Source: an uncultured Verrucomicrobiae bacterium
GTDB lineage: Bacteria > Verrucomicrobiota > Verrucomicrobiia > Chthoniobacterales > JAFAMB01
DNA length: 64,000 nucleotides
Assembly: GCA_963750185.1 (NCBI GenBank)
Contig: CAVVPV010000007.1
Span: forward strand, 24,310-88,309
Reading direction: 5' to 3'
Part shown: piece by piece, positions 1 to 64,000 of the stretch
Layout of the letters: each line of letters begins with the position of its first letter
Position numbering within the stretch: the first letter of the stretch is position 1
Position numbers and translations under genes: made by a program
Notes under the pieces: generated by a model
Databases searched by the model: none
What the model was told of the DNA's origin: nothing
The model's input: the letters and a program-made list of their open reading frames with translations, nothing else

Positions 1-211
1 CTGATTTTGGATTCTTGTTGGTTAGATGGTCATAGACACGAAAGCTGTCATCCATGGTGCTTAGGAAGAATGGAAGCCCACAAATGCTGAAATTGGGAAA
101 CGCGTCGGCAAGAACCACGGCGATGCGTGCGGATGCGTCAAGCTCATGTGCTCGAAGGGCAGCGCTGATTCCAGCGTCACTGCCGCCGATTATAAGGATA
201 TATAAAGGCAT
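1..211 (-). CDS. N-terminal part of an FAD-dependent CoA-disulfide/NADH oxidoreductase-like protein (runs off the window, possibly truncated)
   Basis: Manual translation from ATG 211: MPLYILIIGGSDAGISAALRAHELD...FPNFSICGLPFFLS, with a dinucleotide-binding GGxxAG motif and the SxCGLP redox-Cys motif. Confidence 0.65.
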   Translation of the reverse strand, partial: MPLYILIIGGSDAGISAALRAHELDASARIAVVLADAFPNFSICGLPFFLSTMDDSFRVYDHLTNKNPKS

Positions 212-282
212 TGGGCTTCTCTTGCATTTCGCTCTCCGGACCAACTTTTTCAGTTGCAATCTGGCCGCGCGGCAGAGCCATC

Positions 283-1338
283 TCAGTGGATCTTGCTGAA
301 AGCGGCCTGCTCTTTAGCAAGTACTTCCGCGGGTAGCGGGAAATATAGGAGCTCTTCAGTCAGCTTTTGGCCATCCGTCGACATCCATTGCAGGAAATCT
401 TTCATGACCCTTAACTTATTTTTGTCATCGAATTTTTCCGGGACAAGAAGCCACGTGAAGCTGGAGATCGGATAAGCGTTTTCTCCCGGTGCGTTGGTAA
501 TGGAGACCCGGAAATCATCCGGCATGTTGCGGGCAACCTCAGCGGCGGCCGCCTCTACCGATTCGAAGTCTGCCTTTACGAAGTTCCCAGCCTGATTTTT
601 CACCCAGCCATAGGCCAACTTGTTTTTGATTGCGTAGGCAAGCTCAACGTACCCAATCGAATAGGGGGTCTGTTTGACGATAGCAGCAACACCTCCGTTC
701 CCCCGCCCGGCGACGCCTACGGGCCATGGCACAGTCGCCCCAAATCCGATGTCGCTGTTCCATTCTTCACTGACCTTCGCCAGATAATCGGTCCAGATAT
801 AGGTCGTACCACTTCCGTCGGAGCGGAACGCAACGACGATTTCGTGATTTGGGAGCTTGGCTTCAGGATTAGTCTTTGTCAGCTGCGGGTCATCCCAATT
901 CGTTATTTTTCCAATAAAGATCCCAGCAAGGCTCTCCGGCGTGAATTTGAGCTCCGCAGTCACTCCAGGAATGTTGTAGATCGGTACATCTGCTCCCACT
1001 ACCGTCGGAAAGTGCAGGATCGCCATTCCTCGCTTTGCGCGGTATTCTTTGAGCTCAGCGTCATCCATCGGTGCGTCACTCGCTCCGAAATCGAAAACGC
1101 CCGCTGTAATTTCTCGGATACCGGCTCCGGAACCAATAGCCTGATATTCAATCTCGATATCTGGATGAAGCTTTTGATATTCAGCGATCCATCTCGCATA
1201 AATCGGATGCGGAAACGTGGCCCCCCCACCCATCAGCAACGTTTGCCCCTGGGCTGTGGATCGGGCTAAACCAGTCAGCAGAAGTGCTGAAACAACCGCG
1301 ATAAACCATCTTGAAAGGCCTGGGAATGAGAGCGGCAT
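283..1338 (-). CDS. pstS: Phosphate ABC transporter substrate-binding protein
   Basis: Signal peptide; GGATFPHP, GSGAGI, DFGASD, RSDGSGTT and YPISSFTW motifs. Confidence 0.95.
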   Translation of the reverse strand: MPLSFPGLSRWFIAVVSALLLTGLARSTAQGQTLLMGGGATFPHPIYARWIAEYQKLHPDIEIEYQAIGSGAGIREITAGVFDFGASDAPMDDAELKEYRAKRGMAILHFPTVVGADVPIYNIPGVTAELKFTPESLAGIFIGKITNWDDPQLTKTNPEAKLPNHEIVVAFRSDGSGTTYIWTDYLAKVSEEWNSDIGFGATVPWPVGVAGRGNGGVAAIVKQTPYSIGYVELAYAIKNKLAYGWVKNQAGNFVKADFESVEAAAAEVARNMPDDFRVSITNAPGENAYPISSFTWLLVPEKFDDKNKLRVMKDFLQWMSTDGQKLTEELLYFPLPAEVLAKEQAAFSKIH

Positions 1339-1457
1339 TGTCGATCGGTATCCTGGGAAACGCCTCCGGCGTTACGACCCTGCCGGCCAGCGCAAAAGCA
1401 CTTGACCCGCGGATATTGTTCTATTATTGCAGAAGTATAGAGAAATTGCAACGCGTA

Positions 1458-1805
1458 ATGCTTAAAAAACAGAACCTCGAACAGATCACCCGCTACGCCG
1501 ACATGTTTTCGGCCATGGGCACAGAGTCACGGCTTCGGATCATGCAGCTTCTTCTTTCAGCGCATCCTGATGGCCTAGTTGTTGGTGAAATCGGTAATGA
1601 ACTCGAAATTCCCAGTTCCACGCTTTCGCACCATCTTGAAAAACTAAAAAACGAGGATCTGGTGAAGGTGCGACGTGAGGGGACCTTTCTCTGGTATTCG
1701 GCCAACACCGAAGTGCTCCAAGAGTTGCTTGGCTTTTTGTACGCGGAATGTTGCACACGCAACAAGGCTATTGAGCCGCGCAAGATTGTTTCCATCTGCA
1801 CCTAA
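1458..1805 (+). CDS. arsR: ArsR/SmtB-family transcriptional repressor with C-terminal vicinal Cys pair
   Basis: RLRIMQLL...STLSHHL HTH, FLYAECC; directly upstream of arsM; ATG at 1458. Confidence 0.9.
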   Translation: MLKKQNLEQITRYADMFSAMGTESRLRIMQLLLSAHPDGLVVGEIGNELEIPSSTLSHHLEKLKNEDLVKVRREGTFLWYSANTEVLQELLGFLYAECCTRNKAIEPRKIVSICT

Positions 1806-1820
1806 CGAAAGGATTAACAA

Positions 1821-2669
1821 ATGAGCACAGCAGATGTTAAGGAAGTTGTCCGTGAGAAGTACGGCCAGGCTGCCATGCGCGTAAAATCAGGCGATGGCAG
1901 CCCGTGCTGCTGCGCCGACACTTCGGCAGGCTCGTATGATCCTATAACCTCAAACCTCTACGATCCAGCGCAGGAAGGCGAAGTGCCCGAGACGGCCATC
2001 AAAGCCTCTCTTGGGTGTGGCAACCCCACTGCCCTTGCCGAATTGAAACCCGGCGAAATCGTACTCGACCTCGGGTCAGGAGGCGGCGTTGATGTGCTGC
2101 TTTCTGCTCGCCGGGTCGGACCAAGAGGGAAAGCGTACGGTCTCGACATGACCGATGAGATGCTGTCGCTCGCAGAAGAAAATAAGCGCAAAAGCGGCCT
2201 TACAAATGTCGAGTTCCTGAAGGGAGAGATTGAAAATATCCCACTTCCAGATAATTCGGTGGACGTCATCATCTCGAACTGCGTCATTAACCTTTCTGGC
2301 GACAAGGATCGCGTCCTCAAAGAAGCTTTTCGGGTGCTCAGACCGGGCGGTCGCTTTGCGGTATCCGATGTCGTTGTCCGGGGTAATGTACCTGCCGAAA
2401 TCAAGAAAAACATGGAGCTTTGGGTGGGCTGCGTTGCCGGCGCCTTGAGCGATTACGAATACGTAGCGAAACTTGCCAAGGCTGGCTTTGACAATATCGA
2501 TATCGAGCCCACACGGGTTTACAGCGTCGAAGACGCGCGGGCGTTCCTATCGCGTCGGGGCCTCGACGTCGATGCGCTAGCCAAAGAGGTGGGAGACAAG
2601 TTTATTAGCGCTTTCGTTCGAGCGAACAAGCCCGCAACGCGTTGCTGCGCGCCCGGTTGCTGCTCCTGA
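1821..2669 (+). CDS. arsM: Arsenite S-adenosylmethionine methyltransferase
   Basis: SLGCGNP, LDLGSGGG SAM motif, ISNCVINL, WVGCVAGA, Cys pairs at both termini. Confidence 0.93.
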   Translation: MSTADVKEVVREKYGQAAMRVKSGDGSPCCCADTSAGSYDPITSNLYDPAQEGEVPETAIKASLGCGNPTALAELKPGEIVLDLGSGGGVDVLLSARRVGPRGKAYGLDMTDEMLSLAEENKRKSGLTNVEFLKGEIENIPLPDNSVDVIISNCVINLSGDKDRVLKEAFRVLRPGGRFAVSDVVVRGNVPAEIKKNMELWVGCVAGALSDYEYVAKLAKAGFDNIDIEPTRVYSVEDARAFLSRRGLDVDALAKEVGDKFISAFVRANKPATRCCAPGCCS

Positions 2670-2684
2670 AATTGTCTTCTTTTT

Positions 2685-2843
2685 ATGGCTCTTTCACGCC
2701 GCATAGTCGCAGAAGCTCTAGGAACCGCATTTCTTCTTGCGGCCGTTGTTGGCTCTGGGATCATGGGAGAGAAGTTGGCGGGCGGCAATACCGCCATAGC
2801 TCTGCTAGCCACAGGGAGTAACATCACTAAACAAAACCGATGA
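2685..2843 (+). pseudogene. Truncated MIP/aquaporin-family (ars-operon type) channel, 52 aa
   Basis: Manual translation MALSRRIVAEALGTAFLLAAVVGSGIMGEKLAGGNTAIALLA matches the first helix of ars-associated MIPs; ends before any NPA motif. Confidence 0.8.
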
Positions 2844-3262
2844 AACGTGTACTATTCGCATGTAAACGGAATTCTTGCCGCTCCCAAATGGCCGAGGGCT
2901 TTGCCCGAACCCTAGGAGCTGGATTTATCGAAGTGAAGAGCGCCGGCTTGGAGGCCAGCAATGTCAATTCGACCGCAGTCGATGTAATGCGGGAAGCTGG
3001 AATTGATATTTCAGGTCAGACTTCGAAGCCTCTAGATGATTTTCAACCCGAAAACTTTGATATCGTGATTTCTCTTTGTGGCTGCGGAGTCAATCTCCCG
3101 AACGCGTGGACATCAAGAGAGCTATTCGAGGACTGGTTTATTGACGATCCTGACGGTCTGCCGATTGAGAGTTTTCGAGCGGCCCGTGACGGGATAAAGC
3201 GGCGAGTTCTGGAACTGCTCGATTCCATAAAGGTTAAAAGCGAAACGGCAACGGCCCGCTAG
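2840..3262 (+). CDS. arsC: Arsenate reductase, LMW-PTP fold, cyanobacterial-like glutaredoxin-coupled type
   Basis: CKRNSCRSQMAEG P-loop, SLCGCG, DWFIDDP. Confidence 0.9.
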   Translation: MKRVLFACKRNSCRSQMAEGFARTLGAGFIEVKSAGLEASNVNSTAVDVMREAGIDISGQTSKPLDDFQPENFDIVISLCGCGVNLPNAWTSRELFEDWFIDDPDGLPIESFRAARDGIKRRVLELLDSIKVKSETATAR

Positions 3263-3311
3263 TTTATATTGATTCGGACCGGGCGCCACGTGGAGTTGGT
3301 CTAACGCGTAC

Positions 3312-3566
3312 ACCACATCGGCCCGAAAACCTCCGTTAAGGACCGACAAAGTCGCGGCTCTCTGGAGGATTGCTGCGCCAGTGCATCCGATCCGAGGATC
3401 AAACTGCGCAGAATCTGGTTACTGCGAACTCCTTCGTCCCCGAAAAGGCCTTACGAGCAACACCGAAGGAGGTCAACGGGCCGAAACGGCGTGGTCAAAA
3501 CGGCAAAAGCGCAATCTCTGCCTCAAAACGCGCCGATCTTAACGGAGGTTTTCGGGCCGATGTGGT
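3312..3566. mobile_element. MITE-like element with 29-bp perfect terminal inverted repeats
   Basis: accacatcggcccgaaaacctccgttaag (3312-3340) is the exact reverse complement of 3538-3566; no transposase inside. Confidence 0.6.
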
Positions 3567-3772
3567 TAGCACGCGTTCTCGCTCTGCATTGGGGGACACT
3601 TCACCGAACCGTAAGAACAAAAGACGCAGCAATCGCCTGGCTTGGGGCGCAGCTGCGCCTGGCATCTAGTGCATTCGTAGAAGAATTGACAGGCGTCAGT
3701 TGGCATCGTTTCGCGCTTGGCGAAGCCGCAAACCGGGCATACCAACACGGATTCCAGAAGAACGCCGCTCAT
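3566..3772 (-). CDS. GDCCVxC domain-containing small Cys-rich protein
   Basis: CPVCG...MPTDACQFFYECTRC...PKPGDCCVFCSYGSVKCPP. Confidence 0.92.
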   Translation of the reverse strand: MSGVLLESVLVCPVCGFAKRETMPTDACQFFYECTRCQAQLRPKPGDCCVFCSYGSVKCPPMQSENAC

Positions 3773-3801
3773 ACACGATTCAAGGTTGTTGAAGATTTTT
3801 C

Positions 3802-4302
3802 CTATTTTTGTACTTCGAAGGAGTCTCCTGTCTGATGATCCTGAATCTGGAAACGGAGAAAGCTGTGGATAGCAGTAAGCGCCTCGGAATCGTGAGTGGT
3901 TATCCGCAATTGCGCACCGCGCTCGGTGTTCTCGGCCTCATAGGTGATCTTGGTTTTCAATCGCTTGATGGTCTCTACGCCTGGCGGCACCGTGGCATGG
4001 ATGAACATCGGAATGGCAAAATCGCCTTGGGAGAACTTTACTGCGATCATCGCCAAATGTTGGCGGATAGCGTCCTGGCTAGCCGTATCGGTGGGCTCGT
4101 TGCTTTGTATCTCGATAGCGCCGCCGTCAGCGAGGAGATGGAAATGGTGGGTTGTCTTCTCGTGGCTAAAACCCATACCCTGATCGCCACGGGCATTTAC
4201 GCCCTCAAAATGGTCTTCCGGGTCTGGAGAAGCTTGCTGAGCAATTGTGTTCAAACACCAGGCGCCAAAAGCATACAGGAAAAAAAGGTGAAAAAACTTC
4301 AT
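3802..4302 (-). CDS. Conserved hypothetical exported His-rich protein
   Basis: Signal peptide; MGFSHEKTTHHF...IHSFLRFQIQDH; co-oriented with the GDCCVxC gene. Confidence 0.7.
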   Translation of the reverse strand: MKFFHLFFLYAFGAWCLNTIAQQASPDPEDHFEGVNARGDQGMGFSHEKTTHHFHLLADGGAIEIQSNEPTDTASQDAIRQHLAMIAVKFSQGDFAIPMFIHATVPPGVETIKRLKTKITYEAENTERGAQLRITTHDSEALTAIHSFLRFQIQDHQTGDSFEVQK

Positions 4303-4316
4303 GGGATACAAAAATT

Positions 4317-4335
4317 TAGTTGTAGTTTACAACTA
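4317..4335. promoter_or_regulatory. Palindromic operator, likely for the adjacent MarR
   Basis: TAGTTGTA-gtt-TACAACTA perfect inverted repeat in the very short divergent intergenic gap. Confidence 0.7.
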
Positions 4336-4340
4336 TAGTC

Positions 4341-4778
4341 ATGCGGACTGGATACGAAGTCAATACCAACGAATTGCTAGAGTCCGTTGTAGCCTTTGTC
4401 CGGTCATTCGGATTGCACAAACCTGATCAAACGCCTTGTGGCAAACCGGTCGCTGTGGCTGAGGCCCATGCCCTGATGGACTTGACGGCTTTTGGATCTA
4501 TGCGCCAGGGAGAATTAGCCGCCCGACTACAACTAGAAAAGAGCACCGTCAGCCGCTTAGTCCGACAAATGGAAGCGCACGGCTGGATTCAGCGCAATTC
4601 TGATCGCCATGATGGCCGGGCAGTTTTGATTCGGCTAACCAGACAGGGGCGAGAAACAGCTACTGAACTTGCCCGGGCGCGGCAAGAGAAGTTCGCTCGA
4701 ATTCTCGCTGCGATTCCTGAGGATAAACGATCAATGGTCGTCGAGGTCATCTCGATTCTGGAAAGAGCTTGTTCATAG
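4341..4778 (+). CDS. MarR-family regulator
   Basis: TPCGKPV, LAARLQLEKSTVSRLV, DGRAVLIRLT winged HTH. Confidence 0.9.
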   Translation: MRTGYEVNTNELLESVVAFVRSFGLHKPDQTPCGKPVAVAEAHALMDLTAFGSMRQGELAARLQLEKSTVSRLVRQMEAHGWIQRNSDRHDGRAVLIRLTRQGRETATELARARQEKFARILAAIPEDKRSMVVEVISILERACS

Positions 4779-5154
4779 GTCGCGGCTAAGCATTGCGTTC
4801 GACGTGGTCGACAACTTCTGCGCGAAGTTTACATTCTTACGAAGCGAGCAGCACTACCGGCTAAGCCCTCATGAGCTCGACTGGGCTCGTAACGGGCTAA
4901 AGCGTCATTAGTTGGGCTCGGCAGTGTTTTTGTACTCTTTTATTTGAACGGTCGGATAGACCAGTATCTTAACCAACCTTCAGGCCGTTAGTCTTGATCG
5001 CGGGTGCAGTGGCTGTTATTGCTGGGCTGATATATCTGCTAACTACTCACTCTGGCCAGTGTTGCGTCGACGGAGATTGTATTCACTGCCATATTAATAA
5101 CCAGCATGGAGTCTGGCTTACTGGCTGGAAGCGGCCTCCGGCGGAGATACAAAC

Positions 5155-5623
5155 GCTCAAGTGTAACCATCAGGGTCAGCAATGAAAGCTTCGGTACCAA
5201 AATCATATTTTCTTGGCTCCTGGACAATCCGGTACCCGGCCTTGCGGGCCTTTTCGCCATAGCCGCAGCGTCACTGACCTCGAAATGAGGGTACATCCCG
5301 AACCCCGGTTGTTCCCCACCCGTACGCGGCTTTTCCCAATCCCAGTGGCTGTTTCGGAGAAACACCCCCACGTTGCCGGATTCCAGCGTTACGAACCAGT
5401 CGCTCTGGGATTTGAGGCGAAGACCAACGAAATCACGGTAGAATGCGATAGAAGCAGTGAGGTCCGAAACCTCCAGCAGGATGTGGTCGATTTTCGGCGG
5501 AGAGGAAACCTCGGATTTCGGCTCCTGCCCAAAAACAGTGACGGGCGCAAGAGGGGTTAAAATCGCATAACCGGCTAGACAAAGGATGGAACAGCGGATG
5601 AAGTGGATGGGATTATAACGCAT
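5155..5623 (-). pseudogene. Exported VOC/glyoxalase-family protein, frameshifted
   Basis: IDHILLEVSDL...SIAFY; C-terminal GYRIVQEPRKYDFGTEAFIADPDGYT lies in another frame (shift near 5250) and ends in TGA where Trp is expected. Confidence 0.7.
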
Positions 5624-5828
5624 ATGAATCGCTCAGATTGGGCCGATCAAGGCTTTAATTAAATGAGCCACGATCGGACATTTTGTTCGTGTCCAAGATG
5701 TCTCGAATTTAACCGAATTTCCTCGCTTACTTGACTCCCTGATTCTTAGGGGACTCTTGTGGGTTGAGGGCCAGCGATCTCGAGATTTCCGCATGACCGA
5801 CAGCTGAAAGCGAGTACGCTTTAGCTTT

Positions 5829-6249
5829 ATGCGTAAAGCGATTTCTCAGCAGGTGAGCGTAGGTGAACAGCCGCGACAGTCTGATTTGGAAGAGTTAAAG
5901 AAGGAGGGAGTGACGACTGTCGTTAATCTCCGCACGGTTGGGGAAGACACCCCGCTGACACCGGCGGAAGAGCGCGCACTCGCAGAGAAATTGGGTCTTC
6001 AATGCCACCACCTTCCGATCTCTTTAGACAAACTCGATGCAGCTCAGGTAAAAGAGCTACGGTTGAAAGATTCGCCTGAAATGCCAAGGTCCGGTTATCG
6101 TTCATTACGGATTGGGCACAAGCGCGTGCTCGATTTGGCTTGCTGCCTCAGGTGTGGACGCGGATTCGATTTTTGAACGAGCAAGTGCACTAGGTTTTCT
6201 GGTCCAGGATGAGAAGCTAAGAGCTTTTTTAAAAAGCCTCAAAGAATAG
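5829..6249 (+). pseudogene. DUF442/sulfur-transferase (PTP-like) protein, frameshifted
   Basis: VGEQP...GVTTVVNLRT...AEKLGL; continuation GPVIVHY...ASALGF in another frame; the usual catalytic HC reads HY. Confidence 0.6.
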
Positions 6250-6283
6250 ATTTTTTCCGCGTAATGCGAGAGGATCCCGAGCC

Positions 6284-6679
6284 TCATTCAATCAGCTCGT
6301 GAAAAAGCTCGCGGAGTTTCCGTTTGGCTGCATTAAGCACTTTCTTTCCTTCTTTGGTGGCAGAATACTCGCGCCAAGCGCGGCGCCCCTCTCGTTTCAC
6401 TTCAACGGAGAGATAGCCTTTCTTTTGCAGACTATGCAGTAGTGGATAAATCGTGCCCGGGCTCATTTCATAGTCATGACGTCTAAGCTCTTCGATCATC
6501 CAGAAGCCCACCAATGGCTCTCGTGCTGCGTGGTGGAGAATGTGCAACCGGATAAAGCCGCTAACAAACTCGCGGTGATCAGGCTCTTTGCTGGGTTTTC
6601 TGTGTAGGGCTTTCCGATTCATTCGGGCAATTCGCAATTCATCATCTTGGCTGACAACCGAGCGCCGCATCAAGTGCAA
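6284..6679 (-). CDS. PadR-family regulator (true start may be downstream, near 6622)
   Basis: FIRLHILHHA...IEELRRHDYEMSPGTIYPLLH...YSATKEG. Confidence 0.88.
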   Translation of the reverse strand: MHLMRRSVVSQDDELRIARMNRKALHRKPSKEPDHREFVSGFIRLHILHHAAREPLVGFWMIEELRRHDYEMSPGTIYPLLHSLQKKGYLSVEVKREGRRAWREYSATKEGKKVLNAAKRKLRELFHELIE

Positions 6680-6820
6680 TCGGATCTCCGAATATCGATT
6701 TTCGTTATTGACAAGCGTTAGCTAACAAATTTAGTCAAAAATATCAGGCTGGAGCGTGTCCTTCGATGCTGGCGCGATTCGTCGGCTTGCTTACGTTGTT
6801 CCCGAATGGGTTTACAAACT

Positions 6821-8331
6821 ATGAGAGAGAGCGAAGACAATAGCATGACGCGCCGGCAGTTCTTGCTGGCAAGTGCTGTGGCAGGAGGCAGTGTCATTTT
6901 ACCGGTCTCAGCGACGGCACAGAACTCGACGCAGATGCCCATGCCGGCAACAAGCCCAACGCCACCGGTTCAAACCGGACCAGCGAACGTGACCTTGCGA
7001 ATCGCCACGGGTCTTCTCGAGCTCGCGCCCGACCACATCGTCTCGACGACGCTCTATAATGGCCAGTTCCCCGGGCCGCTGTTGCGCTTCAAAGAAGGGG
7101 AGCCGGTCACGGTCGACGTGTTCAACGACACGGATACGCCGGAGCTCGTGCACTGGCACGGCCAGATCATCCCAACCGACGTCGACGGCGCAGCCGAAGA
7201 AGGCACGCCCTATGTGCCGGCGCACGGCATGCGGCGCCTCACCCTTACGCCGAAGCCGGCCGGCTTTCGCTTCTACCACACACATGTCGTGGCCGAGGGC
7301 GACCTCAATCGCGGCACGTACACGGGGCAGGTCGGGGCCGGTTTACATCGAGCCGAAGAACGATCCCGGGCGCCTACGACCGCGAAGTCTTCCTCACGCT
7401 GAAGGAATTCGAGCCGACCTTCAGCCAGGGCGGCGATATGGCGATGGATTTTCTCGCTGGAGCGCCGATACCCGAGCTGCAGCAGATCGGAAGGAAGTCC
7501 GATGATCGAGGCGGAGGAAAAGACCAAGGGCTACGAGGTAGGCTACGACCTCTTCACGCATCAACGGCAAGATGCTGGGCCAGGGCGAGCCGCATCAAGC
7601 GTCAAGCAGGGTGAGCGCGTTCTCTTTCACGTACTTAACGCCAGCGCGACCGAAATCCGCAGCCTGGCCCTGCCCGGCCATACGCTTCCATGTGATCGCG
7701 CTCGACGGCAACCCCGTGCCCAATCCGGCGGATGTGCCGGTCTTATGGATCGGCACTGCCGAGCGCATCTCGGCGATCGTCGAGATGAACCATCCGGGCG
7801 TTTGGTCATGGGCGATCTCGCCGATGACGATCGCCGCCACGGCATGGGCATCGTCGTCGAATACGGCGGGCGCAGCGGCAAGCCATAATGGGTAAAGCCC
7901 AAGCCGTAGAGTGGGATAAACGCATGTTCGGCAAACCGGGAGCGATTGCCGCACCGCCAGACGAGATAATCGAAACGCTCATCGTCAAGCACAATGGGGC
8001 ACTGCATGGGTTTAACGAGTGGACTCTCAACGGCCAGGCTTTCTCAATGGAGACTATGACCCCGAACCTCACCGTGCACGAGGGCAAGCGCTACCGGTTC
8101 AAATTTCGCAATGCGAGCGACGATGTGCATCCGTTGCATCTGCACCGCCACAGCTTCGAGCTGGTGCGCGTCGGCGGCAAACCGACCGGTGGGGTCATTA
8201 AGGACGTCGTGATGCTTGGCGGGTTTCAGGAGGTCGAGTTCGATTTCGTCGCCGACAACCCGGGTCTGACGCTCTTCCACTGCCACCAGCGCTGCATGAC
8301 GTCGGCCATGCAACTGATTGAGTATGTTTGA
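6821..8331 (+). pseudogene. Tat-exported multicopper oxidase, split by several frameshifts
   Basis: TRRQFL Tat motif; HWHG, FYHTH, HPLHLHRH and LFHCH copper motifs spread over ORFs 6806, 7059, 7502, 7572 and 7888. Confidence 0.85.
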
Positions 8332-8599
8332 GGCACTTCGCATGGGTTGCGGTTTGCCGGTCTGTGCCCTGGTTGCCGCGTCGGTCCGCAAGAAAATTGG
8401 ATGAGCCGCTATTCCGGCTAGCTGCAATGATTTCTTTAGTGCTTTATCTGATGCTAACGTTGGCGGCGGCTCTGCGGGAGCGCCTCGACAGATCTCGCCG
8501 AAGTCCACGCCCTATCGGGGATCACAGCCCAACATGGACATAGCTCGTTCTACAAACCGGAGCGTAACGGTAGTCGAGCCGCGCGAGGAAATTACCTCG

Positions 8600-9757
8600 A
8601 AATCTGCTTATCGTTCTTAGATTGGCTAAGTCTTTCGGCGGTCCGATCGCCCATCTGGCGCATTTCGGCAGGAATTTGTCGAACGCTGCAAGTGGCTTTC
8701 TGAGCAAACCTTTGCCGATCTCGTGGCGCTCTGCAATTTCCTGCCCGGACCAACCAGCAGTCAGGTTTCCTACTCAATCGGCATGACCCGCGGCGGAATC
8801 CCTGGCGCCCTTTGCGCTTGGGGCGCGTTTACGCTCCCCTCAGCGATTATCATGCTGTTAGCCGCCTACGGCATTCACTGGATGACCGGGGAACAGGGAG
8901 CCGGCTGGCTGCATGGCTTGAAAGTGGTTGCCGTTGCCGTAGTCGCTCAAGCAGTCTGGTCGATGGCGACAAAACTCTGCACGGATCGCACTCGGATCTC
9001 TTTCGCCTTTGTTGCTGCGGTGATCATCCTTTTGACAAACAACTCCTGGGTCCAGGTGCTTGCGATCGCTCTTGGTGCGCTGGCCGGCTGGAAACTGATC
9101 CGCGCAGAGGCCCCTGGAGAAAGATCTGAAATGTTCACTCGGCTTCCCAATCGGGTCCAAACGGTTGGTTCGATGGCGGTTTTTGCCTTTTGCCTGCTAA
9201 TCGTGCCTCTTCTCGCCGGTGGCAAACAGGATGGATGGCTGCCGCTGTTCGACAGTTTCTATCGCACCGGATCGCTTGTTTTCGGCGGCGGCCATGTTGT
9301 TCTCCCCCTTTTACAGGCTGAAGTTGTACCGAAAGGCTGGGTGGACAACAACACCTTCCTGGCCGGATACGGCATCGCTCAAGCGTTGCCGGGTCCACTG
9401 TTTTCTTTTGCGGCCTATCTCGGGGCCGTTAAGAGCGGTTCTCCCACCGGCTGGTTGGCAGGTCTATGGTGTGTTTTCGCGATTCTGTTGCCACCCATGC
9501 TCCTAGTCACAGGACTGCTCCCGCTCTGGAATCGACTCCGGGCTTCCGCCGTGGCTCAGTCATTCCTTGCCGGGGTCAATGCGACGGTCGTTGGAATTTT
9601 GTTGGCAGCGCTTTATCAGCCTATTTGGACAAGCGCTATCGATTCAGCGAAGAGCCTGGCGCTCGCCCTCATCCTGTTTGCCGGTTTGCAGATCTGGAAG
9701 ATAGCGCCATGGATCCTCGTCTTGGTTGGCGCCGTAATGGGGGGAATATTTTTATGA
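8600..9757 (+). CDS. chrA: Chromate efflux transporter, N-terminus frameshifted
   Basis: SFGGPIAHL upstream out of frame; LCNFLPGPTSSQ, LVFGGGHVVLPLL, AQALPGPLFSFAAY. Confidence 0.88.
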
Positions 9758-9803
9758 CGACCCGGGCAAACCAGAAAATGCATCCAAGTCAATGTACCAA
9801 TCT

Positions 9804-9935
9804 ATGAAAAAGACGCTTTTCACCTTGCTTAATACCGGTGCCCCGGCGGCAACGCTTGTGGTGCGGCTCCTTGCCGGATTGGTTTTCTTTGCTGAAGGGA
9901 TAAAGAAATTCATTTTTCCGCCGAGTAGCTTGTGA
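9804..9935 (+). pseudogene. Truncated DoxX-family membrane protein, 43 aa
   Basis: Manual translation APAATLVVRLLAGLVFFAEGIKKFIFP then stop. Confidence 0.6.
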
Positions 9936-10517
9936 ACGGCTCAAAGCGTCCAGATGCAATATTTTTCCACTCAGATCGCGTAATTTTTAAATTTAATCCG
10001 GTGCCGGTTCGTCCGTAATGCACATCCACGTTGATTTTCTGGTCAAAGACAATTTCGCCGGTTATGCCCCGGCAGAGCCCCGGAATGGTTGCGTATGACG
10101 TTCCGGGGTTTTCTTTGCCGGAATATGGCGATCGTCTGAGCTAAGTCGGTCCGCGGCGTTTCCACTTCACCGCCCGCCCCACGTCCGATATATACTAGAT
10201 AAGGGTCAGTGAGTGGAATCAGTTCTGCATAGATACATTCTGATCGGCGCGACAAACCATCCTAAACTCCGGGGGAAACTATGAAAAACTGCTTAGCAGT
10301 TGCCCTAACAGGGATAGCAATCGAACAAATACGACCGGCACAGCTTTCAGCGAGTTGATGCGGATTCGCCACACCTCGCAGCTGTTCCGCATGCCAACGT
10401 TTAAGGAGGTGCAGCAGAATCTCTCTTGCTCAACAGAGTCCAGAGCCAGGTTCCCGGACGCAGAGTGATGTGGTTTGCGGAAGCCCGTTAGACATGACAC
10501 GTTTGCCGAGAACGAAC

Positions 10518-10997
10518 ATGACTACAGGACTTAAGATTGGTGATCCTGCTCCCGACTTCAAGGCCACGGCAGTCGGCGGCATTTACGGTGGTGGCCAAGA
10601 GGTGAAGCTCGCCGACTTCGAGGGTTCAACGCTGGTTCTCTATTTTTACCCGAAGGACGGCACGCCGGGGTGCACGGCGCAAGCCTGTGACCTGCGCGAT
10701 TCCTGGCGTGAACTCCAATCTAAAGTCGAACTTTTCGGGATCAGCGGCGATAGCGTTGAGAGTCACCAAAAATTCATCAAAAAACACGGTCTTCCCTTTC
10801 CATTGTTGAGCGACCCGAATCACGAAATCATCCAGGCTTATCAGGTTTGGGTGGAAAAAAACGTCCGCGGAAAAAAACAGATGGGGACTGAGAGGACCAC
10901 CTACCTTATCGGCCCCGACCGGCGAATTAAAGCTATCCTGAAGAAAGTGAAGCCTGCCGACCATGTCACGCAACTGTTGGAGGCGCTGGCTACGTAG
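10518..10997 (+). CDS. bcp: Thioredoxin-dependent peroxiredoxin (BCP/PrxQ)
   Basis: GDPAPDF, YFYPKDGTPGCTAQAC, ERTTYLI. Confidence 0.93.
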   Translation: MTTGLKIGDPAPDFKATAVGGIYGGGQEVKLADFEGSTLVLYFYPKDGTPGCTAQACDLRDSWRELQSKVELFGISGDSVESHQKFIKKHGLPFPLLSDPNHEIIQAYQVWVEKNVRGKKQMGTERTTYLIGPDRRIKAILKKVKPADHVTQLLEALAT

Positions 10998-11643
10998 ATT
11001 CAGGGCCTCGTGTGTGACCGAATTGAAATCTCCGTCGAATTCAACGAATCGGGAACGAGCATTGTCTAATTCTGCTGGTTAAAGCGATTTCAGGTTCCCG
11101 TGCGAAGTGTCGCCAACTCCTTGGTGTACGGGGACCTGGATCACTTTTTTGGAACCGGACAGGGCTCAATCAATCGCCGAGTTTGAAGGAGCTGCGTCCC
11201 TGACATTCGAAGCTGTTGCCTCGGGCGGCGTGGTCCTATGCGCAGCGCGCCGTATAGCGTCATCCAATCGGGTAATTTACCCTTTGCCCTTCGCTCGGTA
11301 GTTTGGCCCAGGCAAATGAACAACAAACTTTAATATAATGGAATACGATTTGATTCAGGCTTACGAGCGGCGAATGAGGAGATTCAACTTGGCGGTAATC
11401 GTGTCCGCTCTGGTGGCCTTAACGATATTGTTCAGCTCATGGCCATTTTTGCAATAAAGCCAGGTGTGCGGGATGCAGTGGAGATGGCAATCCGCCACGG
11501 CGACCGTAATGCTGCCGCCGCGCCGGCTAACGAGGACGGAGAGGAACAGCGGCCAATCGGAGTAAGGCGTGATGTCGTCTTCCAGATTGGGTACCGAGAG
11601 CGCCGCCGGCTTATGTCTTGAACCCGAACATTGCAAGAGACCA

Positions 11644-12996
11644 ATGCGCGATTGGGTCACACACGCGATATGGTGGCAGGTATACCCACTCGGCTTCGTA
11701 GGAGCCGAGCCGAAAGCGAATCCGGACACCGCAATCACTCATCGCCTGGATCACCTCGCTGGCTGGCTGGACTATGCCGTCAAGCTCGGCGCATCGGGCA
11801 TTGCACTCGGACCGGTCTTCGCCTCGTCGACACATGGATACGACACCGTCGATCATTTTCGTATCGATCCGAGGCTCGGCGACGATGCCGATTTCGATGC
11901 ACTAATCGCCGCCGCTCACCGCCGTGGCTTGCGCTTGATTTTGGACGGCGTGTTCAATCATGTCGGCCGTGACTTTCCGGCCTTTCAGGAAGTCCTGGCC
12001 CATGGACCGCAGGCGCCGTGCGCCTCCTGGTTTCGCCTGAGTTGGCCATCCGGACGCGCCGCCGGCGCGGAGCCTGAATATGCGACATTCGAGGGGCACC
12101 CCGGCCTTGTCGCGCTCAATCACGACGAGCCCGCGGTCAAGCACTACGTGACTCGTGTTATGAAGCACTGGTTGGACCGCGGCGCGGATGGCTGGCGGCT
12201 TGACGCCGCTTATGCCGTTCCTCGGGCCTTCTGGGCCGATGTCCTACCAAGTGTTCGGCAAGTGCGTCCCGATGCATACATCTTCGGCGAGGTCATCCAT
12301 GGCGACTATTCTGCGTTCGTGCGAGAAAGCGGCGTTGACGCTGTCACCCAATATGAACTCTGGAAGGCGATCTGGAGTGCGCTGAACGATCGCAACTTAT
12401 TCGAGCTCGCCTGGGCCCTGGAACGCCACAATCGCCTCCTGAACGACTTTGTTCCCCTCACATTCGTCGGTAATCACGACGTAACGCGACTGGCGAGCCG
12501 GCTCACTGAGGAGCGGCACATTCCCCATGCGCTGGTGATTCTATTCACCTGTGGCGGCACGCCGTCGATCTATGCAGGGGATGAGCAAGCATTCCGGGGC
12601 ATAAAAGAAGACCGTGCCGGCGGCGACGACGCCATACGTCCGAGCTTTCCGGCGAAACCGGAAGCGCTGGCTCCCTTCGGCTGGGGGACATACCGGCTGA
12701 ACCAAAGCCTGATCGGACTCCGGCGCCGGAATGCGTGGCTCCATCGGGCTCGCACAAGGATCGTCCAGCTGGGCAATAAGCAAATGACGTTCGAAGCGCG
12801 CAACGGTGCGCATCATCTGTTGATCGCACTCAATCTGGATGACGCAGCCTGCGCCCAGCCGGTGCCGCATATGCGCCATGTCGTCGCTGGTCATGGCGAT
12901 CTCGGTCGGATCGGCACCGTCGATGCTTGGATAAGCCTTCCGGCTCACGGCTGGGCCGTTCTGGCCGCCAGCCCAGACCACAGCAGAAAGACGTAA
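11644..12996 (+). CDS. GH13 alpha-amylase/cyclomaltodextrinase-family hydrolase
   Basis: HGYDT, LDGVFNH, DGWRLDAA, FGEVIHG, FVGNHD. Confidence 0.92.
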   Translation: MRDWVTHAIWWQVYPLGFVGAEPKANPDTAITHRLDHLAGWLDYAVKLGASGIALGPVFASSTHGYDTVDHFRIDPRLGDDADFDALIAAAHRRGLRLILDGVFNHVGRDFPAFQEVLAHGPQAPCASWFRLSWPSGRAAGAEPEYATFEGHPGLVALNHDEPAVKHYVTRVMKHWLDRGADGWRLDAAYAVPRAFWADVLPSVRQVRPDAYIFGEVIHGDYSAFVRESGVDAVTQYELWKAIWSALNDRNLFELAWALERHNRLLNDFVPLTFVGNHDVTRLASRLTEERHIPHALVILFTCGGTPSIYAGDEQAFRGIKEDRAGGDDAIRPSFPAKPEALAPFGWGTYRLNQSLIGLRRRNAWLHRARTRIVQLGNKQMTFEARNGAHHLLIALNLDDAACAQPVPHMRHVVAGHGDLGRIGTVDAWISLPAHGWAVLAASPDHSRKT

Positions 12997-13297
12997 CATA
13001 GCGCAGCGTCTTCATCTTTGCGGTTGGAGATGCGGCATGAAAGTACTTTACATGTTGCGTGCCTGACCAAATAGTTTGCGGCTCATGAAATTGCGACGAT
13101 TGAAGTGGTTTTTCGCGCTGCTGGCTGTGGGCGGCGCATTGGCTTTAAGTTCTTGCTTGAACCAGGAAGGTGTTGGCCCCGCCGAAGGCGAATTGAAAGG
13201 CGCACCAGGTGGGCAGCACTAATCGCGCGTGAACTGCGGAAACGTCCGAATCGGCGCGGAAAGTTGTACTTTGGCGAGTCTTATCGGGCGCACAAAC

Positions 13298-14386
<1,089 letters not shown>

Positions 14387-14756
14387 TCTTCCGACCTAAA
14401 TTTGGCGATAAAACACACCCTCAGGTATCAGAGAGCGACTGGTCGCGCAAGGGATGATCTGGGTCTGATCCCGTGGCAATCGAAGGTCATCGGAGTGCGA
14501 AACAAAAACTTTTTTGAAACTTCGGGTATTTCAAGGTGTTGAGCAGTGTGAGGTGACGCATGACGAACATGCAACAAGTAACCAGCCTCCGTTTTGGTCA
14601 TTTGGATTACGGGCTATTGGCAGTCCGGTCCTTTTGTTCGGAGCGTGCTGCGTTTGGTCGATGAAGCTCCACAAGAGACGTGATTGGCCAGGCTTCAGCT
14701 TTAAAAAAAAACGTAACTATCACTAACCGTCCTCACAACGGACACCCTAAATAGCC

Positions 14757-14960
14757 ATGACAAAAAATATCCTTCTACTAGCTGCGGTCCTCGGCTTTGT
14801 TGCTCAATCCAGCGTCTTCGCCGCTGACCCGACCCCGACCCCGGCCGCGAGCGAGAGCGCCACACCTAGCCATCATCATCATGCCAAACACCACAAGAAG
14901 TCGACCGCTCCGGCCGCTTCTCCTTCGCCTGAGGCTTCCGCGACTCCGAAGGCCTCCTAA
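14757..14960 (+). CDS. Small secreted low-complexity His/Lys/Pro-rich protein
   Basis: Signal peptide ...SSVFA, then PTPTPAAS...HHHHAKHHKK. Confidence 0.7.
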   Translation: MTKNILLLAAVLGFVAQSSVFAADPTPTPAASESATPSHHHHAKHHKKSTAPAASPSPEASATPKAS

Positions 14961-15199
14961 GGAGCAGGCGATGCGATACTCGGTTGCCGGTTCGATGAGC
15001 CGGTATCTGGGGCTGACGTTTCGTTGACGTGATCCTTCCGTGGACTTAAGCGTCGGAAGGAGGCGGAAAACGAGAGATCGAATTGGCCCGGGCGGCAGCG
15101 CCCGGGCTTGATCTTTTCTGGGCGATTCGGGGATGTTTTCCGGCATTGCGCCGAATAGGGCACGGTCGATCCGCGTCCAAACGCTCAATAAGAGATTTT

Positions 15200-15406
15200 G
15201 TGGCCCGGTACTCGCTTTTCCTCCTTGTCATCGTTGCAACACTTGCTTCGCCCCTGTATTCAAGCGCCAGACCGCCATTCTTACGCGGACCGCGCGGCGG
15301 TGCTTCGTACTCGGTCTACCAGCATCGTCCCTACTACTATCGCCGGTACCATTATGCGCCTTACCGGATCGTACGGATTCGTCCGCACGGTTTTTGGCAC
15401 CGGTAG
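15200..15406 (+). CDS. Small secreted Arg/Tyr/His-rich peptide
   Basis: GTG 15200, hydrophobic leader, RPYYYRRYHYAPYR. Confidence 0.45.
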   Translation: MARYSLFLLVIVATLASPLYSSARPPFLRGPRGGASYSVYQHRPYYYRRYHYAPYRIVRIRPHGFWHR

Positions 15407-15486
15407 CCCGTTTCCCGAAAGGTCTCGGGGCAGGGGCGAACCCCCAGAAGTCTTTCGGGAAAGCCCGGTCCGGCGACTGCCCATAA

Positions 15487-15591
15487 GCGTTCACTTAAGC
15501 GATTCAGAGCTCGCGGAGGCGTTAATGTTGCGCCCCCTTTGAAGAGCTGCAAAGCGGGGACGCTTCGCCTACTCACGCTTAAGTGAACGCT
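15487..15591. repeat. REP-like intergenic element
   Basis: 16-bp inverted ends agcgttcacttaagcg/cgcttaagtgaacgct; internal 27 bp (15548-15574) recurs inverted at 57019-57045. Confidence 0.65.
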
Positions 15592-15592
15592 T

Positions 15593-16657
15593 TTACGGGC
15601 GACTGGCGGATGGTGACAGGTGCCCGGTGATTAGCAGATCGTCTCCGAACTTCTTGTAGCGAACGCGCTCGAGTCGGCTTGCATCGCTCATCCGATTGAT
15701 CCCGGTTCCCCCAAAGCTCGGCTTGTCCCCCCCCGTGAGACAAGGTGTCACGAAACACCAGAGCTCATCGATCAGCTCTTGATCGCGAAGTTGCCCCAGA
15801 ACGTTACCGCCACCCTCCACGAACAGACGTGTCACCCCTCTGGATCCGAGGTCCTTGAGCAATTCGATCCAATCGGAGCCCTGCACGACAAGGGTCCGAT
15901 CCCGATATTCGTCGGTCAGCAGCGTCGCATCGGCCGGCAAATTCCCTGATCGAGTCACCACGACACGCCATGGTTGTGCACCACACTTCCTGTTACGCAC
16001 CGTCAATCTCGGATTATCCCGTCGCACCGTTTCGGCCCCCACGAGGATTGCGTCGACGGTCGACCGGAGCAATTGAACCACCCTGCGAGAACGCGGATTG
16101 GAGAGCCACTGCGGTTCACCGGCGGGGCGGGTAATCCGGCCATCCAACGATTGTGCAACTTTAGCAATCACCCACGGCATCCCGGTAGTGATCCATTTGT
16201 TGAAGCCGGTGTTCAGCAGTCCGCACTCCTCTGCCAGCACGCCGGCGGTCACATCGACACCGGCTTGCCGCAGGCGATCGAGGCCGCGTCCCCGATGTTT
16301 CGGATTCACGTCGATCGTGCCGACGACAACTCGGCCGATTCCGGCAGCGATGATCGCATCGGTACACGGAGGCGTTCGTCCGGTGGTCGAACAGGGTTCG
16401 AGCGTCACATACAGCGTCGCTCCGGCGGCCAGTGCCGGATCCTTCAAATTGGACAGCGCCACGACCTCGGCGTGCGGGCCTCCTGCACGTTGGTGCCACC
16501 CTGTTGCCATGGCCGAACCGGCGCCGACGATTACCGCGCCAACAGCGGGATTAGGGCTCGTTTGCCCCAGGCCTTTCCTCGCTTCACACAACGCGAGACG
16601 CATCCAGTGTGCGTCTGATTTGTTCGCCAATGAAGAGGGATTGAAGGGATCGTCCAT
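15593..16657 (-). CDS. ribD: Riboflavin biosynthesis deaminase/reductase
   Basis: PNPAVGAV, HAE, TLEPC...PPC, AQSLDG, VEGGG. Confidence 0.95.
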   Translation of the reverse strand: MDDPFNPSSLANKSDAHWMRLALCEARKGLGQTSPNPAVGAVIVGAGSAMATGWHQRAGGPHAEVVALSNLKDPALAAGATLYVTLEPCSTTGRTPPCTDAIIAAGIGRVVVGTIDVNPKHRGRGLDRLRQAGVDVTAGVLAEECGLLNTGFNKWITTGMPWVIAKVAQSLDGRITRPAGEPQWLSNPRSRRVVQLLRSTVDAILVGAETVRRDNPRLTVRNRKCGAQPWRVVVTRSGNLPADATLLTDEYRDRTLVVQGSDWIELLKDLGSRGVTRLFVEGGGNVLGQLRDQELIDELWCFVTPCLTGGDKPSFGGTGINRMSDASRLERVRYKKFGDDLLITGHLSPSASRP

Positions 16658-16754
16658 GCTTCAGGAATCGCGCGCAGCGGTTCGACTAGAGTTCATAATA
16701 ATTTACGGGCCCACGCAGGGCACCTTCCTTTGTCGCGATCGTTTCACCTGAGCC

Positions 16755-17786
16755 TTAGTCCCGCTCGAACGCGGCATCGAATGCGACGCCACTCGGAGCG
16801 AAATCGTAAGCGCGCACGTTCCGGCACGATTCTGTCCCGCCGTGAACACGATCCATCCGGATGTCTTCCCATTCGATCGAGAGAGGACCTCGATAGCCAA
16901 TGTCGTTCAAAGCGACGATGATATCTTCAAACCGGATATCGCCATGGCCGATTGATCGGAAATCCCAGTACCGGCGATGATCGCCAAAACTGGTGTGACC
17001 GCCGAAGACACCGACATCTCCGGTGCCATGACCCCACCAGACATCCTTCATATGCGCGTGGTAGATTCTGTCTTTGAATTCGCGCAGGAATTTTACGTAA
17101 TCGACCCCCTGGTAGCCAAGATGGGAGGGGTCGTAGTTGAAACCGAACCGGCGATGATTCTTAACCGCTTCCAGTGCACGATGCGCCGAGGCGATATCGA
17201 ACGCGATTTCGGTCGGGTGTACCTCGAGCGCAAAATTGACATCGAAACTGTCGAACGCTTCGAGGATCGGAATGAACCGTTTCCCGAAATCATCGAATCC
17301 CTTTTGGATGAACTCCTGGCTCGTTGGCGGAAAGGCGTAACAGGCGTGCCAGACGCTTGACCCGGTGAAACCCGGCACGACAGCCGGAAATCTAAGGCCA
17401 TCGGCCGGCTTCGTATCGATGAAGTTTCGTGCAGCCTGCGCCGTCTTGATCATCTGCGCCGCTGCGCGCTGGCGAACCCCTTCGGGATTTCCATCTTTCC
17501 AGATCTGCGGCGGCAGAATCGCCTGGTGCCGTTCATCGATATTGTCGCAGATAGCCTGTCCGACCAGGTGATTGGAGACTGCGAATGCGGTCAGCCCATT
17601 GTCCGTCAAAAGCTTCCAGCGATCTTTGCAATAATCCTTGGATTCAGCCGCGGCATCGACATCGAAGTGATCGCCCCAGCAGGCGAGTTCGAGCCCGTCA
17701 AACCCCATGCTCTTCGCCAATGGAGCGAGGTCTTTTAATGGGAGATCGGCCCACTGGCCGGTGAACAAGGTGACTGGTCTAGCCAT
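16755..17786 (-). CDS. Sugar phosphate isomerase/epimerase (xylose-isomerase-like TIM barrel)
   Basis: [38 protein letters not shown]. Confidence 0.88.
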
Positions 17787-18018
17787 ATTTATTTCGGGGG
17801 ATAAAATTAATTGTTGGACCTATGCGCCGGCTGTCACTCGGACATGCCAAGCGAACGTCCACTAACAAATCCAGAAAATTCAAGCATTCAACGAATTTAG
17901 TCGGGCTCCGAGGGAATAAAAGCCGGCGCATCCCTGTTTATATCGAACGAGGGAGTTGAGACGTTACCCGTTTCTTGTGGCACGGACTCAAACCCTCCGA
18001 ATTCATAGAACAAAATGT

Positions 18019-19311
18019 ATGAGAAAAGAACCAAACAACGATCGAACCGTTGCGAGCGAGAGAACCGCTCTTCCTGCCTACGGGGAAGAAACGGAATCTC
18101 GCGGAGAATCTGAAGTCGGAAGGCGCTCTTTTTTAAAGGGCCTTGGAATGGTTGGCGCAACTTTGATTCCAGCCAGCGCACTATTGGCAACCAAAGCCCG
18201 CGCGAATCCCGGAGACAACAGCGGAAGCCTTACCAGAGGCGATGCGGCAATTCTTCGGTTCCTGGGCGCGGCAGAAATTCTGGAAAGTGATTTGTGGGAC
18301 ACAGTACTGGGAGCTCGGAGGAGACCAGGAACCAGATTTCGCATCTACCAATCCGCACCGGCGTCGCGCCCACCGGAGGAAACCCGTTCTACACGGACGC
18401 ACTCACGATTCTTGATGCGGACATGCCCCAGTATATCCATGACAATACCGACGATGAGTTCAGCCACGCGGACTTCATACGGGCTTACTTAGCTTCCAAA
18501 GGCGCCTCGACGTCCGAGCTTGTTCACCTACTCAAGGCCCTGAGTTTCGTACGATTGCCAGGCAGTACAGGCCCCGGTTCCACAAAAAAGGGACCGGCTC
18601 ACAAACCTCACGCAGCTCACCGTGGACACCAGTTTCTGGGGTAGATACCGCAGCCGACAACAACAACCCCGATCTGGATCCTGACATTATTTTTGCCCAA
18701 GCAGATCGACCCAGCCCGAGTTTGAATGTTCAAAGACAGACTGCAATTCCAAGAAATGATGCTGACAGATGGGCGGTGCGATTGGTAACGAGACTAATCA
18801 CCTCAAAGCGATCGCCTTTACGGCGGGATTTCACTTTGCCTTTATTGAGCAAGGCGGCACGCAGCCTCTATCCTTCGCTGGCTCAAAGGGTGAGCGATCC
18901 GGAAGTTTTGCGAATCCTGCTCAGTATCGGCCCAACCGAGACATCGCATTTTCAGACCTGGCATGACAAAGCGGGCAATGCGAATACAAACCTTAATGGG
19001 CCACCAGCCAATCCGCCGTTCACGGTCTTTGACCGGTTAACAACTCGCGGTGACGTTTGTGGACCTCAGTTCAAACCAGCCGGAATCGTTACAAGCAAAC
19101 CTGATCATGCCGGAGCCATGCCCATTCCTTAACCGAAAGTTCCCGATCTGCTCGATTATTCGCCCGACCGATACGAAAGAACGCGGCGATGGGGGCTGTC
19201 AATGCACTCACCGCGGACGGACTCTTCATTGGCCAGACGGCAGCGTTTAATGATCTGATTGCAGATCTGGCAGCGGATGCAGATAGGGCCGAACGCGAGT
19301 TCGAAGGCTAA
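18019..19311 (+). pseudogene. Tat-signal ferritin-like domain protein, multiply frameshifted
   Basis: RRSFLKG Tat motif; AAEILESDLW, DNTDDEFSH, FHFAFIEQGG and GPTETSHFQTW spread over several frames. Confidence 0.75.
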
Positions 19312-19357
19312 TTCTAAGAGCTAATACCCCATAGCAGTTTGACACCCGATGAAGCGA

Positions 19358-19390
19358 GCAAGGCCGACTTTCAAGTCGGCCTTGCAATTT
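19358..19390. terminator. Intrinsic terminator-like hairpin between convergent genes
   Basis: gcaaggccgactt-tc-aagtcggccttgc, 13-bp perfect stem. Confidence 0.6.
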
Positions 19391-19504
19391 TAACCTTAAC
19401 CCCGAATTAGAAACCGCAGACTTCGCAATGCTTATTCTGAAAATCGGCAAACCGAGACGGTTCGCTTACGTTGGCAATTGCCCCTTTGTCCTGCTTCAGC
19501 TTCG

Positions 19505-20107
19505 CTATCCGAAATTCAGGGCCAACCCGTGATCAGACGCCGCAACGCGCGGCACCGCAGGCAGCTTCAAAGCTTTTAGCAATGCCGGATCAACGACGCC
19601 GGTGACCGGCAACCCCTGGGCCTGTTGAAACGCTCGAATGGCTTCGCGGCTGCCAGAACCCATCAATCCGTCAATTGGCCCATGATAATAGCCGCGCCGG
19701 GCAAGCTCCGTCTGCACTACCGCGGCCAGACCGTACCAATACCTGTAATCGTATACGGGCGAGTTATCATAAGAGGCGTAATCGTATGGGTATCCGTAGT
19801 AGTAGTCGGGGTACCACCAATAAGGAAAACCAAACGCAACGAAGTCGAAACCGAAGAAGAAACGGTCGTGATGGCGAAAGAAATGGTCGTCCCGGTCGTG
19901 GTGAAAGAATCGGCGATCCGCAAAACGATGGTCACCAAAATCGCGACGAAATCCATTCTGATGACTAAATCCGTGTCCAAAAGAACCGTGAGATCCACCT
20001 CCTGCGGATCCTCCACTACCGTGACCGGACATCGCTCCAAGCGTGCCCGGCATCGCGGTGGCAAATGCCGCTGCGATCACCCAAGGAAAGAGAGTCGACG
20101 TTTTCAT
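19505..20107 (-). CDS. Secreted protein with C-terminal peptidoglycan-binding domain
   Basis: Signal peptide, G/H/Y-rich linker, VQTELARRGYYHGPIDGLMGSGSREAIRAFQQAQGLPVTG. Confidence 0.85.
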   Translation of the reverse strand: MKTSTLFPWVIAAAFATAMPGTLGAMSGHGSGGSAGGGSHGSFGHGFSHQNGFRRDFGDHRFADRRFFHHDRDDHFFRHHDRFFFGFDFVAFGFPYWWYPDYYYGYPYDYASYDNSPVYDYRYWYGLAAVVQTELARRGYYHGPIDGLMGSGSREAIRAFQQAQGLPVTGVVDPALLKALKLPAVPRVAASDHGLALNFG

Positions 20108-20267
20108 ATACAACAGATGTCGGGAGACCGAACCGGCCTTCCGACTTCTCAGGTTCAAGTATCGAGTTATTATTTTTCGCGATCGAACCGCCGCGGTATT
20201 CGCCACGCCCAGTTCGATCGTTCAACTGATATAACCTGAAAGGATCTCTCTTTATTCCAACCCGGGG

Positions 20268-21986
20268 CTACCCGCCCAGCGCGCTTAACAACTTCGCGCC
20301 GTTCGGGCTGCCGAGTCCGGATGCCGCATCCCAGCCCGGACCAGCAGTGTAAAGGCCGTTCAGCGTTCCGGTAATATCGTTCGTTCCGGAAACGATGTCG
20401 TGAAACGCACCGCTGTTCGCGATTGTCGAACCGTAAATGAGAGGATTAATGTAACCGACCGGCTTGCTGCCGATGCTCACCAATCGTTGGTTGATCCGGG
20501 CAATCAACCCTGCCCATAGCGGGGCGACGGCACTCGTGCCGCCGCCAACTCTTTGAGTGCCCGCTACAAAGATTCGGTATCCGGTCTCCGGATCGGCGAC
20601 TCCCGAGACATCGGGTACGCCACGTCCATTTTTTCCGGTCGGCGATGCCGGGATCGAAACGGCAGCCTGGTAGTCCGGGCGCGCGAAGAGGTTGCTGGCG
20701 CCGCCTCCTCCGGCACCGCCCCGGGTCCCGTGGTTCCAGACTGCTTCATTTGCGACCGTTGTTTCGGTGCCGGTCAACGTGGTTCCTCCGCACGCGAGCA
20801 CGTATGGACTCGATGAAGGAAAATCGACGTGAGGCTTGCCATCCCAAGGCGCGCTTGGATCGTTTGTCGGTGTATCGGCGGATCCATTGTCGCCGGCGGA
20901 GGTACAAACGGTGATTCCGAGCGTTGCCGCATCTTGAAGTGCTTCGGCCAATCCATCCACAAATTGCTGTGGCTGCGAATCCTCCGACTCGCCCCAACTG
21001 ATCGAAATGACGCTGGGTGCGTTTTCGGCGTCGTGAACGGCATGGGTTACGCCGTCGATGAATCCTTGCGAGGTGTTCGGCGTAAAGTACACGGCAATCT
21101 TTGCGCCCGGCGCGATCGCACCGGCCACCTCGATATCCAGGGTGACCTCGCCGTCGGAATTCGGGTCGGGCCCGGGGGTATTCGCACCGCCATCGATAGA
21201 GATCGCGACAACCTGCGGCACCGGCAGATTCAGATTCGAGAAGAACGATTCAAGATCGCTCGCGCTGTATCCGGCGCCGGTAACCTGATTCGTGGTCGTA
21301 TTAATATCGTTTAGTGCGATTACTCCGATGCATTGACCGCTCCCATCGAGACCGGTCGGGAATTTATAGAGGTCCGCGACTTGAAGCGGGGTGAAATTGG
21401 TGCCTGGAACCTTTTTTTTGATCTGATTTTTGCGCGCCCTCGTATCACTTAGTGCATCCCGGAACCTGTAGTGCGGCCTCGCGACCGGTTGATTGTCAAA
21501 TCCATGAACGCCTGAAACGATGCCGCCCAGTTCCTCTGGTACACTGATTGAGCCGACGCGTCCTCTGTAACGCAGATTCGCTTTCCGGAACTTGTGCAGT
21601 TCGACTTGAAAAGCGGCCGTGAGAGCTTGAACGGTGCCAGAGAGTTTCACGGAGCGTTTTGCCGGGCTTGATTCCACAACGGTCAATCCATATTCATGCG
21701 CAAACGCCGTGATCTGCGCAATATCCGCCGGGTCCGCGCCATGCATCGTCGCAAATTGCTCTCTTGTCAGGTATTTGCGCTTGGCCGGCAGCTGTTTGGA
21801 CAGATTCAACATCTGCGCACGGAGGTTCTCGCTGGCGGCAGGACGACGAACATGCAGCGTGATCGTGAGGCGGTCATTTGGATCCATTTCCCCGACGATC
21901 TTTGACCCGGCCGGCGCCGTTCGATGGCTACCCGGGATGGTCTGATATTTTTTGGCGCGAGGCATAGGGGATTCCCACGGTTTCAA
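20268..21986 (-). CDS. S53 sedolisin/kumamolisin-like serine peptidase
   Basis: Pro-domain; EVTLD, AGDNGS, GGTSAVAP, GWDAASGLGSP; no obvious signal peptide. Confidence 0.93.
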   Translation of the reverse strand: MKPWESPMPRAKKYQTIPGSHRTAPAGSKIVGEMDPNDRLTITLHVRRPAASENLRAQMLNLSKQLPAKRKYLTREQFATMHGADPADIAQITAFAHEYGLTVVESSPAKRSVKLSGTVQALTAAFQVELHKFRKANLRYRGRVGSISVPEELGGIVSGVHGFDNQPVARPHYRFRDALSDTRARKNQIKKKVPGTNFTPLQVADLYKFPTGLDGSGQCIGVIALNDINTTTNQVTGAGYSASDLESFFSNLNLPVPQVVAISIDGGANTPGPDPNSDGEVTLDIEVAGAIAPGAKIAVYFTPNTSQGFIDGVTHAVHDAENAPSVISISWGESEDSQPQQFVDGLAEALQDAATLGITVCTSAGDNGSADTPTNDPSAPWDGKPHVDFPSSSPYVLACGGTTLTGTETTVANEAVWNHGTRGGAGGGGASNLFARPDYQAAVSIPASPTGKNGRGVPDVSGVADPETGYRIFVAGTQRVGGGTSAVAPLWAGLIARINQRLVSIGSKPVGYINPLIYGSTIANSGAFHDIVSGTNDITGTLNGLYTAGPGWDAASGLGSPNGAKLLSALGG

Positions 21987-21992
21987 TAGATT

Positions 21993-23000
21993 TCATTCCC
22001 CGATTCCCAGCAGCGAATCGTCGCCGAGCTCTTCCCTCTTCCCTTCTGTCACCAGCCAGATTTTCATTTTATCCGCCTGAGCGTCTTGTGCGCGATAGAA
22101 GACTTTTTTGCCGGACCGGCTTGCACAGAGGTAACTATAGGAACCGTTTTCGCCGAGCAGGTGGACGGATTTCAGCTCGTCCTGGTAGAGCATCAGGCGT
22201 TTATCGAGCGAATCATCGCTCGCTTCGCCCTCGTCAAACTTGATTGCCGGTGCGATGAGCGACGCAATCTGGCCCCAGCCGCTGCCGCCGAGCCGGTGGA
22301 GGTGGACGTAGATCAATTCGCCGGCCGGTGCTGTTTGTTCCACTCCTTGATTGGATGGCGTACCCATGCTGGTCTCAAGATCCGCGACCGGCGCAATCCG
22401 GATTCCGCAAATCCAATAACCGGTCTCCGGTTCGTCCGGCAGGTTGCAGACCCCTCCTGTCCAAAGATCCCCATCATAGCCGAAATAGAGCTGGCCCGCG
22501 GAATTGAACGTAAATCCTGAGAGATAGCTGATGCGCCGTAGCCTGAGTGGAATTGGTTGGTTGGTGCCCTTTGGCATGAACCAGTACCCAAACGAGTTTT
22601 TTTGATCGGTCGTTTCAAAGACGAGCGAGCCGTCCGCCGGATTATACGCCACATTCGTGCAGACAGTTCCGCGTGGCGGCCGGCAAACCGTCACCCAACT
22701 CTTTCTCTCGGTGTTATAAGCCGAAATCCCGTCGCTACCGGCGAACAGAACATAACCGGCATTTGACAATGACACCCCGTGCTCCACCGAGTTGTCGAAC
22801 TTTGCCGAAGCCTGAAGCGGCTGCGCCTGCTTCGTATCCAGATTCAACTGAACAAGCCCTTTCGCCGTTATCGCGAAGACGCTCTGTTCATCTTGTGAAA
22901 ACACAGCTTCGGCGCCATGACCGACCCCACCGGCGCCGAAAAGTAAAACCGCAAAACACGAACAAGCCAGTTTCCGCACAAAAAACAGCGTGGTATCCAT
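21993..23000 (-). CDS. Hypothetical exported protein (possible beta-propeller)
   Basis: 335-aa ORF with signal peptide, beta-rich pattern, 7 bp from the S53 gene. Confidence 0.65.
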   Translation of the reverse strand: MDTTLFFVRKLACSCFAVLLFGAGGVGHGAEAVFSQDEQSVFAITAKGLVQLNLDTKQAQPLQASAKFDNSVEHGVSLSNAGYVLFAGSDGISAYNTERKSWVTVCRPPRGTVCTNVAYNPADGSLVFETTDQKNSFGYWFMPKGTNQPIPLRLRRISYLSGFTFNSAGQLYFGYDGDLWTGGVCNLPDEPETGYWICGIRIAPVADLETSMGTPSNQGVEQTAPAGELIYVHLHRLGGSGWGQIASLIAPAIKFDEGEASDDSLDKRLMLYQDELKSVHLLGENGSYSYLCASRSGKKVFYRAQDAQADKMKIWLVTEGKREELGDDSLLGIGE

Positions 23001-23190
23001 TCAATGAAATGCAAGGGCTTCGCCGGAATAGTGTATAAAATTGACGTCCTTGAGGGGTTGGTTGGTTAAATTTAGTCACTTCCATGCGCGTTGTGAATGC
23101 GCTCAGCATGGGCTGGAGAAGCTTTGCCACAATGCAACAGTGCTCTGAAAAGGGTCGACGATCCCTTTGTGTAGCTGCGCTGGATGAACG

Positions 23191-23206
23191 TGGCACGGTC
23201 AATGCT
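23191..23206 (+). promoter_or_regulatory. Sigma-54 (-24/-12) promoter
   Basis: TGGCACGgtcaATGCT with correct GG-N10-GC spacing, 54 bp upstream of the permease start. Confidence 0.65.
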
Positions 23207-23259
23207 GACTGTCGTGCGACCGCTCTACGGTCAAAATCGTAATCAAATACACTACCCTC

Positions 23260-25104
23260 ATGTCCGAAAATATCCAACCCACAGCTAAGAAAACACTAGG
23301 CCTGACCGGGCTGACTGTGAACGCGATGGCGCTGATTGCGCCGGGGGCGTTCCTCTGGTTGACCTATGGTGAACAATCTCTCTACGGCCAGCCTATAGCC
23401 GCAATCGCTATGTGGTTCGGCATCCTTGTCGCGCTGTTGCTCTGCTTAGCAACAGCTATCTCGTATGCCGAACTGTCGAAACTCTATCCAGGCGCCGGTT
23501 CATCGTACTTCTTCGCCGAACAGGCTTTCCTGTCGAAAACGAAAGCGTTCAGATTTGCCCGAATTGCCAAGTTCGTGGTGGGTTGGGCCAGCCATCTTTA
23601 CTACTGGGTGTACCCGGGCGTAATGGTCGCTGTTACCGCAATTCTCGTAGGTTATCTTGCCGGACAGGTCTTCCCTTCTGTGTTCAATGCAGCAGTGCCC
23701 AGTCCGTTGTTGATGATTTTATTTTGCATCGTCTTTCCGTTCTTCGTTGGATACATCGCGTACAGCGGCGTAAACGCATCAACCGCCGTTAATCTTGCCA
23801 TCAACGTGGTGCAGATTACGGCGCTGATCGTTTTCACCGTGATCGCCATCGGTTATCGACTCAACCACTCGGAAGAAGGCGCCAAAGCTATCACGCTGGA
23901 TCCGAACGGTGTCCCGGTCTCCAATGTCATCGCAATGCAAACCACCAAGGATGACAAGGGAAACGACGTCACGACCCCGATGAAGGACAAGGATGGGAAT
24001 TGGATTTTCGAGAAGAACCCGGATGGCACCCCTAAACCTTTTACTCTGACTTGGAAGGCCGACCAGGCAATCACGCAAGGGTCCGATCCCAAGAATCCAA
24101 CCCCCACATTTCAATTTCACAAGAGCGCTGCTTCGGTCATCGCCCCGCATGGATTCAGTTTCATTATGGTTCAGGCGTGTGTCGCGATTCTGATTCTGGT
24201 CGGCTTTGAATCAGTGACGTCGATGGGTGAAGAGGCAAAGGACGCGAAACGCGACATTCCTAAAGCCGTGATTTTGTCCCTGCTGATTCAAGGGGCGTTC
24301 TGTTACCTCTTTGAGTATTTTGGAGCGAACTTTTTCCTCAACAGTGGCTACACGCTTCAGACCGCCGGCGGTTCGCCCGCACCAATCGGCGATATGATGC
24401 AGATTGTTGGGACCTGGGTCTTCGGAAGTCCCCAGGCGGGTTGGTGGTTCATGTTTATCCAGGCTATTACCGTGTTTCTTGCTCTGGTCGGTACGACTCT
24501 TGCCTGCATCAACACGGGAGTTCGCGTTACCTATGCGATGGGACGCGATGAGGAGGTGCCGGCCCATTTTGGGGTGCTTCATGGCAAAAATCTCACGCCG
24601 CACCGAGCGATCTGGGTGCTCTGTCCCATCTCGGCAATCATCGGGATTTTTGGGGTGGTTCTATACTTTTGCGGCGGGGCGGCAGTAACGGATGATACCA
24701 TTAAAGCACTTCCGCAGAACATCTGGTACAGCTTCGGACTTATTCCGCACGATGCAGCGGCCAACATCCCGCAAAGCCTGCTCGTGATCACATTGATCAG
24801 TAACTTCGGGACGTTCCTGCTTTACATGATGACATGCATCATCGCGATCATCGCCTACCAGGAGCATCACGCATTCCACGGGTTTAAACATATGGTTGTT
24901 CCCGTGTTCGGTCTCCTGGCAAACTTCGGTTGCATGTTATTCTATCTGGTCGGCCCGTTTTCAGTTGCCGGTATGAGCTGGAAAGAGCCGTATGTCGCTC
25001 TAGGAGTCGCGGCGGTCTGGGGTATTTACGGATTGATTCACTTCACGATGGGAAGTAAGAAAAAAGAGAAAGCAATGCTCGTCCAGGCCCCTGCTTCTTC
25101 TTGA
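23260..25104 (+). CDS. APC-family amino acid permease
   Basis: About 12 TM segments; SYAELSKLYPGAGSSY, GFESVTSMGEEAKD, RVTYAMGRD. Confidence 0.92.
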   Translation: MSENIQPTAKKTLGLTGLTVNAMALIAPGAFLWLTYGEQSLYGQPIAAIAMWFGILVALLLCLATAISYAELSKLYPGAGSSYFFAEQAFLSKTKAFRFARIAKFVVGWASHLYYWVYPGVMVAVTAILVGYLAGQVFPSVFNAAVPSPLLMILFCIVFPFFVGYIAYSGVNASTAVNLAINVVQITALIVFTVIAIGYRLNHSEEGAKAITLDPNGVPVSNVIAMQTTKDDKGNDVTTPMKDKDGNWIFEKNPDGTPKPFTLTWKADQAITQGSDPKNPTPTFQFHKSAASVIAPHGFSFIMVQACVAILILVGFESVTSMGEEAKDAKRDIPKAVILSLLIQGAFCYLFEYFGANFFLNSGYTLQTAGGSPAPIGDMMQIVGTWVFGSPQAGWWFMFIQAITVFLALVGTTLACINTGVRVTYAMGRDEEVPAHFGVLHGKNLTPHRAIWVLCPISAIIGIFGVVLYFCGGAAVTDDTIKALPQNIWYSFGLIPHDAAANIPQSLLVITLISNFGTFLLYMMTCIIAIIAYQEHHAFHGFKHMVVPVFGLLANFGCMLFYLVGPFSVAGMSWKEPYVALGVAAVWGIYGLIHFTMGSKKKEKAMLVQAPASS

Positions 25105-25147
25105 TTCGCAGATTGGGATAACACGAAAATCTTAGGTTAGTCAGGTT

Positions 25148-25199
25148 AAAAAGAGCGCGCAGACTCGGCTGCCAGTACCGGGCTGCGCGCTTTTTTTTT
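25148..25199 (+). terminator. Rho-independent terminator
   Basis: agcgcgcag...ctgcgcgct stem followed by a T-run and preceded by an A-run. Confidence 0.8.
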
Positions 25200-25331
25200 G
25201 TGCCGTATCGAAGCGGGAGGCAAAGGAGAAGGGTATTGACCACAGAGCAATGGAGGACACAGAGAACAGAATTTACCGCAAAGCGCAAAGAACACAGGGC
25301 GGCGTAGCCGCAACCAAAAAGGACGCGGTGC

Positions 25332-25690
25332 CGGCGTATCGGCGTGTCGGCGCGACTCGAAGGCGACCTCGATCAATTATTGAAGCGTTTCACACCGACG
25401 TTCGGGCTTGATGAGTGGGGAGACTGCTCACAAAAGCCCCAGATTACGGTAGGCATGGACGCACCGCAGAGGAGGTAGCTATCCATGAACGTCGGCTCCT
25501 GCCCAAGTGCCTCACGTGCTGCGGCCAGTCGAAAACTCAACAGGCTGGAACGCCTCTTCTACCTTGGCTCCGTGTTTGTGGATCGAGGTCGCCTTCGAGT
25601 CGGCGCCGATACGCCGATACGCCGATACGCCGATACGCCGCACAAGGACGATCCGTTCGTACTTTCTTCCTTTTTACTTTTTACTTTTTA
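25332..25690. repeat. Short-period tandem repeats in an inverted arrangement
   Basis: cggcgtatcggcgtgtcggcg...gactcgaaggcgacctcgatc (25332-25374) inverted at 25581-25640 with tandem gccgatac octamers; tttttac heptamers at about 25671-25691. Confidence 0.7.
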
Positions 25691-26474
25691 CCTCTCCTCG
25701 CCGCGGAGCCCATTCGGCAGGCCAGGTGGATCCAACTCGTTGGAAGCCGTATTTCTCCAGGATCGGTCTGCTGGCCGGTAGCGCGTCGACCCGCAAATAT
25801 TGTACGGAATCAAATTTCGAAACATGATTGATCCGGGCGGCCAATAACGCGCGATACACTCCCTTTCCACGGAAGGCGGGTAATACAGCACCACCCCAAA
25901 GTCCGGCGAACCGGCTCTCCCGGCGGACCGAGACCCGACCGCACCCGATTGGGATCTGATCTTCATAAGCAACGAATGCCAGATCCTGCTGCGCCGGATC
26001 TTTCAGTATCGTAAGAAGCCAGTCTCTCATCTTTTCGGATGCGGGCCAGAGCGCGGCTTCAACCGCCAGAAAATCGTTTACTCCTTGCGCATTTGTGACG
26101 GCTGCCACCGTGATTCCAGACGCCGCCGCCGCCGTCAGCGAGATCGGCAACTCGCGAAGCTCGCGGATCATGAGAGCTTCTTCTTCGCCAATCTTGAATC
26201 CGCGGCGGCGCAGTTCCGCGAGCAGGTCTTGTGGTTGATCGTGACTGTACACCTTCCACTCAAATTCGCGGCCTAAGTTCTCGAAAAACGAAATTTCGCC
26301 GTCGATGACAGACTCGCTCTCCTCCGCGGGAAAACAGTAATAAACAATGCCGGCCCACGATTCATGCGCCCCGATGGCGCGCACAACATAACGTGTAGAC
26401 GACAACGTTACATCGCTGTCATTGAGGCGCCGGCGTTCATCGTCGAACAAACGCAAAATCAGAGTCTCATCCAT
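25674..26474 (-). CDS. GNAT-family N-acetyltransferase
   Basis: LWGGAVLPAFRGKGVYRALL acetyl-CoA motif; SRPILEKYGF. Confidence 0.9.
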   Translation of the reverse strand: MDETLILRLFDDERRRLNDSDVTLSSTRYVVRAIGAHESWAGIVYYCFPAEESESVIDGEISFFENLGREFEWKVYSHDQPQDLLAELRRRGFKIGEEEALMIRELRELPISLTAAAASGITVAAVTNAQGVNDFLAVEAALWPASEKMRDWLLTILKDPAQQDLAFVAYEDQIPIGCGRVSVRRESRFAGLWGGAVLPAFRGKGVYRALLAARINHVSKFDSVQYLRVDALPASRPILEKYGFQRVGSTWPAEWAPRRGEVKSKK

Positions 26475-26607
26475 TGCGGATTCCCTGCCAATAAAAATTA
26501 ACTGGAAAAATATCGCTCAAGTAACTCAAAAAATAAAACGTAACTATTTAGTGAAACAGATTGCGCTTTGATCAATAAATTGTTTAGAGTTCCGAGGGAT
26601 TAGCGAA

Positions 26608-27882
26608 ATGGATTTCCAGAGATTGTTCAAACGAAAAGAGGAGGTTGCCACCCATTCGATGGCTGGGGAGCACCAGAAAGAGACGTTGGGCAGCCGGAGT
26701 GTGTCACTTTCTGAAGGCGATCTATTGGACGGTCAGGCGCCTGCAAACCTTCTCTGGAACAACGTGGGCGGTACGATCAGCGTGAGGGCGGACAAGATAC
26801 TCGGGATCCTCGAAGGACGGACACGGATCAAGGGGGCGGTTCTTCAGGAGATTTATCCGGCGCTATTCGAAAAGGATCCGCATCCGGGCACTGAGTTTCT
26901 CATCCCGCTCCAGATCGTCGTTACGCAACTTGAGGATGTTTTTGCTGCTATTTCATCCGGGGACCTGGGCGAGGAGAATTTCGAAACGCCGTTTGGTCAG
27001 CTTGCCCGGGAGGATGACGCCAGGTTTAAAGAGGGAACCGAGCCGGTGAAGCCCCCCGCGAAACCGATCGTGCTTACCGGGCAACCGAATGGAGTAACGG
27101 AAGGCCGGAACACACCGGTTCGCGAAGCCAGATCGAACGGCTCGGTTACAGTCCATTTAACGCAATCGCCGAACGGCGCTGCGCCCGTTATAGAGACTGA
27201 AGCGACAAACGGTGCCCCGACCGGGGTTGAGCAGAAACCGGTTCCTTCGCCGGATTCGATTCCGGCGCTCCCGATAATTGACGATGTTCAGGGCGACGCG
27301 CAAAGTTCTACAGTTCGGGGAACCACTGCATCGCCGAAGGAAGCGGAGAACCGCGCATGCCAGTCGTTGCCGGCGGATGCCAAAGCTGAACAGTCGCCGT
27401 ATCGCAGGCCGCGCGGCGGCAATCTCTCATCGGAATCTCCGACCGGTCTCCGCCACACTCAGAACAACGATGTTCGCCGCGAATGGCACGAAGCGTTGCA
27501 AGAACTCTTTCTGACCGACGAACAGCTTGATGGGTCCAAGGTCGCTGACCTGGTGTTGCAACTCCCCCGCGTTGCCGGCGTTGTGATCATGTTGGCCGAC
27601 GGCGCGGTCCTGGGAGGCGTCCTGAGCGGCGGACTCAACGAGTCGCTTTTGGGTCTTGCGCCTGGGTTCGTGCAGGATCTGGTCCGATTTACAGAGAGCA
27701 TGCGCGGCGGCCCGACCCGGTTCGTGACGCTTGCCGGGAACGCCTGCCTGATCAGCCTGACCATTGCCGGACAGGTGCTGATATTAGTTGCTCATGATGG
27801 GAAGAATCTTCCACCCGGTCTTCGCGAGCGTCTCGTGGCTACCGCGCACGCATTGAACATGATTTACGGTCCGCGGCCGTGA
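26608..27882 (+). CDS. Protein with disordered linker and C-terminal Roadblock/LC7-like domain
   Basis: Pro/Ser/Thr-rich middle; C-terminal VLQLPRVAGVVIMLADGAVL...LILVAH Roadblock-like pattern. Confidence 0.55.
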   Translation: MDFQRLFKRKEEVATHSMAGEHQKETLGSRSVSLSEGDLLDGQAPANLLWNNVGGTISVRADKILGILEGRTRIKGAVLQEIYPALFEKDPHPGTEFLIPLQIVVTQLEDVFAAISSGDLGEENFETPFGQLAREDDARFKEGTEPVKPPAKPIVLTGQPNGVTEGRNTPVREARSNGSVTVHLTQSPNGAAPVIETEATNGAPTGVEQKPVPSPDSIPALPIIDDVQGDAQSSTVRGTTASPKEAENRACQSLPADAKAEQSPYRRPRGGNLSSESPTGLRHTQNNDVRREWHEALQELFLTDEQLDGSKVADLVLQLPRVAGVVIMLADGAVLGGVLSGGLNESLLGLAPGFVQDLVRFTESMRGGPTRFVTLAGNACLISLTIAGQVLILVAHDGKNLPPGLRERLVATAHALNMIYGPRP

Positions 27883-27894
27883 AAAGAAAAGATC

Positions 27895-28317
27895 GTGGCC
27901 GGCTGCAGCGACAAAGAATTAATGGCGTGGGATTTCCGATCTTTGATCGGGTGCCTGCGCGAATATCAACGGAATACAGAAGCTGTCTGCGCGCTGCTCG
28001 TTCAGGATGATGCAGCCATCCTGGCGAAGGTCGCAACTGACGCTGATTTTGATACTGATACCTTGGGGGTTTGCTCGGCGATGATATTTGCAACCTCGCG
28101 CATGCTACTCGGAGAACTTGAGACCGAAGGCGATGTTCTGGGCCGAATCACAATTGGGACCAACTACAATCTTCTCGTCATGGAGATTACGCCGAAGATC
28201 GCTCTGGCGACTCTCTACAGAAACTGGTTTTCCACGGGGCTTCTAGAACACCAGGCGCGGGCGATTATGCCGCGGATGATCGATTACCTCGTTCGCGAGG
28301 GCTCGGAGGTCTCATGA
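27895..28317 (+). CDS. Roadblock/LC7 (MglB-like) protein
   Basis: EAVCALLVQDDAAILA...DTLGVCSAMIFATSRMLLGEL...STGLL resembles MglB. Confidence 0.7.
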   Translation: MAGCSDKELMAWDFRSLIGCLREYQRNTEAVCALLVQDDAAILAKVATDADFDTDTLGVCSAMIFATSRMLLGELETEGDVLGRITIGTNYNLLVMEITPKIALATLYRNWFSTGLLEHQARAIMPRMIDYLVREGSEVS

Positions 28318-29138
28318 TCCGTTCAGCGCTTGCTTCACCTTGGTTGCCGCTGGCTTATTGGACCGCGATTGTTTGCGCAGCCCTTTGCGCGCTACCCCAA
28401 TACCTGCGTAAGGGTCATACGCAACGCTCGTCGATTGCGAAGGTCTCCGACGTAGTAACGGCCCAGGTCAATCGTGTGTCACAGGTGGTTCAATCGCTCC
28501 CTGGAGAGAATTCGATCACAAGGCATCGCGAACCCTTTCATGTTTGGGTTCCCGCGGTCCTTTGCCTCAGAGGTTTCGATCGCAAGCCGGTCGCAGCAGA
28601 GGTCGAACCAAGAAAAGTGCCGACCGTCGCCGAAGCGCTGCGGAGTCCGACACCTGCGCCGGTTACGATGCTGTCAATTCGAGCAGATTCGGCGGAGGAA
28701 CCGACTGCAAACGTGTTATCGATTGAGTGCCGAACGAGTCTCGCGGTCAGCAATATGCATGGCCGGGCAGTTTCTATTCATGGCGTCGTTACGCAGGAAG
28801 TCGTCTCTCCCGCCGGAAAGATCCTGATTATGGCCGGCAGCCGGGTTGCTGGATCCGGTTTGTTCGATCCGGAGAGCGGACGGTTAAGATCCAATAGGGT
28901 CTGGACGATCGTCTTCGAAAACACTGAAATGAAGGTCCGTGCGCTTCTACTGGATCGTCCCGGCGGCCTCCTCGGCGTCATCGGGCAAGTGAAACAGGGT
29001 GAAAGCGTGCTCGCCACCGCAAGCGCTGACTCCGAAGGTGGCAGGCTTGAATTGGTTCCCGCGAACACACCGTTTACACTCGAACTGCACGGGGAAATTC
29101 AGCTTCGAGACCTCGCGTCAAACGAATCGGAGTACTGA
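28314..29138 (+). CDS. Membrane-anchored protein with TrbI/VirB10-like C-terminal domain
   Basis: One N-terminal TM, Pro-rich linker, IECRT...IHGVVTQEV...KILIMAGSRVAG...WTIVF...LLDR..GLLGVIG...VPANTPF pattern. Confidence 0.55.
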   Translation: MIRSALASPWLPLAYWTAIVCAALCALPQYLRKGHTQRSSIAKVSDVVTAQVNRVSQVVQSLPGENSITRHREPFHVWVPAVLCLRGFDRKPVAAEVEPRKVPTVAEALRSPTPAPVTMLSIRADSAEEPTANVLSIECRTSLAVSNMHGRAVSIHGVVTQEVVSPAGKILIMAGSRVAGSGLFDPESGRLRSNRVWTIVFENTEMKVRALLLDRPGGLLGVIGQVKQGESVLATASADSEGGRLELVPANTPFTLELHGEIQLRDLASNESEY

Positions 29139-29197
29139 TGATCGCATTCTTAAATACATCCGAACATAAAGCCAAATCAAACATTGATAGGAGAATT

Positions 29198-29650
29198 ATG
29201 AAACCCAGAGTTGTAACCAAGGAGCGACAGGAGGGGATCTCGCTGATTCAAGTGCTGCTGGCAATTTTGCTTGGCGCATTGACCGTAACCTGGGCTACGA
29301 ACACGATCGTCAACGGAATGGAGAAAGGGATCGCGACGAAGACGTTGACCGTAGTCGATGCAATTCAACAGGCGAAACAACAATTCCTGGTCGACAACCC
29401 GGAAACCGATCCCAATACAGCCGCCTCTTTCGCAAATCTCCAGCCGTATCTCATGGTTATGGGCATTCAGGTGAACGACGAATCGCAATTAATGGCGGGG
29501 ACTGGCGGGCGCACAATCTCGAATTACGGGTCATTCAATACGGGGATTACTTTGAGTAAATCGATCGATCCGAATTACGTGACGCCGAGTATGAAGCCGA
29601 TTGTTGTGATGATAAACAACGGTCTTGCTTCCGGCTCCACGGTTCAATAG
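29198..29650 (+). CDS. Major type IV pilin/pseudopilin
   Basis: RBS aggaga; class III signal RQEG/ISLIQVLLAILLG; AIQQAKQQF. Confidence 0.75.
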   Translation: MKPRVVTKERQEGISLIQVLLAILLGALTVTWATNTIVNGMEKGIATKTLTVVDAIQQAKQQFLVDNPETDPNTAASFANLQPYLMVMGIQVNDESQLMAGTGGRTISNYGSFNTGITLSKSIDPNYVTPSMKPIVVMINNGLASGSTVQ

Positions 29651-29755
29651 CTGGTCTCCTCGTAGAAAGTCGATGCCATCCGAAGAAAATGCCTTGCATT
29701 CCATCGAGGCGCTGATTACAAGCACAATAGACTACGTATATAATATAACGTTGTT

Positions 29756-30970
29756 ATGGCCGAGTTTGTTGCTGTTATTCAAGTGAGCCGGAATGGTCCG
29801 TTTCTCGCCAGAAATCTGGTGGGCAAATCGGCCGGCGAAGTTACGGCTCGGTTGCTGGATTCCGGGCTCGCCGTGGCGCAAGTCAGCGAACGGCATCTTT
29901 TGCATCCGTTGGCGCAGGCAAAGATCTCAATAAAGGATATCGTATACTTTATGGAGCAGCTTGAAACCACGCTGTTTCTTGGGATGGAACCTAGAATCGC
30001 GCTGAAAGCATGTGCGATTACAATATCGCAAAAATCAAAATCCGGGAGGAATCTGCAGCGCGTTGTTGGAGCCATGGAACGGATGGTTGCCGGTGGCGAA
30101 AGTATTGCCAATGTGGCGAGACAGTTCCCGAATCTATTCAGCAATGTTGCTGTGGGCCTGCTCGAGGCGGGCGAACGATCGGGAAGCATGAACGAAAGCT
30201 TGCGATCGATCCGCGTTCTTACCGCACGGACAGAAAGTGTTCGGCACCAGATCAGCATGATGCTGTTACAGCCGGCGATCACTCTGCTGATGGCGACGGT
30301 TACAGTTGGGGTGATGGTCACCTACATCGTTCCGCAGTTTCGATCGATCCTGGATTACCTCGGCGGAAAGCTGCCGTGGCAGACTCAGCTAATGATTTCG
30401 ATCAGCGACGCGGTGAGCGGTCATCGAATCCTTTTCGTGACAGCATTGGCAGCCTGTACGTACGCTTTCGTGCGATTGCCCGCGTACGTCACAAGGCATT
30501 CCTGGACGCATCGATTCGTAGTCGGAATCCCAGGGGTCGGCCGGTATTTGCTTGCTGGGATACGAACAAATTTTATTGCTGCATTCGCGCAGCTTAAAAA
30601 AAACAAGATGACTAACCCGACGGCCCTGATGCTGCTGAAGGATATCAGTTGGTACTATCCGTATCGGACTGCCATCGCGCGTGCGAGCATGGGCTTGAAG
30701 TCGGGCGAATCGCTGGCTAACGTCCTTGCAGCAGAGACAGACATCATTGGGGAGCGTAACATTCAGTATTTTCGCTTTATTGAGGAGACTGGTTCAGATG
30801 TAGACCAGTTAGAGCGACTGGCAATACTGATGAACCGGGACCTCGATGCTGACACGGAACGGTTCAGGACGATCTTGAATCCGTTGATTTTGATCGTGCT
30901 TGCCGTCGTCGTTGGGATGATCGCCGCCGCAATCATACTTCCGATGTACGAGATCTATAACAATATCTGA
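29756..30970 (+). CDS. T2SS GspF / T4P PilC platform protein
   Basis: GESIA...FPNLFS...EAGERSGSM, IVPQF...GKLPWQTQ, GESLA, AIILPMYEI. Confidence 0.92.
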   Translation: MAEFVAVIQVSRNGPFLARNLVGKSAGEVTARLLDSGLAVAQVSERHLLHPLAQAKISIKDIVYFMEQLETTLFLGMEPRIALKACAITISQKSKSGRNLQRVVGAMERMVAGGESIANVARQFPNLFSNVAVGLLEAGERSGSMNESLRSIRVLTARTESVRHQISMMLLQPAITLLMATVTVGVMVTYIVPQFRSILDYLGGKLPWQTQLMISISDAVSGHRILFVTALAACTYAFVRLPAYVTRHSWTHRFVVGIPGVGRYLLAGIRTNFIAAFAQLKKNKMTNPTALMLLKDISWYYPYRTAIARASMGLKSGESLANVLAAETDIIGERNIQYFRFIEETGSDVDQLERLAILMNRDLDADTERFRTILNPLILIVLAVVVGMIAAAIILPMYEIYNNI

Positions 30971-31087
30971 CGTTCAGACAGATTGGAGAAGGCAATTTCA
31001 AGAATTGGTTGCGCATAAAAATAACATAACTAGACGACAGTTACGAGATAGATATGACGCGGACGAGATTGCGACATTGATACAGTC

Positions 31088-32080
31088 ATGTTGAACGATA
31101 TTCAGACATTTATCCGGGAAATGCCGCTGCGGTACTATGTGAGAGGTGGGCTATTTTCACGACAAGAGCCGATGATCGTGTTCCACGTAGGCGAGGAGGA
31201 GGTCGAGGCGCTCGTGTCCTACAGGAAAAAGGCGTTCGGATATGAGGACGAACTCCACCGTGACCCGGATGCGCCTCCGACGACGTCGTACGGGCAAGCG
31301 TACAGACCGGGTGCGAACGGAAGGAGAGTCACAGCGAAACTTGCTTCCAGATACCGTGTTCCGCAGCGGTGCCAGCATCTATTTGTTGTTGATACTCCGG
31401 CGGACGAGCTGTTTCTCAATCTCTTCACTCTTGAAAAGTTGCGCAGGCGAACAATCGATGAGGCTCTGACGGATCTTCGCGAAGCACCGGGACAAATTTT
31501 GTCCGGATGGGACCGGCCCGATTTTCGATGGCATATCCTGGATCCCGACCTTCGACTTTCCGGCAGCACAAAAGGAGCAAGCGATGATCCGATCCTGGTC
31601 ATTGGCCTTTCGGAGAATGTCTGTTTGCCGTTCGAATTCTGGAGCGACGAACAGGGAGCCGCGATCGTCGGAATACTGCCGTTGGCCGTGGCTGTATTGG
31701 CATGGTGTAATGCGGTGCTCCCGACCGATAAAAGAGATTCTGTCATCCTTGTGGCAGCCGAAAAAGGGGTTGTCGCGGCGATCATAAAGCGCGGAAAGCT
31801 CACGAATTTACTTCGCGCTCAGACGATTGACGACGTGCTGAGCAAGATTCGGCTGAATCTCGACGAATTCGGGCTTGAGGATCCGGCGGTGTATCTCTGG
31901 TGCTCAAACCCAGGGGAACCAGGCGATGATGATGTGAGCTACGATGGTATTACGATCATTGATGAGGATCACCTCAGGGCGGTACTCGGTGCGCCATTGC
32001 TTGTGATGGCATCAACCGGAAAGCGGACCGCTCACGACAGACCTGTCCCGCATCTATTAAACTGGTTAGCCAAACAATAA
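31088..32080 (+). CDS. PilM/GspL-like cytoplasmic accessory protein (divergent)
   Basis: Soluble 330 aa; position before the PilN/O/P-like genes. Confidence 0.45.
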   Translation: MLNDIQTFIREMPLRYYVRGGLFSRQEPMIVFHVGEEEVEALVSYRKKAFGYEDELHRDPDAPPTTSYGQAYRPGANGRRVTAKLASRYRVPQRCQHLFVVDTPADELFLNLFTLEKLRRRTIDEALTDLREAPGQILSGWDRPDFRWHILDPDLRLSGSTKGASDDPILVIGLSENVCLPFEFWSDEQGAAIVGILPLAVAVLAWCNAVLPTDKRDSVILVAAEKGVVAAIIKRGKLTNLLRAQTIDDVLSKIRLNLDEFGLEDPAVYLWCSNPGEPGDDDVSYDGITIIDEDHLRAVLGAPLLVMASTGKRTAHDRPVPHLLNWLAKQ

Positions 32081-32092
32081 AACGAGGTTTCT

Positions 32093-32746
32093 GTGCAGCC
32101 TTTTTTTGTTTCGGAAGAAAAACTGTCAAAGCAAGCGTACCGGTACGATTCCCGGTACCGGATTGCCGCGTTGGCTGTGATTGGCGCCATAGCGCTCCAG
32201 ATGCCGCTAGGTTTTTTTATGCTTGTTGAGAATCTAGTCAGGTCAGAGCAGGAAACCCGAGAAGGTCTCGCAGTCCAGAAAAAGATACAACTCACTGAAA
32301 GTCTTGGCGCCTTCAAAGAGACCGAGTTGCAGATGGAGCAAATTAAAAGCTGGGAACCGATTTTGCGAGGCAGGATGCCAGTGAGCGCAGTCATTGGTGC
32401 TGTCGAACAAACGATACCACCTGGTGTTGTTCTCTCCAGAATGGCTGTGGAAGCGGCGGGCTACCACACGGTCCCACTCGGATCAGAGATATTCCGTGTC
32501 CCTGAGATATACACGATCACACTCAACGGCGTATTGAACGGAGATAACCTGCAGGAGTGGAAGGAATTCATTGGTCGACTCCTGCGAAGGCTTCCTCCGG
32601 GCAGCAGTGTGGTTTCCTGCGTTGCCGATTCTGGCAAGGATTCGAACAAGGTCCCAACGGCTTGCAGCGCCACGCTGCAGGCTCAAGCCAATGGCAATTA
32701 TTTTCCACTTGGAGTCAGCAAGATCGATGCGGAGGGAAATTTATGA
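32093..32746 (+). CDS. PilN-like bitopic protein
   Basis: TM, coiled coil, then VEQTIPPGVVLSRM...ITLNG. Confidence 0.65.
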   Translation: MQPFFVSEEKLSKQAYRYDSRYRIAALAVIGAIALQMPLGFFMLVENLVRSEQETREGLAVQKKIQLTESLGAFKETELQMEQIKSWEPILRGRMPVSAVIGAVEQTIPPGVVLSRMAVEAAGYHTVPLGSEIFRVPEIYTITLNGVLNGDNLQEWKEFIGRLLRRLPPGSSVVSCVADSGKDSNKVPTACSATLQAQANGNYFPLGVSKIDAEGNL

Positions 32747-33339
32747 CGAGAAGATCGAGTCCGGTTCTGAAGAGGGACCCGAGGAGCGCAGTTTTGCTGA
32801 CCCTGGTACTTGTCGGTATCGTCGTTTGTGAAGTGATCTCACTCAGTTGCTTTTCGACAAAGAATAGTGTGCTGCGGACTGCGAACGAGCGGCTAGAAGC
32901 TGCAAATCGGCAGATGGAACGGCACATCTCGGAATTGCGATCCAGTGCGGAAAAAATCGCTGCGACGTTTGCGCGGTTGAATGACGGGATCGTTCGAGTA
33001 TCTCGAAATGAAGGGCGGTTGCCTGTTCCCGGCCGGAATACAAAGGACGATCCTGACGTCGTTGACAACCGAATTGAAAAATCGATTCGGAACTATGGTT
33101 TCATCGTCAAGCCGGTTGACGGACCGCATCATGAAATGAGCGTCATGTTCGAGGCCGGTTCAAACAGCGTCGAGCTTCATCGTTTGCTACCATTTCTGGC
33201 AGAACAGGAAAATTCGAACGCCTTTCTCTTTCTCGAGAGAGTCGATCTTGCCAGGCCGGCTGGGGTCCCCGCTTTTTCGATGAATCCAACTGCACTTGAG
33301 ACCCGTCTTCTAATCCGCGTCTTATCCGGACCAAAGTAG
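32743..33339 (+). CDS. PilO/GspM-like bitopic protein
   Basis: ATGA overlap with previous gene; TM, coiled coil, HRLLPFLAEQEN...LERVDL. Confidence 0.6.
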   Translation: MTRRSSPVLKRDPRSAVLLTLVLVGIVVCEVISLSCFSTKNSVLRTANERLEAANRQMERHISELRSSAEKIAATFARLNDGIVRVSRNEGRLPVPGRNTKDDPDVVDNRIEKSIRNYGFIVKPVDGPHHEMSVMFEAGSNSVELHRLLPFLAEQENSNAFLFLERVDLARPAGVPAFSMNPTALETRLLIRVLSGPK

Positions 33340-33912
33340 ATGATTAGACTAATCGCTCTCACTTCGATTCTGGCTATATGGGCGAGTATCCTTCACGCCC
33401 AGGTCCAATTGCCGGATCTATATTCTTATCACTATACGATGACTCGGCGGGATCCGTTTATTTCCGCCGATGCTCCAAAGACAATCATTGATGAGCATCA
33501 GGAGCCGCGCGGAATCGTCAGCGGCGATATCGTTAGTCGATATTTGGAGAATATTGTTAAACTAATCAAGAATCAGCTCTATCTCGGCGGAATTTCAATT
33601 GGTGACACGCCGTTTGAAAGTATCGCTCTCATCAACGGTGTCGATTTCCATGTGGGAGATAAGGTCCCGTTGGATGCCGCTAGCAAGGATCTCCAGAGCA
33701 TCCAACAGTTGGCTGCGACATATGGGCTCCCATTGGTGACCGACCAGAAGGGGACGTTTGTTGTCGAAGTAGGCCGTGTATCGGAGAACGGCGTCGATCT
33801 GGTTCTCCCGGGCTTCAAAGCGGTGATCTACCATCTGCCCCTGCCGAATGACAGTGCGTCTGACGTGGTCCGGCTCGAGAAGAAAAAGAAAAAACCGCGA
33901 CCCAGCAATTAA
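33340..33912 (+). CDS. PilP/GspC-like exported protein
   Basis: Signal peptide, RRDPF motif, LGGI...ALING...VGD...VGRVSENGV; precedes the secretin. Confidence 0.6.
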   Translation: MIRLIALTSILAIWASILHAQVQLPDLYSYHYTMTRRDPFISADAPKTIIDEHQEPRGIVSGDIVSRYLENIVKLIKNQLYLGGISIGDTPFESIALINGVDFHVGDKVPLDAASKDLQSIQQLAATYGLPLVTDQKGTFVVEVGRVSENGVDLVLPGFKAVIYHLPLPNDSASDVVRLEKKKKKPRPSN

Positions 33913-33926
33913 TCTGAAGCTCGGTC

Positions 33927-35672
33927 ATGTTCAAAACGATTACAGGAGTGAGTCTTGTCATTTTCCTAGCGATCCTTGGCGCGCTGGGACAGGAGACTCC
34001 GCGTCAAACGCCGCAACTCATCGACGAACAAGCAACTCCGCCGGGATCCGCGGCAAATTCCCCAACTGCCTCGCCAGCACCTGGTTCTTCACCGACCACG
34101 ACAGATGACTTGGAGCGTGCGATCAAGCAACATGAGGAAGCGCAACAACCGCAGGAGCCGGAGGTTATCGATCCGGCCCGTCCGCGGACCCATCGGTACA
34201 CTGATCAGCCCGTTGGAAGTATCTTACGTGCGCTTGCTGAACAAGCCGGAATTAACTATGTCGAGCCTGGAATCCCCGAAACAGAGGTTACGTCGGTCGT
34301 GCTGACGAGTATGACGCCGCTCCAGGCTTTTGAGGCGGTCGCCCATGCGCACGGGTTCAAGATTCAAATCGACCGCGAAACCGGTGTCTACACGCTTGAA
34401 CGCTCAGACATCGCTTCCCCCAGCTATTACGAAGTCCGGCGCTATACGTTGAGCTATCAGGTCGCAGAAGATCTTCTCCAAGCTGTAGCCGGATATCTTG
34501 GGATTCAAATTAATTCGGCTGCCGACTCAAATCCGGCATACCCGAAACCGAGAAATACTGGAGGAGGTTCCGCCGCCTCTTCCGGTGCGCAGGATGTGAC
34601 ATCCGGAGCGCAATCACTTTACTCTGCTGGAACCGAACAGACTAATCCACGGTTCATCTCTGGTTTGCCGTTTGACGATCCACTCTCGACCGGCGGGTTT
34701 GGGAACGGGAAGGAGAATGCGGTGTGGATCGAACGCTCCACAAATTCTTTGATGGTCCGCGCGACGCCGCGCGAGCACGAAGGATTATTGGAACAAATCC
34801 GTTTCTGGGATCGCGAAGAGAATCAAATTCAAATTAACACCTATGTTATCGAGATCACCAAGAACGACGATCTTTTCGGCGGAGTCGATTGGAGCAACAC
34901 GCTTGGACAGAATGGAGCCACGTTCACCCTGACAGGAAATGTTGGTGCGACACCGGTTGGGATTACATCGGCCGGGTTTGGCGGCCCGTTTTTTAACAAT
35001 GGGCTCATTTTGAAGTTCCCCGACGTTGCAGCGACGATCAGGGCGCTCACGCAACGTGGAAAGCTGCGTTCGAATAACTCGCCGATTACATTCACGAAAA
35101 CGGCCGTGCCCGTTCAGATCAGAAGTGTGACGCAGCAGACGATCTTCTTGCAAACCGCGGCGACGGCGAATGTGCAAGCCACGACAACGCCATATACGTT
35201 CACGACCGGGCTGACGATTGATCTCGTCGGGCGGATTCTGAAGGGTGGTATCATCGATTTAAAGATTAACCCAGCTCTCTCGACTCAAACGGGACAATCA
35301 CCGGCTCAGCCCGGAACGAATGCAACAGTGCCGATAATCTCGACCAGGACGGCAACCGCAGACGTTCAAGTTAGAAGTGGTGACGCAGCCGTCATTGGAG
35401 GCATCACCCAGGATGTCGATAACTATACGGAAAATGGAGTGCCCGGGGTGAGAAAATTGCCAATCATCGGTTACCTTCTGAGTTCAAGACAGAAGATGAA
35501 GGACCGGACGAATCTCGTGATCATCGTTTGGCCGCGAATCATTAAAGGGACAATGGAGAGAAAAGTCCGGGTAGGTTCTGATGAAGGGGAGATGCTTAAT
35601 AATATGGCTGATTTGCCAGGTGAACCGCCACCGGTGCCATTTGGGCGGGATGGGAAAGAGGCTCACCAGTAG
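33927..35672 (+). CDS. Secretin (GspD/PilQ family)
   Basis: Signal peptide, STN-like N domain, TNSLMV, GVDWS, ISTRTATADVQVRSGDAAVIGG, GVPGVRKLPIIGYLL, NLVIIVWPRII. Confidence 0.93.
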   Translation: MFKTITGVSLVIFLAILGALGQETPRQTPQLIDEQATPPGSAANSPTASPAPGSSPTTTDDLERAIKQHEEAQQPQEPEVIDPARPRTHRYTDQPVGSILRALAEQAGINYVEPGIPETEVTSVVLTSMTPLQAFEAVAHAHGFKIQIDRETGVYTLERSDIASPSYYEVRRYTLSYQVAEDLLQAVAGYLGIQINSAADSNPAYPKPRNTGGGSAASSGAQDVTSGAQSLYSAGTEQTNPRFISGLPFDDPLSTGGFGNGKENAVWIERSTNSLMVRATPREHEGLLEQIRFWDREENQIQINTYVIEITKNDDLFGGVDWSNTLGQNGATFTLTGNVGATPVGITSAGFGGPFFNNGLILKFPDVAATIRALTQRGKLRSNNSPITFTKTAVPVQIRSVTQQTIFLQTAATANVQATTTPYTFTTGLTIDLVGRILKGGIIDLKINPALSTQTGQSPAQPGTNATVPIISTRTATADVQVRSGDAAVIGGITQDVDNYTENGVPGVRKLPIIGYLLSSRQKMKDRTNLVIIVWPRIIKGTMERKVRVGSDEGEMLNNMADLPGEPPPVPFGRDGKEAHQ

Positions 35673-35721
35673 GGGTAATGCCTATTATCTGAGTGCGTTG
35701 CGGCAACGAAAGGGGGTACAT

Positions 35722-36201
35722 ATGAAACGAGAGGAGATAGAGCAGAAGACCCGTCTAACTTGTTGGTCACACGCTGGATTTAGCCTGGTGGAAACGATCA
35801 TCAGCATCGCCCTCCTGGCATTTTCTGTCGCGGGCTCATTCGAACTTCTGCGACTATCCGATCTGCAGGCGAAACATACCTCGGTCGACAATAGGATCAC
35901 AGAGTTGCTTCGGGAATATAGCGACTACGTCCTGTACCTGGACTACAACCGATTGCCGAACGATGGGGAAAGTCTTGGGCAAGGATATCTTTATGAAGTG
36001 TACGACTCGGCGTCGAAAACCTCGAGAGGATTTTACCACTACCTTATCACCGTGAATGTCCAGACATACAATTCAGGGACAACCGGAGAGTACAAAAATA
36101 TTACAGTTAGCATGAACTGTCAGGCGGATGAGCACGCATACTCTGATCAGCTTGTTACCCAAACAATCGTGAGTGATGCCATTACGCGTTCAAAATCCTA
36201 A
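35722..36201 (+). CDS. Minor pilin (PilV/GspI-like)
   Basis: AG/FSLVETIISIALL class III signal. Confidence 0.85.
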   Translation: MKREEIEQKTRLTCWSHAGFSLVETIISIALLAFSVAGSFELLRLSDLQAKHTSVDNRITELLREYSDYVLYLDYNRLPNDGESLGQGYLYEVYDSASKTSRGFYHYLITVNVQTYNSGTTGEYKNITVSMNCQADEHAYSDQLVTQTIVSDAITRSKS

Positions 36202-36739
36202 GTCAAAATCGAGAACCGAAGGTTTCAGCCTGCTTGAGGTTCTGGTCGCACTGTCAGTTCTTGCGGTCGCGTTATTCGCGGTTGGACAGACAATCACGCT
36301 TGTGTTGCTTCGGACGACAGCCGCTATGGAGACAGCGCGCCAGGAAGATCAGGGTGCGCGCTTTGTGGCGAGCATAACTCTGGCGACAAAAACTGCGACC
36401 GAGTGGGGCATTTATTCGAATCAGGTTGCCTACAACAAAGGGTCGAACGCGAATTTGGCAGCGGCCGGAAATATTCTTGAATGCAAGTCCGCTACTGAGT
36501 CGGGGACCGGCATAGATTATCTGTTTGTTTACGATCCGGCGGCCCGGACTTTGAAGAGATACGAAAACGGTCTGAATACGGATCGGATGACTTTGAAAAA
36601 CGTCTCTCCTGTGCCCGCGGAGACGGACGGGCAGATTTTTGACCAGGATCAGGGCCTTGTTCAAGGACATTGGCAATTGTCGGTTCGTGGCCGGTTATTG
36701 ACCTTTGCGGCTTACGGTACGCCGCTACACATGCGGTAG
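36173..36739 (+). CDS. Minor pilin (PilW/GspJ-like)
   Basis: EG/FSLLEVLVALSVL class III signal. Confidence 0.85.
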   Translation: MMPLRVQNPKSKSRTEGFSLLEVLVALSVLAVALFAVGQTITLVLLRTTAAMETARQEDQGARFVASITLATKTATEWGIYSNQVAYNKGSNANLAAAGNILECKSATESGTGIDYLFVYDPAARTLKRYENGLNTDRMTLKNVSPVPAETDGQIFDQDQGLVQGHWQLSVRGRLLTFAAYGTPLHMR

Positions 36740-36760
36740 CTTAAGCCTGGAGGAGCGCAT

Positions 36761-38035
36761 ATGGACAACAATCGCAAGCGACGGCAGCAACGCGGATATG
36801 CCCTGGTGGCCTGCCTGGGTGTCGTCGCGATAACGGCTATTCTCGTCCTGATGATTTTTTCGTTCACGGAGGCGACTCAAGAAGCAGCGACGAAGCGGCA
36901 GTATCAGGACCGTGGAGAAGAACAAATTGAAGCGGAATTATCCGCGCTTCATAGCGCTATCGAGGCGAATTTTCGGGCAAATGCGCAAGTTGAGATCAGC
37001 GGGCTTTCTTCGAATTCCGGTCAATCCACTGGAGACCTCAAAGATGGCATGTACAACGTCGCCATAGCGGCCAGGGGGAGCCAGTCTGTTATAGAGGCAA
37101 CCGAGACGCACTACAGCCCAAGTCAGTTGAGCGATGGTGACGATCCATTTCGGGGTGCAACTGCATCTACGATTGAAATTGACGTGACCGGTACAGCGAA
37201 CCGCCTCGGCGTGACGAAGCCCAATGGTGATAATGACTATCTTTCGCTTAGCGCGCACCCTGTCTTATCGATCCGGCAAATACCGTTATCCGAGTTCTCT
37301 GTCTATTCCGGCGGCGGCGATATCGCCTTGAACGCGACGGCGACACCGAATATCGGGCGGATTTACATTAACGGGAACCTCAATATCAGCGGCGGGATTG
37401 CGAACTCTTCGTACCCAGTGACAACATTTGGTGATGTTATTCTCGGCGGAGGCGCCGGACTCGAAGCGCGGTCGAGTCCTAAGGCGGCTCCGATCGCGCT
37501 CCCGGTGACAACCACTGCCGACGATAAATGGCCCTCGTTGGCTAAATCGACCCAGGAATCTACCGTGCTGACAGGTCGCGATTTACCGATGTCCATGGTT
37601 CAAGCGACGTCAAAGGACGAGCTGACAGCGCCTCCTTTGCCTCCCAACACGGATCAGCAAAAGGACCGCCTCCGACTTTGGCGTCAATGCTCGCGCGTGA
37701 TTTCCGAGAATGCCGGAAAAATCACTGTCACCGGAGGAGCGTCAAACGAGGAAGAGAATTACAAGGTAGCGCGGACGCAAATCTACAATGCGTGGGGTCC
37801 GCCCATCATCGTTTTCGATGCGGCAAAGATTGCGCCAGGCGCAGGGAAAACCAGTTTTTACATCGGATCAACGAGTTCAACGGCGGCAGTGTATGTGATC
37901 AACGCGGGCACACTGACCGGTGACCTAACAATTGTCACGCCCCATCCAATCCTTATCAGGGGCGGATTTAATGCGCAGGGTACACTGCACGCAGCGAGCC
38001 TGATTACGGCCCAGGGAGTATTTGCAGTTCCATGA
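36761..38035 (+). CDS. PilX/GspK-like large minor pilin
   Basis: QRG/YALVACLGVV (no E5, typical of PilX/GspK); GRIYINGNL beta-rich C-domain. Confidence 0.75.
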   Translation: MDNNRKRRQQRGYALVACLGVVAITAILVLMIFSFTEATQEAATKRQYQDRGEEQIEAELSALHSAIEANFRANAQVEISGLSSNSGQSTGDLKDGMYNVAIAARGSQSVIEATETHYSPSQLSDGDDPFRGATASTIEIDVTGTANRLGVTKPNGDNDYLSLSAHPVLSIRQIPLSEFSVYSGGGDIALNATATPNIGRIYINGNLNISGGIANSSYPVTTFGDVILGGGAGLEARSSPKAAPIALPVTTTADDKWPSLAKSTQESTVLTGRDLPMSMVQATSKDELTAPPLPPNTDQQKDRLRLWRQCSRVISENAGKITVTGGASNEEENYKVARTQIYNAWGPPIIVFDAAKIAPGAGKTSFYIGSTSSTAAVYVINAGTLTGDLTIVTPHPILIRGGFNAQGTLHAASLITAQGVFAVP

Positions 38036-38054
38036 ACGGGCGGGAACAGGATTT

Positions 38055-40250
38055 ATGTCAGCGCTTACCGCGATGAGTGAACCGTGGAGTCTGGACGTGG
38101 CGGAACAGCCTTTGCAGGTTCTCCTGAATTCGGTTGTGATTGAGCCATTCAGACTGAACGGGCCTAATCACGAGAGCACTAGTGGGTTCCTCAAGTACCT
38201 CGACGAACTCGATCAGGATTCCAACCTGCTTTCAGCCTGGCAGCACCCATCGTTTTACGAATGGGCTATCCTCCGGTTCCGCAGAGATCGATCCGAATTC
38301 TTTGGGACACCCAACGAGCTGTTCGCTGCTCTCTTTCGGTCTAATAGGGAGGGACCGCATGTAGCGGTCGATATCAGCAACTATACGCCGGTATCCGGCG
38401 AAAGGATCAATATGCCGGCCGTCCGCATCCCGCTGGTTCCGATTGCGTACCGGTTCTCACATGGCCAGAAGACTGCGGACGAGGTGACGGTGGCGAGCTG
38501 GATACCTGGGCTGGCACACGCGATCAGAGGAGTTCATTGGTCGGTTTTGAATCGATTTTTTGGAGCCAGGAAAGTTCATTGCGTCTGGTGCGATCCCGAA
38601 GCGATCCGTGCGTTCCTGGCTCGGAATGCGGATCGCATCGTGATCACACCGAGGTTGCCGGAGAACGACGTCGTGCCTCGAAAAGAGTATCTCAACGGTC
38701 AGGGGAGACCCTGGATCGATCTGAACGATTTCGCGTTTCCGGAGGAGCTGTTGAAGCGGTTGACTGTGACGCTGTTCAAAGCGATCCCGGTCTATTGGTC
38801 GGAGTGGATGGCGACGCTGGCGGTAAGTGAGAAGCTTTCGCCAGATGATCACAACTATCTTTCCCAACTTTATCAGCATCGTGTCACGTTCGGGGAAGTC
38901 GACGCAGAGCCGCGCCATCTGGAAAAATGGCTGGCACACGCCGCCAATAGCAAAATCAATATTCCCGGACTCGCCGATCGGCTCAAGCCAGTCAGCGACA
39001 GCTCGAGTATCCATGTCAAAAAAGTCGAACAGGTCGATCTCGAGAAACTCAACCGGCAGATCGCCCAGGGCAAAATCTCCACGGAGGATGTTGTTCATTT
39101 GATCCTCACTCGCGGAATTGATCTCGACGTTTCCGATATTAAACTCCGATCCGAAGACCTTAGCGGGCTGTATGTTCACTACAAAACCAACGGTTACTGG
39201 ATGAAACCGCTCCGTCTTCAGTGGGAAGCGGCAAACCTGATTATCTCCGTCCTGAAAGACAAAGCCGGTTTGCGCACTGAACGGATCGACATTCCGCAGG
39301 ATGGTCAGTTCCAGATCGGTCACAATCAACGAACCTATTTGTTTCGGATCCACACCTCCTATCATGTGACCGGTGAACAGGTAATCCTGCGCATGAAGCG
39401 TGACGCGACGTCGATCCGATCGCTTGCGTCGCTCGGACTGCCGGAGAGATACGTTGAAAAGATTCATCAAATTCTGCATGGCCGAACCGGGCTGATTGTT
39501 TTTTCCGGACCGACCGGGTGCGGCAAATCAACAACGATCTACAGCATCCTCAACGAGTTCGATCCGCTTCAGCACAACATCCAGACGGCAGAGTCGCCGA
39601 TCGAAGTTGTGATCCCGCACGTGAACCAGGTGGAGATCAGCGATTTTGGTCGCAACACCTTTTTGAACTGGGTTCGGGGCATTGTTCGGGAGGCTCCTGA
39701 TATTCTGATGATGGGTGAGATCCGCGATTTTGAGACGGCAGACGCTTTGTTGCGCGTGGTGAACACTGGACATCGGGTCATTACGACGCTTCATGCCAAT
39801 TCGGCTGCAATGGTTCCGATCCGTTTTTTGCAGCTTGGCGTGCAACCCTACCTCCTTGCATCAACGCTTCGGATGGCCCTTTCGCAGTGTCTTGTCAAAA
39901 TGGTCTGCACGCATTGTGATGAGGAGGTGCCGATCCCGAGTGCACAGAAACTTCGAAAAATGAGAATCGATGCTGACTGGTTGGGCGGCGCTGAATCATT
40001 CAAAGTCGGGCGGGGATGCAGTCACTGCAACGGGACCGGCTTTGAGGGCCGGAAGGCGCTGTACGAAGCGTTGATCGTAGACGAAGAAATCGCGCACGAG
40101 CTCCACGGCCAGCCAACGCCTGAGCGGTTGCGTCGATTGATGCTCGAGCGAGGAGAGGCGACTTTACTGGAGAAAGCGGTTCGAGAAGCTGCGCGCGGGA
40201 CGATCAGCCTGGAGGAAGCAACACAACTGGCGCTCGAACTGGCGGAGTAA
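38055..40250 (+). CDS. GspE/PilB assembly ATPase
   Basis: SDIKL, PQDGQF, Walker A GPTGCGKST, ILMMGEIRD, TGHRVITTLH, CxxC...CxxC zinc motif. Confidence 0.95.
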   Translation: MSALTAMSEPWSLDVAEQPLQVLLNSVVIEPFRLNGPNHESTSGFLKYLDELDQDSNLLSAWQHPSFYEWAILRFRRDRSEFFGTPNELFAALFRSNREGPHVAVDISNYTPVSGERINMPAVRIPLVPIAYRFSHGQKTADEVTVASWIPGLAHAIRGVHWSVLNRFFGARKVHCVWCDPEAIRAFLARNADRIVITPRLPENDVVPRKEYLNGQGRPWIDLNDFAFPEELLKRLTVTLFKAIPVYWSEWMATLAVSEKLSPDDHNYLSQLYQHRVTFGEVDAEPRHLEKWLAHAANSKINIPGLADRLKPVSDSSSIHVKKVEQVDLEKLNRQIAQGKISTEDVVHLILTRGIDLDVSDIKLRSEDLSGLYVHYKTNGYWMKPLRLQWEAANLIISVLKDKAGLRTERIDIPQDGQFQIGHNQRTYLFRIHTSYHVTGEQVILRMKRDATSIRSLASLGLPERYVEKIHQILHGRTGLIVFSGPTGCGKSTTIYSILNEFDPLQHNIQTAESPIEVVIPHVNQVEISDFGRNTFLNWVRGIVREAPDILMMGEIRDFETADALLRVVNTGHRVITTLHANSAAMVPIRFLQLGVQPYLLASTLRMALSQCLVKMVCTHCDEEVPIPSAQKLRKMRIDADWLGGAESFKVGRGCSHCNGTGFEGRKALYEALIVDEEIAHELHGQPTPERLRRLMLERGEATLLEKAVREAARGTISLEEATQLALELAE

Positions 40251-40252
40251 TG
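39882..40252 (+). repeat. Copy 1 of a 371-bp direct repeat (3' end of the ATPase gene)
   Basis: Matches 43007-43377 with 5 mismatches by eye. Confidence 0.95.
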
Positions 40253-40774
40253 GGTGACCAAGGGCGCTGCAACTGTTTGAGTCTGCTCGCGGCGATGATA
40301 GTCCTCTAAAAGAAAACATTGAAACAGACAATCTTTGTTTCCAGCTTCCGGTTAGCCGGCGCGATGGCGTCCTAACTGCCGAGCTAGCTTTCCGCCACAT
40401 TGACCAGTCTCGGCAGTATAGTAATCGGATCGTCCAAGGGCCCATCAAAATACTGAACAGCACCTTGAGTCCCGGCGTGTTGAAAAGATGTGCTGTTGAT
40501 GTTTACTTTTTTTACCACCACCGGCGTTGCACGCTTAGGTTCCGGGATCTCGGTTCTCTTAGAGTGCGACGGTCTCGGCATCAATTCGGGGGAATGGCTG
40601 GATCGCCCTGGCTCGCGTCAAAAACACGTCGGGGCGCAAAACTCATAAGCTTGCATTTTTGCGGAAATGCATCAGGTGGTTGCTCTTTTTGGCAACTTCC
40701 TCTATGGGTTTGGATGCTTTTGACGATATGTGCCCCTCACGAATCGTGAACGACTCACGCACGGCGGAACGCTC

Positions 40775-41587
40775 ATGAGTAGCCCGATAAAATATCAGAA
40801 TCCACCTGTGGCGGAAGTCGCATTCTCGGCCTCATTTCAAACGGCAAAAACGATGTCCGCAGCGTTTATAGGCATTTTTTGGTTGCAGATACGGGACGAC
40901 TTCCCGAAACTAACCGAGAATTCGCCTCTACCGATTATAACCGAGTCTCCAAAGGACTCCGTTGCGGCTGAGACGCTGCAGATGCAGGTCCAAATGCTAA
41001 ATTTGCCTGATTTGCGGAGAAGTATCTTAACGAGTCATGATGGAAGGCGCATGATTCAGATTCAGCAAAACAAGTTCATATTAAATTGGAAGCGGGGCCA
41101 AAGTAGCACATACTCTGATTTTGAAACCGCACTAGCCGCATTCGATTCAATGCTCGAACGATTGAGTAAGGCCCTAGTGGCGGAAGAATTCGGCGAAATC
41201 ATTTATAACCAGTATGAGTTACAGTATGTTAATTTAATTGGACCGGACAATGGTCTTGCCCTTGTTGGCGAGGGAGGTGTACTCGTGGATCATACTAGGC
41301 AATCTTCGGGTGAGCGCTTTTTGCCGGAACCAACCGCGTTCAATTGGACGTCGTCGTATCAACTCCCGAATGGAATGGGCCGCTTACATATAGGTGCTCA
41401 AGCCGTCCTTGTGCCACCGGAGAACCAACGCCACGTTCGTCTTGACGTACTGGCGAGGGGGTTCCCCCATAATGGTGAAAGCGTTAGCAAAGAACAATGG
41501 TTTCAACTTGCTCACGAGTGGATTGTGAAAGGATTCACGGATTCTACGTCCTCGGTTCTCCACGCTCAAGCCTGGAAGCGACTATGA
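40775..41587 (+). CDS. TIGR04255-family protein
   Basis: YQNPPVAEVAFSASF, MIQIQQNKFILNW, ELQYVNLI, WFQLAHEWIVKGF. Confidence 0.8.
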   Translation: MSSPIKYQNPPVAEVAFSASFQTAKTMSAAFIGIFWLQIRDDFPKLTENSPLPIITESPKDSVAAETLQMQVQMLNLPDLRRSILTSHDGRRMIQIQQNKFILNWKRGQSSTYSDFETALAAFDSMLERLSKALVAEEFGEIIYNQYELQYVNLIGPDNGLALVGEGGVLVDHTRQSSGERFLPEPTAFNWTSSYQLPNGMGRLHIGAQAVLVPPENQRHVRLDVLARGFPHNGESVSKEQWFQLAHEWIVKGFTDSTSSVLHAQAWKRL

Positions 41588-42450
41588 AGTTGATTAGGAA
41601 AGACATTTCCTTGAGTGGTAGTGATTGGCAAGATGCTGACACTCGCCACGAGGTAGAGCACTTCTACGGTGGGAGTTGCAAAATTAGCACAATGGTAAAC
41701 CTGCGGGTGTCTAGTCCGCCGATTAGTGATGCATTTGGGGAGCCACTACGTTTCGAGACGGGGCCTCCTCCCGCAATCAAAACGGCGATTTCCGCCGATG
41801 CTTCGATTACTCTCACGCCAATTACTAGTCTCAATGTTTCCGGTTGGCAACCCCCTGGGTCGCGGGTATATCAAAGCGAGTCACTGCCGTTCGCTAAACG
41901 GGCTGAGCTATTTGAAGCGCTAAGCAAAATAAACGCTTATTTTTCAGACATCGAACGTAGTGCGGATATTTCTTTAGTTTTATGGCTTGAACCCATGGAA
42001 CAGCGCCGCTTGTTTCAAGTGAAATATACACCGCTGCCAGTTGTAGGCGAGACTTGGACGATCGGACTGGATAGCCAAACTATGGTGGTATCCAACCCGG
42101 AAGCCCGTTTGAAATGGGAGGTACTTGACAGGGACCCATTTCTGTTGTCCGAAACTGTCAAGGAGGCCCAAACGAAAGCGCAATCAGGCGAGTTCGCAGC
42201 CGCGTATAAGTTGATCTTTCGTTGTTTGGACCGGGCCATGAAGGCAGGGGCTCTTGACGATATTGATTCTGTGCTTTCAAACATCAGCGCCGAAGATATG
42301 ACCTTGGAAATATTGATCGCTCTATTAACAGCGACGTTACCGGTCAGAACGCGGCTACCCGCTCGCAAGGCGTTTTTTCTAGCGACTGAGAAAGTGGCCA
42401 AAGATCGCAATCGGTGGAGTAAATCTTTGCTTTCCGGTCTAGAGGGTTGA
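41584..42450 (+). CDS. Hypothetical protein, translationally coupled
   Basis: ATGA overlap with the TIGR04255 gene; helical C-domain LIALLTATLP...LLSGLE. Confidence 0.7.
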   Translation: MKLIRKDISLSGSDWQDADTRHEVEHFYGGSCKISTMVNLRVSSPPISDAFGEPLRFETGPPPAIKTAISADASITLTPITSLNVSGWQPPGSRVYQSESLPFAKRAELFEALSKINAYFSDIERSADISLVLWLEPMEQRRLFQVKYTPLPVVGETWTIGLDSQTMVVSNPEARLKWEVLDRDPFLLSETVKEAQTKAQSGEFAAAYKLIFRCLDRAMKAGALDDIDSVLSNISAEDMTLEILIALLTATLPVRTRLPARKAFFLATEKVAKDRNRWSKSLLSGLEG

Positions 42451-42803
42451 TGCCAATGTGCGCGTTGCTGAGACGTGTGCCGGATTCAAAGTGCGCGGAA
42501 ATTGAGGTAGCCGCAGTTACAATTAAAACGATTAACGATGGCCAAAGGCACATCGGCATAGCGTTTCGCGAGGACGAAGAATGTTGCAAACTGTTGCATT
42601 TGGCATGGCACTACAAGATGCGCCTGGATAACGTAGATGCGACTTTCTATTGGGTTGAGCACAAGATAGATCAACTTAGGCTGTACGGCGTTTTGGCATT
42701 TTGCGACCTTATCATTCAAGCGAATCCCGCGGGCATACCGTATGCCTTCGATTCTCCCAATGATTGCTTCGAAATTTTGCAGCAGTTGACAAGAGGCGAA
42801 TGA
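42450..42803 (+). CDS. Hypothetical protein, possibly a C-terminally truncated permuted papain-like enzyme
   Basis: TGATG coupling; QRHIGI...LHLAWH...IPYAF, stop soon after. Confidence 0.5.
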   Translation: MPMCALLRRVPDSKCAEIEVAAVTIKTINDGQRHIGIAFREDEECCKLLHLAWHYKMRLDNVDATFYWVEHKIDQLRLYGVLAFCDLIIQANPAGIPYAFDSPNDCFEILQQLTRGE

Positions 42804-43006
42804 GTCAAGATAGAAATCGATCGTTGGCAATCTTTATCCAGGGTGTCCGCGTTCGCCTGTCCTGACTCGTTGCCGCGGAAACTGCGGAGGCTTCTGAAAG
42901 GTCACTCTAAAGTTGCCACTAATGGTCGAGTTAAGGGCTTCAAATGCAGCCACTTTTTGGAACACAAAACAGATCCACGGATCTGCGGGAATGCGGGACC
43001 AATGGG

Positions 43007-43377
43007 TCGCAGCGCCTTATCAAAATGGTGTGCACGCATTGTGATGAGGAGGTGCCGATCCCGAGTGCACAGAAACTTCGAAAAATGAGAATCGATGCTG
43101 ACTGGTTGGGCGGCGCTGAATCATTCAAAGTCGGGCGGGGATGCAGTCACTGCAACGGGACCGGCTTTGAGGGCCGGAAGGCGCTGTACGAAGCGTTGAT
43201 CGTAGACGAAGAAATCGCGCACGAGCTCCACGGCCAGCCAACGCCTGAGCGGTTGCGTCGATTGATGCTCGAGCGAGGAGAGGCGACTTTACTGGAGAAA
43301 GCGGTTCGAGAAGCTGCGCGCGGGACGATCAGCCTGGAGGAAGCAACACAACTGGCGCTCGAACTGGCAGAGTAATG
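43007..43377 (+). pseudogene. Orphan duplicate of the ATPase C-terminal ~122 codons (copy 2 of the direct repeat)
   Basis: Near-identical to 39882-40252; lacks Walker motifs and a credible start. Confidence 0.93.
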
Positions 43378-43440
43378 GCCACAATTCTTTTTTCGGTCAG
43401 TCAGGAAAACACAACGGTCGTTCGCGCTTGAAGGATTAAA

Positions 43441-44295
43441 ATGTTAATCGAAAGTTTGAAGAAACTCTTGGACCTGTGGGTCCAGCAGGGCACACAAGTC
43501 GAGCGGTACTATGGAGGCAGCGACAAAGAGCTGAAAGAAATGCTCGAGATCGCCGGATATCAAGGTCAGGCCGCCTGTGCATCTGTTTGTTATTGGTGGA
43601 TTCGGCGCCATTTGACTTATGGCATTATATCCTCCCCTGAAAAGCCCGCATTCGCGAAGTCGAATTTTGATATCGTCGAGAAATGGATAGTGGCGAAAAA
43701 GCAAACGGCCTATAGCAAAGCTCACCAATCCGTAGACACGCCCTATGAATCCATGATCGATGAGAAGGATGCATTGATCCACTCCTTGGTTTCGAAGGAG
43801 AACTTTAAACCTTGGGGCAGCATTGCTAACTCAGACACTAACATAAGTGCAGTCGTTAAAGCGCTGAAGAATTGCGTTGAGAGCTCTTACAAAAGCGAAG
43901 CTGAGATGCGGAACATTTTGACTTCGGACTTGGACCAGGGACATCCGTGGAAGAACAAATCAATATTCGAAAGCGATTTCAACCAGGCGGCTGATTGTTA
44001 TTTCATACTCTCGGTGAAGACGACGGTTTTCGGTCACTCAATGGCTATCCGCTACGAGGCATGCAATGGGGTCATCCATTTCGTCGATCCTAACCTTGGG
44101 CACTTTAAATTCATTGGGTGGACAGCCTTGGAGCAGAACCTCCAGCACTATTGGATTTGCATTTGGATGCACGAGGTCGACAAGGTACGCTCCTTTCCTC
44201 CCAAATTTCGCTTTTTGCAACACCGCGTGTATCAGTTTCGCCGGGCTCCAAAATATAAAGACATCGCGGATTTTTTCGTCTGGCGCGACATTTAG
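43441..44295 (+). CDS. YopT/AvrPphB-like (C58-like) papain-fold cysteine protease
   Basis: RBS aagga; ACASVCYWWI (Cys), GHSMAI (His), HFVDPNLGHFKF (Asp); no signal peptide. Confidence 0.75.
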   Translation: MLIESLKKLLDLWVQQGTQVERYYGGSDKELKEMLEIAGYQGQAACASVCYWWIRRHLTYGIISSPEKPAFAKSNFDIVEKWIVAKKQTAYSKAHQSVDTPYESMIDEKDALIHSLVSKENFKPWGSIANSDTNISAVVKALKNCVESSYKSEAEMRNILTSDLDQGHPWKNKSIFESDFNQAADCYFILSVKTTVFGHSMAIRYEACNGVIHFVDPNLGHFKFIGWTALEQNLQHYWICIWMHEVDKVRSFPPKFRFLQHRVYQFRRAPKYKDIADFFVWRDI

Positions 44296-44511
44296 CTGAG
44301 CTCGAAGTGTTTTCAAAAGGGTTTCTGTACAGAATGACACCTCGAAAAACTCTTGAGTAACGAACCAATCCTACAGAACATAACGGCAGCCTGTACGCAT
44401 TTTCGAAAAGAGATTAACATTTCTCAGCGGCGCGTGAGAAAATCTCACTGGGCGCATCCGAAAACGCGTCCAACTGGCAAGGCCAAAAATACAAAGGATC
44501 TCTTTGACCAT

Positions 44512-46888
44512 ATGTGCCGCGTAATTCGAATCTTTCTGTTCATCACATTTTGGAGCGTTTTAATCGGTAACAGGGCCGCAGCCCAGCAGACCTCCGCAAC
44601 GACGCCGAAACCGAGCCCGACAATTCCCGTACCCACGCCGATTCCGCTATCCGACATTGCCGGGCAAGCGCAGTCCGCCAGTGAGTCTCTCCGCGGTGTC
44701 GAGACCACCTTGTCAACCAATCAGATAACCGCGTCTGCTGAAATACGTCTCCCTGAGCTGACAAACGAGGTCGACCTGCGAACGACGGAGATGGACAGAC
44801 TTCTGGCGGAAAATCTGCCTTTGGAGTTTCTCCATCGCATGGAGGCCGTTGTGCAGTCGCTTCATGATGAACTTTCGAAGTGGAATCATAATCTGGCGGA
44901 GGACGCCAAAACCCTGGACGGCCACATTGCTGATCTGGACAGGCTGAGCAAGATCTGGAAAGCAACTCTCCAGTTGCCGGAATTATCCAAGACTGCGCCG
45001 GAGATACCAAATCGGGTGCAGAGTCTGATTGATCGCATCGGTCGCGCGCAGCAAGCGGTGGAATCGCTTCGAGCGAGGGATTTGACCCTGCAGGGCCAGG
45101 ACCTGGAGGCGACAGCTCGACTGGAAACAGCCGCTTCAGCGCTCGAACGGGCGGAAGCCACCGCTGTAAAAGAGCTTTTCGTTCAAGACAGCCCGCCTAT
45201 CTGGAACCTTGACACCAAAACCTCGAGAGAGAAAGGCAGCCCATCGCTTGCTTGGCGGGCAAGCGCAAGCGTGTCCGTCAACTATATCAAACGCCAGCCA
45301 ACGGTTTTCCTGCTTCACGCGATCATTATTCTCCTTCTGTTCCTTGTCATGCAGTGGTTGCGGCGCCGAGTCCACAAATGGACCGAGAATGAGCCGAGTT
45401 TGCTGCGTGCGGCCCCAGTCTTTGAAGTGCCGGTCTCAACGGCAATAGCGCTCTCTTTTCTGGTCACCGCACCGCTCTATTCGCTGGCACCTTTTTTTTT
45501 GCGGGCGATCCTTGGGGGAGCACTCCTTATCCCCACCGCGCTGATTCTGCGCCGGTTAATTGACCGGACACTGTTTCCAATTCTCAACGCGCTGCTCGTC
45601 TTTTACTTTGTCGATCAACTGCGAGTGATCGCGACAGCCCTCCCGCTGTCGGGCCGGTTCCTCTTCGGCGCAGAGATGTTAGGTGCAACACTGTTTCTGA
45701 TCTGGCTGATTCGGAGCAAGCATTCATCAGACGGTCGGTGCCAACACAACGAAGCGTTTCGCGCGAGCAATCCAGGTCGCCACACGCATCGGCCTGATCG
45801 TCTTTCCAGTAGCGCTCCTGGCGAACGTTTTTGGGTACGTTAACTTCGCGAATCTCCTGGGAAGCGGTGTTCTCAGAAGCGCTTACGTCGCAGCGGCTCT
45901 TTACGCCGCGCTGCGCATCGTCGAAGGTCTGATCATCATATCGCTGGAGGCGCGCCCGCTTGGCTTGATGCGCGTCGTTCGCCTCAACCGGCCCATGCTT
46001 CAGCGGCGTGTTTGCGGCGTTGCTGAATTCTTGGCCTTCCTGTACTGGCTAAGTTTAACGTTGAACTTTTTGGGGCTGCGAACGCCGTTGATCACGAGTA
46101 CTGAAGCGGCGCTCCAGGCGAACCTGTCGATCGGCGCCCTGAGCATTTCTTTGGGACAGGTATTGGTGTTCATACTCGCGGTTTGGGGTTCTTTCCTGGT
46201 CTCGAGGTTCCTCCGTTTTCTTCTCGAAGGAGACGTCTATCACTATTGGAAGCTCGAGCGAGGCATTCCGCAGGCGATATCAACGATGGTCCACTACGCT
46301 GTCCTGCTCATCGGATTCTTCGTCGCCCTCGGCGCGCTCGGCGTCGATCTTACGAAGGTTACGATTCTGGCAGGAGCATTTACTGTTGGGGTCGGGTTTG
46401 GATTACAGACTGTGATCAATAATTTTGTTTGCGGATTGATTTTGCTTTTTGAGCGCCCGATTAAAGTCGGTGACGTTGTCCAGATAGATGCCGATATCGG
46501 AGAAGTCCGGCGCATCGGAATCCGGGCATGCGTCATTCGCACGCCGGACGGTTCCGATGTCATTGTGCCAAACGGGACGATCATCTCCAATAAGGTGACA
46601 AACTGGACATTATCTGATCGATACCGTGCGGTTGAAATCCCGGTCAACGTGGCTCGCGGCGTGGCTCCGCACCGCGTGATCGAGGTATTGAAAAGTGTCG
46701 CGGCCAATCATCCAAGTTTAGCGAAAGAACCGGCAGCGCAAGCCTATGTTCTCAGCTTTGCCCCTGGCGCTGTGAGCTTTCAACTTCGAGCCTGGACGGA
46801 CCGGTACGAGGACTGGGTTCAAGTGCGGAGTGATCTTTCTGTCGCGGTTGATGAGGCTTTGACCCGCGAGAATATCGCGATTGCGTGA
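44512..46888 (+). CDS. Large MscS/MscK-like mechanosensitive channel, one frameshift near 45730
   Basis: Signal peptide, coiled coil and TMs in ORF 44353; GVGFGLQTVINNFVCGLILLFERPIKVGD, VIVPN in ORF 45965. Confidence 0.88.
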
Positions 46889-46898
46889 AAGAGGAAAC

Positions 46899-48560
46899 AT
46901 GAGCAGCCCAATTTCGCCTGACGCGGTCTTCAATCAGCCGCCGCCGCTCGAAAATTACAACCTTTTCGATAGCGACTGCGCACTCAAGGAAGCTGTTGCG
47001 CGGAACGGCGGCGGTTGGATCGACGCGGATGCACGCAAGTTCGGAGAACTGCTTGGCAAACCGGAGACGATTAATCTCGGCGTGTTGGCGAATCGTTTTC
47101 CGCCGGAATTGCGAACCCATGATCGATTTGGTTATCGGATCGACGAAATAGCGTACCACCCGGCCTACCATGAGCTGCTGAGGATCGGCATCGAAGCACA
47201 AACGCATTCGCTACCGTGGAAAGAGAAGCGACTGGGAGTTCATGTCGCGCGCGCTGCCTTGGTGATGCTGCGACATCAGATCGATGAAGGATCCAGTTGT
47301 CCGCTCACGATGACATTTGCGGCGATCCCGTCGCTCCGTTTGCAACCAAAACTCGCGGGCGAATGGGAACCACGAGCTCTTTCCTCCAGCTACGACCCCC
47401 GATCGGCGCCGGCTCCAACGAAAAATGGCGTCCTTCTCGGGATGGCGATGACCGAGCGGCAGGGAGGCAGCGACGTACGAGCGAACACGACGTTGGCAGA
47501 ACCCGTCAATTGCGGCGGCCCCGGCACCGAATATCTCATCACTGGTCACAAATGGTTTTGCTCAGCGCCTATGTGCGACGCGTTTTTGATTCTCGCTCAA
47601 GCGCCGGCTGGGCTTTCCTGTTTTTTGCTTCCTCGTTGGCGACCGGACGGAACCAGGAACGCTTTTCATCTGCTCCGCCTCAAAGATAAGCTCGGCAACC
47701 GCTCAAATGCGTCCAGTGAGGTGGAATACCGCCGCGCTTCGGCGCTATTGATCGGAGAAGAAGGTCGCGGAATAGGTGCAATTATGGAGATGGTGCGGCA
47801 TACACGACTCGATTGCGCCCTCGGATCGGCCGCGTCGATGCGAAAAGCGGTAGCCGAAGCGACGCACCATGCGGCTCATCGGCACGCATTTGGTCGCCCG
47901 TTAATCGATCAACCATTGATGCGAAACGTTCTGGCCGATTTGTGTCTGGAATCGGAAGCGGCGACGGCCCTGGCGATTCGTGTCGCGCACGCCTTTGATC
48001 GCTCATTGGACGACATAAGCGAACAAAAATTTGCTCGGATCGCTACGGCTATCGCCAAGTACTGGATCACGAAGCGAGCGCCGGCGGTTGTGGCCGAGGC
48101 GTTGGAGTGTTTAGGGGGAAACGGTTATGTCGAAGAATCTCCGCTGCCCCGGCTCTACCGGGATGCTCCGTTGAATTCACTCTGGGAAGGGGCTGGGAAT
48201 GTCCAGTGCTTGGACGTTTTACGGGCGATGCATAAGGATCCAGGCACAGTGGATGCCCTTCGGCAGGAGATCGGCTCAGCAACAGGCTTTAATTCGATTT
48301 TCGATCGTTTTTCCAGGACGCTCATTTCAGACAAACAGATGCAATCCGATGCAGAATTTGGCGCTCGCCGGTTCGTGGAGAAAATGGCGCTCGCTTTGCA
48401 AGCAGCCGCGATAATCCGAAGCGAAAACCAGGGGATTGCGGATATTTTCTGTGCCGCGCGCCTTACCGAGAGTCCAGGGCTCGTCCTTGGTACGTTGCGG
48501 TCGACCGACGGCGTAGCGTTGCTTCTGGAACGCGCCCGACCAAAGGTGCAGCGCGGCTAG
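46899..48560 (+). CDS. aidB: AidB-like acyl-CoA dehydrogenase
   Basis: VFNQPPPL, CPLTMT, MAMTERQGGSDV, GHKWFCSAP, KDKLGNRSNASSEVE, LGGNGYVEE, WEGAGN. Confidence 0.9.
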   Translation: MSSPISPDAVFNQPPPLENYNLFDSDCALKEAVARNGGGWIDADARKFGELLGKPETINLGVLANRFPPELRTHDRFGYRIDEIAYHPAYHELLRIGIEAQTHSLPWKEKRLGVHVARAALVMLRHQIDEGSSCPLTMTFAAIPSLRLQPKLAGEWEPRALSSSYDPRSAPAPTKNGVLLGMAMTERQGGSDVRANTTLAEPVNCGGPGTEYLITGHKWFCSAPMCDAFLILAQAPAGLSCFLLPRWRPDGTRNAFHLLRLKDKLGNRSNASSEVEYRRASALLIGEEGRGIGAIMEMVRHTRLDCALGSAASMRKAVAEATHHAAHRHAFGRPLIDQPLMRNVLADLCLESEAATALAIRVAHAFDRSLDDISEQKFARIATAIAKYWITKRAPAVVAEALECLGGNGYVEESPLPRLYRDAPLNSLWEGAGNVQCLDVLRAMHKDPGTVDALRQEIGSATGFNSIFDRFSRTLISDKQMQSDAEFGARRFVEKMALALQAAAIIRSENQGIADIFCAARLTESPGLVLGTLRSTDGVALLLERARPKVQRG

Positions 48561-48840
48561 ACCGCAAAAATTACCGAGGCAAATTAATTAGCGCTAGGTC
48601 GCTACCTTTGAACCTGCAGCCGCTTTTCCAACGCGCTGTCAGCGCTGGTCGGAATTTCTAACGGATCCCTGGGCCTGCGCTTCGCTTCAGCCCAGGCTTC
48701 GATTCCGGTTGCACCTTCGGCGCTCAAGAACAAGTCGCGCGACCGTCTTATAAACTCGCGACACTGCCGCACCCTTAATCGAATGTTCCCATGGAGAAGA
48801 ACACCCGTAAACAGCAAAAGAGATCTCGCAGATTGTCATG

Positions 48841-49013
48841 GTAGGGTCACGCTCCCGCGTGACCGGAGTGGCGATACCCCGGGCTCCGACTTGATCAACG
48901 TCGCAAGTCGATCTTTCGAGCTACGCGGTTGAATTCTAGCTCGTGTTGTGAACACAGCGAACGCCGATCACTCCCCGCCCCGCCAGGGCGGTCACGCGGG
49001 AGCGTGACCCCTA
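48841..49013. repeat. GTAG-type REP pair (REPIN-like)
   Basis: gtagggtcacgctcccgcgtgaccg (48841-48865) inverted at about 48989-49013. Confidence 0.7.
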
Positions 49014-49196
49014 AGCATATACCTAATGTTTCAGGACAGACCGGGGCGAATGCAGCCAGCAAAGAGGCCGCCGTTACTGAGGCTAACTCGCAAGCTGCGG
49101 CCTATACTGGAACTTACTAATAGCGGTTCATCATTTTGTTAATGCTATGTAGCACATTCGATTCAGCGAAGATTAATTAATACATCGGTCGTACTC

Positions 49197-49530
49197 ATCG
49201 TCCTCTGACTGCGTCTAATAGCGACGGGTTGCGGTTATGAAGAAGACAAGGCTTAGTCGAGGACACCCGCAAAGATCGCAATGGGTTCGTGGACGGAAAA
49301 AGCAGCCTTAGCACTACGTAGTCATTCGTCCGGAAACGACTGTAGCATCCGCGTCCCGCGTGTATTGTACCCTTGGCGCGCTGTGAATTGTCGGTTACGG
49401 CCGATGATTTATCACCAGTCTGCAGTTTGGACATTTTCGAGAGCGTCGTCCCGGAGGGACGAACGACAGTAACCCGGCGATTTATTGCTGGGTTAGCTAT
49501 AGTTCGGACGGCGTCCCAGGGGGACGCTTG
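49197..49530. repeat. Composite intergenic repeat, left copy
   Basis: 49197-49280 recurs directly at 51401-51484; about 49446-49527 recurs inverted at about 51586-51667. Confidence 0.8.
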
Positions 49531-49615
49531 AATACCGCGCCCGAAATCGGATCTACCTACCCGTGACGCCGAAACAGTAACAATCTAGCCATCGAGCCTC
49601 TACACACGCAATGGG

Positions 49616-51382
49616 CAGTCGATCCTGCCTGGACAGAGCGCCTCGTTTACGGTCTCCGCCAGCGGCAACCCAACCAGCTACCAATGGCAACGGATGCCAC
49701 TCGGAAGTTCGACCTGGATCAATCTGAGCGACACCGGCGCCTACAGCGGATCGGCCACACGCAGTTTGACCGTGAACCCTGCGACCTCGGCGATGAGCGG
49801 CGACCAGTTTCAATGCGTCGTTCAATTTGCCTCCGGTGCGGTGAACAGCGCGCCCAATGCCGTGTTCACCGTCGAGACGCCGCTGACGATTGCTACGCTT
49901 GCCGGACAGGCCGGTATCACTGGTAACACTGCTTCCTCGGATGTCGCGTATCCCAGCGGCATTGCTCTCGATAGCTCCGGCAATCTTTACATCGCCGATT
50001 ACCAGAATAACGCGATTCGCGAAGTGACGCCTGCGGGTGTGGTGACAACACCCTATGCTGGGTTTGACACGCCCAATGGCATTGCCGCGGATGGATCGAA
50101 CAATCTCTACGTGGCTGATACAGGTGCCAACCTTATTCAGAAAATAACCGCGTCGACGGGGGCGGTTAGTACATATGCGTTCAACACGCCAGAGGGCATT
50201 GCCGTAGACGGCTTGGGAAATATCTATGTCGCCGATACCGGCAATAATATTATCCGTAAGATCACGTCAGGTGGAACTGTTACAACCCTTGCTGGCAAAG
50301 CGGGAACGGCTGGTTATCTGGATGCAACCGGTACATCGGCGGAATTTAACAACCCGACCTCCGTCGCAGTGGACAGCTCGGGGAATGTTTACGTGGCTGA
50401 CTTCAACAATATAGTCATTCGGAAAATAACACCGGGCGGAACGGTCACCACTTTCGCGGGCCAGGCGGGTATTGCGGGCTATATGGATGGGCCTGCGGCT
50501 CAGGCCCTATTCAATTCACCAAATGGCGTGACTGTCGATGGCTCCGGCAATGTCTACGTCACCGATAGTCTCATCCCTGGCACCACGGTCATCGTTGCGG
50601 GCAATAATCTTTTCCGAAAAATCACGCCCGCCGGCGCGGTGAGTACCCTGGCCGGTCAGGCAGGAGTCTCGGGCAGCTCGAACGGCTTGGGATCTGCCGC
50701 GCAGTTTTACAGCGTTCAGGCCTCCGCGATTAGCAGCTGGGGAGAATTTTATCTGGCGGATACGTACAATCAGCTGATTCGGGCGGGTGGCATCCTCCCG
50801 GTTATCGTCGCGCCTCCTCTAGGCCAGGTGATCACGGTCGGAGGACCGGTTACCTTTTCTGCGACCGCTTCCGGTACGGGTCCATTCACGTATCAGTGGC
50901 TGAAGAATAACGCGGCTATTTCCGGTGCGACCGGTTCCACTTACTCGATTGCCAGTGTCGCAGCCGGTGACGCCGGCGACTATGCGGTAACGGTCACCAA
51001 CTCGTTTGGCAATGCCACCTCGGGCGCCGCCACGCTGATCCCGGTCACTTCGCAGCCTGTGGCCGAGAACGTCAACATCGGCCAGACGGTCACCTTCTCC
51101 ATCACTGTGGTGGGACCCGGCCCCTTAACCTATCAATGGCTATTTAACGGTGTGGCGATCAGCGGCGCCACCGGTTCTTCCTATACGATCCAGAACGCGT
51201 CTTCCGCTAATGCGGGCAACTATTCGGTCGTGGTCGGCGACGCGAATGGAATTGTCACGACAAACCCGGTCAGTCTGAGCTTCATGGCATCGGATACCCC
51301 GACAATGCCGCAGTGGGGACTGATCGTGATGGCTCTCCTGCTTATTTGGGCTGCGACGCGGCAAAGAGCACGGCAAAGCTAG
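49616..51382 (+). pseudogene. 5'-truncated paralogue: Ig-like + NHL repeats + 2 Ig-like + IPTL-CTERM-type sorting signal
   Basis: Homologous to 53791-55584 from cagtcgatc onward; frame intact but no signal peptide or upstream start; ends TPTMPQWGLIVMALLLIWAATRQR. Confidence 0.75.
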
Positions 51383-51400
51383 CGTAGGAATCGTAGCCAG

Positions 51401-51670
51401 ATCGTCCCCTGACTGCGTCTAATAGCGACGGGTTGCGGTTCTGAAGAAGACAAGGCTTGGTGGAGCACACCCGCAAAGATCGCATGTAGCATACGCGTCC
51501 CGCGTGTATTGCTCCTGCGTCTGCCTCAAACGCCAAACAATACGATTTTATCTTCGGGTTAATAGGTCCTGTGCCCAGCTTTCAACCGTACCTCCAGGAC
51601 GCGGAGCAAACTCAATCTAACCCGGCAATAAATCGCCGGGCTAATCTCGTTCGTCCCTCGGGGACGTATC
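51401..51670. repeat. Composite intergenic repeat, right copy
   Basis: Counterpart of 49197-49530. Confidence 0.8.
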
Positions 51671-52037
51671 TTCAACAGGGTGTTTCACCAGAATAGAACG
51701 TTACATCCGACGCTCCGGAGTTCCCTCTCCAGCTTCGTCGACACGCGTCGCTAGCAGGCTTCGAATTGCTTTGTTAGTGCAACGCAATGGGCTAAAGAAT
51801 AATAGGGTTTCAGCGAAGGTTACGTTTTTTTTACAAAGCGATTGGTTACCCGAATTGACTGCACGGACCCTGATTTGCTACTAACGAGCCTGAATCTAGG
51901 CGAGAGCTCGTCCGAAATTTGTTTGCTCTGCGCATCTATTAAAAATATATCGCGCACTGCAGAGCATCTAACGGGATTGCCCACGTAAAACGTTTCCGTC
52001 GAAAGCGAACAGCAAATGCTCGAAATTGAAATTTCCG

Positions 52038-55000
52038 ATGTCCGGTCAACAATCCTTCGTTATCGTCCGCCTCTGGGTCGCGGCTATGCTGCTGGGGGCA
52101 CTTCTTTTGCCGGTTCAAGCGGCCACGCCCACGACAGTCGTTCTGTCGGACAGCATCAAACCGGTTGAGTTAGCGCCGCAGGCCGGACCGGTCAATCCGA
52201 ACAGGCCATACATCTCGCGCAGCGGGTTGACGGCCGATGAGAGCGCTGCTTCGATGGATTTCGAGTTCGCTTTGAAGATGCATAATCTTTCCGAATTGCA
52301 GGCGCGCTTGGCCAGGGGCGAGCGGATTTCCCCCCAGGAAATGGCGGCCCGCTACGAACCGACGGCGGCCGATTACGAGGCTGTAGCCGCCTGGATCCGC
52401 AGCCAGGGATTGACGATCACGCGTCAGGACGGAACTCACATCGCCATTTTCGTCCGCGGAAACATCAGCCAGATCGAGCAGGCGCTGCTGGTGACTTTCG
52501 CCCGAGTGACGTTCGGGGGCAAGGAATACACCTCAGCCATCAATGCGCCGAGCGTGCCGGCAACTCTATCGCCAATCCTGCTGGGCATTAACGGCCTGCA
52601 ACCTCATATCCGGCCCCATACGCATCTGATCGTGAAGCCCAGTTCATTGACCGGGACGAACCCTCCGTATCTCCCCAGCCAGATTGCTCAGGCGGACAAC
52701 GCCACCAGTTTGTACAGCTCCAATATTACCGGCGAGGGAGAGTCGATTGCCATTGTGATCGACACCTTTCCTTTCACCTCCGACCTCGTCTCGTTCTGGA
52801 AGACCTACGGTGTCAGCCAGTCCCTGAACAATATCCAGTTCATCCAGGTCGTCCCGGGTACGCTGCCTTCGCCTTCGAGTCCAACTGAGGGCGAGACAAC
52901 GCTCGACACGGAATGGAGCAGTTCGATCGCACCGGGTGCGCGCGTTCGGGTCTATGCAACGACAAAACTCGACTTCACCAAATTCGACGAAGCCTACCAG
53001 CAGGTTTACACCGACGCGATCAATCATCCCGAGTATGGCCTGCACCAGATGTCGATGAGTTATGGAGCGGGAGAAAAAACCAGCGAAACGCAGAGCCAGG
53101 TGAATACCGATGCGAATTACTTTATAATGCTGGCCAGCGCGGGCGTGACGATGTTCGCCTCCTCTGGCGACGGCGGTTCTACTCCGGGAACGACAGGAGG
53201 CGATGGATTCGAGCGGTCCGCTGCAGGTGGAATATCCTGCCAGCGATGCCAACGTAACCGGTGTGGGCGGAACGTCTTTGACGCTGAATTCCAACGGCAG
53301 CGAAAGCAGCGAGGTGGCCTGGTCGAACAGCGGCGGAGGAATTAGCGTGTATGTCCCGCGTCCCTCGTGGCAGACCGGCACAGGCGTGCCCGCCGGCACG
53401 ATGCGAGCGGTGCCCGACGTGGCGTGTCCGGCCGATCCGAAAAATGGCGCGGTTCTATATTGGAACGGCGCGCAGACAACAATCGGAGGCACAAGCTGGG
53501 CCTGCCCGACCTGGGCCGGTTATTGCGCGCTCATCAACCAGGCTCGCTCGAATGCCGGTCTGTCGCAGATTGGCTTGTTGGGACCCCAAATCTATCCGCT
53601 GATCGGCTCGACAAATTTTCGTGACATCACCTCCGGGAGCAACAGCGTCGGCGCCAACAGCGGCGGCAACTATAGCGCGGGTATAGGTTACGATCCGGTG
53701 ACCGGTATCGGCGTGCCTCTGATGCAGACTCTGACTCAAACGTTGGTGGGTTCGTCTCAGCTTCTGGGCGTGCAGATTCAGCCGGTCTTCCAGTCGATCG
53801 TGCCTGGACAGAGTGCCTCGTACACGGTCTCGGCCAGCGGCAATCCAACCAGCTACCAATGGCAACGGATGCCGCTCGGAAGTTCGACCTGGAGCAATCT
53901 AAGCGACACCGGCGCCTACAGCGGATCGGCCACGCCCACTTTGACTGTTAACCCTGCGACGTCGGCGATGAGCGGTGACCGGTTTCAATGCGTCGTCCAT
54001 TTTGCCTCCAGCACGGTGACCAGCGCGCCCAATGCGGTGCTCACCGTCGAGACGCCCCTGACGATTGCTACGCTGGCGGGACAGGCCGGTATCATCGGAT
54101 CCACCGCTTCGTCGGACTTTGATTTTCCCACCGGCATCGCTCTCGATACTTCGGGCAATCTCTATATCGCCGATTTCCTGAATAACGCGATTCGCAAAGT
54201 GACGCCCGCCGGAGTCGTGACGACACCCTACGCTGGGTTTGACCTGCCCTATGGCATCGCCGCGGATGGATCAAACAATCTCTACGTGGCTGATACAGGC
54301 GCCAACCTTATTCAAAAAATCACCGCGTCGACGGGGACAGTCAGTACATTAGCGGCTTCGACTTCGTTCAGCGAACCTCTGGGCATCGCTGTCGACAGCC
54401 TGGGAAATATCTATGTTGCCGATACCGGTAATAATATCATCCGTAAGATCACCTCAGGCGGAACGGTGACAACCCTCGCTGGAAATGGAACGGCTGGTTA
54501 TCTCGATGGAACCGGTACATCAGCGGAGTTTGACAACCCGAGCTCCGTAGCGGTGGATAGCTTCGGGAATGTGTATGTGGCTGATCACAACAATGAAGTC
54601 ATTCGGGAAATAACTCCGAGCGGAACGGTCACCACTTTGGCGGGCCAGGCAGGTGTCGCGGGCTATATGGATGGTCCTGCGGCTCAAGCCCTGTTCAATT
54701 CGCCAATTGGCGTGACAGTCGATGGTTCCGGCAATGTCTATGTTGCCGACAGTCTTAACCCTGAGCTCACGGGCACGTTCTTGAACCCCTTGAGCCCGGC
54801 AGGCAATGATCTTATCCGAAAAATTACGCCCGCGGGCGCGGTCAGTACTCTGGCCGGCCAGGCGGGAGTCGCGGGCAGCTCGAACGGCTTGGGATCTGCC
54901 GCGCAGTTTTACAGCGTTCGGGCCTCCGCGATCAACAGTTGGGGAGAATTCTATTTTGCGGATCAGTTCAATCAGCTGATTCGGGAGGGCGGCATCCTCC

Positions 55001-55584
55001 CGGCTATCGTCGCGCCTCCTCTAGGCCAGGTGATCACGGTCGGAGGACCGGTTACCTTTTCCGCGACCGCTTCCGGTACGGGTCCATTCGCCTATCAGTG
55101 GCTGAAAAATAACGCGGCCATTTCCGGTGCAACCGGTTCCACTTACTCTATTGCCAGCGTCGCGGCCGGTGACGCCGGCGACTATACGGTAACGGTCACC
55201 AACTCGTTTGGCAATGCCACCTCGGGCGCCGCCACGCTGATCCCGGTCACTTCGCAGCCTGTGGCCGAGAACGTCAACATCGGCCAGACGGTCACCTTCT
55301 CCATCACTGTGGTGGGACCCGGCCCCTTAACCTATCAATGGCTATTTAACGGTGTGGCGATCAGCGGCGCCACCGGTTCTTCCTATACGATCCAGAACGC
55401 GTCTTCCGCTAATGCGGGCAACTATTCGGTCGTGGTCGGCGACGCGAATGGAATTGTCACGACAAACCCGGTCAGTCTGAGCTTCATGGCATCGGATACC
55501 CCGACAATGCCGCAGTGGGGACTGATCGTGATGGCTCTCCTGCTTATTTGGGCTGCGACGCGTCAAAGAGCACGGCCGGCGTGA
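52038..55584 (+). CDS. Surface S53 peptidase-Ig-NHL-Ig protein with IPTL-CTERM-type signal; one frameshift near 53205
   Basis: Signal peptide, pro-domain, ETTLD, SSGDGG, then in the second frame GGTSWACP, GYDPVTGIG; NHL repeats (GIAVDSLGNIYVAD); PTMPQWG + TM + Arg tail. Confidence 0.88.
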
Positions 55585-55590
55585 CAAACT

Positions 55591-56196
55591 GTGAGCCGCC
55601 AAACAAGGAAAAACCGTCAGAAGCGCCAGGAGCATTCGTCTAATGCTGCATGGCAATCCTGGTATGCCAGCAAAAGCCCGGTGCTTCGCTTCGTGTCGAA
55701 GTTCGGTATCCTCCTTGCCTTGTTCTACGGGCTGTCGGCCACTCCCTGGTTCGATCGAATGCTCTATTCCTATCTGGAAGCCAATGCCTGGCTTTCCAAT
55801 ACCATCTTGAACAGCTTCGGCCAGCACACGCATGTTTCTGAAGTAACGATTGAGTCGCCTCAGTTTGCCATCGTTCTTCGCCGGGGCTGCGATGCCGTTG
55901 AGGCGACCTGGCTCTTTTGTGCGGCCGTCCTCTCCTTCCGTGCTCCCTTCATGCGTAAGCTTCCTGGTTTAATGGCCGGAATCGTTACGTTGCAGGCACT
56001 CAATCTGGTCCGTATCGTTACCCTTTACTGGATTGGTCTTCATGTGCCCGACTTTTTCGATTCGGCCCATACGGAACTCTGGCCGGCCGCCTTTATTATC
56101 GTGGCGATCGTGCTTTTCATTTGCTGGATGAAAGGGGGAGACTGGGGAAACGTATCGGCGGGTCGGCGTGTGGGCGTATCGGCGTGTAGAGAATAA
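55591..56196 (+). CDS. xrtH: Exosortase H-like protein
   Basis: GCDAVEA (Cys), LNLVRIVTLYWIG (Arg), AHTELWP (His); adjacent to IPTL-CTERM-type substrates. Confidence 0.8.
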   Translation: MSRQTRKNRQKRQEHSSNAAWQSWYASKSPVLRFVSKFGILLALFYGLSATPWFDRMLYSYLEANAWLSNTILNSFGQHTHVSEVTIESPQFAIVLRRGCDAVEATWLFCAAVLSFRAPFMRKLPGLMAGIVTLQALNLVRIVTLYWIGLHVPDFFDSAHTELWPAAFIIVAIVLFICWMKGGDWGNVSAGRRVGVSACRE

Positions 56197-56302
56197 GACT
56201 GCTTTTCGACATAACTATATTGACCAGGAGGTCTCCACGAAGGTGACGACTCTTTTCAAACGCCCACACGCCGACCCGCCGACCCGCCGTTACGTTTCCC
56301 CA
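56143..56302. repeat. Inverted octamer-repeat element at the xrtH/next-gene junction
   Basis: tggggaaacgtatcggcgggtcggcgtgtgggcgt ... acgcccacacgccgacccgccgacccgccgttacgtttcccca. Confidence 0.8.
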
Positions 56303-56938
56303 AGCCTGCTCCTCGGATTTTTGGTTCGCTTTGTCCTCGTTTTTGGATTCCTCATCTTTCCATCGCCGGAGTGGAATGAGTTATATGGCCAGGGCTTTCG
56401 CGCCGTCGGCAATGCGGTCTTTGCGCGGGATGATGAAAAGAGCGTCCTTTATTTTGAAGGACATCGGGAGACACGGGGATTTTCCGCAGTTGATACGCGA
56501 ATAGTCATTGGCAACCGCCATCTTACAGATAGTAACGGCAAGGGGCCGGCGGCGTTGCTGGCACTCAATACGCGCTCCGTCGGCTGGTTACCGACGGCCC
56601 TGACAGTGGCACTCATTGTCTCCACGCCGGTTCCGTGGCGGCGGCGTTGTTGGGCGTTGCTATGGGGCTTGCTGTTGATCCACGCCTTTATCCTGTTTTC
56701 CGTGTTCGTTTATATCTGGAACGAATCGACCACTGTTTCGCTCGTCACGCTTTCACCCTTTTGGAAAGAAATCGCAGATGCTCTCGAATACACGCTTGTC
56801 ACGCAAATGGGGATCAGCTTTTCGATCCCTGTGCTGATTTGGGTTACAGTGCTATTCCGGCGGCAAGATGTTAAGATCTTCGTGCTCACGCAGCCTCGTG
56901 AAGATGCAAAACCCGTCCCAAAGGAAGAGAAATGTTAA
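56168..56938 (+). CDS. Exosortase-associated membrane protein (start uncertain)
   Basis: Multiple TMs; ALIVSTPVPWRRRCWALLWGLLL resembles exosortase-like helices. Confidence 0.6.
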   Translation: MWAYRRVENKTAFRHNYIDQEVSTKVTTLFKRPHADPPTRRYVSPSLLLGFLVRFVLVFGFLIFPSPEWNELYGQGFRAVGNAVFARDDEKSVLYFEGHRETRGFSAVDTRIVIGNRHLTDSNGKGPAALLALNTRSVGWLPTALTVALIVSTPVPWRRRCWALLWGLLLIHAFILFSVFVYIWNESTTVSLVTLSPFWKEIADALEYTLVTQMGISFSIPVLIWVTVLFRRQDVKIFVLTQPREDAKPVPKEEKC

Positions 56939-57018
56939 TAGTCACCATAGCAAGAAACCAAACATAGATCCGTTTGCCTGGTTCTCGCCCGATGCCTAGC
57001 ATTCTACTGCTTAACCGG

Positions 57019-57083
57019 GAGTAGGCGAAGCGTCCCCGCTTTGCACCTCTTCACAGGCGCGCAAACCGAGACGGTTCGCCTAC
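57019..57083. repeat. GTAG-type REP element
   Basis: gtaggcgaagcgtccccgctttgc ... gcaaaccgagacggttcgcctac; halves also at 15548-15574 and 19447-19469. Confidence 0.7.
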
Positions 57084-57112
57084 ATTTCGCCGCACATCCG
57101 TGAGCGGCGCAA

Positions 57113-58279
57113 TCATTCTCCAAGCAGGTTCGCCATATAATGAGCCGGCATAAAATCCTCGATTAGAATCTCGATCTTCCCGCGGCGGTGCATGCGGACC
57201 TGCGAGACGTTAATTTCCGGCGTTTTGTGCGGCGCAAACAAAATATCGTCATGTGTCGCATTCTTCCGGTCCGCGAATTTGTCGGGTGTTAAGTGCCCTC
57301 CGAGGTGATCGCTTCGTCCAGTCGCGACGTGGATAGTGCCTAGAATCTTTTCATCCTGGATATCACGACCCGACACCGGGAGGAGCTGAGTCCCAAAACC
57401 AAGCTCTCCCAGCTCTCCTGTGACCGGATCCGACTGAATCTTTTTCTGATATGCTTCGATCGTTTGCGGGTTTCCTTGGAGAAGCCGGCTATCGACGATC
57501 CGACCACCTTCAACGTTCATCAACCCTATCGTTCCATCGTCAAACTTCAGTGGAAAGCGGCCCGATGCGCTGGCGGGTACATAGTAGATCTCACCTGCCG
57601 GCAGGTTCGCAATATCAGGACCGCCCCGGCACAAACCGTGGCTCTTCTGCGCTTCCTGTTGATCAAGCTCGAGACGCAATGTGTGCCGCTCGCCATCGAC
57701 CACAAAATCGATCTCGACCCAATCGGCTCTTGTCATCCCGAGGCGCAATTTTTCGGCATCCCGGCTGACGATTTCATAGTCAACCGCCAACCCTGTTTCC
57801 AGGATTGTTTGATTCAGCCCGTGAAGGGTCGCTCCGCGAAAACCATATTTCTTCGCAAAAGCGGTCAACGGCGCAGTTGCTGAGTAGGTCGAAATACACA
57901 AGATGAGATCGTAATTGGGATAGATGTCTCTCTCGAAGCGAACTTCCTTGCCTGTTGGTGTCACCGCCACATCCGGCAAGTCGAGGTTGCTGCCGCCTGT
58001 GATCGTGTAGGCGAACAGATCGCCTCCCCGAAGTTTCAGCTCACCGAGCACGCCGTTCTTCAAGCCCTTATAAAAGACTTCGTATGCATGCCGCTGGATC
58101 GTGAGGTTTGGGTCTAGTAGAAACCGGAAGTCCGCTATGTCGTGAGGAACTTTGAGATCGATAAGAATTGCGACCCGTTCTCCAGGTTTCGGACGGAACA
58201 CTGTCCGCAGAAGACGAGACAGGCTGAACCGAGGAAAAGTTTCGGGGATCCTGAGGTTGGATTCAGCGACCATGGTCAT
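57113..58279 (-). CDS. M29 aminopeptidase-like metalloprotein
   Basis: ANLPAGE, LGELGFG, QDEKILGTIHVATG, HDDI. Confidence 0.75.
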   Translation of the reverse strand: MTMVAESNLRIPETFPRFSLSRLLRTVFRPKPGERVAILIDLKVPHDIADFRFLLDPNLTIQRHAYEVFYKGLKNGVLGELKLRGGDLFAYTITGGSNLDLPDVAVTPTGKEVRFERDIYPNYDLILCISTYSATAPLTAFAKKYGFRGATLHGLNQTILETGLAVDYEIVSRDAEKLRLGMTRADWVEIDFVVDGERHTLRLELDQQEAQKSHGLCRGGPDIANLPAGEIYYVPASASGRFPLKFDDGTIGLMNVEGGRIVDSRLLQGNPQTIEAYQKKIQSDPVTGELGELGFGTQLLPVSGRDIQDEKILGTIHVATGRSDHLGGHLTPDKFADRKNATHDDILFAPHKTPEINVSQVRMHRRGKIEILIEDFMPAHYMANLLGE

Positions 58280-58678
58280 AAGATTGATACTCTTTCGTTT
58301 TACGATTTAAAGCGCCCGATCTAATTACAGACACCGCGTCCGTTCGTGCGTTGCGCGGAGGATCGAGCGGCATAGTGACAACCCTATGTCAGGAGGGTTG
58401 ATAAGCCTTGGCGTAGTAGGGCGTGTCGGCCAGGCTGCAGAGGTCACGCCTTCTCCGTCACGAAGCTTCTCGGATAAGGAAGAACACAGGCGAGACGCCT
58501 ATGCTACTTTGGACTCGGCGACGTTCGTGCCTCAGGAGGCAAATGACGTGCCAGGGGCGTTATGAACGATGTACGCAGCTCCTCATTGAATGGAGTCGTT
58601 CGCGGCGACCGCTTTTCACTGGCGGGATAGAAGCGCGTCACGTCGTTCGCATTGTCGGAGGATTACTTTGCCGCATTG

Positions 58679-60007
58679 CTACGACCCCAGCGCCCATTCG
58701 TTGAGCGCGAAGGCGTCTCGCCGTGGTCTGTTTGCTCGGAGCGCTTCGATATGTTCGACCAGAAATTTTGCGTCCCGTGCAACGCCGGAAAACCGTCCGG
58801 AGCCCCAGGTGTACTGCCAAGGCAAGCCGAGAAAGTATAAACCGGGAACCGTCGTTATTCCGCGATAATGACCGGGATAACCTTTGCCATCAAAAATCGG
58901 GAGCTCGATCCAGCTGTAATCGGCATGGAATCCAATGCTCCAGATAATCGCTGTGATTCCGGCCGCAATATAGTCGAGCTTCAGAATTTCCGAATCAGGC
59001 TCCCAAACCGGTTTGTAGCGTGGTTCAATCGGGGCGCTGATTCCGCTGCGTTCAATGAATTTATCGATCGTGTCTTTGATGCTGTCCGCTACCGCATCGG
59101 CTTGATCGAGGTTCTGTTTGAGGTCGCCAGAAAAGTGTAAGGTTGATCCACGGATTTCTTTGAGCCGGCCATGCAATCGCATTCCTTCAATGGCAAACTT
59201 GCGCAGATCGATATCGCGCCCGCCGTCGCGCCCGGTGACATAGTGATTGGCCTTAGTTCGAACGCGTTCCTTTTGCGGATGCTCGTGAATTGGCATGTCG
59301 TAATAGCCCATGTCATCCAGCCAATCAACCACGTCCTTGCCGCGATAGCGGCGTGCCGTTCGGGGAGCGCCGCCGACGCACAAATGAACCCGTTTTCCGG
59401 CAAGATGCAGATCCTCTGCGATCTGGCAGCCGGATTGTCCCGAACCAACGACGAGCACTTCGCCGGCCGGCAGTTGCTGCGGGTTTTTGTAGTCGGAAGA
59501 ATGGATCTGGTACAAATCGGGCGGGAAACGCTCTGCTATGCGTGGGATGGTTGCGTCCTGGTAACCGCCTGTTGCAATGATCACCTGATCCGCCGTGAAA
59601 TCACCCACGTCGGTCGTCACTTCGAAGGTATCGGAATCATCACGCCGAAGCCGGGAGACCGCTACTCCTTCGTAAACGGGTGGTTGAAAAGCGCGCGCGT
59701 ACGATTCGATGTATTCGACGATTTCGTCTTTGACCATGAATCCGTGCGGGTCAGGCCCGGCATAGGAATGGCCCGGAAGCTGGCATTGCCAATTTGGCGT
59801 TACGAGGCAAAAGTTGTCCCATCGCTTTGACCGCCACGATTCAGCGATTCTATTCTTTTCAAAGGTGACATGGTCGATTGCGCGATCCTTCAGGAGGTAG
59901 CTGGCGGAGAGGCCGGCTTGTCCGCCTCCGATCACAATCACGGAGAAATGCGTTTGCGAAGGGGTAACGGGAGGTAGCTGTGCTGTGGTTTCGTTCATCG
60001 TGCTCAC
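58679..60007 (-). CDS. MSMEG_0569-family flavin-dependent oxidoreductase (Nit1C NitH-like)
   Basis: GGGQAG, WDNFCLVTPNWQC, GSGQSGCQIAEDL, NHYVTGRDGGRDIDLR, TWGSGRFSGV. Confidence 0.9.
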   Translation of the reverse strand: MSTMNETTAQLPPVTPSQTHFSVIVIGGGQAGLSASYLLKDRAIDHVTFEKNRIAESWRSKRWDNFCLVTPNWQCQLPGHSYAGPDPHGFMVKDEIVEYIESYARAFQPPVYEGVAVSRLRRDDSDTFEVTTDVGDFTADQVIIATGGYQDATIPRIAERFPPDLYQIHSSDYKNPQQLPAGEVLVVGSGQSGCQIAEDLHLAGKRVHLCVGGAPRTARRYRGKDVVDWLDDMGYYDMPIHEHPQKERVRTKANHYVTGRDGGRDIDLRKFAIEGMRLHGRLKEIRGSTLHFSGDLKQNLDQADAVADSIKDTIDKFIERSGISAPIEPRYKPVWEPDSEILKLDYIAAGITAIIWSIGFHADYSWIELPIFDGKGYPGHYRGITTVPGLYFLGLPWQYTWGSGRFSGVARDAKFLVEHIEALRANRPRRDAFALNEWALGS

Positions 60008-60022
60008 GGAGCTGGTGTTGTT

Positions 60023-60298
60023 TCAGATGTGAAGAACGCGAATAGTTGCGTTGCTTTCGTAGGAGCGCGTCCATTCTTCGATCGAGTCGAGTTGCGCCGC
60101 AGCGGAACTGCACGCAAAGCCATATTTCTCGCGTACACGCTCGCCGGCCGCCGCAAGCGCCACTCGACTCCGAGAAAGAAACTCCGCAACGGACATTTCC
60201 TCACCCTGGCTGAAGTGCTTTAACACGACGGTCGAAGGCGAATAGCACTCTTTCGTCAGGCCGTCCGGTAGCTGAATCGTAAAATAGATTTCCGGCAT
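60023..60298 (-). CDS. MSMEG_0570-family protein (NitG-like)
   Basis: MPEIYFTIQLPDG...CYSPS...RVREKYGFACSSA. Confidence 0.9.
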   Translation of the reverse strand: MPEIYFTIQLPDGLTKECYSPSTVVLKHFSQGEEMSVAEFLSRSRVALAAAGERVREKYGFACSSAAAQLDSIEEWTRSYESNATIRVLHI

Positions 60299-60299
60299 A

Positions 60300-61445
60300 T
60301 TATGCGGCGCAGGCGGACTGCTTTTCAAAGGTCGAGAGCGTTGAACAGGCGGCACACTTCACGCAACCGGCTTTCACCGTGTCCGATGTCATCCCCGCTT
60401 CGGTCAGCCATTGGCCGACCGGCCCGAGAACGTTGCGCAAAAATTCGGCCGATGGGGGACGACGCGATGCGAGCGGTGTGCCACCGACCGGCACAAACGG
60501 CACAATAAAGGGATAGACTCCAAGATCGATCAGGACGCGCGCGGCTTCGTGCAGCGATTCCTCGGAATCGCCAAGACCGGCCAGCAGATAGGTACTTACC
60601 TGTCCCCGGCCGAATACTTTGACCGCGGCGCCGAAGGCTTCGAGGTAAAACGAGCGAGGCACTTCCGCTTTGCCGGGCATGATCCGCCGGCGCACTTCTT
60701 CATCCCAGGCCTCGAGATGCATACCGAGCGAATCGACCCCGGCATCGCCCATCCGCGGAAACCATCTGAAGTCGGCCGGTGGCTCGCACTGGGCCTGGAT
60801 AGGAAGATTCGTCGCTCTCTTGATTGCGGTTGCGCACTCCGAAAGGATCGCCGCACCCCGGTCATCGCTCGCCGGCGTTCCCGTGGTCATCACGACATTT
60901 GCAATGCCATCCAGCCGTCGGGCGGCGGCGGAAACTTCGGCCAGTCGCTCCGGACTCTTTCTGGCAATCGTGCGCCCGGCTTTCAACGATTCACCGATCG
61001 CGCAGAACTGGCATTTGGTTGCACTGTTTCCGTATCGAACACAGGTTTGCAGGACTGTCGTAGCGAGCGTGTCGCGTGAGTGGAGCAGGGCGATTTTCCA
61101 GTATGGAATACCGTCAGCGGTCCTCAGACCGTAAAATTGCGGCTGTGGCGGAAAGGATATTTCACAGACGACCTCCTCTCCGCTCCTGAGATCGGAGACG
61201 CCGCGCCGGTCGGGCGGCGTTGCGACGTAGGTGGAACTAGCGGCGCCATGCGTATGCACCGGCACCATGATCGTGGTGCCGAGCACGGTGACCGCCTTGT
61301 GATCGGTAGGCCCTGCGCCGCCGCGCCTGCTTGCGACACCGGCACTCGAATCGAGCAGTCGCAGGCCGTGTGTTTGGAGCTCAGAGAGCAGGAATTGTTT
61401 CCTGGTCAGGAGCGCTGATTGGAAGTCCACCATAAGAGTGTTCAA
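60300..61445 (-). CDS. MSMEG_0568-family radical SAM protein (NitD-like)
   Basis: [19 protein letters not shown]...[16 protein letters not shown]. Confidence 0.92.
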
Positions 61446-62379
61446 ACGTTTCGTCGTTCTTGCTTCGCACTTGCGCGTTTGGCGTCCGATCGATGTGAAG
61501 GGTAAATATGTCGGGGCGTGAATAGTGACCGACGGAATCCATCATCCGTTTCCGTTTTGTAATCAGCGCGGGATCGAGTTCCGCGATTGCCATTCCTTCC
61601 CCTTGGGTAATGGTCGGGCAAAGTGGCGTTCCTTCGGGCGAGATAATCGCCGTGTGACAACCCCCGCGGAGCGCTTTGCGGAGCTTGTCATCCTGTGTGA
61701 TCGAGTTGATCTGGTCATCGGTGAGCCATCCGGTTGCGTTCACAACAAAGCAACCGGACTCGAGTGCATGGTGCCTGATGGTCACCTCGATCTGGTCGGC
61801 AAAAATCTGGCCAACCATCGAGCCTGGAAATTGCGCGCAGTGAATCTCTTCGCGCTCTTCCATCAAAGCAAAACGGGCGAGCGGATTGTAATGTTCCCAG
61901 CAGGCAAGCGCGCCAACCTTGCCCAGCGCAGTGTCGACAGCACGAATTCCGGCGCCGTCGCCCTGTCCCCACACCATCCGTTCATGATAGGTCGGTGTGA
62001 TCTTGCGGCGTTTCAATAGAAGCGATCCGTCGCTATCGAAGATCAGTTGTGTGTTATAAAGCGAGCCGCCGTCGCGCTCATTTACGCCGACAACGAGCAC
62101 CATCCCGTGTCGCGCAGCCGATTTCGACAATCGCTCCGTGGTGGGCCCCGGCACTTCGACCGCCCATTCGTAAAGGCGCAAATGCTCCTTCCCCATGAGA
62201 ACTGCGGGAGCGACAAACGAAAAATAGGGGTAGTACGGAATGAACGTTTCGGGAAAAACGGCCAATTCGACTCCCTCCGCGGCCGCGCGATCGATCGCGT
62301 CGCAAACGCGGTCGACCGTTCCGGTGCTGCTCGTGAGGTCGGGAGCAATTTGGACTGCTGCCGCCTTGATCCGCTTCAT
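61381..62379 (-). CDS. Nit6803-family nitrilase (NitC-like)
   Basis: [26 protein letters not shown] (Glu-Lys-Cys triad), [10 protein letters not shown]. Confidence 0.95.
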
Positions 62380-62382
62380 GTG

Positions 62383-62865
62383 TTATACCGTCCAGGAATC
62401 GATGATTGTTGCGCCCGCTTTCTTGTGCATCAGGATACAGTCCAGAACGTCCAGAGGGTTGATCGGGATGATCCCCGGTATAAACGCCTTTTCTGTCTGG
62501 CCATAGAGCGCTTGCGTGGAAAATCGGCAGCCGTACACCTTGCCCCCTTCTTCCATAAACTTCGCCAGGCGCTGGTTAACGAAGAGATGTCCCGGAAACG
62601 CCTCATCGCCAAGGGTCGGGAATCCACGCTGGAACCCGAGCGTGACGCCCGGGCCATAAAGCAGGATGGATGTGTCGTATCCTTTTCGCAGCAGGCGCGT
62701 TGCGGTGAGCGTATTGACGATACCGATCGACCCTTCGAAGGCGATGGTGTGAAAGGTAACGAGCGCTTTTTCGCCTGGATCGGCTTTAACATCGGGAAAC
62801 ACTTTCTCTTCGTAGTCCACGAGAAAGTCTCCGGCTTTATGCATTTCTTTTTCGACTTTTGGCAT
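62383..62865 (-). CDS. MSMEG_0572/Sll0783-family DsrE-like protein (NitB-like)
   Basis: [47 protein letters not shown]. Confidence 0.93.
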
Positions 62866-63053
62866 GAGTATTGTTGCGGTGAACAGTTGCTGGTTGAGAC
62901 GAACCAAACGGCCTCGTCGTATTTCCGCGGTAAGAGCATGGGTCGAACCGTCTACGGTTTAGGGGTGCCTGTTTCGGTGGGATTTTTCGCGCATATTGTT
63001 GCGCGCCCCGGGCGTGGGATGCGTTGTGAGTGTCGTCCGCCGGGTGAACGCTG

Positions 63054-64000
63054 ATGGAAAATAATCCGCAACATCAGATCGAGACAGTGCGCATGGCGGA
63101 AATTGCGCAGCGTCTCGGTGTTGCATCCTCAACGGTTTCGCGCGCTTTGAGAAACGACCCGCGAATCAGTGCCGAAGTGCGCAAACGTGTGCAGACTGCT
63201 GCTGAGGAGCTTGGTTACCGGCCGAATCCGCTCGTGAGCGCGTTGATGGCCAATCGCCGGAGACGCGGGAGTGGCGGCGCGGTGGACGTTATCGCGCTGG
63301 TGACGAACTACGGCGGAAGACGGGACTGGCGGACGAAAGATGTTTGCCGGTGGGAGTACGACGGAATCCAGCGCCGTGCGGGCGAGCTCGGCTTCCGAGT
63401 CGAGATCTTCGCTCTTGCAGATTACCAATGGGACATGGGTCGGCTCCAGGCTACTTTGCGTACACGAGCGATCCGCGGCGTGCTGCTCGGCTTTTCGCGC
63501 GAGGAAAAACCGAACACGACGTTTGATGCCGTGGATTTCAGCGTTGCGGCCTTGAGTGGCTATTTTCCGGGAGTGGTTGCTGACCGGGCCAACTTTCACG
63601 GATTTTTCAATGTCCAACTCGCCCTGGACCAGATGTACAGGCACGGTTATCGGCGTCCGACTTTGATCACGCCGGCGCTCAATAATCGAATCTCTAACAA
63701 TCTCTGGTCTGCTGCGTTCCTGGATTGGCAGAGGCGGCTTCCGAAAAAGGATCGCTGCGAGCCGTTTATTCCGCGCGAGCACGTGGACGCTGCAGAGTTC
63801 AGCGACTGGTTCTATCGGAATGAACCTGATTCGTTGCTCGTCTACAAATTTCCGGCGCGCCGACTTCTTGAGAAACGCGGCGTGCGCGTGCCCGAGGAAA
63901 TCGGGCTCGCCTATCTTTACCGGACGTCGGACGAAATGGGAAGCGCCGCAGGCATCGACGGGAACCTGGACGTGGTTGGTTCGGCAGCTTTTGACCTGGT
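63054..64000 (+). CDS. LacI-family transcriptional regulator (runs off the window; absent from the ORF track)
   Basis: Manual translation MENNPQHQIETVRMAEIAQRLGVASSTVSRALRNDPRIS...ELGYRPNPLVSALM. Confidence 0.88.
   Translation, partial: MENNPQHQIETVRMAEIAQRLGVASSTVSRALRNDPRISAEVRKRVQTAAEELGYRPNPLVSALMANRRRRGSGGAVDVIALVTNYGGRRDWRTKDVCRWEYDGIQRRAGELGFRVEIFALADYQWDMGRLQATLRTRAIRGVLLGFSREEKPNTTFDAVDFSVAALSGYFPGVVADRANFHGFFNVQLALDQMYRHGYRRPTLITPALNNRISNNLWSAAFLDWQRRLPKKDRCEPFIPREHVDAAEFSDWFYRNEPDSLLVYKFPARRLLEKRGVRVPEEIGLAYLYRTSDEMGSAAGIDGNLDVVGSAAFDL

Follow-up and report, generated by a model that had tools for sequence, protein, structure and literature searches.

The window, a 64,000-nucleotide stretch from an uncultured Verrucomicrobiae bacterium, contains an operon that we read, at about even chances, as encoding a divergent, family-restricted type IV pilus under MglA/MglB-type control, with a VirB10 homolog acting as a putative pore-less scaffold. 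The homology of its parts to known machinery, the loss of the VirB10 antenna, the conserved linkage of the genes and the matching gene trees are direct observations, and they are set out below.

Organization of the locus

Fourteen co-oriented genes, overlapping or separated by short gaps, occupy positions 26608-40250 of the + strand; a first-pass annotation of this DNA had their orientation and tight spacing right and counted 13. These genes and the features behind them are the following.

26608..27882, +: ORF1, 424 aa; conserved N-terminal domain (about residues 20-145) of unknown fold, disordered linker, Roadblock/MglB-like C-terminal domain (about 290-424)
27895..28317, +: ORF2, 140 aa, stand-alone, putatively Roadblock-like (fusion P0131; G009 ortholog)
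28314..29138, +: ORF3, 274 aa, VirB10/TrbI beta-barrel; membrane helix 10-28, disordered linker, antenna replaced
29138..29650, +: ORF4, pilin-like, class III signal G|ISLIQ
29756..30970, +: inner-membrane platform, GspF/PilC family (PF00482, E 1e-25)
31088..32080, +: ORF6, 330 aa, PilM-like by position and size; conserved in the family
32093..32746, +: ORF7, PilN-like by position and topology; one membrane helix
32743..33339, +: ORF8, PilO/GspM-like; one membrane helix; one ortholog with a sub-cut-off match to T2SSM_b
33340..33912, +: ORF9, PilP/GspC-like by position; has a signal peptide but no lipobox cysteine
33927..35672, +: secretin, 581 aa, short N region (PF00263, E 2e-27; one weak Secretin_N match, 170-293)
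35722..36201, +: minor pilin 1 (N_methyl, E 3e-4)
36173..36739, +: minor pilin 2 (N-methyl motif, Pfam)
36761..38035, +: large pilin-like protein without Glu5, from its sequence; a paralog lies in the C5 pilus locus of the genome
38022..40250, +: assembly ATPase, PilB/GspE family, divergent (PF00437, E 2e-74)
40253..43005, +: strain-level islet, GC 0.48-0.50
40775-41587, +: TIGR04255-family gene in the islet
41584-42450 and 42447-42803, +: two unknown genes in the islet
about 42915-43006: repeated mobile-element end in the islet
43006..43377, +: gspE 3' end, repeated; 372 nt at 98.7% identity with 39881-40252
43441..44295, +: C58/YopT-like cysteine protease candidate, orphan; C46, H199, D216; no signal peptide

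The Pfam matches to platform, secretin and ATPase, together with the N-methyl motifs in two minor pilins, agree with the GspF, secretin, GspE and minor pilin names given earlier. As also stated then, neither PilT nor a prepilin peptidase was matched in Pfam/NCBIfam scans of the locus. The large pilin-like protein (36761..38035) is presumably GspK/PilX-like, judging by its pattern. A 94-aa ORF at 40465 was not counted as a gene of the system, nor was a 143-aa ORF at 42944, which is the duplicated gspE end. Scanning for promoter-like sites (5 found, 12.6 expected) and terminator-like sites (23 found, 20.5 expected) was uninformative.

ORF3 is a VirB10 homolog without the antenna

Fold comparison upheld the earlier identification of a TrbI/VirB10-like gene. 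The barrel of ORF3 matched that of Xanthomonas citri VirB10 with a Z of 13.6 and an rmsd of 2.5 over 114 aligned residues, and in this comparison (VIA) the top seven rows were all VirB10-family chains, the best unrelated row having a Z of 4.3. Foldseek concurred on VirB10, and the ORF3-family profile reached PF03743 proteins; a search of the PDB with an ORF3 alignment profile gave no significant match. Ahead of the barrel, a hydrophobic segment (residues 10-28) corresponds to the inner-membrane anchor and a low-confidence region of the model (31-131) to the linker.

The antenna of VirB10 consists of two helices that traverse the outer membrane and make up its pore. At the antenna position ORF3 has a 22-residue loop (residues 225-246, positions 28986-29051), flanked on both sides by the retained motifs, and its predicted model has no helix beyond residue 25. 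This span measured 18-23 aa in 28/28 aligned ORF3-family proteins, compared with 72-84 aa in 12/12 full VirB10/TrbI proteins. A preprint, in the text accessible, describes the antenna as retained by every T4SS architecture and averaging about 57 residues (bioRxiv 10.1101/2025.08.29.673095). The "envelope-spanning subunit" of the first-pass annotation therefore needs correcting, because ORF3 has lost the segment with which VirB10 spans the outer membrane. In the tree, which was midpoint-rooted and in which ORF3 sits on a long branch, ORF3 did not derive from the VirB10 of the family's own T4SS. In this genome its stop codon overlaps the start of the pilin gene ORF4.

The leading Roadblock genes

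The C-terminal domain of ORF1 matched the Roadblock structure 9jue (Z 12.3, rmsd 2.8, 116 aligned residues) and the MglB of Myxococcus xanthus (Z 10.9); its N-terminal domain had no fold match among the matches listed, which were filled by the Roadblock domain. ORF2 is probably Roadblock-like too, on the indirect evidence of a natural ORF2-ORF3 fusion (P0131) that scores above the Robl_LC7 cut-off and of the G009 ortholog (Robl_LC7, E 0.047), and it was seen only in type A, the lineage to which the window belongs within its genus. Of the two Roadblock-like genes originally proposed, one thus stands by its fold and the other by indirect indications.

MglB proteins are defined, in the part of the source available, by coupling to MglA within four genes (PMC4316618). 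Such coupling was found for the ORF1 copies of three relatives, with MglA adjoining ORF1 in G013 and G016 and lying two genes away in G004, while the window itself contains no MglA. We count this proximity as support for the polarity regulation suggested at first. Elsewhere in this genome, on contig C35, the gene before MglA matches the C-terminal domain of ORF1.

Classification of the filament core

None of the core components passed the cut-off of a specific equivalog. The best NCBIfam scores were GspF for the platform (147 bits, cut-off 424) and GspD for the secretin (130 bits, cut-off 351), and the ATPase scored 256 bits with GspE (cut-off 630) and 253 bits with PilB (cut-off 676). Control GspE proteins from E. 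coli and Acinetobacter scored 692 and 693 bits and passed, and Acinetobacter PilB scored 863; other Verrucomicrobiota ATPases reached 520-670 bits with PilB, mostly also below the cut-off. For MshL the secretin score was 119 bits (cut-off 250), and no second AAA or TPR gene of the MshM/MshN type was matched in the operon by Pfam/NCBIfam. Tad and T4bP were likewise poor fits (TadA 62 bits and T4b secretin 64 bits, versus at least 250 for GspE/PilB). GspC, GspL and GspM had no match over cut-off in the operon in Pfam, NCBIfam and ORF6-9 profile searches. What the locus does have are the marks of a generic type IV filament: clustered ATPase, platform and pilin genes, an accessory secretin, and prepilin peptidases in the genome, where PF06750 exceeded its cut-off twice, on C5 and on C27. 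Genes resembling PilT but scoring under its cut-off were found on C27 here and, in 4/4 relatives, in a second cluster, and none in the locus.

The ATPase keeps Walker A, Walker B and the His box, whereas the ED of the Asp box has become ES across the clade. Among solved structures the ATPase matched Thermus PilF best (222 bits, versus 178 for GspE). A quick first tree of 67 rows, with long-branch warnings and two partial references, was rebuilt from 32 of these rows, leaving out T4b, partial Klebsiella, two other G000 ATPases and others. The clade persisted (UFBoot 99, on a backbone below 60) as a long-branch, family-restricted group outside the GspE clade (UFBoot 100 for the latter, represented by two or three GspE references); the trees held no MshE reference. 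The first-pass annotation had looked to an ATPase phylogeny to set this core apart from described systems, and the core indeed fell in no sampled GspE or PilB clade.

At position +5 of ORF4, Gln replaces Glu in lineages A and B, and Glu is retained in lineage C, whose orthologs pass PF07963. Gln5 in the major pilin candidate of A and B was counted against the pilus reading. The PilM/N/O/P names once given to ORF6-9 found no backing in homology: neither PDB profile searches with four alignments nor scanning 24 orthologs with Pfam yielded a significant match, which leaves protein size, membrane topology and gene order as the basis for the names. PDB profile matches to Protein A and dodecin were taken as chance, and one ORF8 ortholog matched T2SSM_b under the cut-off (E 0.003). 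In T4aP loci, separate M, N, O and P genes are followed by the secretin gene. The separate genes of these sizes ahead of a short secretin fit that order and were counted in favor of a pilus.

Linkage and trees in the family

Same-strand ORF3 lay 0.5-2.0 kb upstream of the platform gene in 20/32 family genomes and 5/10 genera, the 32 being the genomes with a full-length platform ortholog, which are kin and so not independent. Among the other 12, ORF1-ORF3 were sited elsewhere in seven and an intact ORF3 was not found in five. ORF1 directly preceded ORF3 in 35/40 copies (hand tally). The ORF3 and ATPase trees agree on ((A,B),C), and the ORF1 tree recovered B and C as clades and A not as one. Since lineages A and B occur within one genus, the block was copied or moved with ORF3 inside. 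In G014 everything from ORF3 through gspE was lost together and ORF1-2 were kept. In G002, G003, G011, G012 and G015 the type A pair of ORF1 and ORF3 is intact although no pilus operon follows it, which shows that the two can be retained by themselves.

The second cluster of relatives encodes MglA, the PilT-like ATPase and a solitary VirB9; in other genera it follows a VirB2-B10 operon, and VirD4 was not found there. G004 has, contiguous on one strand, the solitary VirB9, a DUF4388 gene, MglA, ORF1, ORF2 and ORF3. A VirB9-like gene is present in 38/43 family genomes. Four genomes (G013, G047, G022 and G056, 69-87% complete) have ORF3 without a VirB9 match, and three that keep the T4SS (G014, G008 and G001, 72-83% complete) yielded neither ORF3 nor the platform gene. 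No ortholog of the MglA/PilT-like/solitary VirB9 cluster was found in the present 87% complete assembly; this is likely an assembly gap, because the neighboring sucCD genes are missing as well.

The 3' end of the locus

The 3' end of gspE is duplicated (39881-40252 and 43006-43377), the two copies bracketing three genes that form a strain-level islet. An assembly artefact was rejected as the cause, as islet contigs were recovered in runs of three studies and the X2, X3 and X4 contigs span the islet end into the repeat; in X10, X11 and X13 the missing islet cover means absence of cover only. Both this duplication and the antenna loss had been missed in the first-pass annotation.

In strains of this species that lack the islet, 63 nt separate the gspE stop from the protease gene. 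The protease has Cys, His and Asp motifs in C58 order, and its PF03543 score was 18 bits (cut-off 23), with TIGR01586 (cut-off 53) also below threshold. An atlas called it C58-like (0.96), with a recognition value of 2016, under the 2300 mark, and its language-model neighbors carry PF03543. No homolog was found among 218 candidates, a PDB profile search gave nothing significant, and a 32-residue tblastn match (E 0.003-0.006) lying within a G011 gene for an amino-acid permease was judged to be chance. PF03543 occurs in 2/121 genomes of the order, in neither close to this operon. The description as a signal-less, YopT-like cysteine protease accordingly holds for the motifs and for the lack of a hydrophobic signal segment in the sequence, and fails at the Pfam family cut-off.

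Behind gspE the trailing genes, protease included, were present in 0/10 other species, all of which had 1 kb or more of sequence downstream. The first-pass expectation of conserved neighbors was hence borne out for the leading genes (20/32 family genomes) and not for the trailing ones. The islet and the C58-like gene, the latter found in this species only, are probably recent neighbors rather than substrates.

A proposed mechanism and its alternatives

We propose that a surface pilus is likely built through the operon's own secretin, with ORF6-9 forming a putative PilMNOP alignment complex and the pilins presumably processed by a prepilin peptidase encoded elsewhere. With Roadblock genes at its head, the pilus is likely subject to polarity control of the MglA/MglB type, and MglA and the second cluster's PilT-like ATPase may act in trans in positioning and retraction. 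The antenna-less ORF3 would then be an inner-membrane-anchored periplasmic scaffold rather than a pore, which may form oligomers close to the secretin, where the second cluster's solitary VirB9 might hold it, and may link to ORF1 on the cytoplasmic side. The displaced or missing ORF3 of 12/32 genomes, the orphan ORF1-ORF3 pairs and the second cluster not found in this assembly were counted against this reading; the genomes with ORF3 and no VirB9 match, and those with the T4SS but neither ORF3 nor the platform gene, were counted in its favor. A bolder and rather unlikely version is a true hybrid: the filament secretin would replace the antenna as outer-membrane pore, and a ring of pore-less VirB10 with VirB9 would surround it with a periplasmic chamber of T4SS origin. 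MglA and Roadblock proteins would position this machine, and the operon ATPase and the second-cluster PilT-like ATPase would power it.

A less likely alternative to the pilus with a scaffold is that ORF1-ORF3 are an independent polarity or landmark module that merely precedes an otherwise ordinary divergent pilus operon. Such a module would work with MglA and with VirB9, either the solitary one or that of the family's T4SS; it could, for instance, be a ring that lacks the pore, or it could modulate the core of the T4SS. The tighter coupling of ORF1 to ORF3 (35/40) than of ORF3 to the pilus genes (20/32), the orphan pairs intact in five genomes, the contiguity from VirB9 to ORF3 in G004 and the VirB9-like gene in 38/43 genomes all favor it. 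However, the ORF3 and ATPase trees are congruent over three lineages, ORF3 overlaps the pilin gene and was co-deleted with the pilus genes in G014, and the tree (midpoint root, long branch) does not derive ORF3 from the family's T4SS VirB10.

We consider it improbable that the operon is a non-canonical T2SS for Sec-exported proteins with ORF3 as a GspB-like scaffold for the secretin. GspB consists of a membrane anchor, a linker and a beta domain, a layout that ORF3 shares; the operon is moreover single, with one ATPase and no PilT, and GspF (147 bits) and GspD (130 bits) were the best platform and secretin scores. Against this, the scores lie far under the cut-offs of 424, 351 and 630, the ATPase scores alike with PilB (253), has Thermus PilF as its best solved match and stays outside the GspE clade, and four separate M/N/O/P-sized genes are present. 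As for the original proposal of a contact-dependent machine delivering effectors, with the C58-like protease among a 3' cargo, the gene's place 63 nt after the gspE stop in islet-free strains and its C58-like features speak for it. We nevertheless regard it as very improbable, as the protease is not behind gspE in 10/10 other species, has no homolog among the 218 candidates and no Sec signal peptide, the neighboring genes are a strain-level islet, PF03543 in the order lies away from the operon, and ORF3 has no pore helices.

Comparison with known systems

A literature search found no description of a T4SS core subunit co-opted by an unrelated machine in such an operon; PMC13755416 was set aside because the part available concerns another lineage. 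Denise et al. 2019 (PMC6668835), in the text available, searched for further associated proteins and tied none systematically to a system type; 'Verrucomicrobia' is absent from its main text, and its supplements may class related systems. With the 'generic' type IV filament of that text the operon shares ATPase, platform, pilin and secretin, no specific equivalog fitting.

The protease shares the C/H/D order of peptidase family C58 (YopT/AvrPphB), but is below family cut-offs and has neither a sequence homolog nor a conserved operon link. The T2SS (GspC-M) resembles the operon in its one-operon layout, lack of a retraction ATPase and best sub-threshold platform and secretin scores; it differs in that the ATPase lies outside the GspE clade, GspC, GspL and GspM are not found over cut-off, and the secretin N region is short. 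The type IVa pilus with MglA/MglB of M. xanthus has the same ATPase, platform, secretin and pilins, four size- and topology-matched genes before the secretin and the MglB-like Roadblock fold, with MglA and a PilT-like gene in the relatives' second cluster. It differs in the ATPase score (253 bits, where the PilB cut-off is 676), in the single operon headed by Roadblock genes and a VirB10 homolog, in the lack of PilT in the locus, in the Gln5 pilin of two of three lineages and in the extra domain of ORF1. For soil Chthoniobacterales-like bacteria, the operon gives an entry point to the study of surface motility or adhesion.

With VirB10/TrbI of T4SS, ORF3 shares the membrane anchor, disordered linker, beta-barrel and antenna-flanking motifs, whereas the antenna is deleted and VirB4, VirB6, VirB8 and VirB9 are absent from the operon. 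A VirB10 naturally devoid of its antenna across a family provides a ready test of barrel and linker apart from the pore, and its conservation at the operon head with Roadblock genes points to an unrelated machine having recruited a T4SS core subunit.

A family-specific type IV filament operon

Fourteen genes, all in one orientation, occupy 26608-40250 of the window and constitute a type IV filament system specific to the family, with Roadblock genes and a conserved VirB10 that lacks its antenna. The first-pass annotation was right about the co-orientation and one short in its count (13). Pfam and NCBIfam recognise the platform, secretin, ATPase and two minor pilins under the names it had used, each far below the equivalog cut-offs: the ATPase scores 256 bits to GspE (cut-off 630) and 253 to PilB (676), the secretin 130 to GspD (351) and 119 to MshL (250), and the platform 147 to GspF (424). 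Control ATPases exceeded their own cut-offs, and other Verrucomicrobiota ATPases range from 520 to 670 bits. Its PilM/N/O/P names for ORF6-9 gained no such backing, as profile searches gave no match, and these genes are putative PilMNOP by gene order, size and topology. Residue +5 of the pilin (ORF4) is Gln in lineages A (that of the window) and B; lineage C has Glu there.

In a 32-row ATPase tree rooted on PilT, with references including one typical PilB, a GspE pair and no MshE, the operon ATPases group in a single clade (UFBoot 99, stem 1.05) that falls outside the GspE pair and all supported Verrucomicrobiota clades, on a backbone without resolution and with a root that can attract a long branch; an earlier tree was similar. 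The best match of the ATPase among solved structures is Thermus PilF. Of the 43 family genomes surveyed, 32 have a platform ortholog of full length (E under 1e-60), and no secretin match under 1e-45 turned up among 300 genomes of the phylum's other families, with four candidates scored in each.

The window's genome, G000 (assembly completeness 87%; the window lies on contig C7, and the runs holding the stretch are soil metagenomes), has its prepilin peptidases on contigs C5 and C27, each within a further divergent type IV filament locus (C5:2996-20393 and C27:6710-24065). The ATPases of these loci reach 280-320 bits at most to GspE/PilB, and the C27 locus carries a secretin and a PilT-like gene.

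The leading genes encode Roadblock proteins and a VirB10 lacking its antenna

Both leading genes annotated as Roadblock-like were recovered as such, ORF1 by fold match and ORF2, tentatively, through a natural ORF2-ORF3 fusion exceeding the Pfam cut-off. In the predicted fold of ORF1 a long disordered linker joins an N-domain to a Roadblock domain (Z 12.3 against archaeal Roadblock, 10.9 against MglB). The TrbI/VirB10-like call for ORF3 was confirmed: behind a membrane helix and a disordered linker lies a barrel with Z 13.6 to VirB10 (best unrelated row 4.3), the top Foldseek matches are VirB10 family throughout, and the ORF3-family profile extends to TrbI proteins, seven of eight distant matches scanned exceeding the TrbI cut-off.

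Aligned with full VirB10, ORF3 has a clean deletion flanked by two conserved motifs, whose separation is 18-23 residues in 28/28 ORF3 proteins and 72-84 in 12/12 VirB10/TrbI proteins. What ORF3 has lost here is the two-helix antenna, the outer-membrane pore former of VirB10 according to PMC4182333; bioRxiv 10.1101/2025.08.29.673095 reports it, about 57 residues long, as conserved in all T4SS architectures. With the antenna deleted, ORF3 cannot act as a pore of the usual style, and the secretin would be the sole outer-membrane channel of the operon.

Forty ORF3-family copies occur across 34 of the 43 family genomes. Weak matches (best 5.5e-14) were obtained in 26 of 261 genomes from the order's other families, and the two such genes fetched were both full TrbI inside T4SS clusters. 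By hand tally ORF1 directly precedes ORF3 in 35 of the 40 copies, the remainder being two contig edges, one remnant and two absences.

A secreted-looking gene with an HExxH-type motif and without Pfam match was also observed behind ORF1/ORF3 in lineage C (G024 L020:13251-14222; G053 L108:13331-14206); G000 has this gene too, behind an ORF1 paralog and without ORF3 (C15:30847-31743).

A second cluster with MglA and VirB9

MglA homologs are found in 41/43 family genomes and a VirB9-like match in 38/43. Downstream of a VirB2-B10-like operon, three genomes (G024, G045, G053) carry a DUF4388 gene, then MglA, a type IV pilin gene and one for a PilT-like ATPase; the operon's gene names except VirB4, B9 and B10 rest on order and similarity. 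Full VirD4 (PF02534) was not matched in five genomes tested, which gave one partial match, and the operon is possibly a domesticated, non-conjugative T4SS. Operons of this kind that continue into a lipoprotein gene and a ClpB-like AAA gene occur widely across the family.

Nine genomes, the majority belonging to the window's genus, have a related cluster in which VirB9 is the only T4SS gene kept. It stands there alongside MglA, a Rep3-like and a DUF4388-FGE gene and often a PilT-like one, and the cluster is split in G007, G012 and G017.

Loci with T4SS-like genes
G000 C22:9484-20613, VirB2-B10-like operon
G000 C38:1217-12355, VirB2-B10-like operon
G024 L097, VirB2-B10-like operon
G045 L206, VirB2-B10-like operon
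G053 L207, VirB2-B10-like operon
G006 L114:9085-15945, VirB9-only cluster
G009 L205:7011-14070, VirB9-only cluster
G004 L204:1105-9382, VirB9-only cluster
G011 L018:14327-18840, VirB9-only cluster

The VirB9-only cluster lies <10 kb from ORF3 or the operon in G004, G006, G011 and G017; the order in G004 is VirB9, DUF4388 gene, MglA, one small gene, ORF1, ORF2, ORF3. MglA directly precedes ORF1 in G013 and G016, and PMC4316618 already describes MglA genes close to PATAN and Roadblock genes. No ortholog of the second cluster was found on the G000 contigs; as sucCD, its neighbours in relatives, are also missing, an assembly gap is likely. On C35, G000 has another MglA, preceded by a protein whose C-domain is ORF1-like.

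The 3' end of the operon

A 372-nt segment around the gspE stop is present twice (98.7% identity); between the copies lie three low-GC genes and the end of a repeated element. In run X1 this islet (40253-43005) is covered by contigs at roughly half the depth seen for gspE and protease contigs; in X10, X11 and X13 contigs join the gspE end to the protease and the islet has no cover, and one X3 contig connects unique gspE sequence, across the repeat, with 11 letters from the protease side. The islet is therefore a strain-level insertion and, by the bridging contigs, the protease gene lies 63 nt behind gspE in the window's species.

The protease is a plausible C58-like enzyme candidate and a recent neighbour of the operon. 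Neither it nor the islet genes were found in 20 loci of 12 other genomes (10 extend at least 1 kb past gspE), no homolog was present among 218 candidates, and within the order PF03543 occurs in 2/121 genomes, some 330 kb away from the operon in G009 and on a different contig in G051. The cargo initially assigned to the 3' end thus did not hold: the trailing genes were found behind gspE in none of the 10 other species covered, and three sit in the islet.

The short repeated element at 42915-43006, which recurs at C11:39402-39450 and, in reads, in further contexts, resembles an IS21-family end and could be the cause of the gspE duplication. Elsewhere in the window, 21-22 nt inverted repeats and short tandem units between permease and GNAT genes (25332-25640) are probably a dispersed repeat element, and an MscS/MscK-like gene (44353-46888) is seemingly broken into 496-aa and 307-aa frames, several read contigs having a 1-nt deletion near 45730.

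Proposed mechanism and comparison with known systems

The reading we prefer, at about even chances, is a pilus under Roadblock/MglA control with a pore-less VirB10 scaffold. The ATPase and platform would polymerise pilins through the secretin, the Roadblock proteins together with MglA would set where or when, and ORF3 would serve as an anchored scaffold in the periplasm, perhaps together with VirB9. A Roadblock-VirB10-VirB9 module independent of the operon and parked ahead of it is a weaker candidate. Five genomes keep intact type A ORF1-ORF3 pairs without the operon (four have a type B operon elsewhere), which counts against a fixed link; the loss of ORF3 through gspE as a block in G014, with ORF1-2 retained, counts for one. 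The ORF3 and ATPase trees share the topology ((A,B),C). Among the 32 platform-bearing genomes, ORF3 precedes the platform gene by 0.5-2.0 kb on the same strand in 20 and lies elsewhere in seven (in G052 at contig ends), and no intact copy was found in five; since many genomes are incomplete and related, these counts are descriptive only.

A hybrid machine, joining a type IV filament to the pore-less VirB10 and T4SS-derived parts, seems unlikely, and a non-canonical T2SS, with GspD, GspE and GspF profiles matched below cut-off and the ATPases branching outside the GspE pair, more doubtful still. Effector delivery of the C58-like protease, as first suggested, is highly improbable for so recent a neighbour, close as it is to gspE.

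Within the non-subscription literature searched, no description was found that combines VirB10, secretin and type IV pilus in Verrucomicrobia, or of VirB10/TrbI co-option, and the term 'VirB10-like' was absent from the 15 papers listed out of 204 matches. The matches listed for MglA, Roadblock and pili dealt solely with Myxococcus, Bdellovibrio or GTPases in general; those for Chthoniobacterales or Udaeobacter pili held nothing relevant. The operon agrees with the generic type IV filament model as defined by Denise et al. 2019. Compared with VirB10/TrbI of T4SS, ORF3 shares the anchor, linker and barrel but differs by the deleted antenna.

Follow-up and report, generated by a model that had tools for sequence, protein, structure and literature searches.

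A gene for a VirB10-like protein that lacks the outer-membrane antenna was found to reside in a secretin-containing pilus operon of an uncultured Verrucomicrobiae bacterium. It lies in the window, i.e., the whole 64,000-nucleotide stretch of DNA that was analysed. Judged from sequence, the bacterial family concerned keeps a domesticated chromosomal T4SS (type IV secretion system), and the window gene is an antenna-less paralogue of its VirB10. T4SSs and type IV filament systems count as distinct machines, each with an outer-membrane channel of its own, the VirB10 antenna in the one and the secretin in the other; if the two machines were physically joined, one would expect just such a part as a natural and conserved VirB10 that has no antenna and is encoded in a secretin operon.

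The open reading frame at 28314-29138 (+ strand, 274 aa), which contains the motif GVVTQEV...ILIMAGSRVAG, was confirmed as a real gene. As originally predicted, its ATG overlaps by 4 nt the stop codon of a 140-aa Roadblock-like frame, and a pilin frame follows directly, with a 1-nt overlap between the stop codon of the VirB10-like frame and the first pilin ATG. The true pilin start may lie ~60 nt further on, after an AGGAG site; orthologues measure 150-168 aa and carry motifs of the GLTLVELLVV type. The gene and its surroundings comprise the following features:

26608..27882, + strand: 424-aa protein that ends in a Roadblock/LC7-like domain (C-terminal; Pfam Robl_LC7 E 0.051, below cut-off) and has an N-terminal region without known family.
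27895..28317, + strand: 140-aa Roadblock (MglB-like) protein (Pfam Robl_LC7 E 0.045, below cut-off).
28314..29138, + strand: antenna-less VirB10/TrbI-fold protein, 274 aa, with a hydrophobic N-terminal segment (residues ~4-31), a disordered linker (~38-115), and a beta domain (~116-270).
29138..29650, + strand: major-pilin-like protein, so assigned from its sequence, with the class III signal-like motif EGISLIQVLL; no match in Pfam or NCBIfam.
29756..30970, + strand: PilC/GspF inner-membrane platform (PF00482 E 9.7e-26).
31088..33912, + strand: four conserved genes in the PilM, PilN, PilO, and PilP positions (labels positional only), with their order kept in related loci and without significant family match.
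33927..35672, + strand: secretin (PF00263 E 2e-27).
35581..38035, + strand: three minor-pilin-like genes (N_methyl E 2.7e-4, 9.5e-6, and 0.031).
38022..40250, + strand: PilB/GspE assembly ATPase (PF00437 E 1.6e-74).

With PF00437, PF00482, PF07963, and PF00263 represented, the host operon is a secretin type IV filament system of the T4aP/T2SS type. The 140-aa neighbour described as MglB-like has a sub-threshold Roadblock match of its own; a fused relative (P0136) matches the domain at E 6.9e-6. P0136 (389 aa) holds the Roadblock domain (residues 24-109) and a VirB10-like domain (215-387) in one frame, which could be either a fusion or a read-through of overlapping genes. Among the loci compared, the 140-aa gene is present only in those of genus g1, the window's genus. 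For residues 1-140 of the 424-aa protein, the Atlas matches were unnamed Verrucomicrobiota clusters only. The GC content at the region of the VirB10-like gene displays no foreign signature, a plasmid collection gave no match, and no RNA holder is listed for window positions 26600-31000. Further along the window, the final 372 bases of pilB/gspE (39882-40253) are repeated 2.75 kb downstream (43007-43378) at 98.7% identity, and the repeats flank three unrelated ORFs (40730-42803), an arrangement that looks like the outcome either of an insertion that duplicated its target or of a tandem event in the recent past. Directly after the duplicated pilB end, a 284-aa ORF (43441-44295, + strand) has a weak match to Peptidase_C58 (YopT-type cysteine protease; E 0.0023, below cut-off) and is a possible secreted effector.

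AlphaFold2 was used to model the window protein from an alignment of 105 homologues. The model features a helix at residues 10-49, disorder at residues 38-130 (pLDDT < 50), and a confident all-beta domain at residues 120-266 without a helical hairpin. Of the predicted succession of transmembrane segment, Pro-rich linker, and beta domain, the beta domain is present, and the linker is disordered and only moderately Pro-rich (9 of 86 residues, 10% Pro). The best PDB matches obtained with Foldseek were F-plasmid TraB (E 2.7e-4), Xanthomonas citri VirB10, pKM101 TraF, CagY, and TrwE. VIA, which re-aligned Foldseek's matches only, gave Z 11.1 (rmsd 3.5, 117 aligned residues) against X. citri VirB10 (6gyb_C); scores of Z 7.2-11.1 were reached by 14 VirB10-family entries, and the first unrelated one followed at Z 3.7. 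Profile-profile comparison with Verrucomicrobial full-length VirB10s reached 98.4%, and with larger alignments (hhalign) 99.2% at E 1.1e-19; this alignment spans residues 115-268 with one long gap, and the identity to full-length VirB10s is ~24%. The Verrucomicrobial T4SS VirB10s are the closest sequence kin of the window protein, and a VirB10 profile picks out the window ORF in its own genome (G000, 87% complete) at E 2.2e-12. Taken together, fold and profile comparisons settle the C-terminal domain as a VirB10/TrbI fold, as had been predicted.

Pfam returned no match to the 274-aa sequence, and NCBIfam T4SS_VirB10 (NF038091) gave E 0.0076 and 15.8 bits versus a cut-off of 220. A search collected 144 homologues of similar length; Pfam recorded one TrbI match (E 0.075) among 105 close homologues, and a profile of these 105 found no match in a PDB sequence search. 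PF03743 matched 15 of 63 homologues at E <= 0.01 (best 5.5e-6), all members scanned remaining below the cut-off. When 1.84 billion representatives were searched with a profile, 56 proteins came up; among the scanned matches of the weak tail, eight are bona fide TrbI proteins above the Pfam cut-off. In the ESM Atlas, TrbI clusters (0.89) rank directly after two unnamed Verrucomicrobial clusters at the top, which is taken as a lead only. A second candidate VirB10-like ORF in G000 (C27:5032-5859) was rejected, as it reads as an ABC-type ATPase and is missed by both profiles.

The antenna, which the original prediction had described as apparently missing, is indeed absent. With a conserved Gly and the Phe in the last strands as anchors, the spacing amounts to 25-34 residues in 63/63 homologues versus 79-98 in 50/50 full-length VirB10s. 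In the window protein, the antenna (~55 residues) is deleted between residues 224 and 240; the model contains no helices at this site, and the hhalign gap falls there too. The strand preceding the barrel is retained (PVTMLSI, resembling PLTIYAA of VirB10). At the N terminus, an uncharged stretch of 28 residues with a peak hydropathy of 1.6-2.0 is like the anchors of full-length VirB10s; in the ~205-aa forms of other genera the segment comprises 13-18 residues, is signal-like, and may be a cleaved signal. A crude A-x-A count (12/63 homologues vs 6/50 full-length VirB10s) does not separate signal peptides from anchors. Since the protein lacks three VirB10 features, namely a score above the cut-off, the antenna, and the T4SS gene context, it is classed as a derived paralogue.

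In a first alignment, matches were obtained in 34 of the 43 genomes of the window's family (9 genera) and, weakly, in 2 of 400 other genomes of the phylum. A broader alignment was run against 401 genomes from the order. At E <= 1e-40, only the window's family gave matches that reached the model end (34 genomes, and in G407 a piece of 81 aa). Those in the order's other families had E >= 7.5e-18, ended at the antenna gap, and mostly lay in frames of 330-600 aa, so that they are probably ordinary VirB10s; a few were opened. A tree of 100 domains unites the 50 homologues in a single clade (SH-aLRT 100), which has a long branch and is divided into sub-clades along genus lines. Because this is a quick tree without outgroup and with a long-branch warning, from which 13 near-duplicate homologues were left out, no donor is claimed.

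The statement that VirB4, VirB9, and VirD4 are missing from the window is true of the window and of its contig C7, on which VirB4, VirB9, and a coupling protein gave no match, but the genome holds a VirB2-VirB10-like cluster twice, and the family keeps a coupling protein. The two near-identical copies of this 11-gene T4SS cluster (locus L085) are located as follows:

C22:9484-20613, + strand: T4SS cluster copy, near a contig end.
C38:1217-12355, - strand: T4SS cluster copy, 97-100% identical to the other and likewise near a contig end.

The pair is either a real duplication or the assembly of two strains. The cluster encodes a VirB2-like pilin, a VirB3-like protein, a 949-aa VirB4/TraC-like ATPase, a lipoprotein, VirB5-, VirB6-, and VirB8-like proteins, VirB9, full-length VirB10, a second lipoprotein, and a ClpB-type AAA domain, with the VirB3, VirB5, VirB6, VirB8, and lipoprotein labels given by position and appearance only. 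The ATPase matches TraC/VirB4 models at E 7e-24, below cut-off; the VirB9 candidate has no family match and a fold like TraK/VirB9/DotH (E 3.9e-11); the VirB10 lies above the PF03743 cut-off; PF04956 gave a weak match (E 0.0012). The stand-alone ClpB-type AAA domain (~310 aa; L085:11667-12611 and orthologues) occurs in the chromosomal cluster and also on elements of another family, f10. The cluster thus contains the VirB4, VirB9, VirB10, and VirB2-like pilin components of a T4SS, and the family keeps a coupling protein. An intact VirB2-VirB10-like cluster being present in G000 and in the family, the window protein is a paralogue beside a T4SS and not an orphan.

Full-length VirB10 above the Pfam cut-off was found in 36 of the 43 family genomes and a divergent coupling protein in 38. 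A VirB4-like gene was detected in 40 by protein query, mostly at 70-93% identity, versus 4 by PF03135; a family-wide chromosomal T4SS is thereby exposed that is largely invisible to standard profiles. The idea that this T4SS has no coupling protein, raised by negative PF02534 and PF10412 searches in G000, is refuted by the 38 genomes; none was found in the G000 assembly (87% complete), in which both clusters lie near contig ends. T4SS gene order was identical in the 12 loci opened, and flanking housekeeping genes are common to different genomes; T4SS and pilus occupy fixed chromosomal sites, beside what we take to be nadC or accD/folC-like genes. TrwC relaxase is patchy (21/43 genomes, many fragments) and was found neither in G000 nor in G408 (95% complete, two contigs). 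With the queries used, TrwC, serine recombinase, and coupling protein had no match in G000, and the window locus is not classed as an ICE. In G000, the PF00437 matches are accounted for by three genes of the PilB/GspE type, a PilT-like gene, and a fragment, with no VirB11-like gene among them. Two further type IV filament loci of this genome have their own PilB and PilC (C5:2996-14692 and C27:8330-24065), the C27 locus also containing a secretin and a PilT-like gene.

Family f10 belongs to another order of the class. It has the same T4SS type, and in 4 of the 23 non-family loci opened VirB10 leads on into genes for a lipoprotein, PilC, pilins, the secretin, and PilB, on elements that carry TrwC relaxase, coupling protein, and serine recombinase and hence qualify as ICEs. 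The pilus genes of these ICEs are 25-32% identical to those of the window and no closer than other G000 pilus loci, so that the elements are a precedent for the pairing of T4SS and pilus and not a proven ancestor; direct descent of the window pilus from the f10 ICE pilus is unsupported. Within the window's family, a Rep-like initiator gene (NCBIfam RepM E 2e-17 and 2e-13, below cut-off) stands beside the coupling protein and a second VirB9. At L087:13414-16765 and L161:1108-2433, the Rep-like gene and an unknown 145-aa gene adjoin the coupling protein at 77-95% identity across genera, and paralogues of these genes adjoin the second VirB9. The Rep-like gene is apparently a plasmid replication gene domesticated on the chromosome.

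The ICE-borne state of this T4SS type in f10, the Rep-like genes beside coupling protein and VirB9 paralogue, and two broken copies of the VirB10-like gene (in G407 and the second copy of G426, possibly from sequencing error) speak for a relic without function, left by an integrated conjugative element and lying in the operon by chance. We attach only a very slight probability to this explanation, and the original suggestion of a relic, taken as a decaying leftover, finds no support in the selection data. The dN/dS ratio is 0.11-0.34 in ten homologue pairs (many dS values vs G421 being saturated) and, vs G423, 0.16 for the domain and 0.66 for the linker; moreover, the gene is intact in 34 genomes of 9 genera, every member has the same deletion, and the sub-clades follow the genera. 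The gene is under purifying selection and clearly not decaying, and a dead relic is unlikely, being largely refuted by these data. The VirB10-like gene nevertheless evolves faster than the pilus and T4SS core genes, its identity to the G423 orthologue being 51% versus 61-85% for nine operon neighbours and 71-91% for six T4SS genes.

Gene neighbourhoods were counted over 40 loci, one per gene copy. The most constant neighbour is a Roadblock-domain gene of the 424-aa type, directly upstream in 35 of 38 scorable loci, and 20 of 29 scorable loci have pilus genes within 3.2 kb downstream. Apart from the VirB9 paralogue, itself present in two loci, core T4SS genes occur in none of the 40, and the gene is thus, as predicted, a T4SS-type gene resident in a secretin/pilus operon outside T4SS clusters. 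VirB4, whose co-occurrence was proposed as a check, is present in 40 of the 43 genomes and in none of the 40 homologous loci. On the two points set beforehand as counting against the original prediction, a TrbI-like fold turned out to be present, and the homologues are not confined to complete T4SS loci. Nine copies have no pilus genes downstream, five of them in genomes with a second copy that does; in G402, G438, and G441, the pilus operon is located away from the VirB10-like gene. A cognate pilus marker was detected in 35 of the 43 family genomes, and in genus g1 the VirB10-like gene has been duplicated along with the pilus operon. The gene was not found in G401, G403, and G409 (the last 94% complete), all of which have the pilus operon; these genomes, and G407 with its 81-aa piece, indicate that it is not essential to every pilus copy. 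In genera g188 and g191, a conserved secreted protein is encoded between the VirB10-like gene and the pilin (L050:12251-13222 and L055:10240-11079); its HEYGH motif is zinc-metalloprotease-like, and NCBIfam gave no match to the protein. In G000, the gene for a homologue of this protein (C15:30847-31743) follows a Roadblock-domain gene paralogue and lies 5 kb from comEC.

Pilus and T4SS genes are interleaved elsewhere in the family. In eight genus-g1 genomes, the second VirB9 heads a unit with a DUF4388 protein and mostly also a small GTPase, presumably MglA-like by its motif, and a PilT-like ATPase; the unit is mostly preceded by the Rep-like gene. In G412, G421, and G424, the second VirB9 lies within ~7 kb of the operon with the VirB10-like gene, and the DUF4388/GTPase/PilT unit stands beside the T4SS cluster or its coupling protein in six genomes that belong to four other genera. 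The VirB9 paralogue is absent from the G000 assembly (87% complete), and g188/g191 genomes show a single full-length VirB9.

One explanation for this gene context is that the protein has left the T4SS altogether and, working like helpers of the TsaP or FimV type, serves the secretin pilus as an accessory periplasmic strut or an assembly/positioning factor whose placement is due to the Roadblock/small-GTPase module. We regard it as possible, if on the doubtful side. The stop/start overlaps with the Roadblock and pilin genes, the downstream pilus genes and missing core T4SS genes, the duplication with the pilus operon, the long branch from all VirB10s, and the lack of a VirB9 paralogue in several genera agree with such a helper. 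It is harder to reconcile with the pilus operons of G401, G403, and G409, which do without the gene, with the interleaving of VirB9 paralogue and T4SS genes with pilus control genes, and with the conservation of the full barrel and leading strand, which would be expected if core-complex contacts were kept.

The reading that we prefer, put forward tentatively and held to be a little short of an even bet, is that of a pore-less, membrane-anchored periplasmic scaffold that would act in the style of a core complex with a VirB9-type partner and couple the secretin pilus to the chromosomal T4SS. Without an antenna, a VirB10-fold protein would have no outer-membrane pore of its own. The N-terminal segment would anchor it in the inner membrane, and the beta domain would still build a ring, by analogy with H. 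pylori CagY, which without its antenna assembles a normal Cag T4SS core complex that is non-functional for secretion (PMC11024343). The ring partner would be VirB9 or its paralogue, the C-domains of VirB9 and VirB10 being described as paired in the O-layer (PMC6536674), and passage through the outer membrane would be supplied by the secretin or by full-length VirB10. A pore-less ring at the secretin pilus could thus link the pilus to the T4SS, and the joint machine might, at a guess, serve contact-dependent delivery of protein or DNA at the pilus-marked pole. Given the conserved barrel and preceding strand and the ring of antenna-less CagY, a pore-less periplasmic ring is the simplest mechanism, and the protein may work with the chromosomal T4SS rather than purely within the pilus. 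A complex prediction for the beta domain (residues 110-274) with the C-terminal half of G000 VirB9 (140-290) scored 0.00 versus a mark of 0.32 and weighs neither way. Coupling is favoured further by the T4SS genes present in the family, by their interleaving with pilus genes, and by the f10 elements on which VirB10 leads on into a pilus cluster. Against coupling stand the 9 of 29 scorable loci without downstream pilus genes, the pilus operons of G401, G403, and G409 that do without the gene, the missing VirB9 paralogue in the G000 assembly and in g188/g191, the faster evolution of the gene, and the short N-terminal segments that may be cleaved; co-occurrence within one family of related genomes is not independent evidence.

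It appears unlikely to us that the protein belongs to the core complex of the chromosomal T4SS as a regulatory or alternative subunit, i.e., a pore-less spacer or gate in the VirB10 ring, and that its gene owes its site in the pilus operon only to being regulated together with the Roadblock module. Because antenna-less CagY assembles and does not secrete (PMC11024343), a copy of this kind could have a modulating role in a ring; 36 of the 43 genomes have a full-length VirB10 at hand, and copies away from pilus genes are intact in 9 loci. Nonetheless, the gene is never located within a T4SS cluster, it accompanies the pilus operon upon duplication, and a profile identity of ~24% to full-length VirB10s makes mixed rings doubtful. 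A further extension of the coupling reading seems improbable as well: a hybrid nanomachine in which the pore-less VirB10 and a second VirB9 would together build a T4SS-like periplasmic ring docked under the secretin, so that retractile pilus, MglA/MglB-like switch, and domesticated T4SS would form one contact-dependent delivery device, with the secretin replacing the lost VirB10 pore.

In the open-access literature, we found no description of an antenna-less VirB10 in a pilus operon nor of a T4SS in Chthoniobacterales or Spartobacteria; neither "VirB10" nor "Verrucomicrobia" occurs in the main text of a survey of type IV filaments (PMC6668835). Compared with the VirB10/TrbI/TraB family (PF03743; X. 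citri VirB10 6GYB, pKM101 TraF 3JQO, F TraB 7SPC/7OKN, H. pylori CagY, ComB10, and the Legionella DotG dome), the window protein shares the N-terminal hydrophobic segment, the disordered linker, and the C-terminal beta-barrel fold, and it can be aligned with Verrucomicrobial VirB10s over the whole barrel. It differs by the absence of the two-helix antenna that forms the outer-membrane pore and by a score below the PF03743 cut-off; its gene lies in a pilus operon, never in a virB cluster, and coexists with full-length VirB10. The IncI thin pilus and ICEs of the PAPI-1/pKLC102 type represent conjugative elements that carry a T4SS together with a type IV pilus. In these and in the f10 ICEs, as in the window's family, T4SS genes occur with secretin-pilus genes; there, however, VirB10 is full length and the unit mobile, whereas the window's family has fixed sites, a patchy relaxase, and an extra truncated VirB10 in the pilus operon. 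The ComB system of H. pylori is likewise a conjugation-derived T4SS fixed as core genes, with a VirB11 of its own, ComB11 (PMC13395361). In DNA uptake, ComB takes the place of the pilus; in the window's family the coupling protein is kept, the pilus coexists, and a VirB11-like gene was not found in G000. The engineered CagY without antenna is a laboratory mutant devoid of secretion (PMC11024343), whereas in its natural counterpart, the protein of the window's family, the deletion is fixed and under purifying selection.

Follow-up and report, generated by a model that had tools for sequence, protein, structure and literature searches.

The locus described here raises the question of how a second, partial copy of a secretion ATPase gene came to lie 3.1 kb behind the first, with cargo genes between the two, and of whether the ATPase gene is an integration site for such cargo. 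The window, i.e. the whole stretch of 64,000 nucleotides analyzed, comes from an uncultured Verrucomicrobiae bacterium (genome G000, contig C7), and a first-pass annotation had regarded the gene (gspE) as a site of that kind. Our analyses point instead, with a probability of roughly 0.6, toward a single capture event without an integrase, in which homologous recombination left the duplication as its scar. The gene is the final one of a secretin/GspF/pseudopilin operon, and its product, which falls below the equivalog cut-offs (256 bits against 630 for GspE, TIGR02533, and 253 against 676 for PilB), is assignable on sequence grounds as GspE/PilB-type only, not as GspE sensu stricto.

The two copies are ungapped direct repeats of 372 bp each, one base longer than first reported, with the start-to-start offset of 3125 and the five mismatches given previously (39888, 39890, 39894, and 39905, all in the first 24 bp, and 40244) (Table 1). 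Chance could not plausibly produce a repeat of this length at 98.7% identity, and if five mismatches were placed at random the probability of a mismatch-free 338-bp core would be ~2e-5, a post hoc estimate. The ATPase tail occurs only twice in the whole genome, in which none of fourteen other direct repeats of 100–1250 bp inspected is clearly a gene tail around cargo. The orphan protein tail equals that of the ATPase except for two tip residues, the full gene reading SQCLVK and the orphan SQRLIK, as the first-pass annotation had it; at the DNA level, the tip of copy 2 (43007–43030) carries two silent bases of sister type along with two missense changes private to it. The suggestion that QRL marks a sister allele did not survive comparison, since SQCLVK is the normal clade sequence (12/12 close relatives) and QRL was seen only in homologues at 40–50% identity; the QRL of the orphan is decay. 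The wider proposal of a sister-allele tail nevertheless retains the two silent tip bases, C39890 and G39905, each matched in 7 of 12 relatives. The interior differs from relative loci L072 and L073 at 24 and 22 sites, respectively, and at none between the two copies. The 143-aa ORF running into the orphan is probably not a functional gene.

Table 1. Features at and around the duplicated ATPase tail (positions in the window)
Feature	Position	Strand	Remark
GspE/PilB-type secretion or pilus ATPase, 742 aa	38022..40250	+	PF00437, E 1.6e-74
Repeat copy 1	39882..40253	+	last 122 ATPase codons, stop codon, and 3 bases
338-bp core	39906..40243	+	identical in both copies
Non-coding cargo leader	40254..40774	.	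no promoter or terminator scored above shuffled sequence
Cargo gene 1, TIGR04255 family	40775..41587	+	64.7 bits, cut-off 30
Cargo gene 2, 288 aa, no family match	41584..42450	+	relatives directly upstream of gene-3 family
Cargo gene 3, predicted permuted NlpC/P60 (YiiX-like) cysteine hydrolase family	42447..42803	+	
Linker	42804..42899	.	no informative match in genome or family
Decayed IS21-family left end, 107 bp	42900..43006	+	76–83% to IS ends
143-aa ORF	42944..43375	+	IS non-coding DNA joined in frame to ATPase tail
Repeat copy 2	43007..43378	+	orphan ATPase tail without Walker A/B
Ancestral ATPase 3' flank	43376..43414	+	homologous to flank in L072 and L073
C58/YopT-like cysteine peptidase ORF	43441..44295	+	weak match, E 0.0023, below cut-off
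MscS-family gene, right-hand conserved anchor of slot	44353..46888	+	comparison with relatives

Comparison of the genes downstream of the ATPase, a step proposed in the first-pass annotation, identified the ancestral arrangement. In L072 and L073, the ATPase gene is followed after 361 bp by the MscS gene, with neither cargo nor repeat, and it is the flank behind copy 2, not that behind copy 1, that aligns with these loci, which belong to relatives at 95 and 93%, respectively. The C58-like ORF, present in L080 and absent from L072 and L073, is itself an accessory occupant of the slot behind the ATPase. A 1-bp insertion near 45729, judged against L072/L073, splits the MscS-family gene in the window. 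Among 43 family genomes, 32 had a tail match and only G000 had two; a second tail was likewise absent from the nine metagenome loci examined (of 11 close loci) and from 10 relative loci, few close strains being sampled overall. Short tail matches in G019 and G022 proved to be contig ends and not second tails. Profile searches bore out the earlier statement that no integrase lies between the copies: the ORFs there gave no integrase-family match, PF00589 had no match on contig C7 and all eight of its genome matches on other contigs, and PF07508 had none in the genome (87% complete). Because a second tail was confined to one of 43 family genomes and the contig lacks an integrase, the first-pass reading of gspE as a place of integration is not supported.

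The first-pass annotation had missed an IS21 left end at the joint and an internal deletion in cargo gene 3. The IS21 remnant resembles whole-length IS ends in G014, G005, G008, G053, and G041 (76–83% identity), stops 2 bp short of the istA start codon position and abuts the orphan tail, which it meets on the inner side of the end. Damage affects both its repeated motifs (0 copies, against 1–2 in 12 of 13 other loci) and its terminal bases, and an intact element at L098:817-3553 carries IstA and IstB above cut-off. No clean microhomology, which in homology-facilitated illegitimate recombination (HFIR) would measure 3–10 bp, was found at the exact joint between 43006 and 43007; a 17/20 match 13 bp inside it ranks first of 438 windows, for one of seven IS variants only.

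Both new junctions were sought in short-read contigs of eight runs, one of which may be the source sample itself, a junction being taken as bridged when at least 31 bases lay on either side. Among the matches listed, the IS-to-tail junction was bridged in at least four of the eight runs (X2, X3, X6, and X7; two studies) and the tail-to-cargo junction in at least three (X1, X7, and X8; three studies); some contigs had loose ends at 43006. Since these junctions recur in contigs of more than one study, the strain-mixing artefact that the first-pass annotation had raised is unlikely, yet no record among the short-read contig matches listed covers both repeat copies. This lack would suit an assembly chimera, in which an ATPase-cargo allele and an ATPase-C58 allele, or a chromosome and a free circle, were joined through the repeat, and a circle plus an empty chromosome would yield an identical short-read graph. 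Such a chimera is nonetheless extremely improbable. The IS-to-tail junction occurs without any difference in X2, X3, X6, and X7, and X2 has the exact three-contig merge expected, which together indicate that the second tail copy is real; moreover, the assembly looks to be a long-read one (N50 141 kb, 38 contigs), and a 3.1-kb circle without a replication gene would not be expected to persist. With respect to the identity of the two interiors, the assembly preserves differences in other repeats, in that 71 of 74 repeat pairs (at least 300 bp, at least 96%) differ and only two of those 71 have an identical run of at least 90% of their length, the pairs not being independent. Short-read contigs lose rare variants and cannot confirm that the repeat interiors are identical.

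The remaining explanations differ in what would have brought the cargo in and in whether it still moves. Gene-restoring 3' duplication is a typical footprint of integrase elements at icd and tRNA targets, and a degraded site-specific element, whose integrase inserted it at a core in gspE and supplied a replacement 3' end before the integrase and most of the element were deleted, would explain the intact target gene, the displaced 3' fragment on its far side, and a cargo that looks foreign and is decaying. In contrast to such elements, however, the neighbor of the orphan is the non-coding end of an IS21 element and not an att arm, contig C7 has no integrase, the arrangement does not recur in 43 family genomes, 10 relative loci, or nine metagenome loci, and no gspE lies upstream in 80 other cargo loci (one has a downstream ATPase match), making this origin highly improbable. 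It is very unlikely, too, that an active IS21 element produced the arrangement as a cointegrate or adjacent duplication and subsequently shrank by deletion to its left 107 bp. An IS21 end sits exactly at the joint, and G000 has further IS21-like remnants, but the joint lies on the element's inner side, where the IS21 transposase does not cut, both repeated motifs are damaged, neither a right end nor a second IS end was found near the insert, and istA/istB were found neither flanking the cargo here nor in any of the 80 cargo loci. A study of copy-out elements describes IS loss via microhomologies and includes IS21 among its listed circle formers (bioRxiv 10.1101/2023.06.07.543989).

A live on/off cassette, on the other hand, would have its cargo repeatedly excised and re-captured via the 338-bp core, with filled alleles, empty alleles, and circles coexisting. 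The restriction of mismatches to the edges would reflect recombination in the core, cargo contigs have about half the flank depth in X1, X2, and X3 (6.5 against 12), although this is a weak hint only, one X4 contig links 39905 to 43031, and one X3 contig passes from the ATPase into the C58 flank. We took neither the depth ratios nor the X3/X4 joins to prove excision. There is no clear depth drop in X4, X6, and X7, and depth is no share of cells; the X3 and X4 joins cross, at low depth, a repeat that exceeds the word size and may be artefacts of the graph; an empty allele equally represents the ancestral state, so that its presence does not prove excision; and the broken gene 3 speaks against selection on the whole cargo. 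A live cassette is thus unlikely, and RecA-dependent excision of the cargo through the repeat is possible.

We therefore favor capture by homologous recombination, which is supported by the direct repeat of homology bracketing the insert and by a single novel illegitimate joint. Under this reading, a related strain would already have carried the cargo, and then an IS21 copy or stub, behind its ATPase gene. A fragment that began at 39882 in the ATPase gene, spanned the cargo, and stopped within the IS21 end would have been closed by the illegitimate joint, as a circle or through unequal sister exchange, and a single RecA-type crossover in the shared tail would have brought it into a chromosome with the C58-like gene behind the ATPase, keeping the ATPase intact and shifting the C58-like gene 3.1 kb downstream. 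The circle, unequal exchange, and stepwise routes are indistinguishable because they give the same end structure. The single-crossover capture proposed in the first-pass annotation fits this anatomy, with the ancestral flank at copy 2 and the cargo between the ATPase and the prior downstream gene, but by itself leaves the 338 bp of identity unexplained; later recombination or gap repair likely made the interiors identical, and the tips, lying beside non-homologous DNA, would have retained old alleles, frozen in place, and decayed. The genome has a ComEC-family gene; a Ku gene, which could explain end joining, was not found in it (87% complete), nor was the donor allele (ATPase, cargo, and IS21 without orphan) seen.

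The cargo is the more valuable lead, in that it holds two unannotated genes that are tightly linked, one of them encoding a predicted cysteine hydrolase. In 79 of 80 loci, a relative of gene 2 lies immediately before the gene-3 family member, whereas just 17 of the 80 begin with a TIGR04255 gene (14 of the 71 whose upstream DNA suffices), indicating that the fixed unit is the gene 2–gene 3 pair and not the triad. Gene 3 of the window has an in-frame loss of 103 residues at ~42772 that takes out the conserved GLTC motif; this cysteine motif is present in 120 of 121 full-length relatives and missing here, and the predicted peptidase is broken in this copy. Truncation of gene 3 by the junction was ruled out, the deletion being internal and in frame. 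Run X8 has the tail-to-cargo junction with an undeleted gene 3, and also a loose end at 42772. Intact copies in other genomes make the pair open to direct testing. The model of one family member, P0005 (pLDDT 94.6), matched YiiX (Foldseek probability 0.97, E 0.015), and the family is predicted to have a permuted papain-like fold. Like permuted NlpC/P60 YiiX/YaeF (PDB 2if6 and 3kw0; PMC3142127), it has this predicted fold with His before Cys (Z 9.5, rmsd 3.7, 150 aligned, for 2if6 and Z 8.2 for 3kw0); unlike YiiX/YaeF, it shows 13–15% identity to them, no Pfam match, a fixed upstream partner gene, and, in the window's copy, no cysteine motif.

Cargo GC content is 48–50%, against 54% for gspE and gspD. 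The module is spread over many phyla and in some loci adjoins defense genes. Among 400 other genomes of the phylum, the gene-3 family had no convincing match, with four weak partial ones (E ~5e-4); the P0005 query found no relatives in viral contigs, Atlas matches to gene 2 were all below 0.9, and word-based searches missed relatives of genes 3 and 1. None of the three cargo ORFs matched an anti-phage defense model in PADLOC (2023 library), and the literature searched, which left out most subscription papers, yielded nothing on TIGR04255 or on the gene pair and no anti-phage link for YiiX-type permuted papain-like proteins. That TIGR04255, partner, and permuted NlpC/P60 peptidase form an undescribed anti-phage or toxin-antitoxin system across many phyla is a tentative idea, to which we give less than even odds. 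The compound claim, in which such a system flips in and out behind the secretion/pilus operon of a wild soil population and the ATPase tail, its copies kept identical by recombination, serves as a landing pad that needs no integrase and can be used repeatedly, is distinctly unlikely.

By title or abstract start, no paper in the literature searched described gspE as an integration target, and this case was not found among the gene conversion entries listed (most subscription papers lay outside both searches). Known systems share parts of the anatomy. In HFIR and the sequential displacement described for Vibrio T6SS and Rhs arrays (PMC5361080, PMC3240628), genes likewise enter behind a conserved secretion gene, displacing the earlier occupant and leaving an orphan; however, HFIR deletes recipient DNA, whereas here the recipient tail is duplicated and the ancestral flank kept, with no orphan array and no swapped C-terminus. 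Compared with the orphan C-terminal cassettes of Rhs, CDI, and TpsS, there is one orphan and there are no divergent alternative C-termini. Transformation-induced tandem duplications in Streptococcus pneumoniae (PMC3784515) also involve unequal recombination and a boundary IS remnant and need no transposase, but there the repeat is an IS and the duplications span ~100–900 kb, whereas here the repeat is a gene tail with one IS end. A further parallel is single-crossover integration as studied in E. coli by Amarir-Bouhram et al. (2011; PMC3240628), which has one-sided homology, no integrase, and an illegitimate joint mostly without microhomology; incoming DNA was trimmed, recircularized, and integrated by a single crossover, and 56 of 60 clones carried duplications of 109–950 bp of the target, compared with 372 bp here. 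In contrast to that laboratory conjugation with a selected plasmid, the present case comes from a natural soil population, has its joint in an IS21 end, and would include homogenization after capture. It provides a clean natural example, illustrative more than surprising, of integrase-free gene gain by a route already known from the laboratory.

Sequence self-comparison showed that the 3' end of the ATPase gene occurs twice, as an ungapped direct repeat of 372 bp at an offset of 3125, with five mismatches (39888, 39890, 39894, 39905, and 40244) and a 338-bp core in which the copies do not differ; the first-pass annotation had given 371 bp, 3125 apart with 5 mismatches, which is correct to within one base. 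Copy 1 ends a 742-aa PF00437 ATPase gene, the last in an operon that also holds secretin, GspF-type, and prepilin-like genes. The protein reaches neither the GspE nor the PilB equivalog cut-off, so the name "gspE" applies at family level only. The tail has these two occurrences and none elsewhere in the 4.0-Mb, 87%-complete genome (G000), and the duplication is a real feature. Its junctions were sought in eight public soil runs (X-numbers), all short-read contigs, of which one may be the source sample. Among the pieces listed, contigs extend 31 bases or more to either side of the joint between insert and copy 2, with zero differences, in X2, X3, X6, and X7 (at least four of the eight runs, two studies), and to either side of that between copy 1 and cargo in X1, X7, and X8 (at least three of eight, three studies). 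In X2, contigs 39500-39935, 42449-43060, and 43031-43632 meet exactly at the start of the identical core. Since none of the pieces listed from these runs carries both copies on one record, it is the assembly, apparently a long-read one (N50 141 kb), that places the two in tandem on a single molecule. One X7 contig (39716-39932) has sister-population bases at 39716-39860 and window-type bases at 39890-39932, a hint that ATPase alleles may be mosaic.

Coordinates of the duplicated tail, its surroundings, and repeats elsewhere (window positions unless a contig or locus is named)
Feature	Coordinates	Remark
ATPase tail, copy 1	39882-40253	
Cargo gene 1	40775-41587	TIGR04255
Cargo gene 2	41584-42450	helical C-terminal domain
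Cargo gene 3	42447-42803	
Gene 2-gene 3 pair	41584-42803	
IS21 end matched by live copies	42931-43006	
ATPase tail, copy 2	43007-43378	tip 43007-43030
Motif behind ATPase stop	43376-43412; G000:C15:83441-83477 (L101)	37 bp, 84% identical
C58/YopT-like ORF	43441-44295	weak match; Cys-His-Asp motifs by eye
MscS-family gene	44353-46888	1-bp insertion near 45729
Surface-protein paralogues	49197-55584	~4.2 kb apart
Small inverted-repeat elements	3312-3566; 15536-15583; 25604-25640; 56143-56302; 57010-57057	
Complete IS21 element	L098:817-3553	
Isolated IS21 end	G000:C11:39380-39450	without transposase
Heavy-metal ATPase-like ORF repeat	G000:C14:181100-181826 / 185950-186676	728 bp, 98%, around two genes
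Sigma-factor-like duplicate	G000:C27:24934-26185 / 27977-29227	1252 bp, 99%

The QRL of copy 2 had been taken as the sign of a sister allele, a reading that fails because all 12 close relatives of the ATPase have SQCLVK, so that R and I are changes private to the orphan. The sister-allele tail survives in part, since two silent tip bases each match 7 of the 12 relatives, and also the dominant strain in X13, so the tip represents an allele that is either older or of sister type. The interior differs at 24 sites from L072 and at 22 from L073, two close metagenome loci, whereas copies 1 and 2 differ at none; a run of 338 from five randomly placed mismatches has P ~2e-5, computed after the pattern was seen. 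Any difference between donor and host would survive a simple single crossover; gap repair or a later round of recombination must therefore be invoked, and presumably made the interior identical. General collapse of repeats by the assembler would also give identical interiors, and short-read contigs, which drop variants, cannot confirm the identity; such collapse is unlikely, because 71 of the 74 long near-identical repeat pairs in G000 keep differences, just two of these with a run of at least 90% (pairs not independent). Elsewhere in the genome, the C14 repeat has evenly spread mismatches, in contrast to the gspE repeat, and the C27 duplicate has mismatches that likewise cluster toward its ends, leaving mismatch-free runs of 436 and 495 bp. 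Within the window, two paralogous genes, assigned by eye from motifs as subtilase/NHL-repeat/Ig-like surface proteins, share blocks 85-91% identical, with an 84-bp repeat nearby, and the small inverted-repeat elements, some with TTAAG/CTTAA ends, occur along with CGCCGATA-type repeats and are REP- or MITE-like.

The insert ends in the remnant of an IS21 element. In a DNA search against 43 family genomes, 13 of its 14 non-self matches fall in its last 107 bases, which are 76-83% identical in five genomes right up to the orphan; their alignment gives an IS21-type left end, then istA, and the complete copy in relative locus L098 has inverted ends with IstA and IstB over the NCBIfam cut-offs. Live copies in the runs match up to 43006 and then read on into the istA start, which fixes the joint at 43006/43007. 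This IS21 end has lost its terminal bases as well as the two repeated motifs (0 copies, versus 1-2 in 12 of the 13 other loci), and no right IS21 end lies near the insert. IS21 transposase is not known to cut on the inner side of an IS end, where this joint sits, and we infer that it did not make the joint. Thirteen bp inside the joint, the istA start matches the ATPase at 17 of 20 positions, a possible microhomology: of 438 windows it ranks first with one IS variant and close to first with another, but it does not stand out with the other five.

Eleven metagenome loci related to the tail were found, and nine close ones examined. In L072 (95% nucleotide identity) and L073 (93%), the ATPase is followed by a 361-bp spacer and the MscS gene, with no cargo, C58-like gene, or repeat, and over ~40 bp this flank aligns to the sequence following copy 2 but not to that following copy 1, so copy 2 has the ancestral flank. 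Locus L080 (98%), which begins inside the repeat, continues from the tail into the C58-like gene, and more distant relatives have other genes downstream. Two tail matches occur in G000 only, of the 43 family genomes (32 with any match). As the annotation had noted for the DNA between the copies, integrases are lacking: a profile search found no tyrosine recombinase on contig C7, and PF07508 has no match in the 87%-complete genome. These observations indicate that the proposed slot behind the ATPase does vary in content among relatives, but that the duplication stands alone rather than marking a site used repeatedly; gspE as an integration site is not supported. The C58-like ORF takes the place of a spacer of ~320 bp present in L072/L073, making it a second accessory occupant. 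The MscS-family gene is split by its 1-bp insertion, where L072/L073 have one uninterrupted 792-aa ORF, a candidate error or a real change. The 37-bp motif, which contains a small inverted repeat and is kept in L072/L073, recurs upstream of a Lipase_3 gene and is possibly a regulatory site common to secreted enzymes.

A literature search found no paper on TIGR04255. For gene 3, 207 relatives were found at E<=0.001; among the 150 matches listed, the median length is 221 aa, and a G-L/M/F/V-T/S-C motif is present in all but one of the 121 full-length proteins. Compared with the 98% identical protein P0004, the window's gene 3 lacks 103 internal residues, motif included, and a loose end at 42772 in X8 fits the missing part. 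The model of relative P0005 (pLDDT 94.6) matches two permuted NlpC/P60 enzymes, YiiX (Z 9.5, rmsd 3.7, 150 aligned) and 3kw0 (Z 8.2), whose family is described in the consulted part of PMC3142127, and the gene-3 family is predicted to be a permuted NlpC/P60 peptidase. In the best 80 of 107 GTDB loci (Planctomycetota, Myxococcota, Pseudomonadota, Verrucomicrobiota, and others), gene 3 is immediately preceded by a gene-2 relative in 79, the remaining locus having no upstream DNA; the gene before the pair is TIGR04255-like in 17 and of an unassigned ~230-aa family in many Planctomycetota, and istA/istB occur in none. Among 106 nearest neighbors from 57 loci, 11 matched PADLOC models at E<=1e-25, seven specific (DpdA, DrmMI, DrmC, DruE, ZacB, type I and IIG restriction) and four generic (kinases or ATPase), versus two generic matches among 106 ORFs from eight related ATPase loci; this control being small and made of relatives, the neighborhood may only hint at defense. 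The window's cargo ORFs match no PADLOC model. The pair, conserved and unannotated, is a candidate new defense or toxin-antitoxin module.

The structure is best fitted by single-crossover capture, as first proposed, although this alone does not give zero interior differences. The captured fragment would have read tail, cargo, IS21 stub; an illegitimate joint would have closed it, and a single crossover in the ATPase tail would have brought it in. No donor allele was seen, and circle, unequal exchange, and stepwise routes are not separable here. A ComEC-family gene is present in G000, and no Ku was detected in this 87%-complete genome. Cargo contig depth, which gives no share of cells, is about half that of the flanks in X1, X2, and X3, with no clear drop in X4, X6, and X7; one X4 contig joins 39905 to 43031 and X3 has a path into the C58 flank, but both joins pass at low depth through a repeat that exceeds the assembler's word length, and the ancestral locus is empty too, so excision is possible, not proven. 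The event is of a known kind, a single occurrence with decaying cargo, and its interest lies mostly in the frozen-tip pattern and the uncharacterized cargo module. In E. coli conjugation, according to the consulted part of PMC3240628, target duplications occurred in 56 of 60 such clones (109-950 bp in 14 sequenced), were ascribed to trimming, recircularization, and single crossover, and were ~10 times commoner than HFIR. Related routes, as far as the portions consulted describe them, are the displacement arrays behind Vibrio T6SS genes (PMC5361080) and the IS-bordered duplications of pneumococcal transformation (PMC3784515).
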